Part shown: one piece after another, positions 1 through 64,000 of the stretch | Layout of the letters: each line of letters starts with the position of its first letter | Position numbering within the stretch: position 1 is the stretch's first letter | Source of the DNA: a virus | Lineage: Duplodnaviria; Caudoviricetes | Reading direction: 5' to 3' (one strand) | IMG/VR virus record: IMGVR_UViG_3300022660_000065 | Span: 24,187-88,186 of that record | Length of the DNA stretch: 64,000 bases | Translations under genes and position numbers: made by a program | The notes under the pieces: model-generated | What the model was told of the DNA's origin: nothing | Seen by the model: the letters and a program-made list of their open reading frames with translations, nothing else | Database searches by the model: none

Positions 1-7
1 TGGCACT

Positions 8-1567
8 ATGGAATATCATGCTATTGGTGCTGACGGTAAGGCTTACGGTATAATCCGTGAGAATCAGAAATTCTATATAAAAACAGCTCCGAAACAACAC
101 GAAATGGTTGCAGAGGCTTATGATTATATAGGAGGTTTCAACAACAAGAAACAATATGAGTATACTATGCTCAGCGATGCTAAGAAAAATTTCGACATGA
201 AACTCATGGCAATCAAGGAATCTTATGCACCTAAAACAAATTTCTCTTTGTCAGATTTTGAGGTGAAAGGAGATGTCATGAGCGAGTGTGGTAAAAATAT
301 GATGAACGAAATTGCTCGTCAGCGGCAGATTATGAATAATGCTGCAGCAATCATGAACGAGGCATCAACAATAGGGTGTTCAAACACAGGAAATCCTGAA
401 GCCCCAAAAACAACATCTTTCAACGCTAAAGTTGGCGAACCATTCGAAGAGACTGCAACAGCAGAACTTGATAAGGATTTCAACAAGACAGCATCTGACC
501 CTGAGAAACAGGGTGAGCCATTCGGTGATAATGCAAAGACTGAGGAACCGAAAGATGCTGAATACGTACCAAGTGGGTCTGTAGCAAATCAGAAGCCAAA
601 GGGTGGTAAAGTTGTTAAGGTTGATGAGTCCACCATGAAAGTTTGGGAGATGATGGCAAAACTCGACAAGAATTTCAATATCAATGAGGCTTGTGAGGAG
701 TGGGGCTCATGTGGTCTTCCTTCTGATGAGGGTGTTGGTAGCCCTGAAGGACATCTTATGGAAGATGAGGAAATAGCAGGCCTTGATGATGAGGGAATGG
801 AATTTGCGGAAGATGAATTTGAATCTGTAGAGGAAGAGATGCCTGAAATAGAAGGTGAAGAAGTTCCTGAAGCAGAGGAAGAATTCGATGAAGATGAATT
901 TGATTTCGAAGAATTCGATGATGAGAATGCTGAAGGCGCAGAGCCTGAAGAGCCTGAAGAGGCTGAGGGTGCTGAAGAGGCTGAGGCAGACATGGAAAAC
1001 CCCGAATCAAGCGAACTTGACGAACTCCGTGCTGAAATAGAATCTCTTAAGGCACAGCTCGCAGAACTTAAAGGCGAGGAACCTGAAATGGGTGAAGAAC
1101 CGGTAGAAGATGACCTTGGAATTGAGGAACCTAATTTTGATGAAACTGAAATGGATGGCGCTGATGAATTTGCAGAAGAGCCTGAGATGGAAGACGAGCC
1201 TGCAGGTGAAGAAGTTGAAGAAACATTTGACCCTGAAATAGATGCTAACTATGAGGATGAACCTGATTTCGGACTTGATGAGGCGAGGAAGGCTGAACTT
1301 GAGTCGATAATCGAAGGACTTACTCAGAGATATCTTAACGAAGACAAACTTAATGTTTTTGGAAAACATCCGGGTTACAGAAAGAAGCCAATGACACTCC
1401 CTGCAACAGGTTCTGATGGTGACGAGAAAACAACTGATTGGAATGATGAGTCTGTTTATTCAGAACAGCCGTTCGGAGAGAAAATCGGAGACAGCGCACC
1501 ATTTGAAAAGGCTATCGAAAAAATTGTTGATAGCGTAATGGAAGGAATTACTAAAAAAAAAATCTAA
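8..1567 (+). CDS. Highly acidic putative prohead core/internal head protein (probably 5'-truncated by the window edge)
   Basis: 519-aa ORF with a very long E/D-rich central tract. The frame is open to the window edge upstream of the ATG. It lies upstream of protease/scaffold/MCP and shares a GDxAPFE motif with the scaffold. It ends on an A10 run (KKKI*). Confidence 0.6.
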   Translation: MEYHAIGADGKAYGIIRENQKFYIKTAPKQHEMVAEAYDYIGGFNNKKQYEYTMLSDAKKNFDMKLMAIKESYAPKTNFSLSDFEVKGDVMSECGKNMMNEIARQRQIMNNAAAIMNEASTIGCSNTGNPEAPKTTSFNAKVGEPFEETATAELDKDFNKTASDPEKQGEPFGDNAKTEEPKDAEYVPSGSVANQKPKGGKVVKVDESTMKVWEMMAKLDKNFNINEACEEWGSCGLPSDEGVGSPEGHLMEDEEIAGLDDEGMEFAEDEFESVEEEMPEIEGEEVPEAEEEFDEDEFDFEEFDDENAEGAEPEEPEEAEGAEEAEADMENPESSELDELRAEIESLKAQLAELKGEEPEMGEEPVEDDLGIEEPNFDETEMDGADEFAEEPEMEDEPAGEEVEETFDPEIDANYEDEPDFGLDEARKAELESIIEGLTQRYLNEDKLNVFGKHPGYRKKPMTLPATGSDGDEKTTDWNDESVYSEQPFGEKIGDSAPFEKAIEKIVDSVMEGITKKKI

Positions 1568-2061
1568 CTGAAAGCGATATCGAAGAAAGGAAAGTATTGA
1601 AAGTGGGCTCGAAAGAGAAAGCACCTGCAATGCCTGAAGTTCCTGAGATTCCTGAAGCACCTGCAGATGATATGGGGGAAGACCCTATGATGGGAGGACC
1701 TGAAATGCCTGCAGCGGAAGAGGAAATGCCTGAAGTACCTGAAGTTCCCGAAACAGAGGGGGATGATGACAGCACAATGTCAATTATTAACCAACTTTCT
1801 GACGAAGATAGGGAATCGGTACGTGCTTATGCTGAAAGCATGTTAAATAAAAGTGAGGGTGAAAATGAAGAAACACCTGAAGTTCCCGAGACAGAAGACA
1901 TTCCTCAGATGAATCCACAGGAAGGAAAACGTTTTACCAAGAAACAACTTAAAGAAGAGTTCGGTGTTAAACCTGAAGAGGATAGCGAAAAAAGAATGGT
2001 AAACAAAAAACGTACTGACATAAAAAAGGGGAATCCTTTCAATCCACCAAAATTTAACTAA
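1555..2061 (+). CDS. Pro/Glu-rich (PEVPE repeat) protein or frameshift extension of the preceding head protein
   Basis: The frame opens at 1555 inside the A10 run (KKNLTESDIEERKVLKVG...). Only weak starts are present (TTG 1597, ATG 1630). A terminator follows at 2066. Confidence 0.6.
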   Translation, partial: KKNLTESDIEERKVLKVGSKEKAPAMPEVPEIPEAPADDMGEDPMMGGPEMPAAEEEMPEVPEVPETEGDDDSTMSIINQLSDEDRESVRAYAESMLNKSEGENEETPEVPETEDIPQMNPQEGKRFTKKQLKEEFGVKPEEDSEKRMVNKKRTDIKKGNPFNPPKFN

Positions 2062-2065
2062 TATC

Positions 2066-2093
2066 AAGCCCACCAAACACGGTGGGCTTTTTT
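2066..2093 (+). terminator. Intrinsic terminator
   Basis: AAGCCCACC-loop-GGTGGGCTT followed by a T tract. Confidence 0.8.
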
Positions 2094-2103
2094 AATGATA
2101 TAA

Positions 2104-2112
2104 ACTATTTAT
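2104..2112 (+). promoter_or_regulatory. ACTATTTAT motif (putative late promoter), one of at least 14 exact copies
   Basis: 20 nt upstream of the ATG at 2132; the same motif precedes many structural genes on both strands. Confidence 0.6.
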
Positions 2113-2131
2113 ATGAATAAAAGGAAATGTT

Positions 2132-2455
2132 ATGGCTAAAACAATCTATATAACAGAAGCACAGTTAAATACGCTTAAAAAATATATTCAAGAAGAAGGA
2201 AACTCATTGGAGATTACTGTAACCCCTGATGAAGGTGAGACTGTGGATGATGCAATTGCAAATTCTAAGGAGAATATTGAACAGGTGGCAGGCTCTCAAG
2301 CCGCTGCTGATACCAAATTCACTTTAAAGGGTAATGCGTTCGAAGGAAAGACTTATACTAAAAAAGAGATTGAAAAAAGCCGTCTTCATAAGACATTGAA
2401 GGAAGGTAAAAAATATACAAAAGAAGAATTCACAAAACATATCCTTAACAAATGA
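2132..2455 (+). CDS. Hypothetical virion-associated protein with N-terminal leader (MAKTIYITEAQL)
   Basis: 107-aa ORF after ACTATTTAT; leader resembles those at 2452, 39437, 45454 and 47673. Confidence 0.6.
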   Translation: MAKTIYITEAQLNTLKKYIQEEGNSLEITVTPDEGETVDDAIANSKENIEQVAGSQAAADTKFTLKGNAFEGKTYTKKEIEKSRLHKTLKEGKKYTKEEFTKHILNK

Positions 2456-3630
2456 GTAAAACAATCATCATAAACGAAAAGATATTGAACTCCCCTTTAT
2501 TAAAGGAGGGGATTCTTCTTAATGAACTCCCTGATGATATCCGTCAACAATTAAAAAACAACGATACATCATTGGGCTCAAGCCCGGCATTTCCTGATGA
2601 ATATGGCGATTCTTTCGATACTAAACTCACATTGAAACGTTTCGAGGAAACTAAGAAAATGCTTGAACGTATTGGGAAAATTGAAGGATGTGACAGTATT
2701 GAAAATGCATTGCCAATGCTTATTGAAAAATGTAAGAAAATAGAAGAACCAATTAAGGCTAATCTCGAAAAAATTGCATATAATTTTATTGTGGAACATT
2801 TTAATGTCCCTGAAGGTTCCATTAATTTTTCCACAGAACTTAAAGATAATCTTGAAGGCATTGGTATGAACGTAAGGGTTCAATCAGAGGATACTGATTT
2901 CGAGTTTGAAAATTCCGTTCATAAAAAAGAACTTAATGACGATATTAGAAAACGCAGGGTTATCAATGCACTCATGACCGGTGCGGCATTGAGGATATCT
3001 TCAAATATTAAACTGTACATCGCCGAGATATATGATTTGGAACCCAAACTCCCTGACTTATATCGAAAGATATTGGCATTGAATGATTATCTTCTTTTTA
3101 CTAACATAAATGATGTACCTGAGGATAAAACAAATCAATTAGGTATGTCTAAAATAACAATTGGTAATGAAGAGACGAAATCAGAGGTTGTTGTTGAGGC
3201 TTGCATTTTTCCAATTCTTATATATGAAGAGGTGAGAGCATTTTTAGAACTTTCTGCAGCACATGGTCTTCCAATGAAAAAAGAAGAAGCGAATTATGTT
3301 ATGTCCAAAGCAGATTATCTTCAGGCAGAACCTTGGGATATGAGGCTCGGTCCTGCCATGTGGGATAAATTGTCTGATATGATGGGTGATGTTGATTCCA
3401 AACTAATTCCTTATGTTTTTATGGAAATCTGTAAGTTAAAACCATCTAAATTCAACCTTCTTATGCAGGAAGTGCTTAGTGGAACAAAGAAAGGACATAG
3501 GGTTATACAAAATATTGTACAATATTGCACCGAAAATTACGAATACGATGATTTTCAAAATCGCATGAAAAAAATGAATGCTGATATTGCAATAATCAAC
3601 GATGAATATATAAGGCCTGAGGAGTTATAG
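2452..3630 (+). CDS. Hypothetical protein of the head gene cluster
   Basis: 392-aa ORF with ATGA overlap to the upstream gene; leader MSKTIIINEKIL...LLKE. Confidence 0.65.
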   Translation: MSKTIIINEKILNSPLLKEGILLNELPDDIRQQLKNNDTSLGSSPAFPDEYGDSFDTKLTLKRFEETKKMLERIGKIEGCDSIENALPMLIEKCKKIEEPIKANLEKIAYNFIVEHFNVPEGSINFSTELKDNLEGIGMNVRVQSEDTDFEFENSVHKKELNDDIRKRRVINALMTGAALRISSNIKLYIAEIYDLEPKLPDLYRKILALNDYLLFTNINDVPEDKTNQLGMSKITIGNEETKSEVVVEACIFPILIYEEVRAFLELSAAHGLPMKKEEANYVMSKADYLQAEPWDMRLGPAMWDKLSDMMGDVDSKLIPYVFMEICKLKPSKFNLLMQEVLSGTKKGHRVIQNIVQYCTENYEYDDFQNRMKKMNADIAIINDEYIRPEEL

Positions 3631-3681
3631 TTTTGTACATTAAAAACTATTTATCTACTAGACATTAAAACATTTAAAATC

Positions 3682-4410
3682 ATGTTGAAATCAAATCTTA
3701 CTGAGATAACAAAAAATAAAGTTGGAACCGGTCTTCTTTTGGAAAACGATGGCTACATTTCAATGTCTGAAGGAGAGAATAAAAAACTATTCGAATCTGT
3801 TAAGAAGATAAATGAGGGACTTAATGACGGTGAGTTTTACTGCCCTTATCCTTTTGTCGTACATGCTGTGTTCCAAAAATTTGGTATTGAAAACGCTAAC
3901 GGGCGTATATATCCGGAAGATGTACTTAAAAAGCAAGTGGCGATATATCAGCAAAAGATAAACGAGAAACGCGCTTATGGGGAAACAAATCATCCGGATT
4001 CAAGAACATCAGTAAATCTTGACCTTGTTTCAATGAATATCCTTGAACTTCATTGGGAAGGACAGACACTTGTCGGACAACTTGAAGTAATCACAACACC
4101 GGGTTTTAGAAAGTATGGTATCGCAAGTTCAACAGGAGACCTTACAGCAAATTTACTTCTTCAGGGCCTTAAAATAGGCGTGTCTTCAAGAGGTGTTGGT
4201 TCTGTTGAACATAAATTTGGAAAGTACATAGTGGGGGACGATTATGAAATCATTTGTTGGGATTATGTTAGTGACCCAAGCACCAGAAATGCATGGGTTG
4301 ACATCGAAAAAGAAAAATTAACCCCATATCTTGAAAATACGGAAAATAAAAAACCAATTCTTTCAGAGAATACAAAATTGGATAAATTTAGTAAATGGTT
4401 GAATGATTAA
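3682..4410 (+). CDS. gp21: Prohead core protease (T4 gp21-like)
   Basis: GETNHP, GVSSRGVGS and WDYVSDPS motifs typical of gp21 proteases; position upstream of scaffold and MCP. Confidence 0.92.
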   Translation: MLKSNLTEITKNKVGTGLLLENDGYISMSEGENKKLFESVKKINEGLNDGEFYCPYPFVVHAVFQKFGIENANGRIYPEDVLKKQVAIYQQKINEKRAYGETNHPDSRTSVNLDLVSMNILELHWEGQTLVGQLEVITTPGFRKYGIASSTGDLTANLLLQGLKIGVSSRGVGSVEHKFGKYIVGDDYEIICWDYVSDPSTRNAWVDIEKEKLTPYLENTENKKPILSENTKLDKFSKWLND

Positions 4411-4510
4411 TTAATTCATTTATTTCTATCTAAATTGTTCGTTTTTAGATATTTTCTGAAAATATATGATATTTATTTTAAAAATAATGTAAAAAATTGC
4501 TTGTTTTCTA

Positions 4511-5923
4511 ATGAGTACAACTAATAAAAATAACAAAAAGACAGTTTCAGAGGCTCTCCTTGAAATGGATAAGGTGTCCAAAGCCCTCAAGGAAGAAAGC
4601 AAGGCTACTCTGTCTTCACTTCTCTCAGAGGCAATCAAAGAATATCTTAATGAAGAGATTGGTGCTGATGATGAGGAAGAGAAGGATGATGAATATTCAA
4701 TCGAAGATGACGCTGCTGAGAATGAGAATGATGCTGACGAAACCACAGTAGATGATGAGGGTGCTGAAGAGGAAATACCTGCTGAGGAACCTGAGGCTAA
4801 TGCTGAGGACCTGAATGAACCTGAGGAAGGTGATGGTGAAGAATGGTCAGGACTTGACGACTTCAAAGTAGATGATGAAACATACGATTTGACTACCGGC
4901 GAGAAAGGCGATGAAACACTCGTAAAGGTTTATAAACTCCTTAAGGATACAGACCAAGTAGTTGTCAAACAAGAGGGTGACAGCGTATCATTGAAGGATA
5001 ATGAAACTGGTGCTGAGTATGTCATAAAGACCGGATGCGAAGAAGAGGCTCCTGTCGCTGAAGAAAACGAATTTGAGTTTGAATTTGATGACGAGGAAGA
5101 GACTCCTGAAGCAGAAGGCGAATTTAATAACGACGAAGAAGACGAAAAAGTAATGGAAGGAAAAGAAATGGTATACGAGATTGACCTCGGATACACAGAC
5201 AACTACCAAGATAAGGACCCAATTCAAGGACTTAGCAACAACGAGCCTTCTAAGTCGGGAAAATCTTGGCACAAAGGCGTTCCAACAGGAACTGAAAAAC
5301 CTTGGGCTTCTAAAGGTGATGATGCACCGTTTGAGGAAAAAGCCGCATGTAATGAAGAGGAATTGCTCACCGACATCGCTGCAGATGATATTGCAAGCGG
5401 AGAGGAGATGCCTGTAGAGGAAGGAACTAATGTAACCCTCCCTAACAGAAGAAAAAAAAGCAAGAGCCATTCAATGCAGCAGAAGGATTATCCAAAGGTT
5501 GCACATCATGATTCACAGAACGGAGACTATAAGGCTCTTGAGGAAATGGTGAAGAAACTTCAGAAGGAAAACAAGGAAATGAAGGCTATGATTCCTCAGA
5601 TTAAGAAAGCGATGAATGAAAGTGTTCTTGTTAACTACAAACTTGGACGAATCGTTAAACTTATTTCTGAGAACGCAACAACAAGAAAAGAAAAGATTGA
5701 TATCATCAATCGTTTCAATGAAAATGCTAAATCAATCAGCGAAACAAAGAGCCTCTACGAATCAATCAAGAGAGAACTTAACGCTTCAGCAAATTCAAAG
5801 AAACCTGTTCTTGAAAACAACGGAATCAAGGCTGAAAAACCACAGGTCGTTGAAACAACAGTATATCAGTCGAACGACCTTAAGGAAATGCTTGACTTCA
5901 TGAAGAGAATGGAGAAATGCTAA
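4511..5923 (+). CDS. Prohead core scaffold protein (gp22-like)
   Basis: Acidic 470-aa ORF with a C-terminal coiled coil, between protease and MCP as in T4 (21-22-23). Confidence 0.75.
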   Translation: MSTTNKNNKKTVSEALLEMDKVSKALKEESKATLSSLLSEAIKEYLNEEIGADDEEEKDDEYSIEDDAAENENDADETTVDDEGAEEEIPAEEPEANAEDLNEPEEGDGEEWSGLDDFKVDDETYDLTTGEKGDETLVKVYKLLKDTDQVVVKQEGDSVSLKDNETGAEYVIKTGCEEEAPVAEENEFEFEFDDEEETPEAEGEFNNDEEDEKVMEGKEMVYEIDLGYTDNYQDKDPIQGLSNNEPSKSGKSWHKGVPTGTEKPWASKGDDAPFEEKAACNEEELLTDIAADDIASGEEMPVEEGTNVTLPNRRKKSKSHSMQQKDYPKVAHHDSQNGDYKALEEMVKKLQKENKEMKAMIPQIKKAMNESVLVNYKLGRIVKLISENATTRKEKIDIINRFNENAKSISETKSLYESIKRELNASANSKKPVLENNGIKAEKPQVVETTVYQSNDLKEMLDFMKRMEKC

Positions 5924-5970
5924 TCCTTAAAAAACAAATAAATAAGAATAAACAACATTAGAACATAATT

Positions 5971-7791
5971 ATGGCTAACGAATTTTTAAGAAGTGGTCAG
6001 TTCGAAAGCATTGAACTGAACGAACAGAAGAAAGTTAGAGGAATGATTAACGAGCGTTGGGACAAGCTCGGACTTACTGCAGGTCTCGACGGATATATCA
6101 AAGATAATATCGCAGCCCTCTACGAGAATGAGGTTAAATACCTCCTTAATGAAGCAACTGCTTCTGACAACAGCGGCTCATTCGAGACTGTTGTATTCCC
6201 TATCATCCGCCGTGTATTCAGCAAGCTCCTTGCTAACGACCTCGTGTCAGTACAGGCAATGAACCTTCCTATCGGAAAACTTTTCTTCATCCTCCCTGTA
6301 ACTTCAGAGCGTCAGTGGAGCGCAGAGGAAATGGCTGATGGTGTAACAGGTTCACACTACGGACTTATGGGTTATGAAAGAACTGACCGTAAGGATGGTT
6401 CACAGCACAACCGCTTCTATCTTCCTGATGAGGCTGTTAACGGTGTTGACAGAACTAACCCTGAGGTAACTCAGTACATGGAGAAGTCTCTTTATGACCT
6501 TTTCTACAACGATTTCCTTTATGATAACTCTAAGGGTAAAATCACTATCAAGGTTTCTGATAAGGTAACTCCTAAGAAATGGGATAAGGGTGTCCTCGCT
6601 GATGCTGCTGAAGATTTCTCAGATGTTCCTGTATTCGGTCTTGACGGTACTGTACGTAACGTAATCCTTGAGGTAGGTGGTTTCGCATCTTACAACGCAG
6701 GTAAACTTACAGGTCCTGACGGAAACGAAATGGATACTGAGGCATTCCTCGCATCTCTTAAGGTTATCGCTCCTGCTATCGACGGTGGTGAGAACGCTTC
6801 TTCTTTCGCAGAAGGTGAGTCTCTTCAGTTCCGCGTTGTAACTCAGAAGTATGGTAAGGGCATCGTAGAGTATGGCAACCCTTGCTCTGCAGAAGGTAAG
6901 ATTCTCCTTGAGGTTGACCTTTCTAAGCCAGTTATCAAGCAGCAGGCAACTGTTGACGGTTATGTAGGTGTTCCTGCAGCAGCTCTCGCAGGTAAGAAGT
7001 TCCAGGTTGCTTGGGCTCAGTACGATTCACTCGAACTTGAGACTGAGATTGGTGAGGTTTCTTTCAAACTCGATTCAGTAACTGTATCAGTTGAGGAACG
7101 CAAACTTCGTGCTACTTGGTCTCCTGAACTCGCACAGGACGTTGCAGCATTCCATAACATCGACGCTGAGGCTGAGCTTACCGCTATCCTCTCAGAGCAG
7201 ATTGCAGCAGAGATTGACCGTGAGATTCTCCGTGACCTCCGTAAACTCGCTCCATGGCAGGCTCGTTTCGATGTAAACGGTTGGAGACGTATGGCAGGTT
7301 ATTCAACTAACTATACTCAGAAAGACTGGAATCAGGAACTTATCACTAAGGTAAATCAGATTTCTGCTCAGATTCAGAAGTCAACTCTCCGTGGTGGTGC
7401 TAACTGGCTCGTAGTTTCTTCAGAGATTAATGCTCTCCTTAACAACCTTGAGTATTTCCACGTAACTGACGCTTCAGCTGAGTCTGATACTTATAACATG
7501 GGTATCGAGCGCGTTGGTTCACTTCAGGGACGTTATCAGGTATATGTTGACCCATATGCTCCATCTTATTCACTTATCATGGGACACAAGGGTAAGTCAC
7601 TCCTTGACACAGGATACATCTATGCACCATACGTGCCAATGCAGTTGACTCCAACAATGTATAATCCTTTCAACTTTGCACCTGTTAAGGGAATCATGAC
7701 GAGGTACGCAAAGAAATGTGTTAACAACAAATTTTATGGAGGCATAAAGGTCGATGGCCTTGTAACATGGAACATTAACGAACTTCGCTAA
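5971..7791 (+). CDS. gp23: Major capsid protein (T4 gp23-like, with an insertion domain)
   Basis: VSVQAMNLPIGKLFF, RKLRATWSPELAQD, AEAELTAILSEQIAAEIDREI, YIYAPYVP and GIMTRYA motifs; strongly biased codon usage. Confidence 0.97.
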   Translation: MANEFLRSGQFESIELNEQKKVRGMINERWDKLGLTAGLDGYIKDNIAALYENEVKYLLNEATASDNSGSFETVVFPIIRRVFSKLLANDLVSVQAMNLPIGKLFFILPVTSERQWSAEEMADGVTGSHYGLMGYERTDRKDGSQHNRFYLPDEAVNGVDRTNPEVTQYMEKSLYDLFYNDFLYDNSKGKITIKVSDKVTPKKWDKGVLADAAEDFSDVPVFGLDGTVRNVILEVGGFASYNAGKLTGPDGNEMDTEAFLASLKVIAPAIDGGENASSFAEGESLQFRVVTQKYGKGIVEYGNPCSAEGKILLEVDLSKPVIKQQATVDGYVGVPAAALAGKKFQVAWAQYDSLELETEIGEVSFKLDSVTVSVEERKLRATWSPELAQDVAAFHNIDAEAELTAILSEQIAAEIDREILRDLRKLAPWQARFDVNGWRRMAGYSTNYTQKDWNQELITKVNQISAQIQKSTLRGGANWLVVSSEINALLNNLEYFHVTDASAESDTYNMGIERVGSLQGRYQVYVDPYAPSYSLIMGHKGKSLLDTGYIYAPYVPMQLTPTMYNPFNFAPVKGIMTRYAKKCVNNKFYGGIKVDGLVTWNINELR

Positions 7792-7820
7792 TCTAACTTG
7801 CTGAAAAGCAACTACTTATA

Positions 7821-7855
7821 TAAAGGCTGTGAAATTAATCACAGCCTTTATTTTT
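7821..7855 (+). terminator. Intrinsic terminator after MCP
   Basis: TAAAGGCTGTGA-AATTAA-TCACAGCCTTTA plus T tract. Confidence 0.85.
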
Positions 7856-7988
7856 GTATATTTTAATCCATTTAATTTTGTTTTTAATTGACGTTTTAGT
7901 GAACATTTCGTGTTATTTACCGATTTTTTGTTGTTTTAGTGAATAATTATTTGTATATTTACAAAAATAATAAATAAAAAATGTTTTT

Positions 7989-9893
7989 ATGAGAGAATTT
8001 ACCAATGAAGAAATAACTTCAATAATTGAAGATTATTCTAACAAAATTAGCACTGTTAAAATTTCTAAAAAGTTTAGAACATCACCACAAAAAATAAAAA
8101 ACATATTAATGGATAACGGAATTGACATTCATGACCCATCTAAAACCGTAGGATTCACCCGTAAACCAAATAACTATTGGGAGAATAGGGATAATATATC
8201 CGAGGCTATGAAAAAATGTAAAACAAGAAGAGAGTTTTCACAAAAATATAGTCGTGCTTATTCTATTGCAAGAGAGAAAGGATGGTATGAAGAAATGGCA
8301 AATCTTTATTTTAATAAAGAGGATTCATTTAACAATTATACTGCCAAAATTCATATGGTTTATGCTTATGAATTTAAAGAATTAAACCATGTTTATGTGG
8401 GGAGAACATTGGATTTGAAGAGGAGACACCGTGAACATAGTAAAGATGAGAAAGATGGCGTTTTTAAATTTGCAAAAGATAATGGATGTAATATACCAAA
8501 TGTTAGAATATTAGAAAAAGATTTAACAGCAGAAGAAAGTCAAATACAAGAAAATTTTTGGATTGAAGATTATTTAAGGCATAAATGGTTAATAATTAAT
8601 AAATCATCAACAGGTATTAATAAAAGTTCATTGGGCGGTTCATTTAGAAAATGGAATTACGAAAAATGTAAGATAGCAGCCTCCAAATGCACAAGTAAAG
8701 AAGATTTTAAAAATAAATTTGTTGGCGCATATAATATTTCACGAAAATATGGGTGGATTTATGATTTTTTCGATTTTAACTTAAAAAAAGAAAACGGTTG
8801 TTTTAATACATTTGAACAATGTATTAATGAAATCAAAAAATATAAAACTCTTGGGGGAATCAGAAAAAATTATCCATTTTTATATCATAAAATATGTAAA
8901 AACAAATGGAATGATAAAGTTAGAGATATTTTGGGATATACCCCTAAACAGGTTTCAAAAAAAGTATATAAATTAAAAGATAAAGCAATAAAGGAAGAAT
9001 ATAAATTGTTGGATGTAAATACAAAAAATCTAAGTAATAAAGAACTCATTTTTTATTATATGATATATGCCCCATCAGTCAATATTTACCCTAAAATTTT
9101 GAATATAAGCAAATATGGGGAAAAAACTATTTTTGTGATAGAAGATAAAAAAATCGCATTCGTTGTTATTGGTGTTAATAACTATAGAAACAAAAAAATA
9201 AATATTGAAAATACATACGGATATTCAGTACATGTTATATATGATTGTGAAATAAACCCCATGGATTTCAAATTAGAAAATAAAATTGATTCCATTTTAA
9301 ACATTAGGCGAGAACTTGGATGTATTACTTTAAATGCAAGAGATTGTAAAGTTGGAGAAATTTGTTCTCAATGCGCCAACGAATTTTTAAATACTAATCA
9401 TATACAAGGTGAATGTAGTTCCACAATTTATTTGGGTGCAACATATGATAACATTTTAGTTGGCGTCATGACTTTTAAGAATGGTTCTTTAACTAATAAA
9501 GGATGGGAGTTAAATAGATTTGCAACAGATTTCCATTTTATAGTGAGAGGCTTGGGTAGTAAGATGTTTAAATATTTCATAAACCACTATAATGTTGATA
9601 GTGTAATATCATTTGCTGATAGAAGGTGGACATCTTCATTAAATAATGTTTACACCAAAATGGGGTTTGAATTCTGTCATATTACACCACCTTCATATAA
9701 ATATCTATCCGTAGATACATCTGACTCCAAATTGTATAATAAATTTGGGTTTAGGAAACAAACGTTACTTAGAAAACATCCCGGCTTTCTAACCCCTGAA
9801 ATGACAGAAACGGAAATGGCTAAGAAACTTGGTTACGATAAAATATGGGATTGCGGACTCATAAAGTATATATGGAAAAAACCTGAGGAATAA
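7989..9893 (+). CDS. Free-standing homing endonuclease-like protein (GIY-YIG domain plus Hef-like C-terminus)
   Basis: VYAYEF..VYVGRT..KRRHREH (GIY-YIG-like). C-terminal NHIQG/WELNRFA/SFADRRW/IWDCG block shared with 53124 and 55845. Lower GC than the flanking genes; inserted directly after MCP. Confidence 0.75.
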   Translation: MREFTNEEITSIIEDYSNKISTVKISKKFRTSPQKIKNILMDNGIDIHDPSKTVGFTRKPNNYWENRDNISEAMKKCKTRREFSQKYSRAYSIAREKGWYEEMANLYFNKEDSFNNYTAKIHMVYAYEFKELNHVYVGRTLDLKRRHREHSKDEKDGVFKFAKDNGCNIPNVRILEKDLTAEESQIQENFWIEDYLRHKWLIINKSSTGINKSSLGGSFRKWNYEKCKIAASKCTSKEDFKNKFVGAYNISRKYGWIYDFFDFNLKKENGCFNTFEQCINEIKKYKTLGGIRKNYPFLYHKICKNKWNDKVRDILGYTPKQVSKKVYKLKDKAIKEEYKLLDVNTKNLSNKELIFYYMIYAPSVNIYPKILNISKYGEKTIFVIEDKKIAFVVIGVNNYRNKKINIENTYGYSVHVIYDCEINPMDFKLENKIDSILNIRRELGCITLNARDCKVGEICSQCANEFLNTNHIQGECSSTIYLGATYDNILVGVMTFKNGSLTNKGWELNRFATDFHFIVRGLGSKMFKYFINHYNVDSVISFADRRWTSSLNNVYTKMGFEFCHITPPSYKYLSVDTSDSKLYNKFGFRKQTLLRKHPGFLTPEMTETEMAKKLGYDKIWDCGLIKYIWKKPEE

Positions 9894-9905
9894 ACCTCAG
9901 GTTTT
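9878..9905. terminator. Bidirectional terminator between convergent genes
   Basis: AAAACCTGAGG-AATAAA-CCTCAGGTTTT. Confidence 0.75.
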
Positions 9906-10030
9906 CATTTTTTTTACATTATACACGAAATCGTGAACAGAGTGAGCGTTTTGCTGATATGTTCTGTAAGTCCATCTGCATTGTATCCTATGCTGATGTA
10001 AAGGTAGTTAAACAGAGCATTGCTGCTTAA

Positions 10031-10309
10031 TTACCATCGTTTGGAATCAATTTGCTTCATAAAATTTGAAAGGAATTGTCTGTATTTTAGGGACACATCA
10101 CCAAGATTATCAAGTTGCTCTTGAGGGATAACATCCAAATAGTCGTTTATTAAATAACGTGTAATTCTATTAATTTCAGTTAATTCATTCTGTACACCAG
10201 TATTCCCCCATGGCATATACTCTTCACTTTCTTTCAATACTTTCTTTACTGATTCAGAAATAACTTTTTTCAAGTCAGATTCTGTTAATCTTATTGTGTT
10301 TTTCTTCAT
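10031..10309 (-). CDS. Small hypothetical protein with putative capsid-targeting leader
   Basis: Starts MKKNTIRLTESDLKKVISESVKKVLKE. Confidence 0.65.
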   Translation of the reverse strand: MKKNTIRLTESDLKKVISESVKKVLKESEEYMPWGNTGVQNELTEINRITRYLINDYLDVIPQEQLDNLGDVSLKYRQFLSNFMKQIDSKRW

Positions 10310-10330
10310 ATTTCACTATTTTCATATTTT

Positions 10331-10837
10331 TTATTGATGTCTTTCATTAAAATCTTGTTCGTCAGGAGTAAGATGCCTTTTCTTATAAGTATCCAAATCC
10401 CAATATCTATAATTATCTAATGCATAATCTAATTTTTTCTCAATATCATCTGCAACTTCATCATGTGACCTACCCCCAAATGTTGAATTAAATTTGTCTT
10501 TCTCATGACCTTTCAAAGAAACCAACTGTTTCTTTTTTCTTTGAACATAAGTTTGCACTTCAGAAAAAAGATTTTTTATTTTTTGCGCAAGAATTGGACC
10601 TTGCGTGTTTTCAGGTTGTTCATCATCTTTATACCAATGTTCATATGCTTCACCTTTCAATGCCTGTTGCATTTTATTACATGCTTCTTCAAAATCGTAC
10701 ATGGCACCATCAAGCATATCAACTCTGTTATCAGATTTCTTTACGGCATCTTCTGCAGTTCCCCAAGAGATTTCGTTTAAAATCCTTTTTGTTGATTCGA
10801 CCAATATGTAATTAAATTCTTTCTCAGCCAGTTTCAT
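10331..10837 (-). CDS. Hypothetical protein with putative capsid-targeting leader
   Basis: Starts MKLAEKEFNYILVESTKRILNE; ACTATTTAT motif on the minus strand at 10861-10869. Confidence 0.65.
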   Translation of the reverse strand: MKLAEKEFNYILVESTKRILNEISWGTAEDAVKKSDNRVDMLDGAMYDFEEACNKMQQALKGEAYEHWYKDDEQPENTQGPILAQKIKNLFSEVQTYVQRKKKQLVSLKGHEKDKFNSTFGGRSHDEVADDIEKKLDYALDNYRYWDLDTYKKRHLTPDEQDFNERHQ

Positions 10838-10929
10838 AATTAAAACCCAATTATCTCCCTATAAATAGTTTAATGAAACTAAATGTGTTTTTCTTCTATA
10901 TTGGATATTTATAGTAAATGGTTTATTGC

Positions 10930-12384
10930 ATGAAAATTACTGAAAATCAACTCTATGAAATGTTCTCAAAGAGTGTTAACAAGATTTTGATGGAAGGGCC
11001 TTCACAACAGAATGGCCCGGATGTCGACGGAACATTTAATCAGGAGTATGTTGATAAGAATATAAAGAAACGTGGGCTTGTTGACCCGAGTCAAAATGGT
11101 AAAGCCAAGATTGATGGAAAATATGCAGCGGTAAAAGGAGGGAAAACGGCTTTAGGCGCTGCTGGTATGAGGGTTGGCACAGTTCTTGGTGCTGCGGCAA
11201 TGGGTGCAATTGCGGGAGTTGGTGGTGCAACACTTGCTCTTGGAAACATTCTTAACATCGCAGGCCTTGGTATTCTTGTGGGTAACTATGTTTCTAACAT
11301 AAATGCACTGAATAAGGTTTCAAAACTTGAATTCCCCAAGAACCCACAAAGCGCAATGAAATATGCAAGATATGCTGCTGCCGAGAGGGTTAATGCTCAA
11401 CAGATTTGTCTTAACATTCAGCAGAATCTCAAAAATGCAATGAATGCGTGGAATCTTGTTTATACAGGAGAAACTTATGATTGGCAGACGCTTCTTAATA
11501 CCATTAACAACCAAGGAGGACAGACAAAAGCACGTTTTAAGGACCGTGGTCAAACACAACAAATTGATGTTGATTTTGATAAAAATCTCACTGACAAAAA
11601 TGCGGGACAGAACGAAAGCATTTATCATGGCGATTTGTTAGAAGCCACAGATTACGATAAAACAATAAAAAGCGTTGCTGAATTCAAGACCGATTTTCAG
11701 CAGGATAAAGCGGGGGGCGAACAGGTTCTTGTTGGACTTGGTGAAGCATATGTTAAATCATATGGAGTGTGGATGCAGTGGACACGTTATATTAACGTTC
11801 TTGTTCATAAATTTCAGAAATATGGAGTTACTTGGGAACGTGTAATTCATTCAAACAATGAGTTTGGTGTTAAAAACACATTGATTACATTTGCCAATGA
11901 ATTGTTTGGTACTAAGATACCACTTCAGGGGCTTGATGGTAAGGAGGAATATCAGGGTAAATCTCAAACGAAAGAAATCATACTTCGCCTTGTTGCCAAC
12001 AATTGGGGAACCGGTGCGAAATATGGACGTTACAAAGGAACATCATATACATTACTTCAGCAAGAAAAAACAAACAATTTCTTCGCACTTGAACCACTTG
12101 ACTACACAACAATGCAGAGTAACGGAAGTTGGGTTGGGGGACGTTTGTATTCAAACCCACTTGGAAACGGTATGGTGGAGGTTATTAGAGTCAACAATGG
12201 ACAAAATGCCCAAAACACTAATTTGGGACAATGCCCTGATTTTGATAATTTAAGCAAGGGACAGGGAATCACCTTCAATTATGCACCAAACATGGTTTCA
12301 AATACTACACAGGACCCTAATGGTAAAAACGTATATATATTGAAACCTAACGCCGCATTTAGTATGATTGTATTTGATGATTAA
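10930..12384 (+). CDS. Putative internal virion protein with Gly/Ala-rich hydrophobic segment
   Basis: Leader MKITENQLYEMFSKSVNKILME (ATG 10930); stretch GAAGMRVGTVLGAAAMGAIAGVGGATLALG...LGILVG; GATATTTAT at 10904. Confidence 0.6.
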   Translation: MKITENQLYEMFSKSVNKILMEGPSQQNGPDVDGTFNQEYVDKNIKKRGLVDPSQNGKAKIDGKYAAVKGGKTALGAAGMRVGTVLGAAAMGAIAGVGGATLALGNILNIAGLGILVGNYVSNINALNKVSKLEFPKNPQSAMKYARYAAAERVNAQQICLNIQQNLKNAMNAWNLVYTGETYDWQTLLNTINNQGGQTKARFKDRGQTQQIDVDFDKNLTDKNAGQNESIYHGDLLEATDYDKTIKSVAEFKTDFQQDKAGGEQVLVGLGEAYVKSYGVWMQWTRYINVLVHKFQKYGVTWERVIHSNNEFGVKNTLITFANELFGTKIPLQGLDGKEEYQGKSQTKEIILRLVANNWGTGAKYGRYKGTSYTLLQQEKTNNFFALEPLDYTTMQSNGSWVGGRLYSNPLGNGMVEVIRVNNGQNAQNTNLGQCPDFDNLSKGQGITFNYAPNMVSNTTQDPNGKNVYILKPNAAFSMIVFDD

Positions 12385-12400
12385 AAAACAATAATTACGT

Positions 12401-13210
12401 ATGATAGAAAAATGGTATAGGGGACATGAAGGTTCAAGGCATGCACTTGACAATTTTGGGATAATATGGTTATCAGCCGACCCTGAATATGCTCAGTTAT
12501 ACGCCGATGAATATCCTGATGGAATTGTGTCAACAGTGTGGGTTGATATGGATAAACTTAATTATTTCGATAATTATTATGATAATAATTTTGATGTGTA
12601 TGACCCCGACATGAGATTGGTTAGGGAATATATGGAAGAGGGTGGAAATTGTTATACCTTTCCCGTGGGAGATGGAATAGATGTTCTTGCATTAGTTTCA
12701 ACAGAACCGGTAATAAAAGTAGAAAGAAAAATAGTTGAAAATATGAAACTTAATTACAATGATATTAGATATATCATGCACGAAGCAACAAAAAGAATTC
12801 TTTCAGAACGTTATAATCACATGAAAGAGGAAGATTTCAGTATCGATATATTTGAACTTGAAATTGACCCATCATTTGAAGAGGAACTTGATGACTATTC
12901 ACGAATGGAAGGTGGTATGAATGAAGTTCATGTAATATGTACATTTAATTGTTTTGAAGGCCAAGAGGGTTCTTATGAACAGGAACCAATATCCCCATAT
13001 TGCAATCTTGAAGATGTACAGCCGGGAAATAATGAAGGCCTTATGCAAAACATGTCTCCTGAATTGTTCGCAGCCGTAATTAACTCAGCTCTTGACTATG
13101 TTTGGAAGCATCAGCAAGAGTTTGAAGAGGATTTCATTACTGAGTGCGAACCGGACCCTATGGATTTCTTCGATGAGGATGAATATCGTTATAAAAAATT
13201 AGGATATTAA
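12401..13210 (+). CDS. Two-domain protein: ADP-ribosyltransferase-like N-terminus plus internal leader and acidic domain
   Basis: WYRG...GIIWLSADPEYAQLYA...GIVSTVWV resembles the ART fold; internal in-frame MKLNYNDIRYIMHEATKRILSE at 12743. Confidence 0.5.
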   Translation: MIEKWYRGHEGSRHALDNFGIIWLSADPEYAQLYADEYPDGIVSTVWVDMDKLNYFDNYYDNNFDVYDPDMRLVREYMEEGGNCYTFPVGDGIDVLALVSTEPVIKVERKIVENMKLNYNDIRYIMHEATKRILSERYNHMKEEDFSIDIFELEIDPSFEEELDDYSRMEGGMNEVHVICTFNCFEGQEGSYEQEPISPYCNLEDVQPGNNEGLMQNMSPELFAAVINSALDYVWKHQQEFEEDFITECEPDPMDFFDEDEYRYKKLGY

Positions 13211-13214
13211 TATT

Positions 13215-14345
13215 ATGACAAGGGTAACTGATGATGTAAAATCATTATTTAAGAGAGTTCGAACACTTCTTGGTGCACCAATTAGAATGGTCGAAATAAG
13301 TGATGAAGAATTTTGTAATCTTCTTGATATTTGTATTGAAGATTATGCTTCAAAAGTTCAAAACTTTCTCATTGACACACAGTGGCAGTCTCTTTATGGG
13401 AAGAAAATTGATGCTACTGACTTTGCTCATGCCCTTTCAACAAGAACTTTTGATTATACCAAGGATTATTCATATTGGTTCTCCAAGGAAGTTGGATTAC
13501 AACAGGAGGGACCTTGGGAATTGAAAAAAGATTTCTTTGAAATAGAGAAGGGTAAACAAGTTTATGTTGTTCCTTCAGGAAGAACCATCAATAAGGTTAT
13601 GTGGGTTAATCCACCTGTATCGCAAGCAGCGTTGTTTGCTAACTATGGTGGTATTGATATTGGATTTGGTGGTGGTTTTGCACAACTTGGTGGTGGGGCT
13701 TATGGCCCTGTTGGGGGATTTTACACAGCGCCTGCAGCCGATGTTGCTTATCTTGCGACTGATATCCAATATAAGAACCGTCTTTTAAGGGGGGACCTCG
13801 TTTATAAAGTGACTGCAGGCCCTAACGGTACTCACCTTATTCATCTTATGTCAACGCCCGGTTCAAAACTTTCTTTTGGTTTCATGGGTGGTGTAAATGG
13901 TGGCATAGGACTTGTTGGATGTGAGGTTTGGTATACATATTATGATACAGTAACAAAAGAGGAAGAGGACCAATGTCGTCTCGATAATATCAATAATGTT
14001 GTATTGACGCCTGACCAAGTTCCATTGAATAAAATGGATTGGAATTATCTTAATGATGCAACAAAAACAATTATCAGACAACTTCTTGTTGCAAAAGCGA
14101 AAGAAACATTAGGTATCATACGAGGTACATTTAGTGGTAAAATCCATCTTCCACAGGCTGAAGCGCAAATGGATTATCAGATGTTGATAAATCAAGGACA
14201 AAGAGAGTATGAACAAGTAATGCAGACTCTTGAAAAACGCCTTGAAAAACTTACACCCGAATCAATAGCCGAGCGTGAAGCCAATATTGTTAAGAATACA
14301 TTAGAGAGACAAAAGGGTACACCTTTGGGAATATATCTGTTTTAA
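13215..14345 (+). CDS. gp13: Neck/head-tail adaptor protein (gp13-like)
   Basis: N-terminal RVRTLLGAPIRMVEISDEEF..LLDICIEDY and C-terminal AKAKETLGIIRG...; adjacent to portal. Confidence 0.75.
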   Translation: MTRVTDDVKSLFKRVRTLLGAPIRMVEISDEEFCNLLDICIEDYASKVQNFLIDTQWQSLYGKKIDATDFAHALSTRTFDYTKDYSYWFSKEVGLQQEGPWELKKDFFEIEKGKQVYVVPSGRTINKVMWVNPPVSQAALFANYGGIDIGFGGGFAQLGGGAYGPVGGFYTAPAADVAYLATDIQYKNRLLRGDLVYKVTAGPNGTHLIHLMSTPGSKLSFGFMGGVNGGIGLVGCEVWYTYYDTVTKEEEDQCRLDNINNVVLTPDQVPLNKMDWNYLNDATKTIIRQLLVAKAKETLGIIRGTFSGKIHLPQAEAQMDYQMLINQGQREYEQVMQTLEKRLEKLTPESIAEREANIVKNTLERQKGTPLGIYLF

Positions 14346-14429
14346 ATGATGGAGGGGGTGAACATATGGCCTCCTCTAAATCTTTATAATCAAAAGATTA
14401 TACCCTATATTATTTTAGAAATATTTTGA

Positions 14430-16493
14430 ATGATGGCTAATAAGAATAGAAACATATTTTCGGGCTTGAATGACGTTCTTTTTGGTAGTTCCATACCAAA
14501 AGAATTTAAGAAAACGACAACATATAATATCGGTAATTCAAACCCAGTTCTTTATTCAACCAATAGTAGAGAGGATTATGAACAGAAGAAACTTCAATTG
14601 AGGCAACAAAAACTCCTTTCCTATCAATGGGTGAAATCAGGCGTGGATAACATGCAGGATTCCCTTGCAGGTCTCACAAGTGTAAAACTTATGTACAGGG
14701 ATGCTGACCTTATGTGCTCAGATACATATATTTCAAGTGCATTGGAGATTGTATCGGATGAGGCTTGCTGTATCAATTCCAAAGGAAAGATGCTTAATAT
14801 CTATTCAAAATCAGAAAGAATAAAAGCAGTTCTTGAGGATTTGTTTGTTAACAGATTGGATGTTAATACAATACTTCCTGCAATATGTTATAACATGTTG
14901 AAATACGGTAACGAATATATGCTCTTTAACCTTAATATTGAAGAGGGTATTACAGGATGGAGAGAGATACCACCATATGATATGGAACGTTATGAAAACG
15001 GTATGGATAGTCCTTATGTTGCACCCGCCAATTTGGTTCATGGTAATGGTTTAAAACCAGAAGAAACTAAATTTGTGCGTGTAGGTAAGAATGAAAGTCT
15101 TCCTTATAGGAGTTGGCAAATCGCCCATTTCCGTTATTTAACCGACACATTTTTCCTCCCTTATGGAGTTTCTTATATACATAAGGCACGTAGGGCTTGG
15201 AGAATGTTGTCAATGATGGAAGACTCAATGTTGATATATCGTCTCGACAAAAGTGTTGAAAGAAGGGTATTCAAAATATATGTGGGCGCAATTGATGAAC
15301 AGGATGTTCCTGCTTATGTACAGGATGTTGCTAACAATTTCAAACGCACACCGCTTATTGACCCCGCAACAGGACAACTCGACCTTAAAAAGGGGTATGC
15401 TGATGTGACTTCAGATTATTTCATCCCTGTCCGTTCTGAGAACGCCCCTAACCCAATTGAAACTCTTCCAAGTGCACAGAACAACACACAGATGGATGAT
15501 ATTGAATATATGAAGAATAAGGTTCTTGCAGCACTTCGATTGCCTAAAACTTTCTTGAATTTCCAAGAAGCACAAGGAAAGGGGCAAAATCTTTCTATCA
15601 TGGATATTCGTTTCTGTAGAATGGTTAATAGGGTACAGCAATTCCTTATTATGGAGTTGAATAAGATTGCCATTACCCATCTATATCTTCTTGGTTTTGA
15701 AGATGACCTTACCAATTTCTCAATTACAATGAATAACCCATCGCCTCAGATAGAAGCACAGGAACTTGAAGATATTACTAAGAGGGCGACTGTGGCACAA
15801 CAACTTCTTTCAGACCCAGGTAATGGAATCCAAATGTGGAGTCTTCATAGAGTTCTTAAAGAAATCATGAAGATGACAGATAAGGAAATTGCCGACAACC
15901 TTAATGAGATACGTCTTGAAAAGGCTCTTGCTGCGGAACTTATGAAGACAGAACAGATTATTAAGAGAACAGGCCTCTTCGACCCTATTGATAATATCTA
16001 TGGCGAAATTGATGCTGAATATCAGGAAGGTAACCCTCAGGAAGGTGGTGGCATGGGTGCCGGTGGAGCCATGGGAGGCGGTGGATTCGGTGCAGGCCTT
16101 GGTGGTGGAATGGATGACATTGGAAGCGATGTTGACAGTCTCGGTGCCCCGGGAGCCGATACAAGTGGCGATATAGGCGGCGAAACAGGGACAGTTGATA
16201 TGGGGGGAGCCGCTGCCGCTGATGCAGGAAATGCCACAATGGAAAACACAACAAAAAACAAGAATCTAATTCTCGAAAACATTTTTATGGGAAAGCATGA
16301 TATCAAGAAATCGGTAATTAATGAATATATTAACCGCCTTAAAGAAAATGATATTGATGAAAACGAAAAGATGAACACCCGTGTTGATTTTGTCAGTGAA
16401 AATCTTATTCTAAATGAAACAACCCAATCACTTTTAGATGGGCTTTCCAAAAGATTGAATGAGATTGATAAGGAAGGTGATAATGTTCTTTAA
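14430..16493 (+). CDS. gp20: Portal protein (gp20-like)
   Basis: MMEDSMLIYRLDKSVERRVFKIYVG, DYFIPVR, IETLP, DDIEY...LAALRLPK, DIRFCRMVNRVQ motifs. Confidence 0.95.
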   Translation: MMANKNRNIFSGLNDVLFGSSIPKEFKKTTTYNIGNSNPVLYSTNSREDYEQKKLQLRQQKLLSYQWVKSGVDNMQDSLAGLTSVKLMYRDADLMCSDTYISSALEIVSDEACCINSKGKMLNIYSKSERIKAVLEDLFVNRLDVNTILPAICYNMLKYGNEYMLFNLNIEEGITGWREIPPYDMERYENGMDSPYVAPANLVHGNGLKPEETKFVRVGKNESLPYRSWQIAHFRYLTDTFFLPYGVSYIHKARRAWRMLSMMEDSMLIYRLDKSVERRVFKIYVGAIDEQDVPAYVQDVANNFKRTPLIDPATGQLDLKKGYADVTSDYFIPVRSENAPNPIETLPSAQNNTQMDDIEYMKNKVLAALRLPKTFLNFQEAQGKGQNLSIMDIRFCRMVNRVQQFLIMELNKIAITHLYLLGFEDDLTNFSITMNNPSPQIEAQELEDITKRATVAQQLLSDPGNGIQMWSLHRVLKEIMKMTDKEIADNLNEIRLEKALAAELMKTEQIIKRTGLFDPIDNIYGEIDAEYQEGNPQEGGGMGAGGAMGGGGFGAGLGGGMDDIGSDVDSLGAPGADTSGDIGGETGTVDMGGAAAADAGNATMENTTKNKNLILENIFMGKHDIKKSVINEYINRLKENDIDENEKMNTRVDFVSENLILNETTQSLLDGLSKRLNEIDKEGDNVL

Positions 16494-16529
16494 CAGACTA
16501 TTTATTGTAAATTAAAAACGAAATTCATT

Positions 16530-17444
16530 ATGAAAAAAAACATATTATACGAATCAGTATCTAATGTCAACGACCTCGATACCCTTAATGAAATGAAAAA
16601 CAAATTCATCTCTCTTTGCGAAAAGAGAGAAAAAGAGTTAAATGTTATTGCAGAGGCTGAAAATCTTAATACAAACTCATTTCTTTTTATTAAAGAAAGT
16701 TTTGCGAGTCTTTGCCCATCACTTATTAAAACAAAAAAAGGGGCTGCACTTATTAAAAAATATGTCAAGGAACATAAAGAAAATAAAGACCTTCGGAAAA
16801 TGTTCAACATTTATGAGAATATCACATCAATTGATAACACCATCAATGTTGAAACATTCGTGAATGAAATGAAAACAATGGTGGGAGACCTTGATTTTGA
16901 CTCTTTAAATGAGGGTATTTCACGTTTAAATACAATTTTGAAGCAAGGATACATTGAAGTTGGAGAAGAGGCTAAAAACGCCGTTTCTGCACATAATAAC
17001 AGGGTATTGGATGAATCAGTAAACTATGTCTTCGGAAATACCAAGAAACTCGACAACATGGCCCGTTATAATCTATGTGTTAATGAGATTAAAAAATTTG
17101 TTGCTGAAAACAAGATAAATCCTCTTTCATTCAAGAGCAATACCAATTTAGATAATCTTGTTGAAGAATTTAACAATCGTTTTTCCGCAGATATAATTGG
17201 AGAGAAGAATTTTGCTCTCATTAAGGAAATTCATGAATGTGAGAATAAAAACGAGATTTTTGAAAAGTATAAGAACGAGTGTATTAACAAAATTAACGAA
17301 GCAATTAATGCTAACATCAGTCAGGAAACATGTAATCAACTCGTTGAATTCAGAACTCGCCTAACAAAAAAAGAATACAACCCTGAAACTTTGGGAATGG
17401 ATATCACAAATTTCATTGAACTTGGAGAAACTGTTTCAGAATAA
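16530..17444 (+). CDS. Hypothetical protein downstream of portal
   Basis: 304-aa ORF; ACTATTTAT at 16497-16505. Confidence 0.6.
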   Translation: MKKNILYESVSNVNDLDTLNEMKNKFISLCEKREKELNVIAEAENLNTNSFLFIKESFASLCPSLIKTKKGAALIKKYVKEHKENKDLRKMFNIYENITSIDNTINVETFVNEMKTMVGDLDFDSLNEGISRLNTILKQGYIEVGEEAKNAVSAHNNRVLDESVNYVFGNTKKLDNMARYNLCVNEIKKFVAENKINPLSFKSNTNLDNLVEEFNNRFSADIIGEKNFALIKEIHECENKNEIFEKYKNECINKINEAINANISQETCNQLVEFRTRLTKKEYNPETLGMDITNFIELGETVSE

Positions 17445-17446
17445 AG

Positions 17447-17473
17447 AAAAGCCTGAGAAAATCTCAGGCTTTT
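17447..17473. terminator. Bidirectional terminator
   Basis: AAAAGCCTGAGA-AAA-TCTCAGGCTTTT between convergent ORFs. Confidence 0.8.
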
Positions 17474-17866
17474 TTATTTTATATAAATTTTTAAATCTTC
17501 TGATATCGGAACGATAAGTTTTCCTTGCGGAAAATCCACACCTTCCTCAGTAAGATTTCCGTGGAAATCTATCGTAAACTGCCCCTTATATACCCCGCTT
17601 TCCTTTGTATCACGTTCTCTCCAACGATATTCAATTACATATTTTTCTTCACATCCATCTGTTTTTGCGAGAATAACATTACAAGGCGCTTTAGATATTT
17701 TCAATACATCAGTATCTACATTCCACATTGAAAATGTTATTGTAGCATCCTGTAATGATTTATTAATGATATCCGATTTAAGGAAATCAGTTCTTCCATC
17801 ATTTATTAATTCAATTCTGAGGTACGGAGCGGTAGCCCCCTTTATAATAAAAAATTCTTGATTCAT
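17474..17866 (-). CDS. Small putative structural protein (BppU-N/Ig-like, tentative)
   Basis: Beta-rich 130-aa ORF (GVYKGQFTIDF...LIVP); ACTATTTAT on the minus strand at 17884-17892. Confidence 0.45.
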   Translation of the reverse strand: MNQEFFIIKGATAPYLRIELINDGRTDFLKSDIINKSLQDATITFSMWNVDTDVLKISKAPCNVILAKTDGCEEKYVIEYRWRERDTKESGVYKGQFTIDFHGNLTEEGVDFPQGKLIVPISEDLKIYIK

Positions 17867-18327
17867 GCCAATATATTTTCCTTATAAATAGTTTTCTTCT
17901 CAGGTTTATTGATTGCAAAGCCACTGTAATTGATTGTCTTCTTAAATTCTTTGAATAATTTTGGTGACAGTGAAATTGTTTCATCAAGAAGTTCTGAAGC
18001 GGTAGCACCTTTTGTTTGCTTTAAATGACATTGAACCGATAGATAAGATTTCTTACCAATTTTCATTCGTTCATAAGGTATTTCAACAGAACAGATATAA
18101 TTCTTTTCAAAAATAGGATTTTGATTAATGAAATTTTTTATATTATCATTAATTGATTTTTCCATGAAATCAGTATCCTCTTTATATTCATCTTTCTGCT
18201 GAAACGGAGTAACAAATACCCCGGTTTCAATATACACACTTGTGGGTTTTTCCCTATTAAGCATACCTATTTTAATTTTGAATCCGTCATCTTCAAATTT
18301 CTTTTCAATACCCAAACGTTTAGCCAT
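17863..18327 (-). CDS. Hypothetical protein
   Basis: 154-aa ORF with an upstream sigma70-like promoter. Confidence 0.6.
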   Translation of the reverse strand: MAKRLGIEKKFEDDGFKIKIGMLNREKPTSVYIETGVFVTPFQQKDEYKEDTDFMEKSINDNIKNFINQNPIFEKNYICSVEIPYERMKIGKKSYLSVQCHLKQTKGATASELLDETISLSPKLFKEFKKTINYSGFAINKPEKKTIYKENILA

Positions 18328-18333
18328 CTTAAA

Positions 18334-18378
18334 AATATATTTCCCTATTAATATAGGGAAATATATTCAAAAAGTCAA
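18334..18378 (-). promoter_or_regulatory. Sigma70-like promoter overlapped by a perfect 15-bp inverted repeat
   Basis: TTGACT-N17-TATATT (18378-18350); AATATATTTCCCTAT-TAAT-ATAGGGAAATATATT at 18334-18367. Confidence 0.6.
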
Positions 18379-18526
18379 GAGGTAATAATGGAAAATTTAA
18401 AAAAAATGAAGGGAGGTCTTCTTCATGAAGAGCCTCCCCAGTCTTAATACGTAAGTATTTGACCTCAGCCAATCTGAGATTTAACTATGTTGTTAGTGTG
18501 CGTAAGTATTTTCGTATATACGAAGC

Positions 18527-19252
18527 CTACTCACCAAAATAGTTCAGAATTGTGTTGATAATCGGATTTCTAACCACATCTTCTTCCCCGAATTCAACGA
18601 TTCCCATTCTATCATCAGGGTATTCTTTAACTTTTTCAATTATATAATTGAGTCCTGATGTTTCCTTTTTAAGTTTTGGGTGGTCAATTTGGTCTGTATC
18701 ACCCATTATAATAAATTTTGCATTATATGATATTCTTGTCAACAAGGTTTTCATCCCCCGTATTGTTAGATTTTGCATTTCATCGCCCAAAACAATACAG
18801 TTTTTGAGATTTACGCCTCTTAAAAAAGATATTGGCATGTATTCTATATAACCTTGTTCAAATAACTTTTCTCTACTTCCTTTCCCAATTAACTCATCTA
18901 TAACAATTTGAAAACTCATCATACTTGGATAGAGTTTCTCATTCACAGTTCCCGGTAACAAACCCAAAGGTTCTTCACTCTGTATTGAACTTGTTACAAG
19001 ATATATTTTTTCAAATTCTTCTTTTTCTTTTAAAAGTTCCAAGGCCTTGCAAACAGCGACGTAAGTTTTCCCACAGCCCGCTTTACCTTTCACAAACACC
19101 ATTTCAACATTATCATTATCAATGAGGTTTGCATAGTCCTTCTGTTTCTTGTTCTTGCACTTTAATCTCACCTTATAGGGGAGTTTCTTTTGAGGGATGT
19201 AGAGTTCTTCCTCGTTTGGTAACACCACCTCAGTCTTCTTTTTCTTTCCCAT
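18527..19252 (-). CDS. phoH: PhoH-family ATPase
   Basis: GKAGCGKT Walker A, LGLLPG, FLRG, DEMQN, GDTDQID, DVVRNP motifs; likely start is the ATG at 19252 (MGKKKK). Confidence 0.93.
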   Translation of the reverse strand: MGKKKKTEVVLPNEEELYIPQKKLPYKVRLKCKNKKQKDYANLIDNDNVEMVFVKGKAGCGKTYVAVCKALELLKEKEEFEKIYLVTSSIQSEEPLGLLPGTVNEKLYPSMMSFQIVIDELIGKGSREKLFEQGYIEYMPISFLRGVNLKNCIVLGDEMQNLTIRGMKTLLTRISYNAKFIIMGDTDQIDHPKLKKETSGLNYIIEKVKEYPDDRMGIVEFGEEDVVRNPIINTILNYFGE

Positions 19253-19413
19253 TAAAAATTGGTTTCTGTCAATTATTTTGTTTATTCCGGAATAATTGCT
19301 TCTGATAATAAATATCATATATTGATTGAATATTTTGTCATGGAAGATATCAAAAACAAAGAAAAAAGTTCCTATTTTACCTAACTATTTATATATAAAT
19401 TACTTGATTGGTT

Positions 19414-20802
19414 ATGATAAAACACACTTTTTTAGATAAATGTTGTACCATTGTCATGGGTTCTGATTTGAACACAGGATTGAACCCTGTTGCTGAATTG
19501 AATTGTGGTAATGGCGTGTCGAGGGCGTTAATTCATTTTGATATTGAAGGGCTTAAAAAAATGGAAAAAGAGAAACGTTTTCCAAATAGAAACAGCCTTA
19601 AACACATATTACACCTTACCAATTGTGGTTCTGTAAATAATGATGTTCATAATCAAACCCTCACCTCATCAGGATGTATATCTAAAGAAAGAGCAACTTC
19701 ATTCGATGTTATTTTATTTAAAGTTCCAATGGAATGGGATAATGGTAAAGGCGTTGATTTTAAAACTGATTTTTGGATAACTGACAATCATAAATATTCA
19801 ACATCCGGTTGTAATTGGTTTCAACCTAAAAACGGCTATTTGTGGGAAGAAGAAGGAATATATACCTCTCATAACCTTTCACTTGAATATGATAAGTTTT
19901 CAGCAGGTGAGGATAGTCTGATTATATCCAGACAACATTTTGATATTGGTAATGAAAATTTTACTTTCGATATTACTGATTATGTAAATGACCTTATTGA
20001 TGAAAAAGAAGAAAATTACGGTCTCTGTCTTGCTTTTTCACCATTAGCGGAAATGAGTGAAACTGAGAAAACACAATATATTGGTTTCTTTGGGCCTTAT
20101 ACCAATACTTTTTTCCACCCATACCTTGAAACAACATATTACGAACCGATAAAAGACAATAGGAATAACTTCCATATTGGTGCTTTAAATCGTCTTTATT
20201 TCTATTGCGATGGTTTCAATTTGGATGAAATGCCAGTGTGCAAAATTGAGGGACTTAATGAGGCAATCAAGGTATATCAACAAACAACAGGGGTGTATTA
20301 CGCTGAACTTGTAATACCGATGGAATATGTTGAAGAAAATACAATTATGTACGACATATGGGATAATATCATCATAGAAGGAAAACTCCAACCATCATTT
20401 GAAAATGAATTCGTTGTTTTAGGCCCTAAAAAATTGTTCGGACACAGGGGTAACAATGAAGGTACATACATACCTTATACAACAGGTATTAACGATGATG
20501 AAAAATTGGCAATAGGAGAAACGAGGGAGGTTGAAATTACGTTCCGTAAAAAGTATTCAACCAATGAATATAAAGTATTTGATGATTCAGAATATCGTTT
20601 ATACTGTATGGATGGCAGCAAAGAACTCATTGTTTTTGACTGGCAGCCGATAGACTCATACCCTTCATCCAATAGTTTCATGTTAGACACGAATAACTTG
20701 ATACCAAATAGGTATATTGTTGACATCAGAAAAGGAAACGATTATTTCAAGGATGTACTACGTTTTGAAGTGGTAAGCAACGTCAATAACAAATACATTT
20801 AA
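19414..20802 (+). CDS. Putative structural protein (DNRLRE-like/beta-sandwich domains, tentative)
   Basis: SRALIHFDI motif, beta-rich C-terminus; ACTATTTAT at 19384-19392. Confidence 0.45.
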   Translation: MIKHTFLDKCCTIVMGSDLNTGLNPVAELNCGNGVSRALIHFDIEGLKKMEKEKRFPNRNSLKHILHLTNCGSVNNDVHNQTLTSSGCISKERATSFDVILFKVPMEWDNGKGVDFKTDFWITDNHKYSTSGCNWFQPKNGYLWEEEGIYTSHNLSLEYDKFSAGEDSLIISRQHFDIGNENFTFDITDYVNDLIDEKEENYGLCLAFSPLAEMSETEKTQYIGFFGPYTNTFFHPYLETTYYEPIKDNRNNFHIGALNRLYFYCDGFNLDEMPVCKIEGLNEAIKVYQQTTGVYYAELVIPMEYVEENTIMYDIWDNIIIEGKLQPSFENEFVVLGPKKLFGHRGNNEGTYIPYTTGINDDEKLAIGETREVEITFRKKYSTNEYKVFDDSEYRLYCMDGSKELIVFDWQPIDSYPSSNSFMLDTNNLIPNRYIVDIRKGNDYFKDVLRFEVVSNVNNKYI

Positions 20803-20813
20803 AAATAAATCAT

Positions 20814-22250
20814 ATGAGACTTACCCAAAATGATATAAGATATATAATTAACGAATCATCGAAAAGAATCCTTAATGAAATTAGCATTAAGGATTCCTAT
20901 TTGCGTTTCTATCAAGATATAAAACAAACTGTTTTCAATTTAATTGTTGGAAAACTTAATGGAGGTACTTTAAACTATAATAACAATGCTGTTTTATTAC
21001 CCGAAACAAAATGGGCTTTGCAGATATATAGAAAAAGTGGAGATATTGAAAAAGAAAGATTCCTTGAAGATATATACAAATTAAAAAATTCCGATGGGAC
21101 AGGTTATCTTGACATATTCATTCGTTTAAAAAACAGAAGAATGATATCAGGACCTGATGCAGACCTTAACAAATATAAAACAATCGGCGAACTTGGAAGA
21201 TTTGTTAATTCTTTTGATTTAGATACTGTAATGGATAGGACTAAGGGTGAGATGTCAAATGCCGTTAATTCAGCAGCAAACGATATTGAAATCCCCTATG
21301 AGGATGAGGTTTGGAAAGTTGTTATTCCAAAAACATATGAGGCGTCATGCTATTGGGGAAAGGGTAGTGAATGGTGCACCGCAACAAGAGAAACTGATAA
21401 ATATTACCGTACATATTCAAGCCAAGGCCCGCTTTATATAAACATTAATAAAACAAATTCAGCCGAAAAATATCAGTTTCATTTCGAATCAAAACAATTC
21501 ATGGATATAGACGATGTTGAAATTGATACCCCTATTTTTACTACTATAGGCGCTACCGAGGGTCTTATTAACTTTTACTCCAAAATACGTTCTGCAGATG
21601 ATATAATGAATATGAAATATGAGCCACTTGGTGATGGGTGTTGGTTAATAGAAAAGAAGGGGAAATATAATATAATTAATAAAGAGCAATATCCGTTGTG
21701 CGATTTATGGTTTGATGATATGGGCTACTTCTATGGTGGATACATGAAAATTCGTATCGGCGCAGCGATAAACTATATTAATACCCAAGGAGATATATTA
21801 AGTGAAGAATGGTTTGATACCTGCACCAATTTTTCAAGGGGATGGGCAGGAGTCGGTAAGAAAATAGGAAATCGGACATTGTGGAATGTACTGTTTGATG
21901 ATGGAACAATCGGTTGTGACTTCATGTGGTTTGATAACATTATAGGAATGAATCATTTATTGGGAAAATGTGAAAAAGATGGTATATTTCTTAATTTATA
22001 TAAAGACAAACGACTTGTTGGTGCGAATAAAAACCATATAATAGCAATCAATTCTCTTGAGGAATTTTACACATATCGTAAATATATTTTTAAGGAGTAT
22101 GTTAGAATGCGTAAAGAGGCTGAGGAAATGATGATGAACAGAAATTTCCAAAATCTCGAATTTAAAGAAGTGTATACTACGGAGTACATACGTAGGTCTT
22201 TGGGAATCGCCCCTGACTACCATATTAAACAAAACGATTTAGAAAAATAA
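20814..22250 (+). CDS. Leader-bearing protein with GSEWCTA domain and C-terminal WG-like repeats
   Basis: Leader MRLTQNDIRYIINESSKRILNE; repeats such as LWFDDMGYFYGGY..I, EWFDTCTNFSRGWAGV, MWFDNI. Confidence 0.55.
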   Translation: MRLTQNDIRYIINESSKRILNEISIKDSYLRFYQDIKQTVFNLIVGKLNGGTLNYNNNAVLLPETKWALQIYRKSGDIEKERFLEDIYKLKNSDGTGYLDIFIRLKNRRMISGPDADLNKYKTIGELGRFVNSFDLDTVMDRTKGEMSNAVNSAANDIEIPYEDEVWKVVIPKTYEASCYWGKGSEWCTATRETDKYYRTYSSQGPLYININKTNSAEKYQFHFESKQFMDIDDVEIDTPIFTTIGATEGLINFYSKIRSADDIMNMKYEPLGDGCWLIEKKGKYNIINKEQYPLCDLWFDDMGYFYGGYMKIRIGAAINYINTQGDILSEEWFDTCTNFSRGWAGVGKKIGNRTLWNVLFDDGTIGCDFMWFDNIIGMNHLLGKCEKDGIFLNLYKDKRLVGANKNHIIAINSLEEFYTYRKYIFKEYVRMRKEAEEMMMNRNFQNLEFKEVYTTEYIRRSLGIAPDYHIKQNDLEK

Positions 22251-22273
22251 AGGTTGGCCATTGGCCAACCTTT
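22249..22273. terminator. Bidirectional terminator at the convergence of the + and - gene blocks
   Basis: Near-perfect palindrome AAAGGTTGGCCATTGGCCAACCTTT. Confidence 0.75.
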
Positions 22274-22277
22274 GAAT

Positions 22278-22940
22278 TTAAAATGGAAGTTCATCACCAT
22301 TTAAACGCATTTTCTCATTTTCTTCCTTTATTTGTTTTAATATTTTTATCCTCCAATCAATAATATCATTTAATTTGGATAAAAATATTTCATAATCCAT
22401 CTTTAATTCTTCAGCCATTGTCTGCATTAATAGTCTGAAATTGAAAGTTGTATGTTTTTCAAAAAGAACATCAAACTTATACGCAAAACTGTGTTCATAG
22501 AACATTTTTTCCTCCACAATTAGACGAGTTTCTTCATTATCATCAACACATTTTTTAAGTTTTTCATCATCAGATAATACGTTTGTCAGCATATAGCCTG
22601 CGAAATAATAATCAGCCCACGCTGTTTTTTCTTCTTTAGTAAGTTTTTCATTGCCCATAACACGATAGAAAATCTGTTCATCGAAATGAGTATCATCAAA
22701 TGCCATGATACCGTAAGTTTTCCACAAGTATGCAAGGAGAACCGTGAAATCTGAGCCACAGTATCGCGCAATTGTCAAATAATCATCATCTTCAGTTGAA
22801 TATAAAGTCAGTTGGCTATCACCGTATGCGATATACGGAAGAATTTCCCCTGATTCATTTTTTGGGGTTATAACCAAATTTTCATCATTTTTTAATTCAC
22901 CAAGTGTTCTAACACGGTGAAAATATACATCAATTCCCAT
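22278..22940 (-). CDS. Hypothetical protein
   Basis: 220-aa ORF; TTTACA-N17-TATTTT promoter at 22980-22952. Confidence 0.6.
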   Translation of the reverse strand: MGIDVYFHRVRTLGELKNDENLVITPKNESGEILPYIAYGDSQLTLYSTEDDDYLTIARYCGSDFTVLLAYLWKTYGIMAFDDTHFDEQIFYRVMGNEKLTKEEKTAWADYYFAGYMLTNVLSDDEKLKKCVDDNEETRLIVEEKMFYEHSFAYKFDVLFEKHTTFNFRLLMQTMAEELKMDYEIFLSKLNDIIDWRIKILKQIKEENEKMRLNGDELPF

Positions 22941-22983
22941 ATTTTTTTAAAAAAATATGGGAATTGAAACAAAATGTAAAGAA

Positions 22984-23871
22984 TTAGTTTATTCTCACGT
23001 TCTTACTTAGAATTTCATTAAGGTCGTAATTGAAGAAACTTTCATTTCCTGATGGGAGAATTGTTGGCATTCCCGGATATGGGTGAGCGTGTTCTTTAAA
23101 CATCCTAAGGAAATATCTTAAAAACTCAACAAGCGTATCACCATATGGGAGGACATGTGCTTTTTTCATAATATTCTCCATTTCCTCATCACTTATGAGT
23201 TCTTCATTATCCACAGTATTGAAATATGTTTTACCCTCATTTGATATAAGATTAATTTGGTCCGCCACAAGAGTCGCAGTACTATTATATTTGTGGTCAA
23301 ACCCGGTGAGGTCATTTTTAACGGTTTTAGGAGTCTCACTGTATTTCATTTTCAAATAAGCAGGAGAGATGCGATTAAAACTCTGCCCTATTAAAGAGTT
23401 TGCATCTTCGATTCTTGCACCGCAACGAATTCTGATATCATCCTCTTTCATGATAATATCGCACCCTTTACGACCATAAAAGCCTATATCTTCAGTATCA
23501 CAAAAAGCCCCTTTTGAATCAGGTATTCTATCATGAGCAACTTCGGGTTTAATAAATGTGTCGGGATACATTGAAAGAGCCCCTTCTGAATACCCATCAT
23601 AATTCATCATCTGAGGTTGCGATATAATTGGCCCAATATAATATCTATTGGTATTGCCATCATTGACGCCTGTTAGGAGAACCAATACAGCCTCCCCAAC
23701 TTTAGGTATCACATGAAATATTTTTGGAAGAAGAGGATAAGCATATGGTATCTCAGCAATTGTTTTTCTATCATCCTCAGGATATAAACGAACTTTAATT
23801 CTATCCCCCTTCTGTTCATCAGATACTGAGATTACTTCACATATCTTAATTATAATATTACCATTAATCAT
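22984..23871 (-). CDS. Baseplate hub/spike protein (gp5/VgrG-like OB-fold N-terminus)
   Basis: VISVSDEQKGDRIKVRL...YPLLP..FHVIPKVGEAVLV (OB-fold pattern) and C-terminal HAHPY (HxH spike-tip motif). Confidence 0.65.
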   Translation of the reverse strand: MINGNIIIKICEVISVSDEQKGDRIKVRLYPEDDRKTIAEIPYAYPLLPKIFHVIPKVGEAVLVLLTGVNDGNTNRYYIGPIISQPQMMNYDGYSEGALSMYPDTFIKPEVAHDRIPDSKGAFCDTEDIGFYGRKGCDIIMKEDDIRIRCGARIEDANSLIGQSFNRISPAYLKMKYSETPKTVKNDLTGFDHKYNSTATLVADQINLISNEGKTYFNTVDNEELISDEEMENIMKKAHVLPYGDTLVEFLRYFLRMFKEHAHPYPGMPTILPSGNESFFNYDLNEILSKNVRIN

Positions 23872-24272
23872 CGCATAATTCCATTTCCCGATACCGGCAT
23901 TATATTATTCGAAGTTACTATCACAGGGCCTCCTGAATTAGCACCCGTACCTATTGTTGTAATTCCCCCAGGAGGTATTGCAATTTCAACTTTGCCTTCC
24001 ATTTTAAGAGCATTAACAATTTCATCCGCAACAACATAAAACATTTGGTTCATTAGGTTGGGACTTCCATCAATATTAACCCCAACAGGGGCACCAAAGT
24101 CTTGTTGCCTTGTAATGATTCGAGAGGCAATAAGCATTGGTGACAACCCCGGTCTTTTTATTGTTGAACAAATCAACATGATGGCGGGTACAGGAATGAG
24201 CGGAATGCTCATTTTATTCATTATAAACGATGAAACGTTTTGTATTATACTTGTGATACTCATATTTAACAA
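23868..24272 (-). CDS. Hypothetical (likely baseplate-associated) protein
   Basis: 134-aa ORF coupled to the gp5-like gene; Gly-rich beta C-terminus. Confidence 0.5.
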   Translation of the reverse strand: MLNMSITSIIQNVSSFIMNKMSIPLIPVPAIMLICSTIKRPGLSPMLIASRIITRQQDFGAPVGVNIDGSPNLMNQMFYVVADEIVNALKMEGKVEIAIPPGGITTIGTGANSGGPVIVTSNNIMPVSGNGIMR

Positions 24273-26257
24273 TTTGTATTTGAAACAGGAGTCTGTTTTA
24301 ATTTTTCAAGTTCAGGGTCAATATCAGCATAATTAACTTGGTCAAGACGATTTCCATTACCAATACCGTTGCCACTATAATTAATGTCAAGACGATTATA
24401 AGCGCCAATACATGCAATCAACATATCTTCAATAAGTTTACGGTAGGCTTCAAGTTGTTCCATAACAATGCGAAGAGTAAAAATAGTTAAAAGAGGGGTT
24501 AGTTTTTCTATGACCCAACTATATAACATTTCAACAATCATATCCTTAATTGATTTTATCACATTTGTAATAATATTCATAAAATATGGAAGGACATCAT
24601 TAAATGTTACTATCTTTTTACCAAGTTCAAGAGGGTTACCCATTATTTCCGTGTTCAGAAGTATGATGGTCATAACTTTAGGAGTAAACAACGGCCTAAT
24701 TAAAGGATATACAAGCATCCTAATAAGTTCAAATTGCCAATCATAGTTGAATTTCCATGAATTAGCAACCTTTGGATTTGATGAGCCATCAACAACCGAT
24801 TTGGTTACACCTGAAAGTACATTTGATATAGTTGTTTTCGTATTCTCAGCCTCAGTACCAGAATCAATAACCCCAATCTGAGACATTAAATCATTTGTAA
24901 TTTCAGTATTGTAATCAGCGTTCTGACGACGTTTTAAAGCATTTTGAATCATGCTATCATATTCGTCATTAGAAAAGGTAAAATAACAATCATCTATTTC
25001 AGTATCTGATGTTTCAATGACTTTCTGAATTATATTATCAATGACTTCATTTAAAACCTCACTATCACGAGTGACAGAGAAGTTAAAAGAAAAATTACCT
25101 TGTCCAAATGTATTACCGACAATTTGTGAAAGATAAGTCTTAGCATCATATAATTTGATACTCATCAAAAAGTCATGATTAAACTCAAAAATTGTTTTAT
25201 TGATTTTCAATATGTCACTAACATTTTCCTTTTTACCTGTAAGTTTCCTTGTTTTATAATAATTGCTTGCCGCTAATCTAAATTGAAATGAATCTGATTT
25301 AATGCCATCCCCATCAAGATAACGCACTTCAAGAATTTGGCGTTTTTTATAATTAGCCGTTTCGTTATATGCTGCAAGATAAGCATTGTCAAACGGTACC
25401 ACACCATTTTCACCTTTATAAAGTGTTACACCCATTGAATTTTTAAAACCATCTTTTTTTGTAAAAAAACTCTCAGGTTTACGTTCATATTTGGTATAAG
25501 GACGGGTTTTGTAACGGTTATCCCACATCAGTTTATTGCGTTCACTGAGATTTGCGTAAACACCTTTATTTTTAACAAACCACAAGAAAGCATTAAAGTC
25601 ATCATGTTTCCATAAATCTTTTGTAGAAAGAGGTATTTCTTTCCACATGTACTTTCTTTCATCAACAACAATATAATCGCCGGCATAATCAGTTGGAACT
25701 GTATCTTGTGGTATGGGAGTTACATCTTCAGGTAGTGCACCATCTTCAATTCTTGAATAAGAAAACTCACCCGTATGACAAGACATATAATTTGACCTCG
25801 CAACAACAGAATCATCTGTAGGACAATTTCCCAGTACACCAGTAAAGTCAAGAGATGATAATGGTATTGTAACACCTTCGCCACTAAAATTTATTGATTT
25901 TGTGGAATCAGATAAAAATTGTGCACCGCCGATTAATCTATCCGGAATTATTGGACTCATTTCACAAGTTAATATACTTGTAAGATTTGCTTCCAAAACC
26001 ATCTTTACAGTTTCTTCTATCCCTTGTAACCATGTCGAATTAGGGTCTGAAAGTTTATCACTAATTCCCTCGATAATCATTTCATCCAACGGTTTATCCG
26101 AGCACATATTAAAAAGTGCTGTAAGCAAATCAAAAGAACAGGTAAACCCACTTTCACTCACACCGAATGAAAATGGGAATTGTTCTACCATTGTCTGTGC
26201 TGCAGCAACGGACCCAAAAACTTGGGTTATTGATTTGTTGGAAACCTTGCTTGCCAT
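24266..26257 (-). CDS. Large hypothetical (likely virion structural) protein
   Basis: 663-aa ORF in an operon with the gp5-like gene. Confidence 0.55.
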   Translation of the reverse strand: MASKVSNKSITQVFGSVAAAQTMVEQFPFSFGVSESGFTCSFDLLTALFNMCSDKPLDEMIIEGISDKLSDPNSTWLQGIEETVKMVLEANLTSILTCEMSPIIPDRLIGGAQFLSDSTKSINFSGEGVTIPLSSLDFTGVLGNCPTDDSVVARSNYMSCHTGEFSYSRIEDGALPEDVTPIPQDTVPTDYAGDYIVVDERKYMWKEIPLSTKDLWKHDDFNAFLWFVKNKGVYANLSERNKLMWDNRYKTRPYTKYERKPESFFTKKDGFKNSMGVTLYKGENGVVPFDNAYLAAYNETANYKKRQILEVRYLDGDGIKSDSFQFRLAASNYYKTRKLTGKKENVSDILKINKTIFEFNHDFLMSIKLYDAKTYLSQIVGNTFGQGNFSFNFSVTRDSEVLNEVIDNIIQKVIETSDTEIDDCYFTFSNDEYDSMIQNALKRRQNADYNTEITNDLMSQIGVIDSGTEAENTKTTISNVLSGVTKSVVDGSSNPKVANSWKFNYDWQFELIRMLVYPLIRPLFTPKVMTIILLNTEIMGNPLELGKKIVTFNDVLPYFMNIITNVIKSIKDMIVEMLYSWVIEKLTPLLTIFTLRIVMEQLEAYRKLIEDMLIACIGAYNRLDINYSGNGIGNGNRLDQVNYADIDPELEKLKQTPVSNTNC

Positions 26258-26661
26258 TAATTGTTGTTGTTCTTCAAATTATATTCTTGAGGCCCATCAT
26301 TATCCATATCTTTAATCTGTTTCTTAAGGGCCGTAATATCTAATTTTGTTACCTTACCAAGTGAAGGGTCATCCAATGTTTTATCAACATCACCTTTATT
26401 TTTAATGATTTCACCCATGAACTTAGCGATATCAAATTTCATTGTAATTGCTTTCGCTTTATCACCCATAAGGTCATGAACCGCCTTGAAATATTTTGTT
26501 TTTTCATCCAAAGTAACATCCGAAAGGTTTGTTGAATTGGATAGTTTGCTTAATTCGTTTTGTATCTCATTGAAATGTTTTACAGATTGGTCATAAATTT
26601 CTTGCAGAAGCAATTCAAGTTTCTCAATGGAATTAAGTTTAAGTATGTAATTTTTAGCCAT
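26257..26661 (-). CDS. Hypothetical protein
   Basis: 134-aa ORF; ACTATTTAT on the minus strand at 26678-26686. Confidence 0.6.
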   Translation of the reverse strand: MAKNYILKLNSIEKLELLLQEIYDQSVKHFNEIQNELSKLSNSTNLSDVTLDEKTKYFKAVHDLMGDKAKAITMKFDIAKFMGEIIKNKGDVDKTLDDPSLGKVTKLDITALKKQIKDMDNDGPQEYNLKNNNN

Positions 26662-26702
26662 AGTTTCCTTTTTACCAATAAATAGTTATAGAGTCAAAAC
26701 TC

Positions 26703-27419
26703 CTATTCCAAAACATCATTCTTAATTAATTTATAAAGAACTTTATATTTTTTCATGCTATCACGTATTTCTTTCGTTCCAAGCAATGTTGTTTCTCTAA
26801 CGAAGGAGAGAAAAGAACTTTTATTAAGTTTATTACTCCCGTTTTCAACAAGAACCTCTTCCCAATTGTCAAGAATATCAGTTAACGCCATACCTACCTT
26901 CAGTTCATTCTCATTGAGCCCTTCACGTTGTTCAACAATTTTTTTAATTTCATTGGACATTTCTATTATAATTTTGGGGGCCGCAACTTTAAATGCATTT
27001 TGTTCATCAACAAATTTTTCCTCCAACCCAAGGTCTTCAACAAACTCCTCATACGAAAGGTCGCGTACTTTATGCTTATTAAATTGATTATTCTTATATA
27101 TAAGATAATTTTTACAAACCGTACCACAATATGAATAAGCCTTAGTTCCTTTGTCGGGACTGAAATTATTCAACTTAGTCAGCATGAAAGACATTGTGTC
27201 ATCAAATGTCTCCTGAAACTCTTCATCAGGAACATAAAGATTATATCGTCTGATAATTGATTCAACCATTTTTGTAAAGGCAGGACGAAGAACAATGTTG
27301 AATATTTTTTCTCGTTCATCATCATCATACGTATTAAGATAATCAACAACAGCCTGTTCCTGTTCCTCATAAAAGTACCCCTTACGTTCGTTCTTTGGTT
27401 TTCTACCACGTTTTGCCAT
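26703..27419 (-). CDS. Phage sigma factor for late transcription (gp55-like, tentative)
   Basis: AFTKMVESIIRRY...FMLTKLNNFSPDKGTKAYSYCGTVCKNYL resembles the sigma region-2 segment of T4-like late sigma factors. Confidence 0.55.
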   Translation of the reverse strand: MAKRGRKPKNERKGYFYEEQEQAVVDYLNTYDDDEREKIFNIVLRPAFTKMVESIIRRYNLYVPDEEFQETFDDTMSFMLTKLNNFSPDKGTKAYSYCGTVCKNYLIYKNNQFNKHKVRDLSYEEFVEDLGLEEKFVDEQNAFKVAAPKIIIEMSNEIKKIVEQREGLNENELKVGMALTDILDNWEEVLVENGSNKLNKSSFLSFVRETTLLGTKEIRDSMKKYKVLYKLIKNDVLE

Positions 27420-27536
27420 TTTATATCTAAATGTTTTTTTAATATAAAGACAACATCAAAAACTTCTACACGCAAACGCACGTACTTTCCATCAATCATT
27501 CCAATAAAGGAATCTTACCTTTTTAAGATGCTGAAA

Positions 27537-27558
27537 AAGGGCGTGAAAACACGCCCTT
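27537..27558 (-). terminator. Intrinsic terminator
   Basis: AAGGGCGTG-loop-CACGCCCTT with a T tract on the minus strand. Confidence 0.7.
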
Positions 27559-27569
27559 ATTATATCTTA

Positions 27570-28361
27570 TTATTCGTTAGGGGTGCCCTCGTATTTCTTC
27601 TTACGGTCAGTTTTATAAACATACTCTTCCTGAGCAACATTAAACCAAAAATCAATTTCAGCCTGAGCCATTTGCTGATATTCTGAAGTAAGAGAACCCA
27701 TTCTATTTACAATATGTTCATAACCAACCTTAGGAATTACATAAACCTTTTTTCCATTGTGCACATAGCGGAGAAGCATTTCATACCAAAAGAAAACCTT
27801 GATACTATTCTTCACCCCACCAATTGCCAAGAAATCACTTTTTCTAAAAACACCACCAGAAACAATGAAATTGAAATGGGACTTTAAACTATGCTCATCA
27901 ATATATCCCAATTCTTCAGAGAAAGCAGAAGCCCACACCGGTTCATTAGCATAAGCAACCGCACCTGCTTCACGCCTATTGAAATCCATTACTTCAATGA
28001 GTGGGAGGTACAGAGAAACATTCTCCAAAAAAGGTATATTCCTCTCAACTTCTTCCAACCACAGAGGTGTGAAATTATCATCAAATTCAAGAACTGTGAA
28101 ATATTCGGTCTTCACATCCTTGACTGCTTTATTGATTTGGAACGGAAGGTCAACGTTCTTTGAATTTGAAAGATAAAGAACCTCACGACCACCAAAATTA
28201 TACTCCTTAACAACCTTGATGGCAGAATCAGGACCCACGAAAATCAACGCAGCCTCTTCCCTGACATCGGCCTCAAGCACACTATTCAATGATTTATCAT
28301 ACATTTCTTTATGAGCCTCATTGTAGTCAACCAATGGTACAATTATAGTTAAATTTTTCAT
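27570..28361 (-). CDS. Glycosyltransferase, GT-A fold (family 2-like)
   Basis: LTIIVP..YN, INKAV..VKTEYFTVLEFDD (DxD-like), GGVFRKSDFLAIGG. Confidence 0.8.
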   Translation of the reverse strand: MKNLTIIVPLVDYNEAHKEMYDKSLNSVLEADVREEAALIFVGPDSAIKVVKEYNFGGREVLYLSNSKNVDLPFQINKAVKDVKTEYFTVLEFDDNFTPLWLEEVERNIPFLENVSLYLPLIEVMDFNRREAGAVAYANEPVWASAFSEELGYIDEHSLKSHFNFIVSGGVFRKSDFLAIGGVKNSIKVFFWYEMLLRYVHNGKKVYVIPKVGYEHIVNRMGSLTSEYQQMAQAEIDFWFNVAQEEYVYKTDRKKKYEGTPNE

Positions 28362-28364
28362 ATA

Positions 28365-29462
28365 TTACTCGTTGTTTTCGTTATTATTTTTCATTCCGCT
28401 TAAAAGCTGACGGTATTCATTTGCACGTGTTGCAACAATTGTATCGACAACCCCTTTTTGAATATCAGACTTTTGAATTTCAGGGTCAAAGATATTTTCA
28501 AGTTTCTTATAAACCTCTACAAATTCATCCTTAATCTCATTCTTAGTCCAACCCCTAATTACCGATGCCAAAATATCATGGAGGTTTTCGAAATTATCAA
28601 ACCAAATAATATCGTTGCGGATTTCACCATTTTCAATCATCCAATCAGGGACAACATCAGGAAGTTTTGCAATAAGAATGTTACCTGATTTTAAAGCCTG
28701 CAATGCTGTCGTGGCATTCGAGGTATCATCATCAGCCCATACTGCAATAGCACCTTCTCTAAGAACATTAGGATAAAGTTCAGGGGTCATAGGAGAACTC
28801 ATATCACGGAAAGAAACCCATTTATATGCCGGATATTTCCAATAAAATGGTTTAAGAACCTTATTAAGGTCATTCCTATCTCTTGTGAGAAGATTTACAA
28901 TAAGTTTCTTAGGTTTATCATCGGTGAAGAAACTCTTTCTTACTGCAGGTCTAATAATATGTGTTCTAAGGCCCGGGAAATAACTCTGAAGTAATGTTCC
29001 CACCTGTTGGTTAGGTACTATTGCATCAAAAATACCAAAATCAGACCATGATGCTCCGGCCGGAATAAATTCATAAAGGAATTCAGGGTTATGACAAACA
29101 GCAACACGACGACAAGGAAGTTCCTTGGTTTGAATCATGACATTACTATACACCTCAGGTATGAACAAGAAATCAGCTGCAGTTATCGCAACATTAGCAG
29201 TTTCAACATTTTCATGAGGAAGAACAGCATATTTTTCCCCAAGCCAATCAAATGGACCAACAAAATCCTGCTCCTGATGAAGCATTACAACATCATATCC
29301 ATTTTCATGTAAGTTAAAGGCGATGTTATAAATGTATTCAATTCCACCCTGAGGATTACCCTTGGTATCCATTACAAAGAAAAACATCTTAAAATTTTTA
29401 GTATCAAGATTAGATATAATTGTTTCTAACTGTGATACCATTACTTCTTTTTTATTATCCAT
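28365..29462 (-). CDS. Glycosyltransferase-like protein (GT-B fold, tentative)
   Basis: GGIEYIYNIA..LHENGYDVVMLH, DFLFIPEV, ALQALKSGNILI patterns. Confidence 0.55.
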   Translation of the reverse strand: MDNKKEVMVSQLETIISNLDTKNFKMFFFVMDTKGNPQGGIEYIYNIAFNLHENGYDVVMLHQEQDFVGPFDWLGEKYAVLPHENVETANVAITAADFLFIPEVYSNVMIQTKELPCRRVAVCHNPEFLYEFIPAGASWSDFGIFDAIVPNQQVGTLLQSYFPGLRTHIIRPAVRKSFFTDDKPKKLIVNLLTRDRNDLNKVLKPFYWKYPAYKWVSFRDMSSPMTPELYPNVLREGAIAVWADDDTSNATTALQALKSGNILIAKLPDVVPDWMIENGEIRNDIIWFDNFENLHDILASVIRGWTKNEIKDEFVEVYKKLENIFDPEIQKSDIQKGVVDTIVATRANEYRQLLSGMKNNNENNE

Positions 29463-29471
29463 TGTATTTTA

Positions 29472-29843
29472 TTATTTTTCAGTTATTTCAATAAGAAAGC
29501 CTAAATGTGCAAGACTATTAAATGCCACTGCAAATGAAATATTATCAAAAGGATGGTCATCATCTGATTGTCCAAGAATAATGGTTAAGAACATTTTAAT
29601 TACATCATAAGTAATCATGTCATTTTGTGGATTCGATGCACCAGTATTTTCCCTAATTACCCTTGAAGTCAGCGTCAAAAGGTCTGAATCTTCAGATAAC
29701 CTTTCATACCCTTCAGTAATCTCATTGTCTCTAATGTTTTTTTCCTCCGATACAAGGCAATATTTTATGAGAGCATCAACATTAACAATAAAAATCTTAT
29801 TGTCATATCTCACATAATATTTTTTTGTAGAAATATCACTCAT
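29472..29843 (-). CDS. Hypothetical protein
   Basis: About 123-aa ORF, likely start MSDISTKK. Confidence 0.55.
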   Translation of the reverse strand: MSDISTKKYYVRYDNKIFIVNVDALIKYCLVSEEKNIRDNEITEGYERLSEDSDLLTLTSRVIRENTGASNPQNDMITYDVIKMFLTIILGQSDDDHPFDNISFAVAFNSLAHLGFLIEITEK

Positions 29844-29844
29844 T

Positions 29845-30438
29845 TTATTCACCAAGATATTTTGCAACGTTATTTATGTCAGCGAAATAATCGCATATAT
29901 TTTCATATACTTCATCATATGGACTATCCTGATTATAGTCAGCAGCTATTTTAATAGCAATTTTACCTTCAGGTTTATTCTCTAAGAGTTTTGGATTAGC
30001 AGTAATAAGGACATCACATTTATCCCAAATAGTTAAAGAATCGGTAGGGAAATATGTTTCACGAACCTTACACCCAAGTTTAGAAAGGAAAAAATAAGTA
30101 CTTTGTATTGAAAGACCATACTCCATAGGGGATACAATCACAACATCAATTGGTTCCTCAGTGTCGATATCTTTAAGTCTGTTTAACCATACTGTAAGTG
30201 AAGAAGGCACCTCTTTAGACATTGAATCACATTTACCGAACAATTCAAATGGATAATCCTGATAAACAAAACGATTATATTCCGTCTTGTTTTCAAAAGG
30301 GAAAACTTTTTCAAGATTGTTTGTTTTTATCTCAATTGTCTCACTATCAAAAGTGTAGTCATATTCCTGTTTAAATACCTTTGCGAAATTTCGAGTATAT
30401 GCCCTTAAAACATCATTTAAGTCAATTGCTATCTTCAT
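29845..30438 (-). CDS. HAD-superfamily 5'(3')-deoxyribonucleotidase-like protein
   Basis: MKIAIDLNDVL (HAD motif I variant) and DVLITANP...YN C-terminal pattern. Confidence 0.65.
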   Translation of the reverse strand: MKIAIDLNDVLRAYTRNFAKVFKQEYDYTFDSETIEIKTNNLEKVFPFENKTEYNRFVYQDYPFELFGKCDSMSKEVPSSLTVWLNRLKDIDTEEPIDVVIVSPMEYGLSIQSTYFFLSKLGCKVRETYFPTDSLTIWDKCDVLITANPKLLENKPEGKIAIKIAADYNQDSPYDEVYENICDYFADINNVAKYLGE

Positions 30439-30455
30439 AATTTCAATTTTTAATG

Positions 30456-30484
30456 AAAATAGGATGTAAATATCATAATGTAAA
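30456..30484 (-). promoter_or_regulatory. Sigma70-like promoter
   Basis: TTTACA-N17-TATTTT; similar arrangements at 22952-22980 and 36723-36751 (-), 31882-31910 (-, TTTACC) and 57966-57994 (+, TTGACA). Confidence 0.6.
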
Positions 30485-30485
30485 G

Positions 30486-30513
30486 AAAAACTCCGCTATT
30501 CTGCGGAGTTTTT
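30486..30513 (-). terminator. Intrinsic terminator
   Basis: AAAAACTCCGC-loop-GCGGAGTTTTT. Confidence 0.75.
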
Positions 30514-31509
30514 TGAATTAAAATCAGAAATTTCAAGATTTTTTAAAAGATTAAGAGCCTCTTCAGTATCAAGGGTATTTTGTGCTTTCATCATTTCATA
30601 ATCTTCCATTGAAATAACTACCTCTTTGTTGTTTTTGCGGGCTTTCGTTTCATATTTTTCATCCATTTCTTTAGTTCTGAACTGTTCAGTCAAGTCGAGT
30701 TCATGACACATCTTAGGGGATGAATAAGTTATTACAAAATCCTTATCATACATACTCATTTTTTCATATTTCAAGTCTGAAAAATGGTATTCCATCAAGT
30801 CTTTAGCACCATATGCTTTGTCGGTGACAAATTTTATTGAACAAATGTCAACCGTGTCAATGTTTCTTGTCTTTTTTCCATAGATATTCATCATTTCATT
30901 AATAAAAAGACTATCACCGGGCATAAATTGCCTACAGTAACTTGAACAATACAAGTCAACTTTGATATCTTCTTCCCCTAATCTAACAACAACCTTTTTA
31001 ACCCATTTTTCAATTAAAAAACGAGGAAAAACATCACGTTCTATTTTTAATGTATAACGTTCTTTTTTATCTTCAGTAACAATATCACCTTCTTCCTCAA
31101 CATTTTCAGTGCTTTCGACAAGGCCCTTAACAACAAGTTTATTATCTTGAACAATCAACACCTTATAATCTTCAGGGTTATACACTTTCAAATCAAGTTG
31201 AAGCATGTTTTTTGTTTTCGCGACAACATTGCCATTTCCTAAATATTGAAAATCATCTGCATGGCGAAGAACTCTATAATTGGTATCCCTAAGTTCCTTT
31301 ACCTCTTGGGTTATTTCTCCTCGTAAAAGGTCATTTAGAACCCCCTGCTCGTTTATTTGTTCTTCAACCCCACTACCGGCTACTTCACCTTCTTTTGTCA
31401 TTCCCATCATTCGGTCATCAGCCGATTTCATACCCTTGAAAAAAGAATGAAAGAAGACAGACAGTTTAAAATGAAGATTGTTGAAGAAATTTTTAATCTT
31501 CCCAAACAT
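30496..31509 (-). CDS. Hypothetical protein
   Basis: About 337-aa ORF, likely start MFGKIK. Confidence 0.6.
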   Translation of the reverse strand: MFGKIKNFFNNLHFKLSVFFHSFFKGMKSADDRMMGMTKEGEVAGSGVEEQINEQGVLNDLLRGEITQEVKELRDTNYRVLRHADDFQYLGNGNVVAKTKNMLQLDLKVYNPEDYKVLIVQDNKLVVKGLVESTENVEEEGDIVTEDKKERYTLKIERDVFPRFLIEKWVKKVVVRLGEEDIKVDLYCSSYCRQFMPGDSLFINEMMNIYGKKTRNIDTVDICSIKFVTDKAYGAKDLMEYHFSDLKYEKMSMYDKDFVITYSSPKMCHELDLTEQFRTKEMDEKYETKARKNNKEVVISMEDYEMMKAQNTLDTEEALNLLKNLEISDFNSKNSAE

Positions 31510-31864
31510 AATCCTCAAGTTTTAACACTTTATTTTCAATATATCCCATTAATCTTTTATGGAGGGTTGATAAACGAGTATATTTGTTCCTGTTCTCAGA
31601 CATTACAGGACGTCCCTCAACTTCATCAATTCTTAACATTTGCTCATAATAGAGAACAAGCATTCTAAGCATCCTCTCATTAGACTCAAGTTCCTGAACT
31701 GAAAGCCAATTCATATTTTTTGTCATTGGTGCAATAACGCCTTTCGTTGTACCTTCTAATGCCTCCAGTGTATCCTCCTCTTTTTCAATAATTTTTACAG
31801 GGGGGATATCAATTATTTCATTTTCATGTGTTTTTTCAACTTTTTTTGTATTCTTTTTAGCCAT
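31493..31864 (-). CDS. Hypothetical protein
   Basis: 123-aa ORF with upstream promoter. Confidence 0.55.
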   Translation of the reverse strand: MAKKNTKKVEKTHENEIIDIPPVKIIEKEEDTLEALEGTTKGVIAPMTKNMNWLSVQELESNERMLRMLVLYYEQMLRIDEVEGRPVMSENRNKYTRLSTLHKRLMGYIENKVLKLEDYVWED

Positions 31865-31913
31865 TTTAAAAACTTTTCATTAAAATACAAAAAAGTAATG
31901 TAAAGGTAAAGAA

Positions 31914-31937
31914 AAACAACGCCTTTTGGCGTTGTTT
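31914..31937 (-). terminator. Intrinsic terminator after the guaC C-fragment
   Basis: AAACAACGCC-TTTT-GGCGTTGTTT. Confidence 0.75.
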
Positions 31938-32666
31938 CTACTTATTATGAGCAATTGATTTAACCTCAACCCATTCAGATTCTTTATATTCTTCCAAAGA
32001 AGTTGAATTTGTATATGACATTGCAGATTTTAGGTAATCTATTTCATTTTCAACCCATCCATCAATGGTGTATTCAACTTTTTGATATTTAACGAGTCCC
32101 TCAGCAGTTTTCAACTTAACATCTTTAAGACCGTTTGCTTCCGCTACATGTTTTTGCGCTGTTTTGGTACTCATACCATAATATTGTTTCCAAACAACAA
32201 ATTCACCTTTCTTCCAACGCTCTTTCAACTTATCAAATTTAAGCCTATCAAGCTCTCTTCCATAATAAAGAAGTGTCTTTAGAGGACGAAGAATTTTATA
32301 ACCACGAATATTCCAATAGAACTTACCATAAGTTGTTTTTCCTGCTGATTCAAATGCTTTATTAAAAAGACTTCCAATCATTACATAATCAGCATAAATA
32401 AGAGCCTTTTGGATATCTCTATATCCCTTGATACCTCCATCAGCAATAACTTTACACTTACCATCAATCTTCTTACGTTCCTCATGAATTTCTTTAAGAA
32501 GTGAGAAATAAGGCATGTAAATACCTGTGTTTGAAGCAGTTAAACAGCCTGAATTATGGACAATAATTCCATTAATATTATATGAGCAATTATCTTTAAC
32601 ACTCAAATCATAAACAAAACCATTATATTCATGCTTTGTTATTGATGTAATTTTCGTAATCTTCAT
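31938..32666 (-). CDS. guaC: Split intein C-half (38 aa) fused to GMP reductase/IMPDH C-terminal extein (204 aa)
   Basis: MKITKITSI...VYDLSV...GIIVHN|SGCLT, then VIADGGIK, DYVMIGSLF, YYGMST, AEG, LKSAMSY. Confidence 0.9.
   Translation of the reverse strand: MKITKITSITKHEYNGFVYDLSVKDNCSYNINGIIVHNSGCLTASNTGIYMPYFSLLKEIHEERKKIDGKCKVIADGGIKGYRDIQKALIYADYVMIGSLFNKAFESAGKTTYGKFYWNIRGYKILRPLKTLLYYGRELDRLKFDKLKERWKKGEFVVWKQYYGMSTKTAQKHVAEANGLKDVKLKTAEGLVKYQKVEYTIDGWVENEIDYLKSAMSYTNSTSLEEYKESEWVEVKSIAHNK
32553..32666 (-). mobile_element. Split intein C-part (IntC)
   Basis: Block F (VYDLSV) and block G (IVHN) followed by Ser+1; has its own Met start. Confidence 0.9.
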
Positions 32667-33663
32667 CTTTAATTCTAATAAATTTACATTTTAATAATTC
32701 TTCTATTTCTTTTTGTCTTCTAACATCTTCTTCTTTTAATTCACCATAACGAAAATGAAATTTTTCATCGTACTCATACACAACATTATTTTCAGCATCA
32801 TACCCATCAACCCAATAGCCAAGTTCCTTAATAAAAAATTCGCCCCCATTCAATGCATGTTGTATATTAATATTCTCTCGCTCCATGATTACATCAAAAA
32901 CCTCGCACCCCCTTCTATTAAAAGAAGGACCATTTTTTCTATCCCCATGCATATTGTACCATTGTAAACGTTTTTTAAGACGATATTCAGGGCTTTGTCT
33001 ACTTTCTTTGAGTTTTTCAGAATTAAGCATTCCCTCTCTATGTCGTTTTTGCCATTCGGGATTTTTAAACATACTCTTCATTTTCTCCGATTGTTTTAAT
33101 GACTCTGAAATCATTTTTTTCGTTTCTTCAGTGTGACGTTTACCATAAAACCCGTTTTTCTCACCAGAACATTTTTCTGATATTTTTTCCTTGATTTTAT
33201 TAACATACTCCTCCCCATATTTATCACTTAGCATAGCATAAACATTAACGCCAAACATGGGATTTTTTTCACCACATAATCTACCTTTATTAGATTGTGA
33301 TATCATTTCTTTGGTTTTATTTGTATGTTTTTTACCATAGAAAAAATTTTTTTCCCCCGTTCTATTTTCAGACATTTTCTTTTTTTGCTCTTCTGAAAAT
33401 TTATACCCAAACATAGGGTTTTTTTCTCCCGCAACACGGCATCTAGAACAAAAATACTCATTCTCTACATGCCTTTTTTGTATTTTCTTAATTTTACTGA
33501 TTTTTCCACAATTAGGACATTTTATTTCAAAATTAGTAAAACTAGAATATCTTATTTTTACAGTTTCGTCTTCAGAAACAATAAAAAATAAATGATGATT
33601 AATTTTTTCAATTTTCGTAAACCTTATACCATCTCTTAAAAGCACATTTTTTAAAATCTCCAT
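32629..33663 (-). CDS. Free-standing homing endonuclease (zinc ribbon, NUMOD3-like repeats, Vsr/DUF559-like nuclease)
   Basis: CPNC/CSRC; repeated KNPMFG / FYGKKHT..TK.MIS; C-terminal WVDGYD..NNVVYEYDEKFH..D..RQ..I...FIRI; sits between the two intein halves and overlaps IntC by 38 nt. Confidence 0.85.
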   Translation of the reverse strand: MEILKNVLLRDGIRFTKIEKINHHLFFIVSEDETVKIRYSSFTNFEIKCPNCGKISKIKKIQKRHVENEYFCSRCRVAGEKNPMFGYKFSEEQKKKMSENRTGEKNFFYGKKHTNKTKEMISQSNKGRLCGEKNPMFGVNVYAMLSDKYGEEYVNKIKEKISEKCSGEKNGFYGKRHTEETKKMISESLKQSEKMKSMFKNPEWQKRHREGMLNSEKLKESRQSPEYRLKKRLQWYNMHGDRKNGPSFNRRGCEVFDVIMERENINIQHALNGGEFFIKELGYWVDGYDAENNVVYEYDEKFHFRYGELKEEDVRRQKEIEELLKCKFIRIKDEDYENYINNKA

Positions 33664-33721
33664 ATATTTTATATTTATATATAAATAGTATGACTATTTA
33701 AGAAATGGCATTGGGGGTGAA

Positions 33722-34549
33722 CTACAACTCAATTAAACTTTCATTTTCTTTATCAATTAACCACACAGGTTTCCAATAAGCATATTCATGAATATTTTCA
33801 TCATTTATTTTATCAATATCTTCATTTTTAACTACATAAAATTCATGATTTTCAGTACATTCAATACCATTTATTTCGTAAATTGTGTCATTCTTTTCAA
33901 ACTTATGTTTTTCAAGTACTTCTTTGAATTCACCAGTATGTGTCTGTACACAATCACCTATTTCAATGTCTTTTATTCTCTTTAAGCCTTTATTAGTTTT
34001 AACCTCCATATTTTCCGTGAAGCAGCCCCCACCAATTCCAACTCTTACATAATCTACTCTCGCCTTTTCATATTCAATATATGTCTTAGGATTCGCAATA
34101 TTTCCTGTCATGATAACAATTTCAGGATGCTTCATCTTAATTGCCTTAACGATATCAAGAAGATTCTCCATATGACCGTTTGCAAGGTCAATACAAATTT
34201 TGCATCCCCACCCATTCTTTATAGTATCATAAAAAACATATTTCTCAAGATTATTGTCAACGAACAAATCCTTTGCTTCACTGAGAGAAAAAGCAACAAA
34301 ATTATTAATCTCGAAAAGCATCTGAATACGATTTGACAAAGGTACGGTACGTGGAACTACAATGTTAAGTGAGTTTCGCGCAAAGTCATCATAATTTCCT
34401 TCATTAATTACCGTATCCATTGGTGAAACAAAAATTGGTAGCCTACCAAATTCATCGCATGGGTTACACTCATTACGTGTCTTTATTTTAGTTATAATCG
34501 CAGGTACAATCGCGACATCATCATAACCAAGTTTTAATCTATCACTCAT
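33722..34549 (-). CDS. guaC: GMP reductase/IMPDH N-terminal extein (175 aa) fused to split intein N-half (100 aa)
   Basis: LGYDDVAIVP, FVSPMDTV, CIDLANGH, MTGNIA, VRVGIGGG|CFTENMEVKT...TENHEF...SLIEL*. Confidence 0.9.
   Translation of the reverse strand: MSDRLKLGYDDVAIVPAIITKIKTRNECNPCDEFGRLPIFVSPMDTVINEGNYDDFARNSLNIVVPRTVPLSNRIQMLFEINNFVAFSLSEAKDLFVDNNLEKYVFYDTIKNGWGCKICIDLANGHMENLLDIVKAIKMKHPEIVIMTGNIANPKTYIEYEKARVDYVRVGIGGGCFTENMEVKTNKGLKRIKDIEIGDCVQTHTGEFKEVLEKHKFEKNDTIYEINGIECTENHEFYVVKNEDIDKINDENIHEYAYWKPVWLIDKENESLIEL
33725..34024 (-). mobile_element. Split intein N-part (IntN)
   Basis: Block A starts at Cys1 (CFTENMEVKT), block B is TENH (TxxH); followed by a TAG stop. Confidence 0.9.
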
Positions 34550-34799
34550 AATTTCTTTCGTTTATATTAATACGCAATTCTTCAAAGTCAAATTTAGGTG
34601 TTATGGTATCAAGAATTTCAAAATCAGCAGTTAAATCCCAAAATGTTAGATTTTGAACATTTCTCCACTTGACATATTTCCCTGAATCAGAAAACTCAAG
34701 AACGGTCATCTCAAATGGATTGTCAAGACAACCATTAGCACGAGTTGCAACAAATCTTTTTTCAATGTTATTTTTATCAGCAGTTAGTAACTTTCTCAT
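34542..34799 (-). CDS. Hypothetical protein
   Basis: 85-aa ORF overlapping both neighbours. Confidence 0.55.
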   Translation of the reverse strand: MRKLLTADKNNIEKRFVATRANGCLDNPFEMTVLEFSDSGKYVKWRNVQNLTFWDLTADFEILDTITPKFDFEELRININERNYE

Positions 34800-35359
34800 T
34801 TTGTCCTCTCCTTTTCAATCGCATATGCAAGTTCATTTGCCTGTAAAACTATAAGTGAAATGATATTGATAAGTTGTTTCTGAGACTTTAACTCATCGCC
34901 ATCCTTATCGAGAACCCTCATGGCTTCAAACTCAATTGGGGTGAATTTAACCCCAGCATTAGTGGCAAGACAAAGACTCCTCTCACCCACTTTCAACACA
35001 CCTTCAGTATTGGCAAACTTATATTTATATCCCCTTTTAAGCCCCCAAGTATCATCGTTTTCAACGAACATTTCTGTCTTGGCTATCTGATGAAGAAGAC
35101 ATACTTTAACTAACGAATTATCATCAATATTCGGGAAGGTACCTGAAATATTCTTAGCAATTTTTCTTGCAAGTCCCAAAACCAAATTACAATGCATGAC
35201 AAGACCTCCCGGAAAAGCATTGCCTGTATCTTCCGACATTCCTGCAGGTGCATTAAAAAGTTTATTTTCATTAACAATATCAAGCGGACTGATATTGATT
35301 TTCATTAATTCTGAGCAAAAATTTGTATACTCAACATTTTGTCGTTCTTGTGTTAGCAT
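34796..35359 (-). CDS. HD-domain-like hydrolase (YhaM-like, degenerate)
   Basis: APA...AFPGGLVMHC...CLLHQIAK pattern (HD Asp replaced by Gln); likely start ATG 35359, preceded by TATCTTTG. Confidence 0.6.
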   Translation of the reverse strand: MLTQERQNVEYTNFCSELMKINISPLDIVNENKLFNAPAGMSEDTGNAFPGGLVMHCNLVLGLARKIAKNISGTFPNIDDNSLVKVCLLHQIAKTEMFVENDDTWGLKRGYKYKFANTEGVLKVGERSLCLATNAGVKFTPIEFEAMRVLDKDGDELKSQKQLINIISLIVLQANELAYAIEKERTK

Positions 35360-35415
35360 AATAAATAAAATTTTATCCAATGGCAAAGATAGTTTTTTAT
35401 TTTCAAAAAACAAAA

Positions 35416-35442
35416 AACTGCGAGTAAAAAACACTCGCAGTT
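35416..35442 (-). terminator. Intrinsic terminator
   Basis: AACTGCGAGT-loop-ACTCGCAGTT. Confidence 0.7.
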
Positions 35443-35472
35443 AAAAAAAACAATTTAATATGGATGATAGAA

Positions 35473-36705
35473 TCACGATTTCTTGACAATCTCTTTATAC
35501 CAAGCAGCACGTTCTGCCGTTACATTAGACAAATTATATTTATCTTTAATTGTCTCGTGAAGGTTAGTTCTTAATTTTTCAATATAGTCAGGGTTCTTGA
35601 CAAGTTTTTCAATGGCTTTAGCCCAATCCTTATCTTTTTTCATATTATCAATGAGAATTACATTTCCCTCTTCATTGATTTTTCCCCCTTTTTCAAAGAA
35701 ATTTTTAGTTCCAATCTTATACGGACCAAAATCAGAAACAATTACGGCCTTCTTCATCATACCAGCTTCAATAAGTTTCAACTCAGATTTAAATGAATTG
35801 AATTTATTATCAGCAAGAGGAACCATTAGGACATCAATTTCATTATAATGAGTACAATAGTTCATAATATCTTTTGTCCAACATCTTTTATAAGGTTCAT
35901 TGTCAACATTAGGATACTGAACATTTGGCATATATGCTTTTAAGAATTCGCTATAATGAGGTGAAACTGTTTTATAATCATCAGTCAAAAGTTTTTCATA
36001 AACATACCACACGCTTTCAGTTGGTTTAATAGGACGTGTTGTCATTTCACCCCTTTCATTAAACATCTGTATCGTTCCGCGAAGGTCATAGCCACAAAGG
36101 ACAATCTGAATCTTATCCATAATATCCTTAGGAAGTCTATTAACCATACCCCTTACAATTTCAAGGTCGTGCTGATGAGAGGAACCCATAATGAAACCAA
36201 ACCTAATTCTATCAGTCTTTTTAATATCCTTAGGAATGAACTGTTCTTCCTCAGGGTCAATAGCATTAACGAAAATCTTAACATTTGGATTAAACTTTTT
36301 CAACTCAGCCTCAAAAATAGGGGTTGTTGTGGTAACATAATCCGCAAGAGGGACGTTTTCCTTAATAATCTTATCAATACCTGTATTCTTATACCCCAAA
36401 TAATTAGGATGGAACGGCCCGAGGTCCCAATAATCATCAATATCCATTACTGTAGTAATGTTATTTTCCTTACAGAATTGAAGAGCCTTGCGAAATCCTT
36501 CAATATCATTGTACACACCTTTGTGAAAATGTACAATATCCTGTTTCTTAATAGTTTCAAGGTCTCGCCAATTGAAATCGTATTTTATTGTAACATCAAA
36601 TTCATCAGGATAAAGTTCCTGTAGTTTAGTATGAGGTCTAAGAGAACGATAGTAACCACACCCAAAGGTATCACTTGGTACAACCAATACTTTTATTTTT
36701 TTCAT
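35473..36705 (-). CDS. Glycosyltransferase, GT-B fold (family 4-like)
   Basis: GCGYYRS..P, DIDDYW, ADYVTTTT, IDVLMVPL..NKFNSFKSELKLIEAG..KKAVIVSDFGPY. Confidence 0.85.
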   Translation of the reverse strand: MKKIKVLVVPSDTFGCGYYRSLRPHTKLQELYPDEFDVTIKYDFNWRDLETIKKQDIVHFHKGVYNDIEGFRKALQFCKENNITTVMDIDDYWDLGPFHPNYLGYKNTGIDKIIKENVPLADYVTTTTPIFEAELKKFNPNVKIFVNAIDPEEEQFIPKDIKKTDRIRFGFIMGSSHQHDLEIVRGMVNRLPKDIMDKIQIVLCGYDLRGTIQMFNERGEMTTRPIKPTESVWYVYEKLLTDDYKTVSPHYSEFLKAYMPNVQYPNVDNEPYKRCWTKDIMNYCTHYNEIDVLMVPLADNKFNSFKSELKLIEAGMMKKAVIVSDFGPYKIGTKNFFEKGGKINEEGNVILIDNMKKDKDWAKAIEKLVKNPDYIEKLRTNLHETIKDKYNLSNVTAERAAWYKEIVKKS

Positions 36706-36768
36706 TCTTTAACTTTTTAAGGAAAATACGCTCTTTTTTGAAAAATGTAAATAAAAAAGAGGTTATTT

Positions 36769-37374
36769 CTAACCTCTTTTCTTATTCTTCTGTTCATTAA
36801 CATTTCCTTTATATTCGAGAACTGCTGAAAAAACATTTCCCGCATGGTCTGTTAACATGATTTTTCCTTCTTTTAGGCGCACCCCTTTAATTACACTTTC
36901 ATTAAGCGATTTCAGTTTTCTATCAAGACATTCATCAACAATAGATTTAAACCATTCGCGGTCAAGACCAAAACCATCAGGCTGAGATACAACCCCTTCA
37001 TTGATAGCCCTTTTTCCCCTTTCCTGACGTTCATTTTCAGCAATTATTGCTTCCATTCCCGCATAAAAGTTTTTTTCACGTTGATAATCAGGATTAAGAC
37101 AATCAACATTGATTTCGGTTTCCATAAATGATTTTTTTATAACATCAGGAAGTCCTGATTCACTAATGGACCTACCTCCACCTTGTTGTTTACCTGTTAT
37201 CTGTGAAAGGTCATATCCCGCTTCATAAAGTTGGCCTTCAGTCATATAAGTTTCAGGTGCCGCATCGAAGTTAACCGAAGAAATACCCTGCCCGCGATAT
37301 TCGCTCATTTTTTTCTCCATATCAGGGCTACACAATGCCTGTGCCCTTCGTAATGATTCCGCATTAAATCCCAT
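36769..37374 (-). CDS. Hypothetical protein
   Basis: 201-aa ORF; terminator hairpin 36755-36780 at its end. Confidence 0.6.
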   Translation of the reverse strand: MGFNAESLRRAQALCSPDMEKKMSEYRGQGISSVNFDAAPETYMTEGQLYEAGYDLSQITGKQQGGGRSISESGLPDVIKKSFMETEINVDCLNPDYQREKNFYAGMEAIIAENERQERGKRAINEGVVSQPDGFGLDREWFKSIVDECLDRKLKSLNESVIKGVRLKEGKIMLTDHAGNVFSAVLEYKGNVNEQKNKKRG

Positions 37375-37395
37375 TTTTAAAATATTTTCTTTTTA

Positions 37396-38319
37396 TTAAG
37401 AAAGTCCCCATTCTTTACGTATTGCTTCAATGTCATCATTCGAGAGTTCATATTCAACGCCTCTATTGTTAACATCCGCTTTAGTTATCGGGGATGAACC
37501 TGCAGGTTTAATTGTGCTACTTCCCACAGGGCTTGAATTTCCAATATCTGTTTTTGTAATTGGCTTTGTCTGTGGCGCATTAATTTTATCTGCAGTCTTT
37601 CCTTTAATAATATTAAAGAGTTCTTGCTCATTGTCAAGCCTTTCCCCACGTTTCTTTGCTTGAGCAAGTTTTCTACGGGCATTATCCTTATCAATTTGCT
37701 TCATCATTTCAGGAGAAACCATTCGTTTATTAGGAGTATTAACCTGAGCCTTGATTCCTTGTAATGGGTCTTCATGTTGAGGTACATATTTCATGAGGTC
37801 CTGAACTATTTCTTCCGACCCATATTGTTCGCCTTGTTTCAATGCACTATCAATTTCCTTTTCTCTTTCTTTTGGAGAAACATCGGCCTTTGTTATAGGT
37901 TCATTACCAATCTTAGGAAACTGTACTGTTTTAGGTCGCCCTTTAATATCAGCAATGTTATATACAATACTCATTGATTCGTCTCCATTTTCATTAAAGC
38001 CATTCAAAACTTCACCCTTAAATGTCTTTTTTAATGGACGCCATCTTTTAATTCTGTCAAGGCGGAAAAATTTCCATGCAGGGACTTTCGTCTTGGTATC
38101 ACCATACGGTTCAAATGCTCTTATGACAGGATTCCCCGATTTTGTGAGACCATAAGCCACAGGATATATGATGCGACGACCTGTTGCAACCGGCTCCCCC
38201 CCCGAATTATAACGTATTTCCACCTGAGTTAGGTTGTTAATAGCGTCATTCACGTTGGACACTGTTGCAATACTTTCATTAATGAAAGCCTCTTCCAATA
38301 GTCTCTTGAAATAATCCAT
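37396..38319 (-). CDS. WYL-domain protein
   Basis: VEIRYNSG...RRIIYPVAYG...VIRAF...WKFFRLDRI (WYL signature) plus a low-complexity C-terminus. Confidence 0.75.
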   Translation of the reverse strand: MDYFKRLLEEAFINESIATVSNVNDAINNLTQVEIRYNSGGEPVATGRRIIYPVAYGLTKSGNPVIRAFEPYGDTKTKVPAWKFFRLDRIKRWRPLKKTFKGEVLNGFNENGDESMSIVYNIADIKGRPKTVQFPKIGNEPITKADVSPKEREKEIDSALKQGEQYGSEEIVQDLMKYVPQHEDPLQGIKAQVNTPNKRMVSPEMMKQIDKDNARRKLAQAKKRGERLDNEQELFNIIKGKTADKINAPQTKPITKTDIGNSSPVGSSTIKPAGSSPITKADVNNRGVEYELSNDDIEAIRKEWGLS

Positions 38320-38326
38320 AATAAAA

Positions 38327-38728
38327 TTACTTTATGAAAAACTGTCCGTCTTCGATATTTGCTGAAGTATCAATACTATTTAAACCGTATTGATTATCCT
38401 TATCATAAATGTTAATTGTCTGAAGCCATTTACGGCCACCATCAACACCTGGACGCCCATTGATGTCATATGCACCGCCACCATTCTCAGTGTCAATTTG
38501 CGGGCTAATGCGATTTTTAGTCAATTCATTATATCCCATAGGTACGGTATGCTGATGCCCGCCTGAACGGGTACCTTTTCCAAGTGGCTTGGTTACATCA
38601 CCCTCATGCCATACAGCAGTATCATGGTCGGGACCATAAGGATTAGTTTTCTTAATATCGTTTCTAACAAGTTCATGCTCATTTCTGCGCTCGAAACCGA
38701 TTTTTTCGAGATTTGACTGTTTAGCCAT
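38327..38728 (-). CDS. Hypothetical protein
   Basis: 133-aa ORF in a tight operon. Confidence 0.6.
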   Translation of the reverse strand: MAKQSNLEKIGFERRNEHELVRNDIKKTNPYGPDHDTAVWHEGDVTKPLGKGTRSGGHQHTVPMGYNELTKNRISPQIDTENGGGAYDINGRPGVDGGRKWLQTINIYDKDNQYGLNSIDTSANIEDGQFFIK

Positions 38729-38747
38729 TTCCTATACTATTTTATTT

Positions 38748-39437
38748 TTATTCTTGGTAAGTTATACCATTATTATTCTTTTTTGTATGGGCCTGCCCAT
38801 TACCTGAATTTTTAGTACCCCCTGCTTTCTGATAGACATTTTCAAAACCCATCGCAGCGCGGTTTGCCTTATCGCTTTCCACAGCACCCCTATATGATTT
38901 CAATGAGTTCTGAACCCATTGTTCCATTTTTTCGCCACCAATGAGATTATAGTTGTTAATATCCTTTTTACCTTCTCTTTCAAAAAAACTTTTCAGTTGT
39001 TTCATCTCATCATATTTGATATTCCTCTGATTGATAAGGTTATTAAGACGGTCCCAACCTGCAGCATTTTTATCCCCGTTATACATCCTGCAATTATTCT
39101 GTAATTGAGAATATAATTCTTCCGGAATGGTCCAAGTCCTACCCTGACCCATAGGGACATTCTCACTCAATGTTTTTTTTTTCTCTGCACTGCAATTCAT
39201 TACAAGAGGCTGATGACGTGAAGTACCATTAAAGCCATATGTCTTAGATAAAGTCCTTGCATAATCATCACCCGTCATTGGGTTACCATCCTTTTTCTTG
39301 GATAATTTACCACTAACAGAAACCTCAGTATTTCCATTGAATTCTTTAAAATCCCCTTCCATATTATCAAGATATGAAGAATCAACACCGAGTATTTCAT
39401 TTAATTGTCTTTCAGATATGATAATCGTTTTTCCCAT
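38748..39437 (-). CDS. Hypothetical protein with leader (MGKTIIISERQLNEIL)
   Basis: 229-aa ORF; ACTATTTAT on the minus strand at 39457-39465. Confidence 0.6.
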   Translation of the reverse strand: MGKTIIISERQLNEILGVDSSYLDNMEGDFKEFNGNTEVSVSGKLSKKKDGNPMTGDDYARTLSKTYGFNGTSRHQPLVMNCSAEKKKTLSENVPMGQGRTWTIPEELYSQLQNNCRMYNGDKNAAGWDRLNNLINQRNIKYDEMKQLKSFFEREGKKDINNYNLIGGEKMEQWVQNSLKSYRGAVESDKANRAAMGFENVYQKAGGTKNSGNGQAHTKKNNNGITYQE

Positions 39438-39476
39438 TAGTATACAATATATAACGATAAATAGTTGAATAAAAGA

Positions 39477-39501
39477 AAACCACCTCGAAATGAGGTGGTT
39501 T
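39477..39501 (-). terminator. Intrinsic terminator
   Basis: AAACCACCTC-GAAAT-GAGGTGGTTT. Confidence 0.75.
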
Positions 39502-39503
39502 AA

Positions 39504-40127
39504 TTATGCGTAAATTGTCCAAATTTCTTTAAACTTATTAAGGTCTTTGTTTTTCACTAATGTATAACCATCAGAACCATATGAACTACCCCATGAATTT
39601 CTTATAATTATACCATCGGTATTATACCCAACTATTGAAACTGCATGGTAACCGACAAAATCGCCATACTTTTCATTCCAAAACTCGTCAGCACTATCGG
39701 AATTATAAACCGGGAGAACACCAACACAAGGTCCATTTGCAACTACAGCAAATTTAATAGCAGGGATTGATTTTACCATTGCATAACTTCCTATCTTATA
39801 GTTGCCTTTTTTAGTTTTAACCCCATTTTCCATAAGGTATGTAAATGCATCTTTGAATGTCATGCCTTCACCTTCAGTTGTCCTACTGTTGAAAATATCA
39901 AAGAGCGCAACTTTATTATCTTTCGGTTTCCCATCAGCAAGGTTAAGCCTCCAATTTATATTTGCAGATAAAGAACATGGTACGCATATTGGGTCGGCAC
40001 CTTGGTTTAAAACACTTGGAAGGTATTTCTTATAAGAATATTCTTTTGGTAAACCCATGTTTTTGGGTTCTTTGAAAACCTGTTCGGTTCCGTCAATTAT
40101 TGACGGAATAAATCCTGAGTTAAACAT
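39504..40127 (-). CDS. Papain-like (C1) cysteine peptidase
   Basis: NQGADPICVPCS (Q..C), YHAVSIVGY (His), IRNSWG..YG.DGY (Asn). Confidence 0.88.
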   Translation of the reverse strand: MFNSGFIPSIIDGTEQVFKEPKNMGLPKEYSYKKYLPSVLNQGADPICVPCSLSANINWRLNLADGKPKDNKVALFDIFNSRTTEGEGMTFKDAFTYLMENGVKTKKGNYKIGSYAMVKSIPAIKFAVVANGPCVGVLPVYNSDSADEFWNEKYGDFVGYHAVSIVGYNTDGIIIRNSWGSSYGSDGYTLVKNKDLNKFKEIWTIYA

Positions 40128-40129
40128 GC

Positions 40130-40474
40130 CTATTTCGTTTTATCTTCAATTATTATATCTCTAATATCAAGGAAATATGTTGAATCAGGACTAAGGGTTA
40201 AGACATAAACTCTATTTGTATCAGTATCCTTTATATATACCCATTGTTTTGTGAGTTTATAATCAGAACTGTAAAATCCCATCTCAAGCCACTCACTAAG
40301 GTCTGTGGATAGAGTATCAAGTTCGCATCTCTTAAGAAAGTCAGAATATTCAATTTCGCCGTTGAATATCTCCACCATGGAACCATCAGTACCAATATTT
40401 TTCCATGTATGCTTTGCAGGCCCACACGTTACAAACAACAGCATGACCACAATAAAAACCAACAATTTTTTCAT
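40130..40474 (-). CDS. Putative lipoprotein
   Basis: MKKLLVFIVVMLLFVT-C-G: basic N-region, hydrophobic core, Cys; ACTATTTAT at 40492-40500. Confidence 0.6.
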   Translation of the reverse strand: MKKLLVFIVVMLLFVTCGPAKHTWKNIGTDGSMVEIFNGEIEYSDFLKRCELDTLSTDLSEWLEMGFYSSDYKLTKQWVYIKDTDTNRVYVLTLSPDSTYFLDIRDIIIEDKTK

Positions 40475-40620
40475 ATATTTTCACTTTTAACATAAATAGT
40501 TTTTCAGTCACTAATTTTAAGTACAAACAAATATATACCTTTATAATGAATACACATTTTACTTATATATGCTTACACGAAAAAACGGGACTTGCTGTGA
40601 AGCACATCCCGTTTCAATTT

Positions 40621-42348
40621 TTAATATCCTTTTGTTTCGACATTTGAATAAAGAATTATTTTCCCATCATAATTTGGATGAACCAATGATAAACGTCCTT
40701 TATCCCTCCAATTGTCAAATTTATGGAAAAGGTGTTCAAGATATTGTATATTTCTATCTTCTTTATTTGGCATGATAATATGTAAACCACCACTTGATGT
40801 TTCATATTCGTCAAGCGGAGTGATACCACACATTTGAATCATATGACGAACTTCACCCCATATTTTCTTATCATCAGTATCAACATCAATAAAAAATCTT
40901 GGTCTTTGCCCCTTCCAATTTCTACCATGTTTCGCCTGAGCAGGTACAATATCATCAGCATTAATATGACGTGCATCAGTTTTCGGAAACATTTTCTTAA
41001 CTTTCACAATCTGAGCATCAGTTGCTTTTGCACTACGGTTATTAACTGTTATATATGCACGTGCGTTATTTTTATCACAAATGTCAATGATTGTTGGTTT
41101 AAGATTCATAAGTTCATCCACAGAGTGTATTCTCCATCCCTTAAATGGGTACCAAGCACCCGCATGATAGTTTCCGACGCTACGGTCATCACCCTTATTG
41201 TCCTTAAAACGTTTGATTATCTGCACAAAATAGAAATCATCATCCGAATTGAATTCCATAAGTTTTGCAACCCTGTCAAAATTGTCAATCAACTTTCTTT
41301 CTTCAATAAGAACTTCTTCAAGAATCATTTTAAAAAAATCATCTGATTTACTTTCATTCAATTCATTTGGAAGGTCATTTAAATAACATAATGGGGCACC
41401 ATCTGAATCTGAGACAATAAAATTACCATCTTCATATTTTGATATTGATAATTTATGCTTTTTATATACTACTTCAGCCTCTCCTTCCTCATCAAAATTA
41501 GCAGCAAAATCGAACCATACATCTGAAATCAATTTATTTGTTGCTACCTCAAAATAATTAGCCTTATTTCCTTTATAAACAATTACATAGCCATTAATTG
41601 AGCGATTTGCCACATCATCGAATTTCCTTTTTCCACCGGCATCAACTGAGTGTTTCAACGTCGCTTCAGTATCAGTGTCATGCCCTGCACGGTAAATAAG
41701 TTCATCAGTAATGGCTTTAATCCAAGTTCGACCATTGTCTTTACTATAACTGTGAGGAATTACTTCAGAAAAGTTACGAACGAAAGCACAGTGTCCATCA
41801 TGTCCTCCTGAGTAAACAATACCACGAATCTTAGTTTCTGAAATCTTATCTCCCAAGAAACTTGTTATCTGATAAGCAATATTAGAAGTGCGAACATCAT
41901 CACAGTTACTATTATCATTCATGTAGAGTCTGAAACGACTAAGAATTTGTTGCGCAATTTTAGGTGGAATAAGTTTTTCAATTTGTTTCTCTATTCTATA
42001 ATCAGCGCCATACACTTTCTTTGCCATATCTTTATTAAAGATAAGAAAGTCCTGATAACCCCCAAGAAGATAAGATTTTACTATAAATCGACCATACCCT
42101 GTGGCTTTTTCATTTGATGAACGGAGAGAATATACATTATATACCCCAACTCCATACATATTACCACCGTTATCTCCGGTATATTCCCTACTGAAACCAT
42201 ATTTCATGAGAGAATTTATAACTCCCATTGGATTAGAACCCCTTGAATCCATAGGCCTATGAAAAAGGGGAACTCCTTTTTCGATATCATCAATTGTAAG
42301 TTCCCCCTTCACGTTCGTTCCAAATCCATTATCGAATTCGTTAATCAT
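40621..42348 (-). CDS. Polyvalent protein: PARP-like ART domain, WG-like repeats, AEP/prim-pol-like domain
   Basis: LFH...SLMKYGF...GNMYGVGVY (PARP-like); VWFDFAANFDEEGEAEV (WG-like); FFIDVDTD and ETSSGGLHII (AEP-like motifs). Confidence 0.55.
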   Translation of the reverse strand: MINEFDNGFGTNVKGELTIDDIEKGVPLFHRPMDSRGSNPMGVINSLMKYGFSREYTGDNGGNMYGVGVYNVYSLRSSNEKATGYGRFIVKSYLLGGYQDFLIFNKDMAKKVYGADYRIEKQIEKLIPPKIAQQILSRFRLYMNDNSNCDDVRTSNIAYQITSFLGDKISETKIRGIVYSGGHDGHCAFVRNFSEVIPHSYSKDNGRTWIKAITDELIYRAGHDTDTEATLKHSVDAGGKRKFDDVANRSINGYVIVYKGNKANYFEVATNKLISDVWFDFAANFDEEGEAEVVYKKHKLSISKYEDGNFIVSDSDGAPLCYLNDLPNELNESKSDDFFKMILEEVLIEERKLIDNFDRVAKLMEFNSDDDFYFVQIIKRFKDNKGDDRSVGNYHAGAWYPFKGWRIHSVDELMNLKPTIIDICDKNNARAYITVNNRSAKATDAQIVKVKKMFPKTDARHINADDIVPAQAKHGRNWKGQRPRFFIDVDTDDKKIWGEVRHMIQMCGITPLDEYETSSGGLHIIMPNKEDRNIQYLEHLFHKFDNWRDKGRLSLVHPNYDGKIILYSNVETKGY

Positions 42349-43870
42349 ATAAGTATGGATTATTAATTTTATTAAGGATACTATAGAAACTATCCCTCAT
42401 TTCATTCATATTATTAATTGGTTTCTGAGCATCACTCATCGACATTTCATCATTCACAATCTCAATACCCAACTTATTCAATGCGTTTCGATATCGCATC
42501 ATGAAATCATCACCAAAACCTTCAGAAACAATTGCATTACCAATTTTACTAACAGCACGTCTAATTACAGGTGCCAAAGCGGTAGCCTCCTTTTGGGTAT
42601 AAACAAGCGAATGTCTGAAACGTTTAAGAGCATTCAACGCGACATCAGTCATGATAAGAGTCAACTGAACAGCATCTTCAGCATATTGTTCCACATTCTC
42701 AGGCTTAAGGACATTCATCTTAGGAGTAATCTGAGTTCTGTAATATGAGAGAAGTCCTTCAACAAGACGGTCCTCATCAGAACTACCATTACCTGTAATT
42801 TTAACACCACTCTCAGCGCAAAGTTCTTCAACCGCAGCAACTGCTTTACCTGTTCTCTCAACCATCGCAGCATTTCCATCAGGGTCAATAACCTCACCAT
42901 TTCCCGCTTTCTTTTTATCTTCAATTTCCTGAGCGAGAGCGTTAAGTTTATATTGAATATTTCCCGAAATATTAGGTTTTGAATTAAGGAGGTCTTCCTG
43001 TTTCTTATCTACTATATATGTATCTTCAATATCATATCCAAGATATTTGATAGGAATAAGTTTCTTACCTTTCGAAAGTTGTTTATTAGCTTCAATTTCA
43101 ATCTTATTCTGAACCGTTACACCGAGTTCATCATAATCAGCCCCAACCTGCACGATGGCATTCTGAGCATCAGCCATCGCCTTATCATAATCCGCCTGAG
43201 AAATCTTATCAGCAGAAATATATCTCCAAAGAGGATAAGGTCTTACTCCCGATTTAACGTCACGACCGTATTTATTCCATGTACTTCTACCAAGAACAAA
43301 TGTAGGCGCTTTGCCATATTTATTTGCCATTGCCTTAATAAGCATAACATTTCTCAGGGAGAGAGCATGCCCATATATAGTATTACCATAGATTTCAGCG
43401 TAAAGTTTCAATATACGCATAGTCTCAGGGTCATTAACCTTATTAAGGTAATCAGTCCAGAGGTCAGCAACCGAAACTTCAGCATCCTGATAAAGTTGTT
43501 TCATTTCCTCATTACTTAATTTATTCATTTGGAAATCAGCAACGTCCTGTAGATGCATGATTTTATCACCATCATAACTCCCTGTTTTAAGAAGGGCTGC
43601 AATAATTGACTTCATACCTGTATCAAGGAACTCTTTTGTCTTATCCGCAGCAACCATCACATGAACAACAGGCCCTTTACTCCACGCCTTTTCAATATTT
43701 TTAAGAGGATTAACCTTTCTAAAAGGGCCGTTACCAGGGAGAAGAAGACGGTCAAGGACAACCGCAGCATCTCCGTTTTTCATACCATAAAATGATAATA
43801 TCTTAGATTTTCCATCCTGAGTTGGTTTTACGGAAACCTCAACATCAAGATTCGGGTCGAATTTTGCCAT
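42341..43870 (-). CDS. ArdC-like (DUF1738-type ssDNA-binding) protein
   Basis: LSLRNVMLI...APTFVLGRSTWNKYGRDVKSG matches the ArdC-N pattern; no intact HExxH downstream; ACTATTTAT at 43895-43903. Confidence 0.55.
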   Translation of the reverse strand: MAKFDPNLDVEVSVKPTQDGKSKILSFYGMKNGDAAVVLDRLLLPGNGPFRKVNPLKNIEKAWSKGPVVHVMVAADKTKEFLDTGMKSIIAALLKTGSYDGDKIMHLQDVADFQMNKLSNEEMKQLYQDAEVSVADLWTDYLNKVNDPETMRILKLYAEIYGNTIYGHALSLRNVMLIKAMANKYGKAPTFVLGRSTWNKYGRDVKSGVRPYPLWRYISADKISQADYDKAMADAQNAIVQVGADYDELGVTVQNKIEIEANKQLSKGKKLIPIKYLGYDIEDTYIVDKKQEDLLNSKPNISGNIQYKLNALAQEIEDKKKAGNGEVIDPDGNAAMVERTGKAVAAVEELCAESGVKITGNGSSDEDRLVEGLLSYYRTQITPKMNVLKPENVEQYAEDAVQLTLIMTDVALNALKRFRHSLVYTQKEATALAPVIRRAVSKIGNAIVSEGFGDDFMMRYRNALNKLGIEIVNDEMSMSDAQKPINNMNEMRDSFYSILNKINNPYLYD

Positions 43871-43925
43871 ATTTTTCTCCTACTATTTTAAACCATAAAT
43901 AGTTGCAAAATCCTATTTGTTTATA

Positions 43926-44573
43926 TTACATGAGGAGATTATCCACATTATTCCCTTCAGAAATTGATTGCCTTATCTCTGTTGAGGATATATTTGGTAC
44001 TATTGTCCGACTTATTTCAATTTTGTATGCAGAGTTTTCATGTAAAAAATTGGTTTTAAGGTCTTCAAGGACTGCGACATCATCTTTTCCTCGCGGGAAA
44101 ACCAATACACCATACTCACTTAAAATTCTCTTATAGTCTTTCCATCCCCTCATCTGTCGAAGATTATCAGCACCAATCACTAAAGTAAAATCAGCATTGG
44201 AATTTCTTCTCCTGAGTTCATCCAACGTATTGATTGTATAGTATGGAGGCATCATTTCTTTTTCAATTTCCGAAACAGTTACATTCCATAATTCATGCCT
44301 TGTAAGAGCATTGTAAGCATTGTTCATTCTATCATCTACCGTATCTTCAGAAACAGTTTCCTTCAATGGATTTTTAGGAGTAACAACAAGATAGACCCAA
44401 TCATAATTTTCTGATAGGTCTTTAATGATTGCCTGATGCCCAATGTGAAGAGGGTTGAAAGAACCACCAAATACTGCAATCTTTCTTTTAGGTTCCTGTT
44501 TCCTAAAAATCAAATTTAAGAACAAGAATATTATAAATGCTATTGTCAAAAATGTTGCTATAATCACTATCAT
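43926..44573 (-). CDS. nadD: Nicotinate/nicotinamide mononucleotide adenylyltransferase with N-terminal hydrophobic helix
   Basis: AVFGGSFNPLHIGH (HxGH), YTINTL, IGADN, ISSTEIR. Confidence 0.9.
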   Translation of the reverse strand: MIVIIATFLTIAFIIFLFLNLIFRKQEPKRKIAVFGGSFNPLHIGHQAIIKDLSENYDWVYLVVTPKNPLKETVSEDTVDDRMNNAYNALTRHELWNVTVSEIEKEMMPPYYTINTLDELRRRNSNADFTLVIGADNLRQMRGWKDYKRILSEYGVLVFPRGKDDVAVLEDLKTNFLHENSAYKIEISRTIVPNISSTEIRQSISEGNNVDNLLM

Positions 44574-45454
44574 ACTTCCCCAAATATATGATTTAATTTT
44601 ATTAAATTACCATTTTCAAATAATGAATCATTTCTTTCTTCATTTTCCTTTCTAATTTTCACCCACACCTTTGCTGTTTTTCTAAGAAAATAATCATAAG
44701 ATTTTTCGATAATATCATTCAATTTTTCGCGTAATTCTTTTTCATCGTTAAAGATAATGAATTCATTTTCCTTAATAAATTTTTCCATCGTTAAAAAATT
44801 AGGTGTGTTAAATGGCGCATTGTTGAAAAATTTTTTTATTGTTGTTAATGTTTTTAATACATTATTTAATTCTGTTTTTTCAATGAAATCTTCATAAGAG
44901 TTTACTCTTTTATATCTAACAGAGTTATAAGCGTCATTCACATATGCATCAATTTCAAAACGTTTTGAAAAATATATTAATTTAGAAAAATTAGAAAGAT
45001 ATTGATTATTGGATTGAAAATATTGCACAGCCAATTGATATTTTTCAGTACTTAAACTTCCTTTTTTCATTTTCGTTTGATAATAATGCTCAACCTCATG
45101 CTGAATTGTGTCTAAGGTATCTGAGATATTATATTCATCCCCAATAGCAATTACAGTTAAGTACATAGTGTTTTCACTCGTTGAATATCCATTTTTATAT
45201 TCTTCAGAATTAATGGAATACCATGTTGAAAAATTTTCAATATTATCAAATAATAAAAGTTTCCATTCAACTTTTAAATCATCTACAAAAAATATACCAT
45301 GTTTATTTTCAGTCATTTCACCAACTTCATCATTGAATTTTTTTTCTATTTCATGTGTAATCCTTTTGACTTCATCAGATATACCTAACTCTTCTTTAAT
45401 CAAATCAAGAAGTTTCTGATATTGTTTCTCATTTACAATTATTTTTTTACTCAT
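44570..45454 (-). CDS. Leader-bearing zincin-like metallopeptidase
   Basis: TIQHEVEHYYQ (HExxH) plus downstream EIDAY; leader MSKKIIVNEKQY..LIKEE. Confidence 0.55.
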   Translation of the reverse strand: MSKKIIVNEKQYQKLLDLIKEELGISDEVKRITHEIEKKFNDEVGEMTENKHGIFFVDDLKVEWKLLLFDNIENFSTWYSINSEEYKNGYSTSENTMYLTVIAIGDEYNISDTLDTIQHEVEHYYQTKMKKGSLSTEKYQLAVQYFQSNNQYLSNFSKLIYFSKRFEIDAYVNDAYNSVRYKRVNSYEDFIEKTELNNVLKTLTTIKKFFNNAPFNTPNFLTMEKFIKENEFIIFNDEKELREKLNDIIEKSYDYFLRKTAKVWVKIRKENEERNDSLFENGNLIKLNHIFGEV

Positions 45455-45456
45455 AT

Positions 45457-47430
45457 CTATTTTTCATTTTCTTTCTTTATGACTTGGTCAATTACCAATT
45501 GTTTTCTTAATACTATATTCCACATTTTTTCATATTGAGTATTCCTAAACATTTGATAATAGATATCACAAGGTTGTGTTTGCCCAATACGATGAATCCT
45601 ATCCTCCATCTGTTGGTCATTTCCGGGAACATAATCATATGTGTTAAAAATTAATTTATGAGAAACAATTAATGTGATACCAACACCTGCACTAATTAAA
45701 TTTCCTAAAAATACTTTTACATTAGGATTGTTAGTAAACTCTTTAATTGCATTATCTTTCTCTTTCAACCCCATTTTACCATTGTAGATAACACAAGAAT
45801 CACCATAATATTTTTGAAGATTATATAATTCCTCATCATAACAACATGCAATGACTACTTTTTCTCCTTGGGCAATAAACTCATCACACATTCTTATTGT
45901 ATTAGGAACCATCTGATTTGAAAGATATTTCCTATATAATCCCCCCTCAATAAGTTCTTTATTAATCTCCGAATCAGGATTTTCTTCAAGTTTTGCTTTT
46001 TCGTATTCATCCCAAAGGCGATTATATTCTTCTTGCTGTATATCAGTAAGGTCATAGAATACCTCATGAACTCTTTTTTCAGGAAGGTCCCCCAAATCTT
46101 CTTTTGTTCTTCGCAAATACATATGGGAAATACGTTCTTTAAGTTCATCGAGATTTTTGGGTTCACCAGGAACTTGAATCATACGTGCATTTTCTTTTAT
46201 GAAAGTTTTCAAATCACCTTCACCCCCACGAGCATAAAAAATGTTCGTCCATTTTTCCTTTTCACCCTTAGCAGGCACTTTAAACGCCCCACAATACCTT
46301 TCCATGAAATATTGATAATCATCCGTTATAGGGTCTCCAAGAAATTGAAGAACACAATAAAGGTTTTGTGGATTATTTGTAATTGGAGTGCCTGTAGCCG
46401 CATAAATACTATGGGGATTACCTCGTTTAATGAAGTCCCTTATCACCTTATAACGTATCGAAGTGTTGTTTGAAAGTCTATGAGCCTCGTCAATTATGAT
46501 GAGGCTTTTTCTATTCACGATATATTGTAGCATAGGACTTTCATCATATGCCTTCTGAATATTCTCCTTTGAACGAGTTTTCGGAATCTTATAAAATTCA
46601 TCAAGGATATCAAAATTCACTATCACAAAACGGTTATCTTGCCACTTGCCTCGTTCCTTGAATTCTTCTTGGAGTTCTGACATTTTTTTACCTGACCTAC
46701 CCTCTCCATAACCAAGCATTTTTTCAAGTTCTGATTTTGTTTTACCTTGAAGGCCCTCCACAACAGTAATATCCCTCTCAGAAACATACCACATAAGTTC
46801 ATCTTTCCATGTATTTTTAATTGATGCGGGGCAGATTATCACTACACTATCAAAATTCCCTTCAATTGCCGCCACAGAGAGACTTGTAGTCTTACCTAAC
46901 CCCATCGTATCTGCAAGAATACATTTTTTTCTTGAAAGAAGAAACTTCACAGCATCTTTTTGATGACTTCTAAGTCTCCTATTGGGGTCCTTATTCATTG
47001 AAAGCCTATCGTAACGGTCAAAATCTACTTGAATATTATTGTAATCCTCCACGAGAAAATTAGTAAGAACAGCCTTTTTAGGTATGAAGCATTGTTTTGG
47101 TTCCATGTTCTTGCGATACTTGACATAACAGTGATAATTGGTAGCAGTTTCACCCAACAGAACCTTTACAGATATCTTGGAGGGAACGAAATCAATACCC
47201 CAATCATCCTGTTTCTTCTCAGCATACCAATCAGCCAATTTAATCGTCTTGTTGATAGCAATTGGATTAAATTCATAGTTTTTGAGGATGTATTCGATAG
47301 CAAAGTCATTCAGGACATCTGATTTACCTTTCAGAACGTCCTTTTTTAACATACATATGTAAGGATTTCCACCCCCGTATGTTTTAACAATATCTATTGA
47401 CCTCATTTGGTCTTTTATTGATATAGCCAT
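45457..47430 (-). CDS. SNF2-family SF2 helicase/annealing ATPase
   Basis: ILADTMGLGKT, IIDEAH, ATGTP, GVGITL, QMEDRIHRIGQ; likely start ATG 47430. Confidence 0.9.
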   Translation of the reverse strand: MAISIKDQMRSIDIVKTYGGGNPYICMLKKDVLKGKSDVLNDFAIEYILKNYEFNPIAINKTIKLADWYAEKKQDDWGIDFVPSKISVKVLLGETATNYHCYVKYRKNMEPKQCFIPKKAVLTNFLVEDYNNIQVDFDRYDRLSMNKDPNRRLRSHQKDAVKFLLSRKKCILADTMGLGKTTSLSVAAIEGNFDSVVIICPASIKNTWKDELMWYVSERDITVVEGLQGKTKSELEKMLGYGEGRSGKKMSELQEEFKERGKWQDNRFVIVNFDILDEFYKIPKTRSKENIQKAYDESPMLQYIVNRKSLIIIDEAHRLSNNTSIRYKVIRDFIKRGNPHSIYAATGTPITNNPQNLYCVLQFLGDPITDDYQYFMERYCGAFKVPAKGEKEKWTNIFYARGGEGDLKTFIKENARMIQVPGEPKNLDELKERISHMYLRRTKEDLGDLPEKRVHEVFYDLTDIQQEEYNRLWDEYEKAKLEENPDSEINKELIEGGLYRKYLSNQMVPNTIRMCDEFIAQGEKVVIACCYDEELYNLQKYYGDSCVIYNGKMGLKEKDNAIKEFTNNPNVKVFLGNLISAGVGITLIVSHKLIFNTYDYVPGNDQQMEDRIHRIGQTQPCDIYYQMFRNTQYEKMWNIVLRKQLVIDQVIKKENEK

Positions 47431-47440
47431 TTTTTTTTGT

Positions 47441-47590
47441 CTCACACGCGCACGTGCGAAATAATTTAAATTAATCTAGAAATAATAAAATATATAAAAT
47501 AATATATAAATTATATTATATTTTATTTTTATATCTAAATATTAATTATATAATATATTATTAATCGCGTGTATACACACGCACACATGT
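47441..47590. other. Candidate replication origin / AT-rich unwinding element flanked by CACGC-rich boxes
   Basis: Only 3 G/C in 105 nt (47461-47565); flanked by CTCACACGCGCACGTGCG and CGCGTGTATACACACGCACAC; gene orientation diverges here. Confidence 0.45.
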
Positions 47591-47672
47591 AAAGATAAAG
47601 ATATTTTTTGAATTTACCAAATATTTTCTTACAATTTTTCTAACTATTTATAAAGAAATGTTTTAATCTTAT

Positions 47673-48368
47673 ATGAAACTGATTGTCAATGAAAAACAAT
47701 ATAATTGGATTCTTAATGAAATGAAGAAGGAGATGGTTACTGAAATGGCTTATCCCGCTTCATTTAATTTTGATGAATTCAGACAATGTACATCATTTGC
47801 TCAAAGAGTCAGGTATTGTGAGGAACGTCTTCAAAGAATTTCTCAAGGAACGTCACGAATTGTATACAGAGTCGATGATGAAAAAGTCCTGAAACTTGCT
47901 AAAAACAAGAAAGGAATTGCTCAAAATGAAGTTGAAATCAGGCTTGGAACTGAACCTTATTATACTTGTTTTGCTGATGTATACGAATACGATGGGAATG
48001 GTTTGTGGGTAGAAATGGAAATATGTAGAAGAGCGAAGAAAAGTGATTTCAAGGCAATATATGGTGTCCCATTTGAAGTACTTTGTTGTATGATGTACCA
48101 ACAGGCGGAAAATCAAAGTCCACGAAAGAGTTGGTATCGTCCTTTTGCTGATTATGAGCCAATTGTACAACAGGTTTGGGAAGGGGAGGAAAATGACCTG
48201 CAGATGCTTTTCATGTCCCTTCAGGAATATATAGGTGGGGAGATGCTCAGTGGAGTTGGTGACCTTTGTAGGATTTCAAGTTGGGGAATTGATAGCGAAG
48301 GCTATTTTAAATTGGTTGATTACGGGCTTACTGACGAGGTATTTGATAATTTTTATAAAAGGAGATAG
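47673..48368 (+). CDS. Protein kinase-fold protein with leader
   Basis: SQGTSRIVY (G-loop), VLKLA (Lys), NEVE, GDLCRISSWG (catalytic loop variant), LVDYG (DFG-like); ACTATTTAT at 47643-47651. Confidence 0.7.
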   Translation: MKLIVNEKQYNWILNEMKKEMVTEMAYPASFNFDEFRQCTSFAQRVRYCEERLQRISQGTSRIVYRVDDEKVLKLAKNKKGIAQNEVEIRLGTEPYYTCFADVYEYDGNGLWVEMEICRRAKKSDFKAIYGVPFEVLCCMMYQQAENQSPRKSWYRPFADYEPIVQQVWEGEENDLQMLFMSLQEYIGGEMLSGVGDLCRISSWGIDSEGYFKLVDYGLTDEVFDNFYKRR

Positions 48369-48370
48369 TT

Positions 48371-48910
48371 ATGCCGGTGTTCAATAATGGGGAGGTGAAG
48401 AGACGAAACCCAATAACAAGAAATAGCATGTTTATGAGTCAATCTGATTTTGATTATGAAATGATGATTGGCCGTAACTATGTTGAACAGGATATGGGGC
48501 AGACTATAGTTCTTTATGAAGTTGACCTTGATAATACCAAGATAAATGATATCTATATGGATTCAGAGAAAGATGGTATTAGGTTTAAAACCCCTGTTGA
48601 ATTACCTGTTGTTTATGAACTTGAAGAACCTGACCTTAAACAATATGATAAAACACATCAGAAGGGTGTTTATGTTAAGATGGGTAAATTAACCTTTGGT
48701 GTTTATGAAATGACCCTTGTTGAAAATGAATGTGATATCAAACGAGGTGATTACATTGGTTTGCAGGTTACTCCTGAAAAAATGGAGTTTTTTACGGTTA
48801 TTGACGATGGTAGGATGAATTATGCGAATAAGATGAGTTACTATGGAAGACAGCCTTATTATAGGAAGGTAGTCTGTGCTTCTGTGGATAAAAATGAATT
48901 TAATGGGTGA
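48371..48910 (+). CDS. Neck/head-closure protein (gp14-like)
   Basis: Beta-rich 179-aa ORF (GKLTFGVY..TL..ECDIKRGDYI) directly upstream of the tail completion and sheath genes. Confidence 0.55.
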   Translation: MPVFNNGEVKRRNPITRNSMFMSQSDFDYEMMIGRNYVEQDMGQTIVLYEVDLDNTKINDIYMDSEKDGIRFKTPVELPVVYELEEPDLKQYDKTHQKGVYVKMGKLTFGVYEMTLVENECDIKRGDYIGLQVTPEKMEFFTVIDDGRMNYANKMSYYGRQPYYRKVVCASVDKNEFNG

Positions 48911-50085
48911 TGTTAAGAAAACGAATGAATAAATATAGTCTTCCTCTCAGAGAAGACCCAACGCCTCCTGAACAAAGAAAGAATCTTACTAAAGAGATTC
49001 TTAGAGATTCTACGTTTTTTCCTAAAACAGTTGAATATAAAGATATTGATGAGGCTTTTAAGGAATGGGTAGAGGAAGATTTAAGAATTGTTTTTGAAGA
49101 TGAGGCGTTACCAACATATGCTCTCTTTTCTAATCAGAGGTTTTCGGAATATGCTCAGATGTGGGATGGGGTCGACGAAAACAGAAACCTTAAAATGAAT
49201 TTTAAAGTCATTACAAGGGATAATAACCCTAAAGATAGTTCAATGTATGCCAAGGCAGGAAACATTCCAATCAATACGAAATATCTGATGATGAGAAAAG
49301 AAATTCTCAATGATGAAGGGAAAAAATGTTATCTTGAATATAGAGTGGCACAACCTGTTACGGTTGATTTATCTTATAGGATTATGTTGGTTACTAATAA
49401 GTATGAACTTCTTAATGAATTCAATTCATTAGTTCATAGTAAGTTTTCTTCAATACAGGCATATATTTTTCCAAATGACCATCCAATGCCAATGAGATTG
49501 GTTAACGTTTCTGATGAATCTGATTATACTGTTGATGACCGTCAGTATTTTGCTCAGGTTTTCGAAATAAAACTTTCAGGATATATCTTGAAGCAAGATG
49601 ATTTTGAGGAAAGGCTTGTTCCGATTATGAATCTTTCTTGTCTTTCTGTTGAAGGTAATCGTGTAAAGAAAGCCGATGTTGAAATTGAGGAAGTGGAAGA
49701 AGATTCTGAGATTCCTTGTTGGGTTGCTTCTGAAGACCGTTATTATAATCAGCCCGTAACTATTACAATGACGTACCTCACTTGTGATTCTGACCGTCGT
49801 GAATTTGAAATTGATTGTAAAGTTCTAATAAAGAAAATTGAGACAACGAATGTTCGACAATATAAGATAAGGGTTAATGGTGAAGTTGTTGTAGTTGATG
49901 AAGATGGTTTATATCTTGAAGAGGGTGATGTAATTAATGTCAATATCGCAAGAATCAATAAAATGAAGGATTCAAAGATAGTGTTTTATGGTGAGAATCC
50001 TGATGTGATTTATGACAAAATGAATGATGTACCTGAATCGGCTCTTGATGAGATAAATATTTCTCAAGAAATTGAGGTGCAATAA
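48910..50085 (+). CDS. Tail completion/sheath stabiliser (gp15-like)
   Basis: QPVTVDLSYRIMLVTNKYELLNEF pattern; position before the sheath gene. Confidence 0.6.
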   Translation: MLRKRMNKYSLPLREDPTPPEQRKNLTKEILRDSTFFPKTVEYKDIDEAFKEWVEEDLRIVFEDEALPTYALFSNQRFSEYAQMWDGVDENRNLKMNFKVITRDNNPKDSSMYAKAGNIPINTKYLMMRKEILNDEGKKCYLEYRVAQPVTVDLSYRIMLVTNKYELLNEFNSLVHSKFSSIQAYIFPNDHPMPMRLVNVSDESDYTVDDRQYFAQVFEIKLSGYILKQDDFEERLVPIMNLSCLSVEGNRVKKADVEIEEVEEDSEIPCWVASEDRYYNQPVTITMTYLTCDSDRREFEIDCKVLIKKIETTNVRQYKIRVNGEVVVVDEDGLYLEEGDVINVNIARINKMKDSKIVFYGENPDVIYDKMNDVPESALDEINISQEIEVQ

Positions 50086-50156
50086 TATCAAACTTTTGTT
50101 TTTTGGATATTTACAACTATTTATATTGAAAATAAACAGATAAAAATTATATAACA

Positions 50157-53084
50157 ATGATAGGCAATGCTAGAGGGTCACATTCTTCACCCGGCATCTA
50201 TACTAAAGAGATAGATTTGAGTTATGCTTCAAAAACTCTTGGCATAACAACATTGGGTGTTGTGGGCGAGACATTGAAAGGCCCTGCTTTTGAACCGATT
50301 AAAATTGAAAATTGGAGGGAGTTCGTTGACTATTTCGGTGGTACTTCTTCTGAGAAGTTTGCTGGAAGCCAATATCCAAAATATGAACTTCCTTATATTG
50401 CGAAGTCATACCTCAGAAATTCCAATCAGCTTGAGGTCTGCAGGGTGTTGGGTCTTTCAGGATACAATGCAGGACCTGCATGGCTTATTACTGCTGAAAA
50501 GGAAGTAAAGGAAGGTGCAACAGAAGAAACAAGTGAGAAATTTGTAGTTGCTGTTCTTCGTTCACGTGGTACCTACGATGGAAGTGGTGCTGCTTTTGAC
50601 CCATGTTCGGAAACGGGTACTTCTTATGATAAACTTACTTATTTTGCGACAGGCGTTTCATTAGAGAAATATGCTTCAGCAACAAAGACAATTGAGTGTA
50701 ACGGAACGTTAACTGGAGGTACTGAGGATGTGGATTTTAATGTATATTCGGGATTCTATGGTAAGTTCACAATTGTTGTTGGTGGTAATCGTTATCCTGT
50801 TTCTTTGAACCCGGGAGATAAGGATTACATTCTTAATGTTCTTGGTACAACTCCTTCAGATGGCAAGGCTCCAATTTTTGTGGAGGAACTTTATGATGTT
50901 GCTTTCATGAATATGGTTGATAGAGAAGAGGTTGATGTTATTTCTTCTGAAGTAACTCTTGTAACATCTGGTTTGGTTGGTGAGACTGATTTTACTCCGC
51001 TTACTCCTACTTATGAGCCTGTTCTTGGTATCTATGATGATAAAAAAGAATGGACTGTAGCAAATGTAGGACAGACTTATCTTGATGTTGATAATGCTAA
51101 GATTTATGAAGTAATCGCTGCTAAGGAAAATAATAGACGAGTTTATAAAGTTGATAGTGGTGTTACTATTACAAGTGGTACGGTTTATGTTCTCTCTGAA
51201 GATAGAATGTATCAATATGCAGAGGGTAAGATGATAAAACTTTCAACTGATGTGAATGACTATAAAGAAGGTTTCCGTTGTGCGTCAACTCCATGGGTTG
51301 TTTCTGAGCTTAAGGGTGATGGTAATAAGGTTGAAGTTAAAAAACTTTTCCGTTTCCACACAATTTCAGATGGTAATGCAGCAAACAAGGAGGTTAAGGT
51401 TTCAATTCAGAATATCCGTCCCGATGAAGGTCTCTTCGATGTGATTGTTCGTAGATTTGATGATATGGATGCAACTCCTGCGGTTCTTGAACGCTTTACT
51501 AAGTGTAGTATGGTACCGGGAACAAATAATTTCATCGGTTTCAAAATCGGTACATTCGATGGCGAATATATCGTTAAGTCAAAGTACATTACTGTTGAGG
51601 TTATTGCAAATGATATGACTGAGGCTTGCGTTCCTGCAGGTTTCCTTGGGTATCCAATGAGACAATGGGAAGATAGCATTAAAAATCCTGCAATGGGGTA
51701 TAATGTTAATGTTGAAGATGATATTAAACCTAAGAAACAGTATTTCGGTTTCTCTAATCTGATGGGTGTTGATGTTGACCTTTTCAACTATAAGGGAAAA
51801 AATGCTTATGATAATATTAAATCATTGAGTGACGGTTTCCACCTTGATGCAAGAATTTCCGCATATGATGAGATTAAAGTAATGGTTGATGATGCTGATG
51901 ATTATCATTTCATCACAGTATCGCCAAACAATATTCTTAGTGCGACATATGGTCAGAAGATGGAGATGCCTAAGATTGGAACTGAAGAAGAGATGCGTGG
52001 TACTATCTATGAAGATGTAAATCTTCGTAAGTTCACTGTATGTTTCTATGGTGGTTTTGATGGATGGGACCCTTACCGTGATGAACGTACAAATGGCGAT
52101 AAATTCAAGGCTAACAAATATAAAGGCGAGATTGCAAATGGCTTTGGCGTTAATTTCTCTCAGATTAATAATGTAGAGGCTCTTGAACTTTCAGGAAATT
52201 GCATAACTTCAGACTACTATGCGTATCTTGCAGGTGCTCGTCAGTTCTGTAATCCTGAGGCTGTTGACATTAACGTATTCTGTACACCGGGTATTGACTA
52301 TGTGAATCAGACAATGCTTTCACAGGAAATCCTTTCGATGATTGAAGAGGAACGTGGTGATTCAATTTATGTGATGACAACTCCTGACAAACCTTCAGGA
52401 AATTCAGACAATGATATGTATTACCCTGATGAGGCAGTTTCAAATCTTGAGGATGCTGAGATTGATTCGTCATATGCTGCAACATATTACCCTTGGGTTA
52501 AGTATTATGATGCCGACAACAGTGTATATATCAACCTTCCTGCTACAAAGGATGCGGTAACAGCAATGGCTTTCACTGATAATGTATCATATCCTTGGTT
52601 CGCCCCTGCAGGTACAGTTCGTGGCGCGGTTGATTGTGAACGTGCTCACTTCATCACCAAACTTGAGGATGAGGATGCCCTTTATGAAGGTATGATTAAC
52701 CCTATCAAGACATTCGCAACTGACGGTGTTAAAATTTGGGGTCAGAAGACAATGTATTCTGCAGATACACCGCTTAACAGAATCAATGTCCGTCGACTTA
52801 TGCTCCGCGTGAAGAAACTTATCACAGGTGCTTGTCGTAGACTTATCTTCGAACAGAATGATGCAACTGTAAAGGCTCAGTTCGAGGGACTTGTTAAACC
52901 AATCCTCGATGATATCAAGAGTAAGAGAGGTATCTACGATTACCGTCTTGAGGTTAATGATTCTGCTGAAGCAAGAGACCGTTTGGAATTGCCTGCAATT
53001 ATATACATCAAACCTACGAAGGCGCTCGAATATATTGACCTCTCATTCGTTATTATGCCTGAATCAGTGGCGTTCAATGAGTAA
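50157..53084 (+). CDS. gp18: Contractile tail sheath protein
   Basis: SPGIYTKEIDLS, YAATYYPWVKY, PWFAPAG..RG, INPI, WGQKT, RINVRRLM, PTKALEYI; ACTATTTAT at 50116-50124. Confidence 0.95.
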   Translation: MIGNARGSHSSPGIYTKEIDLSYASKTLGITTLGVVGETLKGPAFEPIKIENWREFVDYFGGTSSEKFAGSQYPKYELPYIAKSYLRNSNQLEVCRVLGLSGYNAGPAWLITAEKEVKEGATEETSEKFVVAVLRSRGTYDGSGAAFDPCSETGTSYDKLTYFATGVSLEKYASATKTIECNGTLTGGTEDVDFNVYSGFYGKFTIVVGGNRYPVSLNPGDKDYILNVLGTTPSDGKAPIFVEELYDVAFMNMVDREEVDVISSEVTLVTSGLVGETDFTPLTPTYEPVLGIYDDKKEWTVANVGQTYLDVDNAKIYEVIAAKENNRRVYKVDSGVTITSGTVYVLSEDRMYQYAEGKMIKLSTDVNDYKEGFRCASTPWVVSELKGDGNKVEVKKLFRFHTISDGNAANKEVKVSIQNIRPDEGLFDVIVRRFDDMDATPAVLERFTKCSMVPGTNNFIGFKIGTFDGEYIVKSKYITVEVIANDMTEACVPAGFLGYPMRQWEDSIKNPAMGYNVNVEDDIKPKKQYFGFSNLMGVDVDLFNYKGKNAYDNIKSLSDGFHLDARISAYDEIKVMVDDADDYHFITVSPNNILSATYGQKMEMPKIGTEEEMRGTIYEDVNLRKFTVCFYGGFDGWDPYRDERTNGDKFKANKYKGEIANGFGVNFSQINNVEALELSGNCITSDYYAYLAGARQFCNPEAVDINVFCTPGIDYVNQTMLSQEILSMIEEERGDSIYVMTTPDKPSGNSDNDMYYPDEAVSNLEDAEIDSSYAATYYPWVKYYDADNSVYINLPATKDAVTAMAFTDNVSYPWFAPAGTVRGAVDCERAHFITKLEDEDALYEGMINPIKTFATDGVKIWGQKTMYSADTPLNRINVRRLMLRVKKLITGACRRLIFEQNDATVKAQFEGLVKPILDDIKSKRGIYDYRLEVNDSAEARDRLELPAIIYIKPTKALEYIDLSFVIMPESVAFNE

Positions 53085-53106
53085 TTGATATTCAAATAGT
53101 TATAAG

Positions 53107-53136
53107 AAAAGAGGAGTAGAATTCTACTCCTCTTTT
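53107..53136. terminator. Bidirectional terminator
   Basis: AAAAGAGGAGTAGA-AT-TCTACTCCTCTTTT. Confidence 0.8.
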
Positions 53137-54926
53137 TTGTATTTAAATTTCAGTGTACCACAGTCCCAAATACGTGTATATCCCCTTTCTTTCATTATTT
53201 CTTTTTCAGTTTTATTTGGGTCAGCGCCTTCTTTTATTAACTTATGTTTCATAAATTTACAACGATTAAGCCTATGAACAAAATCATTACTTGCTAAATA
53301 GAAGTAATTCGGGCTTGATGTATTAATATATTCGAAACCGTTCTTACTATAAACAGTATTTTGTGGGTTTATACCGCTCCATCTTATATCGGCATATGTT
53401 ATTAATTCACTTGGTTTGTGTTGTTTCATGAAATGTTTCATAATTTTGGAAAAGCCACCAACAACATTATGGTTGATTTTATTAGCAAAACGTATCAATT
53501 CAAATTGTTGTTTTTTTGAAATTTTCCTTTCGCCAAAAGAGGCTGCACAAACAAGTTCGTTTTCTAAAAATAATCCGAAATTATATTTGGAGACAGAATC
53601 CCCATCAATATGATTTATATTAAAGAAATTCTTTTTCTCATTATAAGAAAGTTCTCTAATTTTGCATTGTCTGGCATAAACGGTAATAGGTGTTTTGCCA
53701 ATAAGATTTAATATTCTTGATTTCACAATATCATATTTCAAGCGGATTTCGTCTTCAAAAATGTGAATTAGTTTGATTCCCTGTTCGTCACATAATTTTG
53801 TTTTATTTAGATGATAATTTTTATCTTTTTTAAGTTCTGAATGCCAATAATTCCCATCAATTTCAAATGCTAATCTATATTCAGGTAAATAAAAATCAAG
53901 TTCCAGAGGTTTTATAACACTTCGTGTGTTTTTATGATAAAATATATTTTGCTCTTTGAGAATTTCCTCTATTTGTGTAGAAATGATACTTTCATAAATA
54001 ACATTGTCGATAGGATGACATACTCGGCAAATATTATGTGTTGTTTGTTCAGTTAAATTCCCTAAACAATATGTAGTGAATACGGTTCCACACTTATTAC
54101 ATTTTACAGTACAGTCAAACCTATTGCGAAATTCTAATAATGTAAGGTTATCATCTTCACAAATTTTAGTGTATTTTGGTATAAGTTGTTCGTTTTTAAT
54201 TTTTTCACTGCGTTGAGACCAATCGACGGATTTAAGTAGTTTTGACATTTTTTCTCTATATTCCTTGGATTGGTTTGGTTTTGTGGTACCATATTTTTCC
54301 AAAAAAGTTTTTTCTCTATTTTTTTGTATTTCTTGTTTTTGTTCGATAGTCATTTTACTAAAAGAAGATTTTAGGGAAAGACTTCTTTTTTGGTTAATCT
54401 CTGTTTTATGTATTTGAATGTACTTTTTATAACATTCTTCTGAACATGTTATTTTTTCATATTTTTTACGAATATAAAATTGTTTTCCACAGATAGGGCA
54501 TGTTCTCCATTCGTAGTATTGTTTAGAGTTTTCTTCTCTTTTACATTTAGGGCAACCATACCCTTTTATTAATGACGAAGGCTTCTGTGTGAAGTCTCCA
54601 TGTATTGGGCATGTAATGGTTACTTTAGTTTCATAATCAACATAAATTGTTTTTGAATAATCATATTTGTCCCCGTGAATAGAACGGACTTTATTTATGA
54701 AAATATCAGTATCAACAAAATTATGCAAGCCACAGGTTGGACAGCCCTGTTTTTGTCTTATGTGGTTTAGTGGCGCTTGCCAAAATTCACCATGCTCAGG
54801 ACAAATGATGCACACTTTTGTTTTATTATTCTTATATTCAACTTTTGAATAATCATATTTGTTACCGTGAACTTTTCTTGCTTCTTCAATGAATTCTGCA
54901 GTTGTTTTTCTTTTTGTACTTATCAT
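53124..54926 (-). CDS. Hef-like homing endonuclease (DUF723-like Zn repeats, Vsr-like nuclease, GNAT-like C-terminus)
   Basis: YDYSKV.Y...KVCIICPEHGEFWQ..GCPTC repeats; LDFYLPEYRLAFEIDGNYWHS; TYADIRW; IWDCG. Confidence 0.8.
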   Translation of the reverse strand: MISTKRKTTAEFIEEARKVHGNKYDYSKVEYKNNKTKVCIICPEHGEFWQAPLNHIRQKQGCPTCGLHNFVDTDIFINKVRSIHGDKYDYSKTIYVDYETKVTITCPIHGDFTQKPSSLIKGYGCPKCKREENSKQYYEWRTCPICGKQFYIRKKYEKITCSEECYKKYIQIHKTEINQKRSLSLKSSFSKMTIEQKQEIQKNREKTFLEKYGTTKPNQSKEYREKMSKLLKSVDWSQRSEKIKNEQLIPKYTKICEDDNLTLLEFRNRFDCTVKCNKCGTVFTTYCLGNLTEQTTHNICRVCHPIDNVIYESIISTQIEEILKEQNIFYHKNTRSVIKPLELDFYLPEYRLAFEIDGNYWHSELKKDKNYHLNKTKLCDEQGIKLIHIFEDEIRLKYDIVKSRILNLIGKTPITVYARQCKIRELSYNEKKNFFNINHIDGDSVSKYNFGLFLENELVCAASFGERKISKKQQFELIRFANKINHNVVGGFSKIMKHFMKQHKPSELITYADIRWSGINPQNTVYSKNGFEYINTSSPNYFYLASNDFVHRLNRCKFMKHKLIKEGADPNKTEKEIMKERGYTRIWDCGTLKFKYKKEE

Positions 54927-54928
54927 TT

Positions 54929-55099
54929 TTAAAGTTTTTTACCATTTATTAAATTTTGTACATCACTTTCTTTATAACGTCTTTGATTCCCACAAGTTCT
55001 AACAGAAATTAATTTTCCATTATTATCCCAATTTCTTAAAGTATTTTTACTGACGTTTAGTATTTCAGCAACTTCAGATAATTTAAGCAATTTTTCCAT
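54929..55099 (-). CDS. MerR/excisionase-type HTH DNA-binding protein (56 aa, missed by the ORF track)
   Basis: Manual translation MEKLLKLSEVAEILNVSKNTLRNWDNNGKLISVRTCGNQRRYKESDVQNLINGKKL*; stop is 2 nt before the endonuclease ATG. Confidence 0.8.
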   Translation of the reverse strand: MEKLLKLSEVAEILNVSKNTLRNWDNNGKLISVRTCGNQRRYKESDVQNLINGKKL

Positions 55100-55193
55100 A
55101 TCTTTTTATTATAAATATTATCATATTTTGAAAACTTTTGGTAAGTTTTAATAAGTTTTGTAAATATAGTATTTTTTATTCATAAAAACAAAA

Positions 55194-55219
55194 AAAGGAT
55201 GGTATTTTTACCATCCTTT
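55194..55219 (-). terminator. Intrinsic terminator after the tail tube gene
   Basis: AAAGGATGGT-loop-ACCATCCTTT with a T tract on the minus strand. Confidence 0.75.
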
Positions 55220-55246
55220 ATATTTAAAATATTTATTATCAATAAA

Positions 55247-55735
55247 TTAATACGCAAGTAAAGCGTAGTCTATTTTGAGACTCATTGTAATCTGAGCAAT
55301 ACCGTCATCAGAATAGTTAAGGTCTCCGAATTTTACATTCTCGGGCCATGCATTCTTAAGTACCCAAAGTTGTACAACAACTCCTGTTGGGTCAAGCATT
55401 GCAAGTTCAACATCTCTCTTATATCCTGCAGCATAACCTTGACGTCCTGTTGCTGACTCTGAAATCAAACGTTCCCATTCCATGATTGCCTGTGAAGCAG
55501 AAGGGCCTATTGGGTCATTAAGAGTTACATTTACTGAATCCCAAACGTAACGTCCTGCAACATATGTTTCAGTATTAAGGAACTGTATTGGTTTTGCGGT
55601 TTGTGAAACTCCGGGACGAGAAGCTGATGCAAGGTACCATTCCTGAATTCCAAGGTCAGCAGGGAATCTCATAATCCATCTATTTTTTCTCAGCGGCTCG
55701 TATTGAAGCGGCATTTTTAAAAGCATATCAGACAT
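55247..55735 (-). CDS. gp19: Tail tube protein
   Basis: EPLRKNRWIMRF, YVAGRYVW, LNDPIGPSASQAIMEW, GYAAGYKRD, WVLKNAWP, YSDD; likely start ATG 55735; ACTATTTAT at 55774-55782. Confidence 0.88.
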   Translation of the reverse strand: MSDMLLKMPLQYEPLRKNRWIMRFPADLGIQEWYLASASRPGVSQTAKPIQFLNTETYVAGRYVWDSVNVTLNDPIGPSASQAIMEWERLISESATGRQGYAAGYKRDVELAMLDPTGVVVQLWVLKNAWPENVKFGDLNYSDDGIAQITMSLKIDYALLAY

Positions 55736-55805
55736 TTTAAGTAATTCTTGGCTATTTATTATAGTATTCAAATATAAATAGTACTAATAAAGTTTTTTTA
55801 AAAAA

Positions 55806-55836
55806 TTGTTTTATAAAAAATAAGTTAATATATTTG
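55806..55836 (+). promoter_or_regulatory. Promoter with Bacteroidota-type -7 box
   Basis: TTGTTT-N17-TATATTTG (TAnnTTTG) 9 nt before the ATG at 55845. Confidence 0.5.
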
Positions 55837-55844
55837 CCTATCAT

Positions 55845-57524
55845 ATGGAAAACAAAAATATGGAAAAACAAAAAAAATTTATTGAAAAAGCAATAAAACG
55901 GCATAGTAATAAATATGATTATTCAAAAGTTGAATACATAAACAGTAATACAAAGGTTTGTATTATATGCCCTGAGCATGGGGAATTTTGGCAAACACCA
56001 CAAGCTCATGTAAGGGGGAATTGTTGCCCCAAATGTGCTCTTGAAAATAGGACTCTTAATACGAGAAGTTCGGTAGAAGAGTTTATTGAAAAAGCACGTG
56101 AGATTCATGGTGATGAATATGATTATTCGAAAGTGAATTATATTAATGCTAGGACTAAAGTCTGTATTGTTTGTTCAAAACATGGTGATTTTTGGCAAAT
56201 GCCCTCTGTTCATTTAACTGGACAAGGTTGTCCCAAATGTGCGGGGAGGGGTATGGATAAATTTATTTTTATTGAAAAAGCAAAGAGTATTCATAGAAAT
56301 AAGTTTGACTATTCGAAGGTAGAATACATAAACAGTAATACAAAGGTTTGTATTATATGCCCTGAGCATGGGGAATTTTGGCAAACACCGGCTAAACATT
56401 TATATGGGCAAGGATGTCCTAAATGTGGTAAGGTGAGTATGGCAGAAAAACTCACAGTTAAGTATGATGAATATATTAAACGGGTAAAAAAAATCCATGG
56501 GGAAAAATATGATTATTCGAGCATAAAGAAGTTTGAAACATTACATTCGAAAATAGATATTATTTGTCCCAAGCATGGTAACTTTACTCAATTTGCGTAT
56601 GACCATTTAGCTGGGCATGGTTGTCCATCTTGTGCTATGTTGGAATCAAATGCAGAAAGGGAAATATATGATTTTATATGTAATATGGTAGGGAGTGAAA
56701 ATGTGGTGAAAAAAGATAGAGTTATTTTAGAAGGAAGAGAAATTGATATTTTAATTCCGAGTTTAAATATTGGTTTTGAATACAATGGTTTGAGATGGCA
56801 CAGTGAGGAATTTGGTAAGGATAGCGCATATCATTTATCAAAAACTATTAAATGTATTGATAAAGGTATAAAATTAGTTCAAATTTTTGAAGATGAATAT
56901 TTACGTCATAAAGATGTGGTTTTAGGAAAAATAAGACATATTTTGGGTAAAACTAATAATAAACATAAAATATTTGGTAGGAAATGCTTGGTTACTGAGA
57001 CAAATTGTACTGTTGCCGAAGAATTTTTAAGCAAATATCATATTCAAGGATATAGCAAGTCTACAGTATGTCTATGTGCTTATTATGAGAATAATATAGT
57101 TGCTGTAATGACATTTAAACGGGAAAATAAAAATTCTAATAAATGGGAGTTGACGAGGTTTGCGTCTGACTATAATTATGTTTGTTGTGGTGTTGGGGGA
57201 AAGATGTTTAAATATTTTGTTGAAAAATATAATCCCGATGAGGTCAAATCATTTGCTGATAGGAGATGGACAATAAATGAAGGAGATAATCTATATACAA
57301 AATTGGGATTTAACTTAGATGGTGTATTAAAGCCTGATTATCGTTACATCAATACACATAAATCTGTTGAACGGATACATAAATTCAATTTCAGAAAACA
57401 AAATCTTAATAGGAAATATGGTTTTCCATTAACTATGACAGAAAGTGAGATGGCTAAGGAACTTGATTATGTAAAAATATGGGATTGTGGGTTGTATAGA
57501 TATATATGGAAAAATAATGGGTAG
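55845..57524 (+). CDS. Hef-like homing endonuclease (4 DUF723-like Zn repeats, Vsr-like nuclease, GNAT-like C-terminus)
   Basis: Four YDYS..Y...K(V/I).I.C..HG.F.Q...H..G.GCP.C units; IDILIPSLNIGFEYNGLRWHS; WELTRFA; SFADRRW; IWDCG. Confidence 0.8.
   Translation: MENKNMEKQKKFIEKAIKRHSNKYDYSKVEYINSNTKVCIICPEHGEFWQTPQAHVRGNCCPKCALENRTLNTRSSVEEFIEKAREIHGDEYDYSKVNYINARTKVCIVCSKHGDFWQMPSVHLTGQGCPKCAGRGMDKFIFIEKAKSIHRNKFDYSKVEYINSNTKVCIICPEHGEFWQTPAKHLYGQGCPKCGKVSMAEKLTVKYDEYIKRVKKIHGEKYDYSSIKKFETLHSKIDIICPKHGNFTQFAYDHLAGHGCPSCAMLESNAEREIYDFICNMVGSENVVKKDRVILEGREIDILIPSLNIGFEYNGLRWHSEEFGKDSAYHLSKTIKCIDKGIKLVQIFEDEYLRHKDVVLGKIRHILGKTNNKHKIFGRKCLVTETNCTVAEEFLSKYHIQGYSKSTVCLCAYYENNIVAVMTFKRENKNSNKWELTRFASDYNYVCCGVGGKMFKYFVEKYNPDEVKSFADRRWTINEGDNLYTKLGFNLDGVLKPDYRYINTHKSVERIHKFNFRKQNLNRKYGFPLTMTESEMAKELDYVKIWDCGLYRYIWKNNG
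55932..56389 (+). repeat. Perfect 68-bp direct repeat (55932-55999 and 56322-56389)
   Basis: Identical GAATACATAAAC...GGCAAACACC in two Zn-repeat units, 390 bp apart. Confidence 0.9.
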
Positions 57525-57541
57525 GAGTGCTCCTACCCATT
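57516..57541. terminator. Bidirectional terminator
   Basis: AATGGGTAGGA-GTGC-TCCTACCCATT. Confidence 0.8.
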
Positions 57542-57564
57542 TTAATTTTCTTAAAAATGGTTGT

Positions 57565-57909
57565 TTATTCTTTGTTCATTTTTCCTTCCTCAGGATTTTT
57601 ATCGGCCATTTGCCAAATTTTCTTAAGTACAAGATAATAACTATCCTCAGTGTTATCAGCAAGTTCAGCCATTGCTTTCAATGCCATTTTTCTGATTTGG
57701 TCAACGATATCTTTTCCTGGCATAGCCATTGGTTTTTCCATTGGCATTGAATCTTCAACAGGAAGTTCACTTTCAGGATATTCTTCATCCCCCTCACACA
57801 TTTCCATTTCTCTTTCTGGCGAGAAATGAATTGTTTCCATAAGGGTTGGTATGTTTTTTGACATTTTATTAATTTCGTTAATGTCTTGTTTCAAATTTCT
57901 TTTTGCCAT
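57565..57909 (-). CDS. Hypothetical protein
   Basis: About 114-aa ORF (MAKRNLKQDINE); ACTATTTAT at 57930-57938. Confidence 0.6.
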   Translation of the reverse strand: MAKRNLKQDINEINKMSKNIPTLMETIHFSPEREMEMCEGDEEYPESELPVEDSMPMEKPMAMPGKDIVDQIRKMALKAMAELADNTEDSYYLVLKKIWQMADKNPEEGKMNKE

Positions 57910-58011
57910 ATTCAATGGTTATTTTGAATATAAATAGTTCGTTCAATGTTTTTTTACGTAAATTATTGACAATGTTTAAGAAAATAGTTATTTTTCTGAT
58001 AAAATCATCAT

Positions 58012-58593
58012 ATGGATGTTTTTGATGGTCTTGAATTAAAAGAAGAAAGAAAAATAATAAAAAATATAAAAGCAAGGTGGAGTAATATGGCACAGGCAAT
58101 TGATAGATTTGACCGTGAGGGTTTAAGAAATGTAATCCGTGAGATTAATTTGGATGATTATAAGCAATCTAATAGGATGGCAGACCTTATTGAAGAAGAT
58201 AGAAAACAAGGAACTTCTTATAAGGATGCAATGTTGACTGAAGATGAGTTGATAAATGTGATACAGTATCTTCGTTCTCCGTCAGGTAGGGGTGATAAGA
58301 CTCGTCTTGAATATATGGTGGGACATGAAAGGGATAGAAGTGGTAGTAGATATAGTTTCCCAAATGCATTTGGAGATGTTTTAATGGAGGAAAAGAAGAA
58401 AGAGGAGATGGAGTATGTTCGTGAGATGGGCGGGGGGTGTCCTATAGTTAATGACGGTAAAAATGTTTTCATGGAAGAAAGAGTTGTTGCTCAGCCGCAG
58501 AAGCCATCGCTTGATGACATCAAGGCGCGTTATATGAGGGAAATGGATGCTCTTACAAAGAAATTTCAGGAGGAAATTAATAATCTTGAATAA
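58012..58593 (+). CDS. Hypothetical protein
   Basis: 193-aa ORF; TTGACA-N17-TATTTT at 57966-57994. Confidence 0.6.
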   Translation: MDVFDGLELKEERKIIKNIKARWSNMAQAIDRFDREGLRNVIREINLDDYKQSNRMADLIEEDRKQGTSYKDAMLTEDELINVIQYLRSPSGRGDKTRLEYMVGHERDRSGSRYSFPNAFGDVLMEEKKKEEMEYVREMGGGCPIVNDGKNVFMEERVVAQPQKPSLDDIKARYMREMDALTKKFQEEINNLE

Positions 58594-58643
58594 TTTTTTG
58601 TTTAAAAATCTAATATCTGGTATATATTGTAAAACGATATATA

Positions 58644-59132
58644 ATGGCACAACCCGTAAAGAAAGATATTAAAAAAACCAATAAGATTAAGAAAATTAAG
58701 GTTAAACCTTCCAAACCTCAGAAAAGAAAGCATAAGGAATACGGTACTTCCAAGTTGGAGGAGAAGTTTGCGAAGGAATTTCTTGATAAACTTGGTGTAA
58801 AGTATGTTTATCAGTTCAAGGCTGAAAGTATTGGTAGGTATTTTGATTTTTATCTTCCGGAGTGTCGATTAATCATCGAAGTTGATGGGGGATATTGGCA
58901 TTCAGACCCGAGGGTTGTTGAGGGTAAAGAACTTACTCCAACACAAAAACATAATAAAAGGGTGGATGAACATAAAAATCGTTGGGCTTTGGAACACGGG
59001 ATACCAATTTTAAGGATATGGGAAAAAGATATACATGAAAATCCGAGTATGGTAATGAGAATCTTGAAGGAAAAGATAGGTACGAGTGCTAAGAAAGTTC
59101 AAATTGAAGAAGAAAAGAAAAAAAGACATTAG
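58644..59132 (+). CDS. Vsr/DUF559-like endonuclease
   Basis: SKLEEKFA, YFDFYLPECRLIIEVDGGYWH, DEHKNRWA..HGIPILRIWEKDI. Confidence 0.8.
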   Translation: MAQPVKKDIKKTNKIKKIKVKPSKPQKRKHKEYGTSKLEEKFAKEFLDKLGVKYVYQFKAESIGRYFDFYLPECRLIIEVDGGYWHSDPRVVEGKELTPTQKHNKRVDEHKNRWALEHGIPILRIWEKDIHENPSMVMRILKEKIGTSAKKVQIEEEKKKRH

Positions 59133-59134
59133 AA

Positions 59135-59746
59135 ATGGAGAGTAAGATATATATTCCGTATATTCCGATTCATGCTGCGTTATATTCTGATAAGCATGAT
59201 GAATTGGGGTATATTTGGGGTGACAAGAAAAGAGGAGATGGTTTGACGGCTGAGGAGTGGAAACGCAATCTTGGTAATGAGTTTAACGTACAGAATTCAA
59301 GAAACGTTGATTATTACATGTCCGGAGGAAATGTCAGTTATCTTAATAAGAAATATGGTGTTCTTGAATATAAGGAAAAGATGGCTGACAATACAAAATT
59401 TGAATTCTATGAGATAGGATGTCCAATTCTTAATCAGCGTAAAAACCTTATGCAGCCTATGGAATTGGTTAAGTGTCGCATGGAACAACTGATGTTTGTT
59501 ATGATTGTTGACCTTCCGATAAAGAATCTTGAACCTGATGTTGAATCAGAAATTCGTTTTTGGGTGCGTGACAGCATGCAGATTAACGTGCATCATGAAA
59601 TTCCTGAGGGGCAAAGGTTGAAAATGTTACCCACCAAAGATTTAAAGGTACAGTTGGGTGATGTTCAGGGAGTTTTAGTTAAATGTAGGGTGATAAATTT
59701 TGAAAAGCCCTATCGTCTTACTTTGTTAGTTGAAAAAATAAAATAA
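59135..59746 (+). CDS. Hypothetical protein (tail/baseplate region)
   Basis: 203-aa ORF coupled to its neighbours. Confidence 0.55.
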   Translation: MESKIYIPYIPIHAALYSDKHDELGYIWGDKKRGDGLTAEEWKRNLGNEFNVQNSRNVDYYMSGGNVSYLNKKYGVLEYKEKMADNTKFEFYEIGCPILNQRKNLMQPMELVKCRMEQLMFVMIVDLPIKNLEPDVESEIRFWVRDSMQINVHHEIPEGQRLKMLPTKDLKVQLGDVQGVLVKCRVINFEKPYRLTLLVEKIK

Positions 59747-59760
59747 AATATTTGATATTA

Positions 59761-61005
59761 ATGGAAAATATAAATCAAAGTGCACTTGATATTATTAAGT
59801 CTCAGTATGAAATGAATGAAACTACGTTGAGAAATACTGAGAGGGCTCTTAAAGACAGGTTGAAGAACGATGGAACAAAACTGTATACCCCACAGCAACT
59901 TGAAGAGCGTCTTCAGCCATTGAGAGCGATGCTTGATGACACTCTTCAGCAATATATTAAAGAAGGGGGTAATCCCGATGACCTTATAAAGAAAAAGGGG
60001 AAGAGACGTTCTGCTAAGGTAACGACAAATGAAACAACAACAGATGTGAAGAAAGTTAATAAAAGAGAAACGGAGATGAAAAGAACTAAGACAACATATA
60101 TCCCAAAGAAAAGGGATTTCGGTGCGTCAACCGCTTTCGATGTGATTCCTCTTCCATCTAAGGGTCTTCCTTATAAGCATAAGACTGACAGGCTTCAGGT
60201 TTCTTATCTTACAGCAAATGACGAGAATATGTTTGTATCACCAAACCTTTATAGGGATAATCTTCTTATTGACTATCTTCTTAATGAAAAAATTCTTGAT
60301 GCAGGTATAGAGCCTTCGGAATTGCTTGACGGGGACCGTGATGCTATCATTTTATGGCTTCGTGCTACAGGTTATGGTAATGAGTTTCCTATTACTGCAA
60401 CAGATAAAGCCACAGGCATTGAATTTGAGTCAATAGTAGATTTGTCAACAATTAATTTCAAGGAGTTTAATCTTGAGTCTGATGAGAATGGATGGTTTAC
60501 TTATAAATTACCTGCAAGTGGTGATGAGGTGAAGTTTAAGTTCCTTAATCATAGAGAGGTTGAGACTCTTAAGGGTATTGATACGGCTGAAAGTCCTGCA
60601 TCAGTGAAAACACGTCTTGAGACGATAAGTCAGGAATTAAGAAAGTTCCTTGATATTGATGAGATGCTGAATAAGGCTCAGAAAAGTAAATTGTATGAGG
60701 CTTGTAGAAGCATCGAGGATTGGCAGGAAGGAATTGAAGATGATGGAGTCTATTATACAAATTCCATTACCAACAGGCTTGAAGCGCAAGTGATGGCTGT
60801 CAATGGTAATACTAACCGTCAATATATTTCAGAGTATGTTTTGAATATGAATGTCCGTGATTCTCTTGCATTAAGAAAGTATATTAACGAGAATGAGCCG
60901 GGACTTGATTTTAATATAGAGGTTGAGAAGCCTCAGAGTCTTGGGGGTGGCTCACAGACTGTGTTTCTACCGCTTGACCAATTTATTTTTCTCAACATTG
61001 CCTGA
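59761..61005 (+). CDS. Tail assembly chaperone / baseplate hub subunit (gp26-like)
   Basis: DVIPLPSKG..Y, YLTANDEN, ELLDGDRDAIILWLRATGYG, DSLALRKYINENEPGLDF; upstream of the tape measure gene. Confidence 0.7.
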   Translation: MENINQSALDIIKSQYEMNETTLRNTERALKDRLKNDGTKLYTPQQLEERLQPLRAMLDDTLQQYIKEGGNPDDLIKKKGKRRSAKVTTNETTTDVKKVNKRETEMKRTKTTYIPKKRDFGASTAFDVIPLPSKGLPYKHKTDRLQVSYLTANDENMFVSPNLYRDNLLIDYLLNEKILDAGIEPSELLDGDRDAIILWLRATGYGNEFPITATDKATGIEFESIVDLSTINFKEFNLESDENGWFTYKLPASGDEVKFKFLNHREVETLKGIDTAESPASVKTRLETISQELRKFLDIDEMLNKAQKSKLYEACRSIEDWQEGIEDDGVYYTNSITNRLEAQVMAVNGNTNRQYISEYVLNMNVRDSLALRKYINENEPGLDFNIEVEKPQSLGGGSQTVFLPLDQFIFLNIA

Positions 61006-61225
61006 GGAATATGAAAAAAGTTTTAAGGAGGAAATTTGGGGGTGTTTTAAATATGTTGGAATCCCTATGGATATCCTTATGACGATGCCGATTGCGGATA
61101 GGAGGTTTTATATTATGATGCATAATAATCAGGATAATTCAAAGGCTCCTGAGATTGAATCTACGGGGCTTGAAGGCGAAAATGATAAACTTCAGATGTT
61201 ATCGGATGTAAAAGATTGGCATTAA
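60923..61225 (+). CDS. Overlapping-frame extension of the tail chaperone (G/GT-like), probably reached by frameshift
   Basis: LFFSTLPEEYEK...EEIWGCFKYVG..MTMPIADRRFYI, in the +1 frame overlapping the upstream stop. Confidence 0.6.
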   Translation: MRSLRVLGVAHRLCFYRLTNLFFSTLPEEYEKSFKEEIWGCFKYVGIPMDILMTMPIADRRFYIMMHNNQDNSKAPEIESTGLEGENDKLQMLSDVKDWH

Positions 61226-61238
61226 TGATAAATATGTT

Positions 61239-61270
61239 AAAAACCACCTGTTTTTCTTCAGGTGGTTTTT
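61239..61270 (+). terminator. Intrinsic terminator
   Basis: AAAAACCACCTG-loop-CAGGTGGTTTTT. Confidence 0.75.
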
Positions 61271-61308
61271 TGGTATAAGATATTTATAGACAATAAAGTT
61301 TATCAGCA

Positions 61309-64000
61309 ATGAGTGATAATATTGATAGAGGATATAATGGAAGGAGGGCGGCGGGAACACCCGGCGCTATTCCTGATGCACTTGGTGATGCAGGTGAATG
61401 GGTTGTGCGTGGTATTACTCGCGCAGTGCCAGGTGCGTTGGGTGGGGCTCTGAGGAAAGGTATTATTGATGCTGACCTTGGAGGTCTTATGGGTGAGGTG
61501 TTTGCTAATGTCCCGTTAGCAGGATTTCAGAAAAAAATTATTGATACTCTAAAAGGTCTTGGTGATGAACTTGGACAGGAGTGGGGAAAAGCGGACCAAG
61601 CGGCCTTTGGTTATGGTAAACAGATAGGTCTTGCCGCTGACCAAGTTGCTCGTCTCAGGGATGAGATGATTAAATTTGGTAATGCTTCTCGACTTAGTGC
61701 AAATTACAACAAATCGTTAGAAGAATTAATCAAACTGCAGAGTTCTTATGCAACTGCAGTGGATAGAAGTATTCGTCTTACTAATCAGCAACTTGAAAGC
61801 GTTGCCGCGATGTCTGCTGTTGTTGGCGATGATATGGCGGTCCGTTTCTCCGCATCTCTTGAAAATTTCGGAATGTCAGCAAATGATGCAGGTGAAATGT
61901 TGACGCAGATGTTCAGCAGGTCTACGAAACAAGGACTTTCATTGGAAAAATATGCCAAGAATGTTGCTGACCATATTATGTTGGCTCAAAAATATACTTT
62001 CAAGAAAGGTGTTGATGGGCTTACTGCAATGGCAGAAAAGGCCGCTAAGATGCGTGTTGATATGGATATGGTTGCTACATTGGCCGATAATCTTGGTAGT
62101 GTGGACAAATCGGTTAATGTATCTGCGCAACTTCAGGTTCTTGGTGGGCCATTTGCACAATTTGCAGACCCTATGGGGCTTCTTCATGATAGTCTTAATG
62201 ATATGGAAGGCCTTCAAGACCGCCTTATTAATCTTACAAATTCATTGGGAAGCTTTAATAGGTCTACAGGGGAGATAGAGATTGCCACTTTTGATAAACT
62301 TCGTCTTCGTGAGGCTGCCTCCGCAATGGGCGTTGATTATGGTAAGTTGATTGAACAAACCACAAATCAGGCTCGTAGGAATGAGATATCCTATCAGATG
62401 CGTGGCCTTTCAAATATTCCTGATGAATATAAAGAACTGTTGTTAAATACTGCAACATTTGAGAATGGTATTGCCGGTGCAAGGGGCGCTGATGGTGAGT
62501 TTAAATCGCTTGCAAGCCTTGATGGTAATGACCTTAAGGCATTGGCTGATTATAGCAAGACTGATTCTGAGAACATACGTGATATCGCTCAGATGCTTCG
62601 TGGGTATTTTGATGTACAACAGGGTGCTGAAAAACAGATTGCGACAACGAAAGCACAGAAGTTTGAAAGACAGGCTGCTTCAGTGAAGGGTGTTTATGAT
62701 GCTATTGGTCAGAATGCTAAGGCAATTAATAAACTCATAATGATAGAACTTGCAAGCAAATGGGTTAGTCCTGTATTGAATGGTGCTATGGGTAAAATTG
62801 GTGGCGCAGCCACAAGAATCATAGCGAAGAGAATGGGTCATGCTCATGGTGGCATGATTATGACGCATGCCGAAGGTGGCTATATTAGTAATGGTGAAGG
62901 TAATAGAGAAATGATTCTCAACTCAGCACAACATGGTGAGTTTGTCATTAATAGAGCGTCAACAATGAATTATTTACCGTTATTGGCATTATTGAATAGT
63001 GATACAAGTGGGCGTTTATTGAACACGTTTGGTGGTGGCATGGGTATGAATCCAATAATGGGTATGTTTGGTAAACAGGATAAAACAATGAGGGATATTG
63101 GTAAATGGATAAGACGAAGTGAAATGTCCACCATGGAACAAACCAAACTCATTGAACGTTGGGGAAGAATTAATAAACCTGATTCTACAATGACAAAAAC
63201 GTTAAGCAAATCTACCAATAATTTGAACAAGTTTACAGGCGTTTCTTCTAAGATTGCTAATGTTGGTGTTCCTGTTATTGCAGGAGTAACGGCTGCCGTA
63301 AGTGCTTCTCGTGGTTATAAATCTACCGGTGATGATTTTATGAATCGTGGTAAGGCTGTTGGTGGGACAATAGGTGCTACAGTTGGTGCTGTTGCTGCTT
63401 CAAGTCTTTTGTCATTAATACCTGTGGTTGGACCTATTCTTGGTGCTACAGTTGGACCTATGATTGGTTCTGCTGTTGGCGAAGCTGCAGGTGAGGCACT
63501 TGGCAAAGGTAATCAGGCTCGAAGAATTCGAAAGGATAATGAGATTCGTGCAGGAATAGAAAACGATACAGGAAGAGCAAAATATTCAACTCTGAAAGGT
63601 TCTTTTTCTGTTAGGGAGATGAAGAAGATTGCGGGGGCGTTGTCTGACGGTGAGATAGGAGAGGGTGAACTTAATGATAGCCTACGTCAGAAAATGATAG
63701 CCCTTGGAAATGAAGATATGTTAAAGGCTAAGAAATATGAAAGGGGTGGTTATCTTAATGGACCTTCACATGCTAATGGTGGAATACCGATAAGTAGTGC
63801 AGAAGGTGGGGAATTTATTATAAATAAAGAGGCTACTTCAAGGTCATTAAGTACTTTGACTCGAATAAATGATGGCTCGTTGAATGACAGCAACATACGT
63901 TCGCTTGAGCCTATGGGTGGGCGAGTGAAAGTTAGAGAAGGTGAAGTGCAACAAAATTTTGTACAGAATTCTCAGCCTGTTAAAATTGAACCGATAAACA
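61309..64000 (+). CDS. Tape measure protein (3'-truncated by the window; absent from the ORF track because it has no stop)
   Basis: ATG 61309 after GATATTTAT (61279); spot-checked segments read open to the window end; Ala/Gly-rich helical sequence with GGYLNGPSHANGG...AEGGEFIIN motifs; follows the chaperone. Confidence 0.8.
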   Translation, partial: MSDNIDRGYNGRRAAGTPGAIPDALGDAGEWVVRGITRAVPGALGGALRKGIIDADLGGLMGEVFANVPLAGFQKKIIDTLKGLGDELGQEWGKADQAAFGYGKQIGLAADQVARLRDEMIKFGNASRLSANYNKSLEELIKLQSSYATAVDRSIRLTNQQLESVAAMSAVVGDDMAVRFSASLENFGMSANDAGEMLTQMFSRSTKQGLSLEKYAKNVADHIMLAQKYTFKKGVDGLTAMAEKAAKMRVDMDMVATLADNLGSVDKSVNVSAQLQVLGGPFAQFADPMGLLHDSLNDMEGLQDRLINLTNSLGSFNRSTGEIEIATFDKLRLREAASAMGVDYGKLIEQTTNQARRNEISYQMRGLSNIPDEYKELLLNTATFENGIAGARGADGEFKSLASLDGNDLKALADYSKTDSENIRDIAQMLRGYFDVQQGAEKQIATTKAQKFERQAASVKGVYDAIGQNAKAINKLIMIELASKWVSPVLNGAMGKIGGAATRIIAKRMGHAHGGMIMTHAEGGYISNGEGNREMILNSAQHGEFVINRASTMNYLPLLALLNSDTSGRLLNTFGGGMGMNPIMGMFGKQDKTMRDIGKWIRRSEMSTMEQTKLIERWGRINKPDSTMTKTLSKSTNNLNKFTGVSSKIANVGVPVIAGVTAAVSASRGYKSTGDDFMNRGKAVGGTIGATVGAVAASSLLSLIPVVGPILGATVGPMIGSAVGEAAGEALGKGNQARRIRKDNEIRAGIENDTGRAKYSTLKGSFSVREMKKIAGALSDGEIGEGELNDSLRQKMIALGNEDMLKAKKYERGGYLNGPSHANGGIPISSAEGGEFIINKEATSRSLSTLTRINDGSLNDSNIRSLEPMGGRVKVREGEVQQNFVQNSQPVKIEPIN

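Follow-up and report, generated by a model that had tools for sequence, protein, structure and literature searches.

The capsid-targeting principle of phage T4 is already in use for loading foreign proteins into capsids, and a reporter carrying the T4 signal with its Glu changed to Asp still enters proheads, uncut. The T4 head protease gp21 also keeps a cut-type site near its own N-terminus. Encapsulin cargo-loading peptides follow a comparable logic, in which a short terminal peptide brings diverse cargo inside an HK97-fold shell, as proposed below for a phage peptide tag, although encapsulin peptides are uncleaved, usually C-terminal and unrelated in sequence to the tag, and require neither scaffold nor protease. 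[quoted passage not shown] The jumbo myoviruses phiKZ, 201phi2-1 and SPN3US contain many head-internal and ejection proteins, and two head proteins of SPN3US have N-terminal propeptides of 20 and 24 residues (PMC10052503). Finally, polyvalent proteins and InPase have been predicted to be packaged in virions and injected (Iyer et al. 2017, PMC5512222).

The DNA analysed here, a window of 64,000 nucleotides within an 88-kb fragment (IMG/VR record IMGVR_UViG_3300022660_000065), belongs to an uncultured T4-like jumbo phage of about 350 kb from gut/rumen Bacteroidales. One short peptide tag is found on about a dozen unrelated proteins of this phage, and its end corresponds to the cut motif of a T4-type head protease. 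As in T4, the tag is a short leader shared by unrelated proteins that terminates with L/I-x-Glu, a gp21-family protease is encoded together with gp23-, gp20- and gp22-like head genes, and the cargo resembles host-takeover or anti-defence proteins, including ART-type modules like those of Alt. In contrast, the T4 leader has 10-19 residues, whereas the tag has 22-26 (17-19 in its short form), with no sequence similarity between the two. T4 has a handful of tagged proteins, and here there are at least 14 sites in 88 kb. Unlike in T4, the tag is often internal or repeated, giving rise to multi-module precursors, and it is found in 9164 protein clusters of uncultured Bacteroidales jumbo phages. No Pfam or PHROG internal-protein family matched any tagged protein, and in the absence of any homology of leader or cargo to T4 internal proteins the tag is treated as working like the T4 signal, not as its homologue. 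In the case of phiKZ, 201phi2-1 and SPN3US, which are likewise jumbo phages with gp21-like proteases (gp175, gp245) that cut after Glu, the residue at P3 is Ala, Ser or Gly (A-x-E) instead of the Leu or Ile found here, and their propeptides are mostly long (111-254 aa) and have no common portable motif, whereas the tag is shared and portable. Several conflict-type domains in one polypeptide, encoded beside virion packaging genes, are a feature in common with the polyvalent proteins of Iyer et al. 2017, for which processing by peptidase domains within the proteins themselves was proposed, whereas the joints here are tagged and match the prohead protease rule.

The tagged proteins of the window, together with a promoter-like motif discussed below, are the following:

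2132..2197, + strand: class-2 short-form leader of ORF 2132-2455, the first gene after the promoter-like motif and upstream of the protease gene
2452..2526, + strand: class-2 variant leader of ORF 2452-3630 (392 aa), a conserved head-module protein
10229..10294, - strand: class-1 leader in ORF 10031-10309 (92 aa), the nearest to the family consensus (54.9 bits)
10772..10837, - strand: class-1 leader of 22 aa, N-terminus of ORF 10331-10837 (168 aa), with ACTATTTAT upstream at 10861-10869
10930..10995, + strand: class-1 leader of a 484-aa glycine-zipper protein, ORF 10918/10930-12384
12743..12808, + strand: internal class-1 leader at residue 115 of ORF 12401-13210, joining an N-terminal domain to an acidic C-terminal domain
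20814..20879, + strand: class-1 leader of a 478-aa WG-repeat protein, ORF 20814-22250
39396..39437, - strand: class-2 leader of ORF 38748-39437 (229 aa), with ACTATTTAT at 39457-39465
45392..45454, - strand: class-2 leader of an HExxH protein, ORF 44570-45454
47643..47651, + strand: promoter-like motif ACTATTTAT, one of 15, upstream of the tagged kinase-like gene
47673..47744, + strand: class-2 leader of a kinase-like protein, ORF 47673-48368

A preliminary description of this DNA had proposed two classes of N-terminal leaders. Its five class-1 blocks of 22 residues translate as quoted at 10837(-), 20814(+), 12743(+, internal), 10930(+) and 10294(-); the last, which had been listed under 10309(-), lies at 10294(-) within ORF 10031-10309. 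The class-2 heads were likewise found at 2132, 2452, 39437(-), 45454(-) and 47673, but the division into two classes has to be abandoned in favour of a single family, with class 2 as the short form of the class-1 tag, because orthologues of the kinase-like protein carry either form. The N-terminal location was correct for many copies, although about half of those in database proteins are internal or C-terminal; the internal tags stand as joints inside multi-module proteins, with up to three copies per protein.

The tag is composed of a strand-like start (three hydrophobic residues followed by Thr/Asn/Ser-Glu), a strongly amphipathic helix and a final hydrophobic-Leu/Ile-x-Glu, and conservation spans its entire length. 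A profile built from the five leaders recovered all of them in the six-frame translation of the 88-kb record (i-Evalues 1e-11 to 1e-13; 4e-15 to 4e-11 after one iteration with relatives), together with a sixth class-1 copy upstream of the window. A loose eight-residue pattern of the shared start occurs 11 times in the six frames, against 1.7 +/- 1.4 in shuffled sequences (about six times more), and 10 of these 11 occurrences directly follow the Met of a real ORF. Codons at conserved residues differ about half the time between leaders, which shows that selection works at the protein level rather than on a repeated piece of DNA; the nucleotide identity between leaders is only 47-76%. The proteins behind the leaders are unrelated, as had been stated (pairwise BLASTP of the cargo parts, best E 0.07), and in relatives the same leader subtype occurs on unrelated cargo, as in the case of the internal subtype at 12743. 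Pfam and PHROG searches gave no family match to the tag itself, none of the 120 database relatives listed is named or has a Pfam domain, and an ESM Atlas search returned only unnamed viral clusters with scores below the trust threshold. Full-text literature searches with motif strings gave nothing relevant, no paper describing the tag was found and the Jug-phage paper makes no mention of leaders.

The head genes of the window include those for the following proteins:

3682..4410, + strand: prohead protease of the T4 gp21 family, in which residues 19-21 form a conserved L-I/L-E site
4511..5923, + strand: acidic scaffold-like protein, with an N-terminal helix that resembles the leader and two nearly invariant LxE sites
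5971..7791, + strand: gp23-like major capsid protein, with a predicted propeptide end at residues 58-61 (nt 6142-6153)
14430..16493, + strand: gp20-like portal protein, with tagged genes between the portal and capsid genes

The phage thus has its own head protease of the gp21 family (Peptidase S77), as the preliminary description had assumed, with matches to the T4 gp21 structure (PDB 5JBL, E 3e-10) and to phrog_207. The capsid protein is gp23-like and the portal protein gp20-like (phrog_138, phrog_213; gp23 structures, E 2e-27), and Peptidase_S77 and Gp23 are also present on a contig with a tagged gene. Among 442 copies of the tag, 95% have Glu at P1, 90% have Leu or Ile at P3 and 87% have Ile or Val at P4, whereas P2 and P1′ are variable, so that, as judged by sequence, each position of the leader end agrees with the gp21 rule. 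The LLNE61 motif that had been pointed out in the capsid protein is present at residues 58-61, and in 79 relatives P4 is Leu in 72, P3 is Leu or Ile in 77 and P1 is Glu61 in all of them, with a variable P2 and a small P1′. Its position had been called comparable to that of the gp23 maturation site, which agrees with a distance of 12 residues, versus 27 in T4, between the site and the block that matches residues 28-65 of mature gp23. The tag end and the capsid-protein site of a distant 484-kb phage both still read Leu-Leu-x-Glu, leaving no variation to covary. The bare tripeptide has no discriminating power, since up to 16 (I/L)xE occur per protein and their density does not separate head or tagged proteins; a position matrix of the last 11 residues of the tag, applied to the other proteins of the window, revealed no additional sites. 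In a profile-profile comparison the leader gave a modest signal, with the N-terminal scaffold helix as its top match (hhalign P 2e-4; first among the 10 families tested, P 0.003), whereas an hmmsearch with the tag returned no significant hit in the scaffold, capsid, portal or protease families (5.9 bits at most).

Around the predicted cut site, a variable leader gives way to a conserved domain exactly after Glu in three orthologous families. In two folded cargo families the junction Glu is invariant, and AF2 places the predicted cut site in a low-confidence linker (pLDDT <50) just before the conserved domain: Glu21 of the HExxH protein, part of a stretch with pLDDT <50, does not vary among 26 homologues, and Glu24 of the kinase-like protein, which keeps its tag across 1256 homologues, comes just before the mature domain, whose start is also invariant, with the same low pLDDT (<50) at the junction. 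Homologues of ORF 2452-3630 in relatives also retain an L-N-E site near residue 25. No consistent second cut motif was found upstream of internal tags, and a lone cut after each of them would leave the upstream module with a C-terminal tag.

Most of the cargo types originally listed hold up. The kinase fold is backed by an AF2 model with pLDDT 88 and by Foldseek matches to APH, MTR-kinase and CDK (E 6e-5 to 1e-3), the WG repeats are supported, although their Pfam match is weak, and the glycine zipper and acidic tails are evident from sequence. The HExxH peptidase fared less evenly: its motif is invariant in the 26 homologues, but fold searches with Foldseek and VIA-align gave no clear peptidase match, only generic helical matches and weak collagenase/M30 rows. 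Among the tagged proteins, a 1248-aa polyvalent protein directly upstream of the head module (L083:6302-10048) combines WG repeats (WG_beta_rep, E 5e-11), an ART-like module and a nucleotidyltransferase (NTP_transf_2), with the tag joining two domains, and a 267-aa protein (L082:12223-13026) combines InPase (E 6e-48) and Tad6 (E 8e-26). Stop-codon recoding behind the fused multi-tag ORFs was considered and rejected, because the window itself has an internal tag in an ORF open under table 11.

The leader profile matches 9164 protein clusters in public data. All five complete relatives are tagged, with 7-20 copies each, and no tag was found in 200 other Bacteroidales genomes that were profiled, nor in two cultured relatives, Flavobacterium phage immuto and Microcystis phage Mel-JY01; tblastn with a protein carrying two tags gave no match in 50,697 deposited phage genomes either. 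The tag is restricted to this group of phages. Tagged genes are arranged in variable tandem arrays, with IS1595 transposases adjoining them in the phage, and two tagged genes in a Bacteroidales MAG also lie beside transposases of this type, while in one relative an IS1595 copy stands apart from all tags. In relatives, tagged genes are linked to head genes, with positions either from portal to protease or from capsid to portal; many of those in complete relatives, however, occur in accessory regions far from head genes, and in the window the tagged gene 44570-45454 is flanked by a helicase gene and an NMNAT gene. The phage also encodes AAA_2/ClpB_D2-small proteins.

Several leaders had been described as lying behind a putative late motif, and indeed ACTATTTAT precedes four tagged ORFs (2132, 10837-, 39437- and 47673). 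This motif occurs 15 times, versus 1.5 expected, each time upstream of and co-oriented with an ORF. Across relatives, the exact ACTATTTAT is not enriched upstream of tagged ORFs (p 0.2). A relaxed form, [AC]TATTTAT, is found about 27-31 nt upstream of 53% of the tagged ORFs, 80% of the protease genes and 55% of the scaffold genes, versus 24% of other ORFs (p 1.4e-5), and the promoter-like motif is absent within 60 nt in 47% of the tagged ORFs. The genome has 31-40% G+C, and many of its ORFs start with Met-Lys-Lys.

The tag is probably a greatly expanded version of a T4-like capsid-targeting leader that is removed by the head protease. The tag would act as a portable propeptide that keeps unrelated proteins within the scaffold core while the prohead assembles, like the T4 capsid-targeting sequence, after which the gp21-type protease of the phage would cut behind the terminal Glu. 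The freed cargo would then stay inside the head and exit with the DNA at infection, and internal tags would be the joints at which multi-module or polyvalent proteins split into separate effectors. The computational tests that were run all fit such a T4-style leader, and the scheme is in this sense partly supported, with cleavage, packaging and injection as the steps that we infer. Several observations count against this explanation: the tag is conserved over 22-26 residues, whereas a cut site takes fewer and the 10-residue T4 signal is about half as long; the (I/L)xE tripeptide is common; about half of the database copies are internal or C-terminal, and a lone cut would leave a tag on the upstream module; the cultured relatives lack the tag; some tagged genes lie in non-structural surroundings or away from the head genes; 47% of the tagged ORFs have no promoter-like motif nearby; the resemblance to the scaffold is weak; and two tagged genes are found in a bacterial MAG.

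Other readings of the tag have to be weighed. One is that it could be a processing joint only, where the prohead protease or another one cuts after Glu, with packaging, if any, through other features. Its best-conserved features are those of the cut site, many copies are internal in multi-module proteins and the junctions fall in low-confidence linkers; yet a cut site needs 3-4 residues, and conservation reaches some 20 residues further upstream, as far as a strand-like start that the gp21 rule does not involve. Moreover, gp21-type proteases work within the prohead (PMC9026906), so that their substrates must reach it somehow, and we consider a mere joint quite unlikely. The strong amphipathicity of the tag, its occurrence at any position in a protein with up to three copies in each, the location of tagged genes beside replication or metabolism genes and in accessory regions, and the AAA_2/ClpB_D2-small proteins of the phage could rather suggest a helix of general use in docking or oligomerisation that has nothing to do with the capsid and is capped by the Glu, with a partner such as the phage ClpB/ClpC-like AAA+ protein, a membrane or other tagged proteins. 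Such a helix, which we judge unlikely, would leave unexplained the near-invariant P1 Glu and P3 Leu/Ile with free P2 and P1′, the matching pattern at the end of the capsid-protein propeptide, the conservation that ends exactly at Glu and the link of tagged genes to head genes and to the promoter-like motif.

It is highly improbable that the conserved 5′ module simply marks mobile gene cassettes, kept by recombination or IS1595-type transposition without a function in the protein. The IS1595 transposases that adjoin tagged genes in the phage, and twice in the Bacteroidales MAG, as well as the variable tandem arrays, would fit such cassettes, but conserved residues are encoded by differing codons with a leader nucleotide identity of only 47-76%, core orthologues such as the kinase-like protein with its 1256 homologues retain the tag, and one relative has its IS1595 copy away from any tag. 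Hardly credible is the idea that the tag start is an A/U-rich, Lys/Ile-rich N-terminus favouring translation initiation in an AT-rich genome; the many Met-Lys-Lys ORF starts and the 31-40% G+C agree with it, whereas the conserved block has at least 20 residues, also occurs internally, ends in an invariant Glu and has a pattern about six times commoner than in shuffles.

A protease-removed capsid-targeting leader leads to a further and very unlikely extension, in which the tag would be an address label that other elements can borrow. Based on the IS1595-type elements with tagged genes in both the phage and a Bacteroidales chromosome, tagged host or transposon proteins might be loaded into the capsids of infecting jumbo phages, either to hitch-hike to the next cell or to sabotage the virion as a defence, and the tag would also make dozens of injected effectors per genome readable from sequence, as a catalogue spanning an entire radiation of uncultured huge phages.

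What is likely to be new here is a T4-like capsid-targeting system in a longer, portable and multi-copy form. The huge phages of gut/rumen Bacteroidales are abundant but uncultured, and the majority of their genes lack an assigned function. If the tag marks proteins packaged in the head, a simple profile search would list for each phage the proteins that accompany its DNA, and the present candidates comprise a kinase-like enzyme, a putative metallopeptidase, the InPase and Tad6 anti-Thoeris module and polyvalent modules with ART, WG and nucleotidyltransferase domains. The tag would also pinpoint the positions at which precursors are cut. In that case, the first proteins injected by these jumbo phages would become readable from sequence, and the capsid-targeting principle of T4 would be extended to a signal that is longer, modular and in much wider use.

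The 88,186-bp record, of which the window covers bases 24187-88186, has a CheckV completeness of about 25%. Since an identical copy of the protein from one of its ORFs is also encoded on a 349,824-bp contig, and its closest relatives are complete records of 344-412 kb from rumen and gut metagenomes, the phage is a jumbo phage of about 350 kb. As judged from sequence and structure matches, its head module is T4-like:

3682-4410, prohead protease (phrog_207; T4 gp21 structure 5JBL, E 3e-10)
4511-5923, acidic scaffold-like protein, after the protease
5971-7791, major capsid protein, gp23-like (T4 structures, E 2e-27)
14430-16493, portal, gp20-like, with sheath and tube genes farther along

Large HNH/homing-endonuclease-like ORFs break into the head and tail modules (7989-9893, which matched phrog_3339 and phrog_559, and 53124-54926(-) and 55845-57524, both assigned by similar N-terminal sequence), and relatives carry one or two such ORFs 3′ of the capsid gene. 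The phage also encodes ClpB/ClpC-like AAA+ pieces (AAA_2, ClpB_D2-small; L082:4172-5278(-) and neighbours, upstream of the window, and window 31938-34549, one Pfam match).

The preliminary description reported five 22-residue leaders (class 1) and five of a second type (class 2), all ten of which translate as quoted. An HMM of the five class 1 leaders, scanned against the 88-kb record, recovered them (i-Evalues 1e-11 to 7e-13) and a sixth copy upstream of the window, within a 250-aa ORF. Another tag lies just 5′ of the window in a 1248-aa polyvalent protein, between its WG-repeat part and the next module. The loose start pattern of the tag, three hydrophobic residues followed by Thr/Asn/Ser-Glu-x-Gln/Asp-hydrophobic, has 11 matches across the six reading frames versus 1.7 expected, and 10 of the 11 immediately follow the first Met of an ORF. 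Codons differ at about half of the identical tag residues, and BLASTP comparison of the cargo parts revealed no relatedness. The tag is a module of the protein rather than a repeated stretch of DNA.

The two classes, proposed as separate, merge into one family, since orthologues of the kinase-like protein 47673-48368 bear either form. Most of its 1256 database homologues have a class 2 leader of 17-19 residues, and 2 of 32 aligned homologues (P0296 and P0298) carry a full class 1-type leader at the same place. The joint of the polyvalent protein combines a class 2-like start with a class 1-like end. Class 2 is the short form of the tag, minus one to two helical turns.

Counted over 442 copies in 255 proteins, the residues preceding the predicted cut are Glu at P1 (95%), Leu/Ile at P3 (90%), Ile/Val at P4 (87%) and Arg/Lys at P5 (82%), with P2 and the following P1′ freely variable. 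T4 gp21, which cleaves after L/I-x-Glu, removes targeting propeptides of 10-19 residues from the internal proteins of T4 (PMC9026906). At residues 58-61 of the capsid protein, the suggested gp23-type maturation site, relatives show the same pattern (Glu in 79/79 relatives, Leu/Ile at P3 in 77/79, variable P2, small P1′), and a second conserved site, L-Y/F-E, lies nine residues upstream. Two LxE sites of the scaffold are almost invariant, and the protease, like T4 gp21, retains an L-I-E site in its N-terminal region. The bare (I/L)xE tripeptide proved uninformative (up to 16 per protein); the evidence for the predicted cut is the fixed register and the position-specific conservation, not the tripeptide itself.

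The boundary between leader and cargo falls exactly at the Glu. In the kinase-like family, leader length and sequence vary, but Glu24 is invariant, as are the four residues that follow it, and P3 is only Ile, Leu, Val, Met or Cys; two long forms have another domain in place of the leader, with the junction kept. Glu21 never varies in the HExxH family, whose conserved domain begins two residues farther on, and a paralogue in a relative adjoins the scaffold gene. Homologues of the head-module protein 2452-3630 retain L-N-E near residue 25. AF2 models of the kinase-like and HExxH proteins (pLDDT 88 and 82) show a less confident leader helix, and, chain ends apart, their sole stretches of pLDDT <50 (residues 20-25 and 17-24, respectively) coincide with the predicted cut and precede a confident globular domain. 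The P1′ residue of 47673-48368 is an invariant Met (Glu-Met-Ala-Tyr-Pro), so an internal start there could also yield a leaderless, unpackaged form.

With respect to cargo, the proposed kinase-like fold and WG repeats were supported; the HExxH motif of the putative peptidase does not vary, but comparison of its fold gave no clear match. A 267-aa protein (L082:12223-13026(-), upstream of the window) carries InPase (E 6e-48) and Tad6 Thoeris-inhibitor (E 8e-26) domains behind a class 2 tag, a candidate packaged anti-defence effector; InPase and polyvalent proteins have been predicted to be virion-packaged (PMC5512222).

Tagged genes lie between the capsid and portal genes in the window and in relatives, where up to four in a row also separate portal and protease genes. 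The window contains 15 copies of the putative late motif ACTATTTAT versus 1.5 expected, every copy 5′ of an ORF, including protease, sheath, tube and four tagged genes. It sits 15-45 nt ahead of protease, sheath, tube and other genes (e.g. 3646-3654, 50116-50124, 55774-55782(-)), and many tagged genes of relatives are preceded by the variant GATATTTAT. In relatives, 53% of tagged ORFs have [AC]TATTTAT 27-31 nt ahead of them, as do 80% of protease genes and 55% of scaffold genes versus 24% of other ORFs (p 1.4e-5). ACTATTTAT, with its variant, is probably the late or structural promoter of the phage group. The leader profile also aligned with the scaffold N-terminal helix, its terminal Glu matched to a Glu (hhalign P 2e-4), a weak signal; among ten families compared, the scaffold scored best (P 0.003), and hmmsearch did not confirm the similarity.

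Among 1.84 billion proteins, a 33-position profile from 42 copies of the window and relatives matched 9164 representatives at E ≤1e-3, of which 1431 reached E ≤1e-10. The tag is frequently repeated within database proteins, at a median spacing of ~84 residues, between small acidic, aromatic-rich modules. Copy numbers in five complete relatives range from 7 to 20, and a distant 484-kb phage (LR756508) has a diverged tag in small genes arranged in tandem close to the capsid gene. The tag was absent from two cultured T4-like relatives, literature searches found no paper describing it, and of the 120 relatives listed for a two-tag protein, none had a name or Pfam domain. Two tagged genes of a MAG adjoin transposases of an IS family also present in the phage:

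L082:8280-9227, IS1595-family transposase adjoining a tagged gene (phage, upstream of the window)
L087:1818-3693, the same (Bacteroidales MAG)
L088:1291-2747, the same (Bacteroidales MAG)

The Bacteroidales assignment of this MAG agrees with the low G+C of the phage; the tag was absent from 200/200 other Bacteroidales genomes searched. The phage and L087 transposases are 55% identical, one MAG copy is surrounded by housekeeping genes, and a fourth copy, in a relative, has no tag nearby. TnpB/OrfB-looking ORFs adjoin the tandem tagged genes of LR756508 (L101:478-1080 and L104:2246-3052); as with IS1595 in this phage, mobile elements seem to collect in these variable regions.

Some observations fit less easily. 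The N-terminal position ascribed to the leader holds for many copies, but about half are internal or C-terminal in the top database proteins. If an internal tag were cut once, the module before it would keep the tag at its C-terminus, and a search for a regular second cut site found none. The tagged gene 44570-45454 is flanked by helicase and NMNAT genes, and in complete relatives tagged genes also cluster in accessory regions that lie far from the head genes. Such distant genes weaken the packaging model without refuting it, because the internal-protein genes of T4 are likewise dispersed.

The most likely reading, which we hold to be moderately probable, is that the tag is a T4-style capsid-targeting propeptide. 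The prohead protease would remove it from capsid-targeted cargo, and the tag would double as a joint between modules. It would work in the manner of the T4 signal, with which it shares no sequence homology: it is longer, modular, also an inter-module joint, and would be used on a far larger scale.
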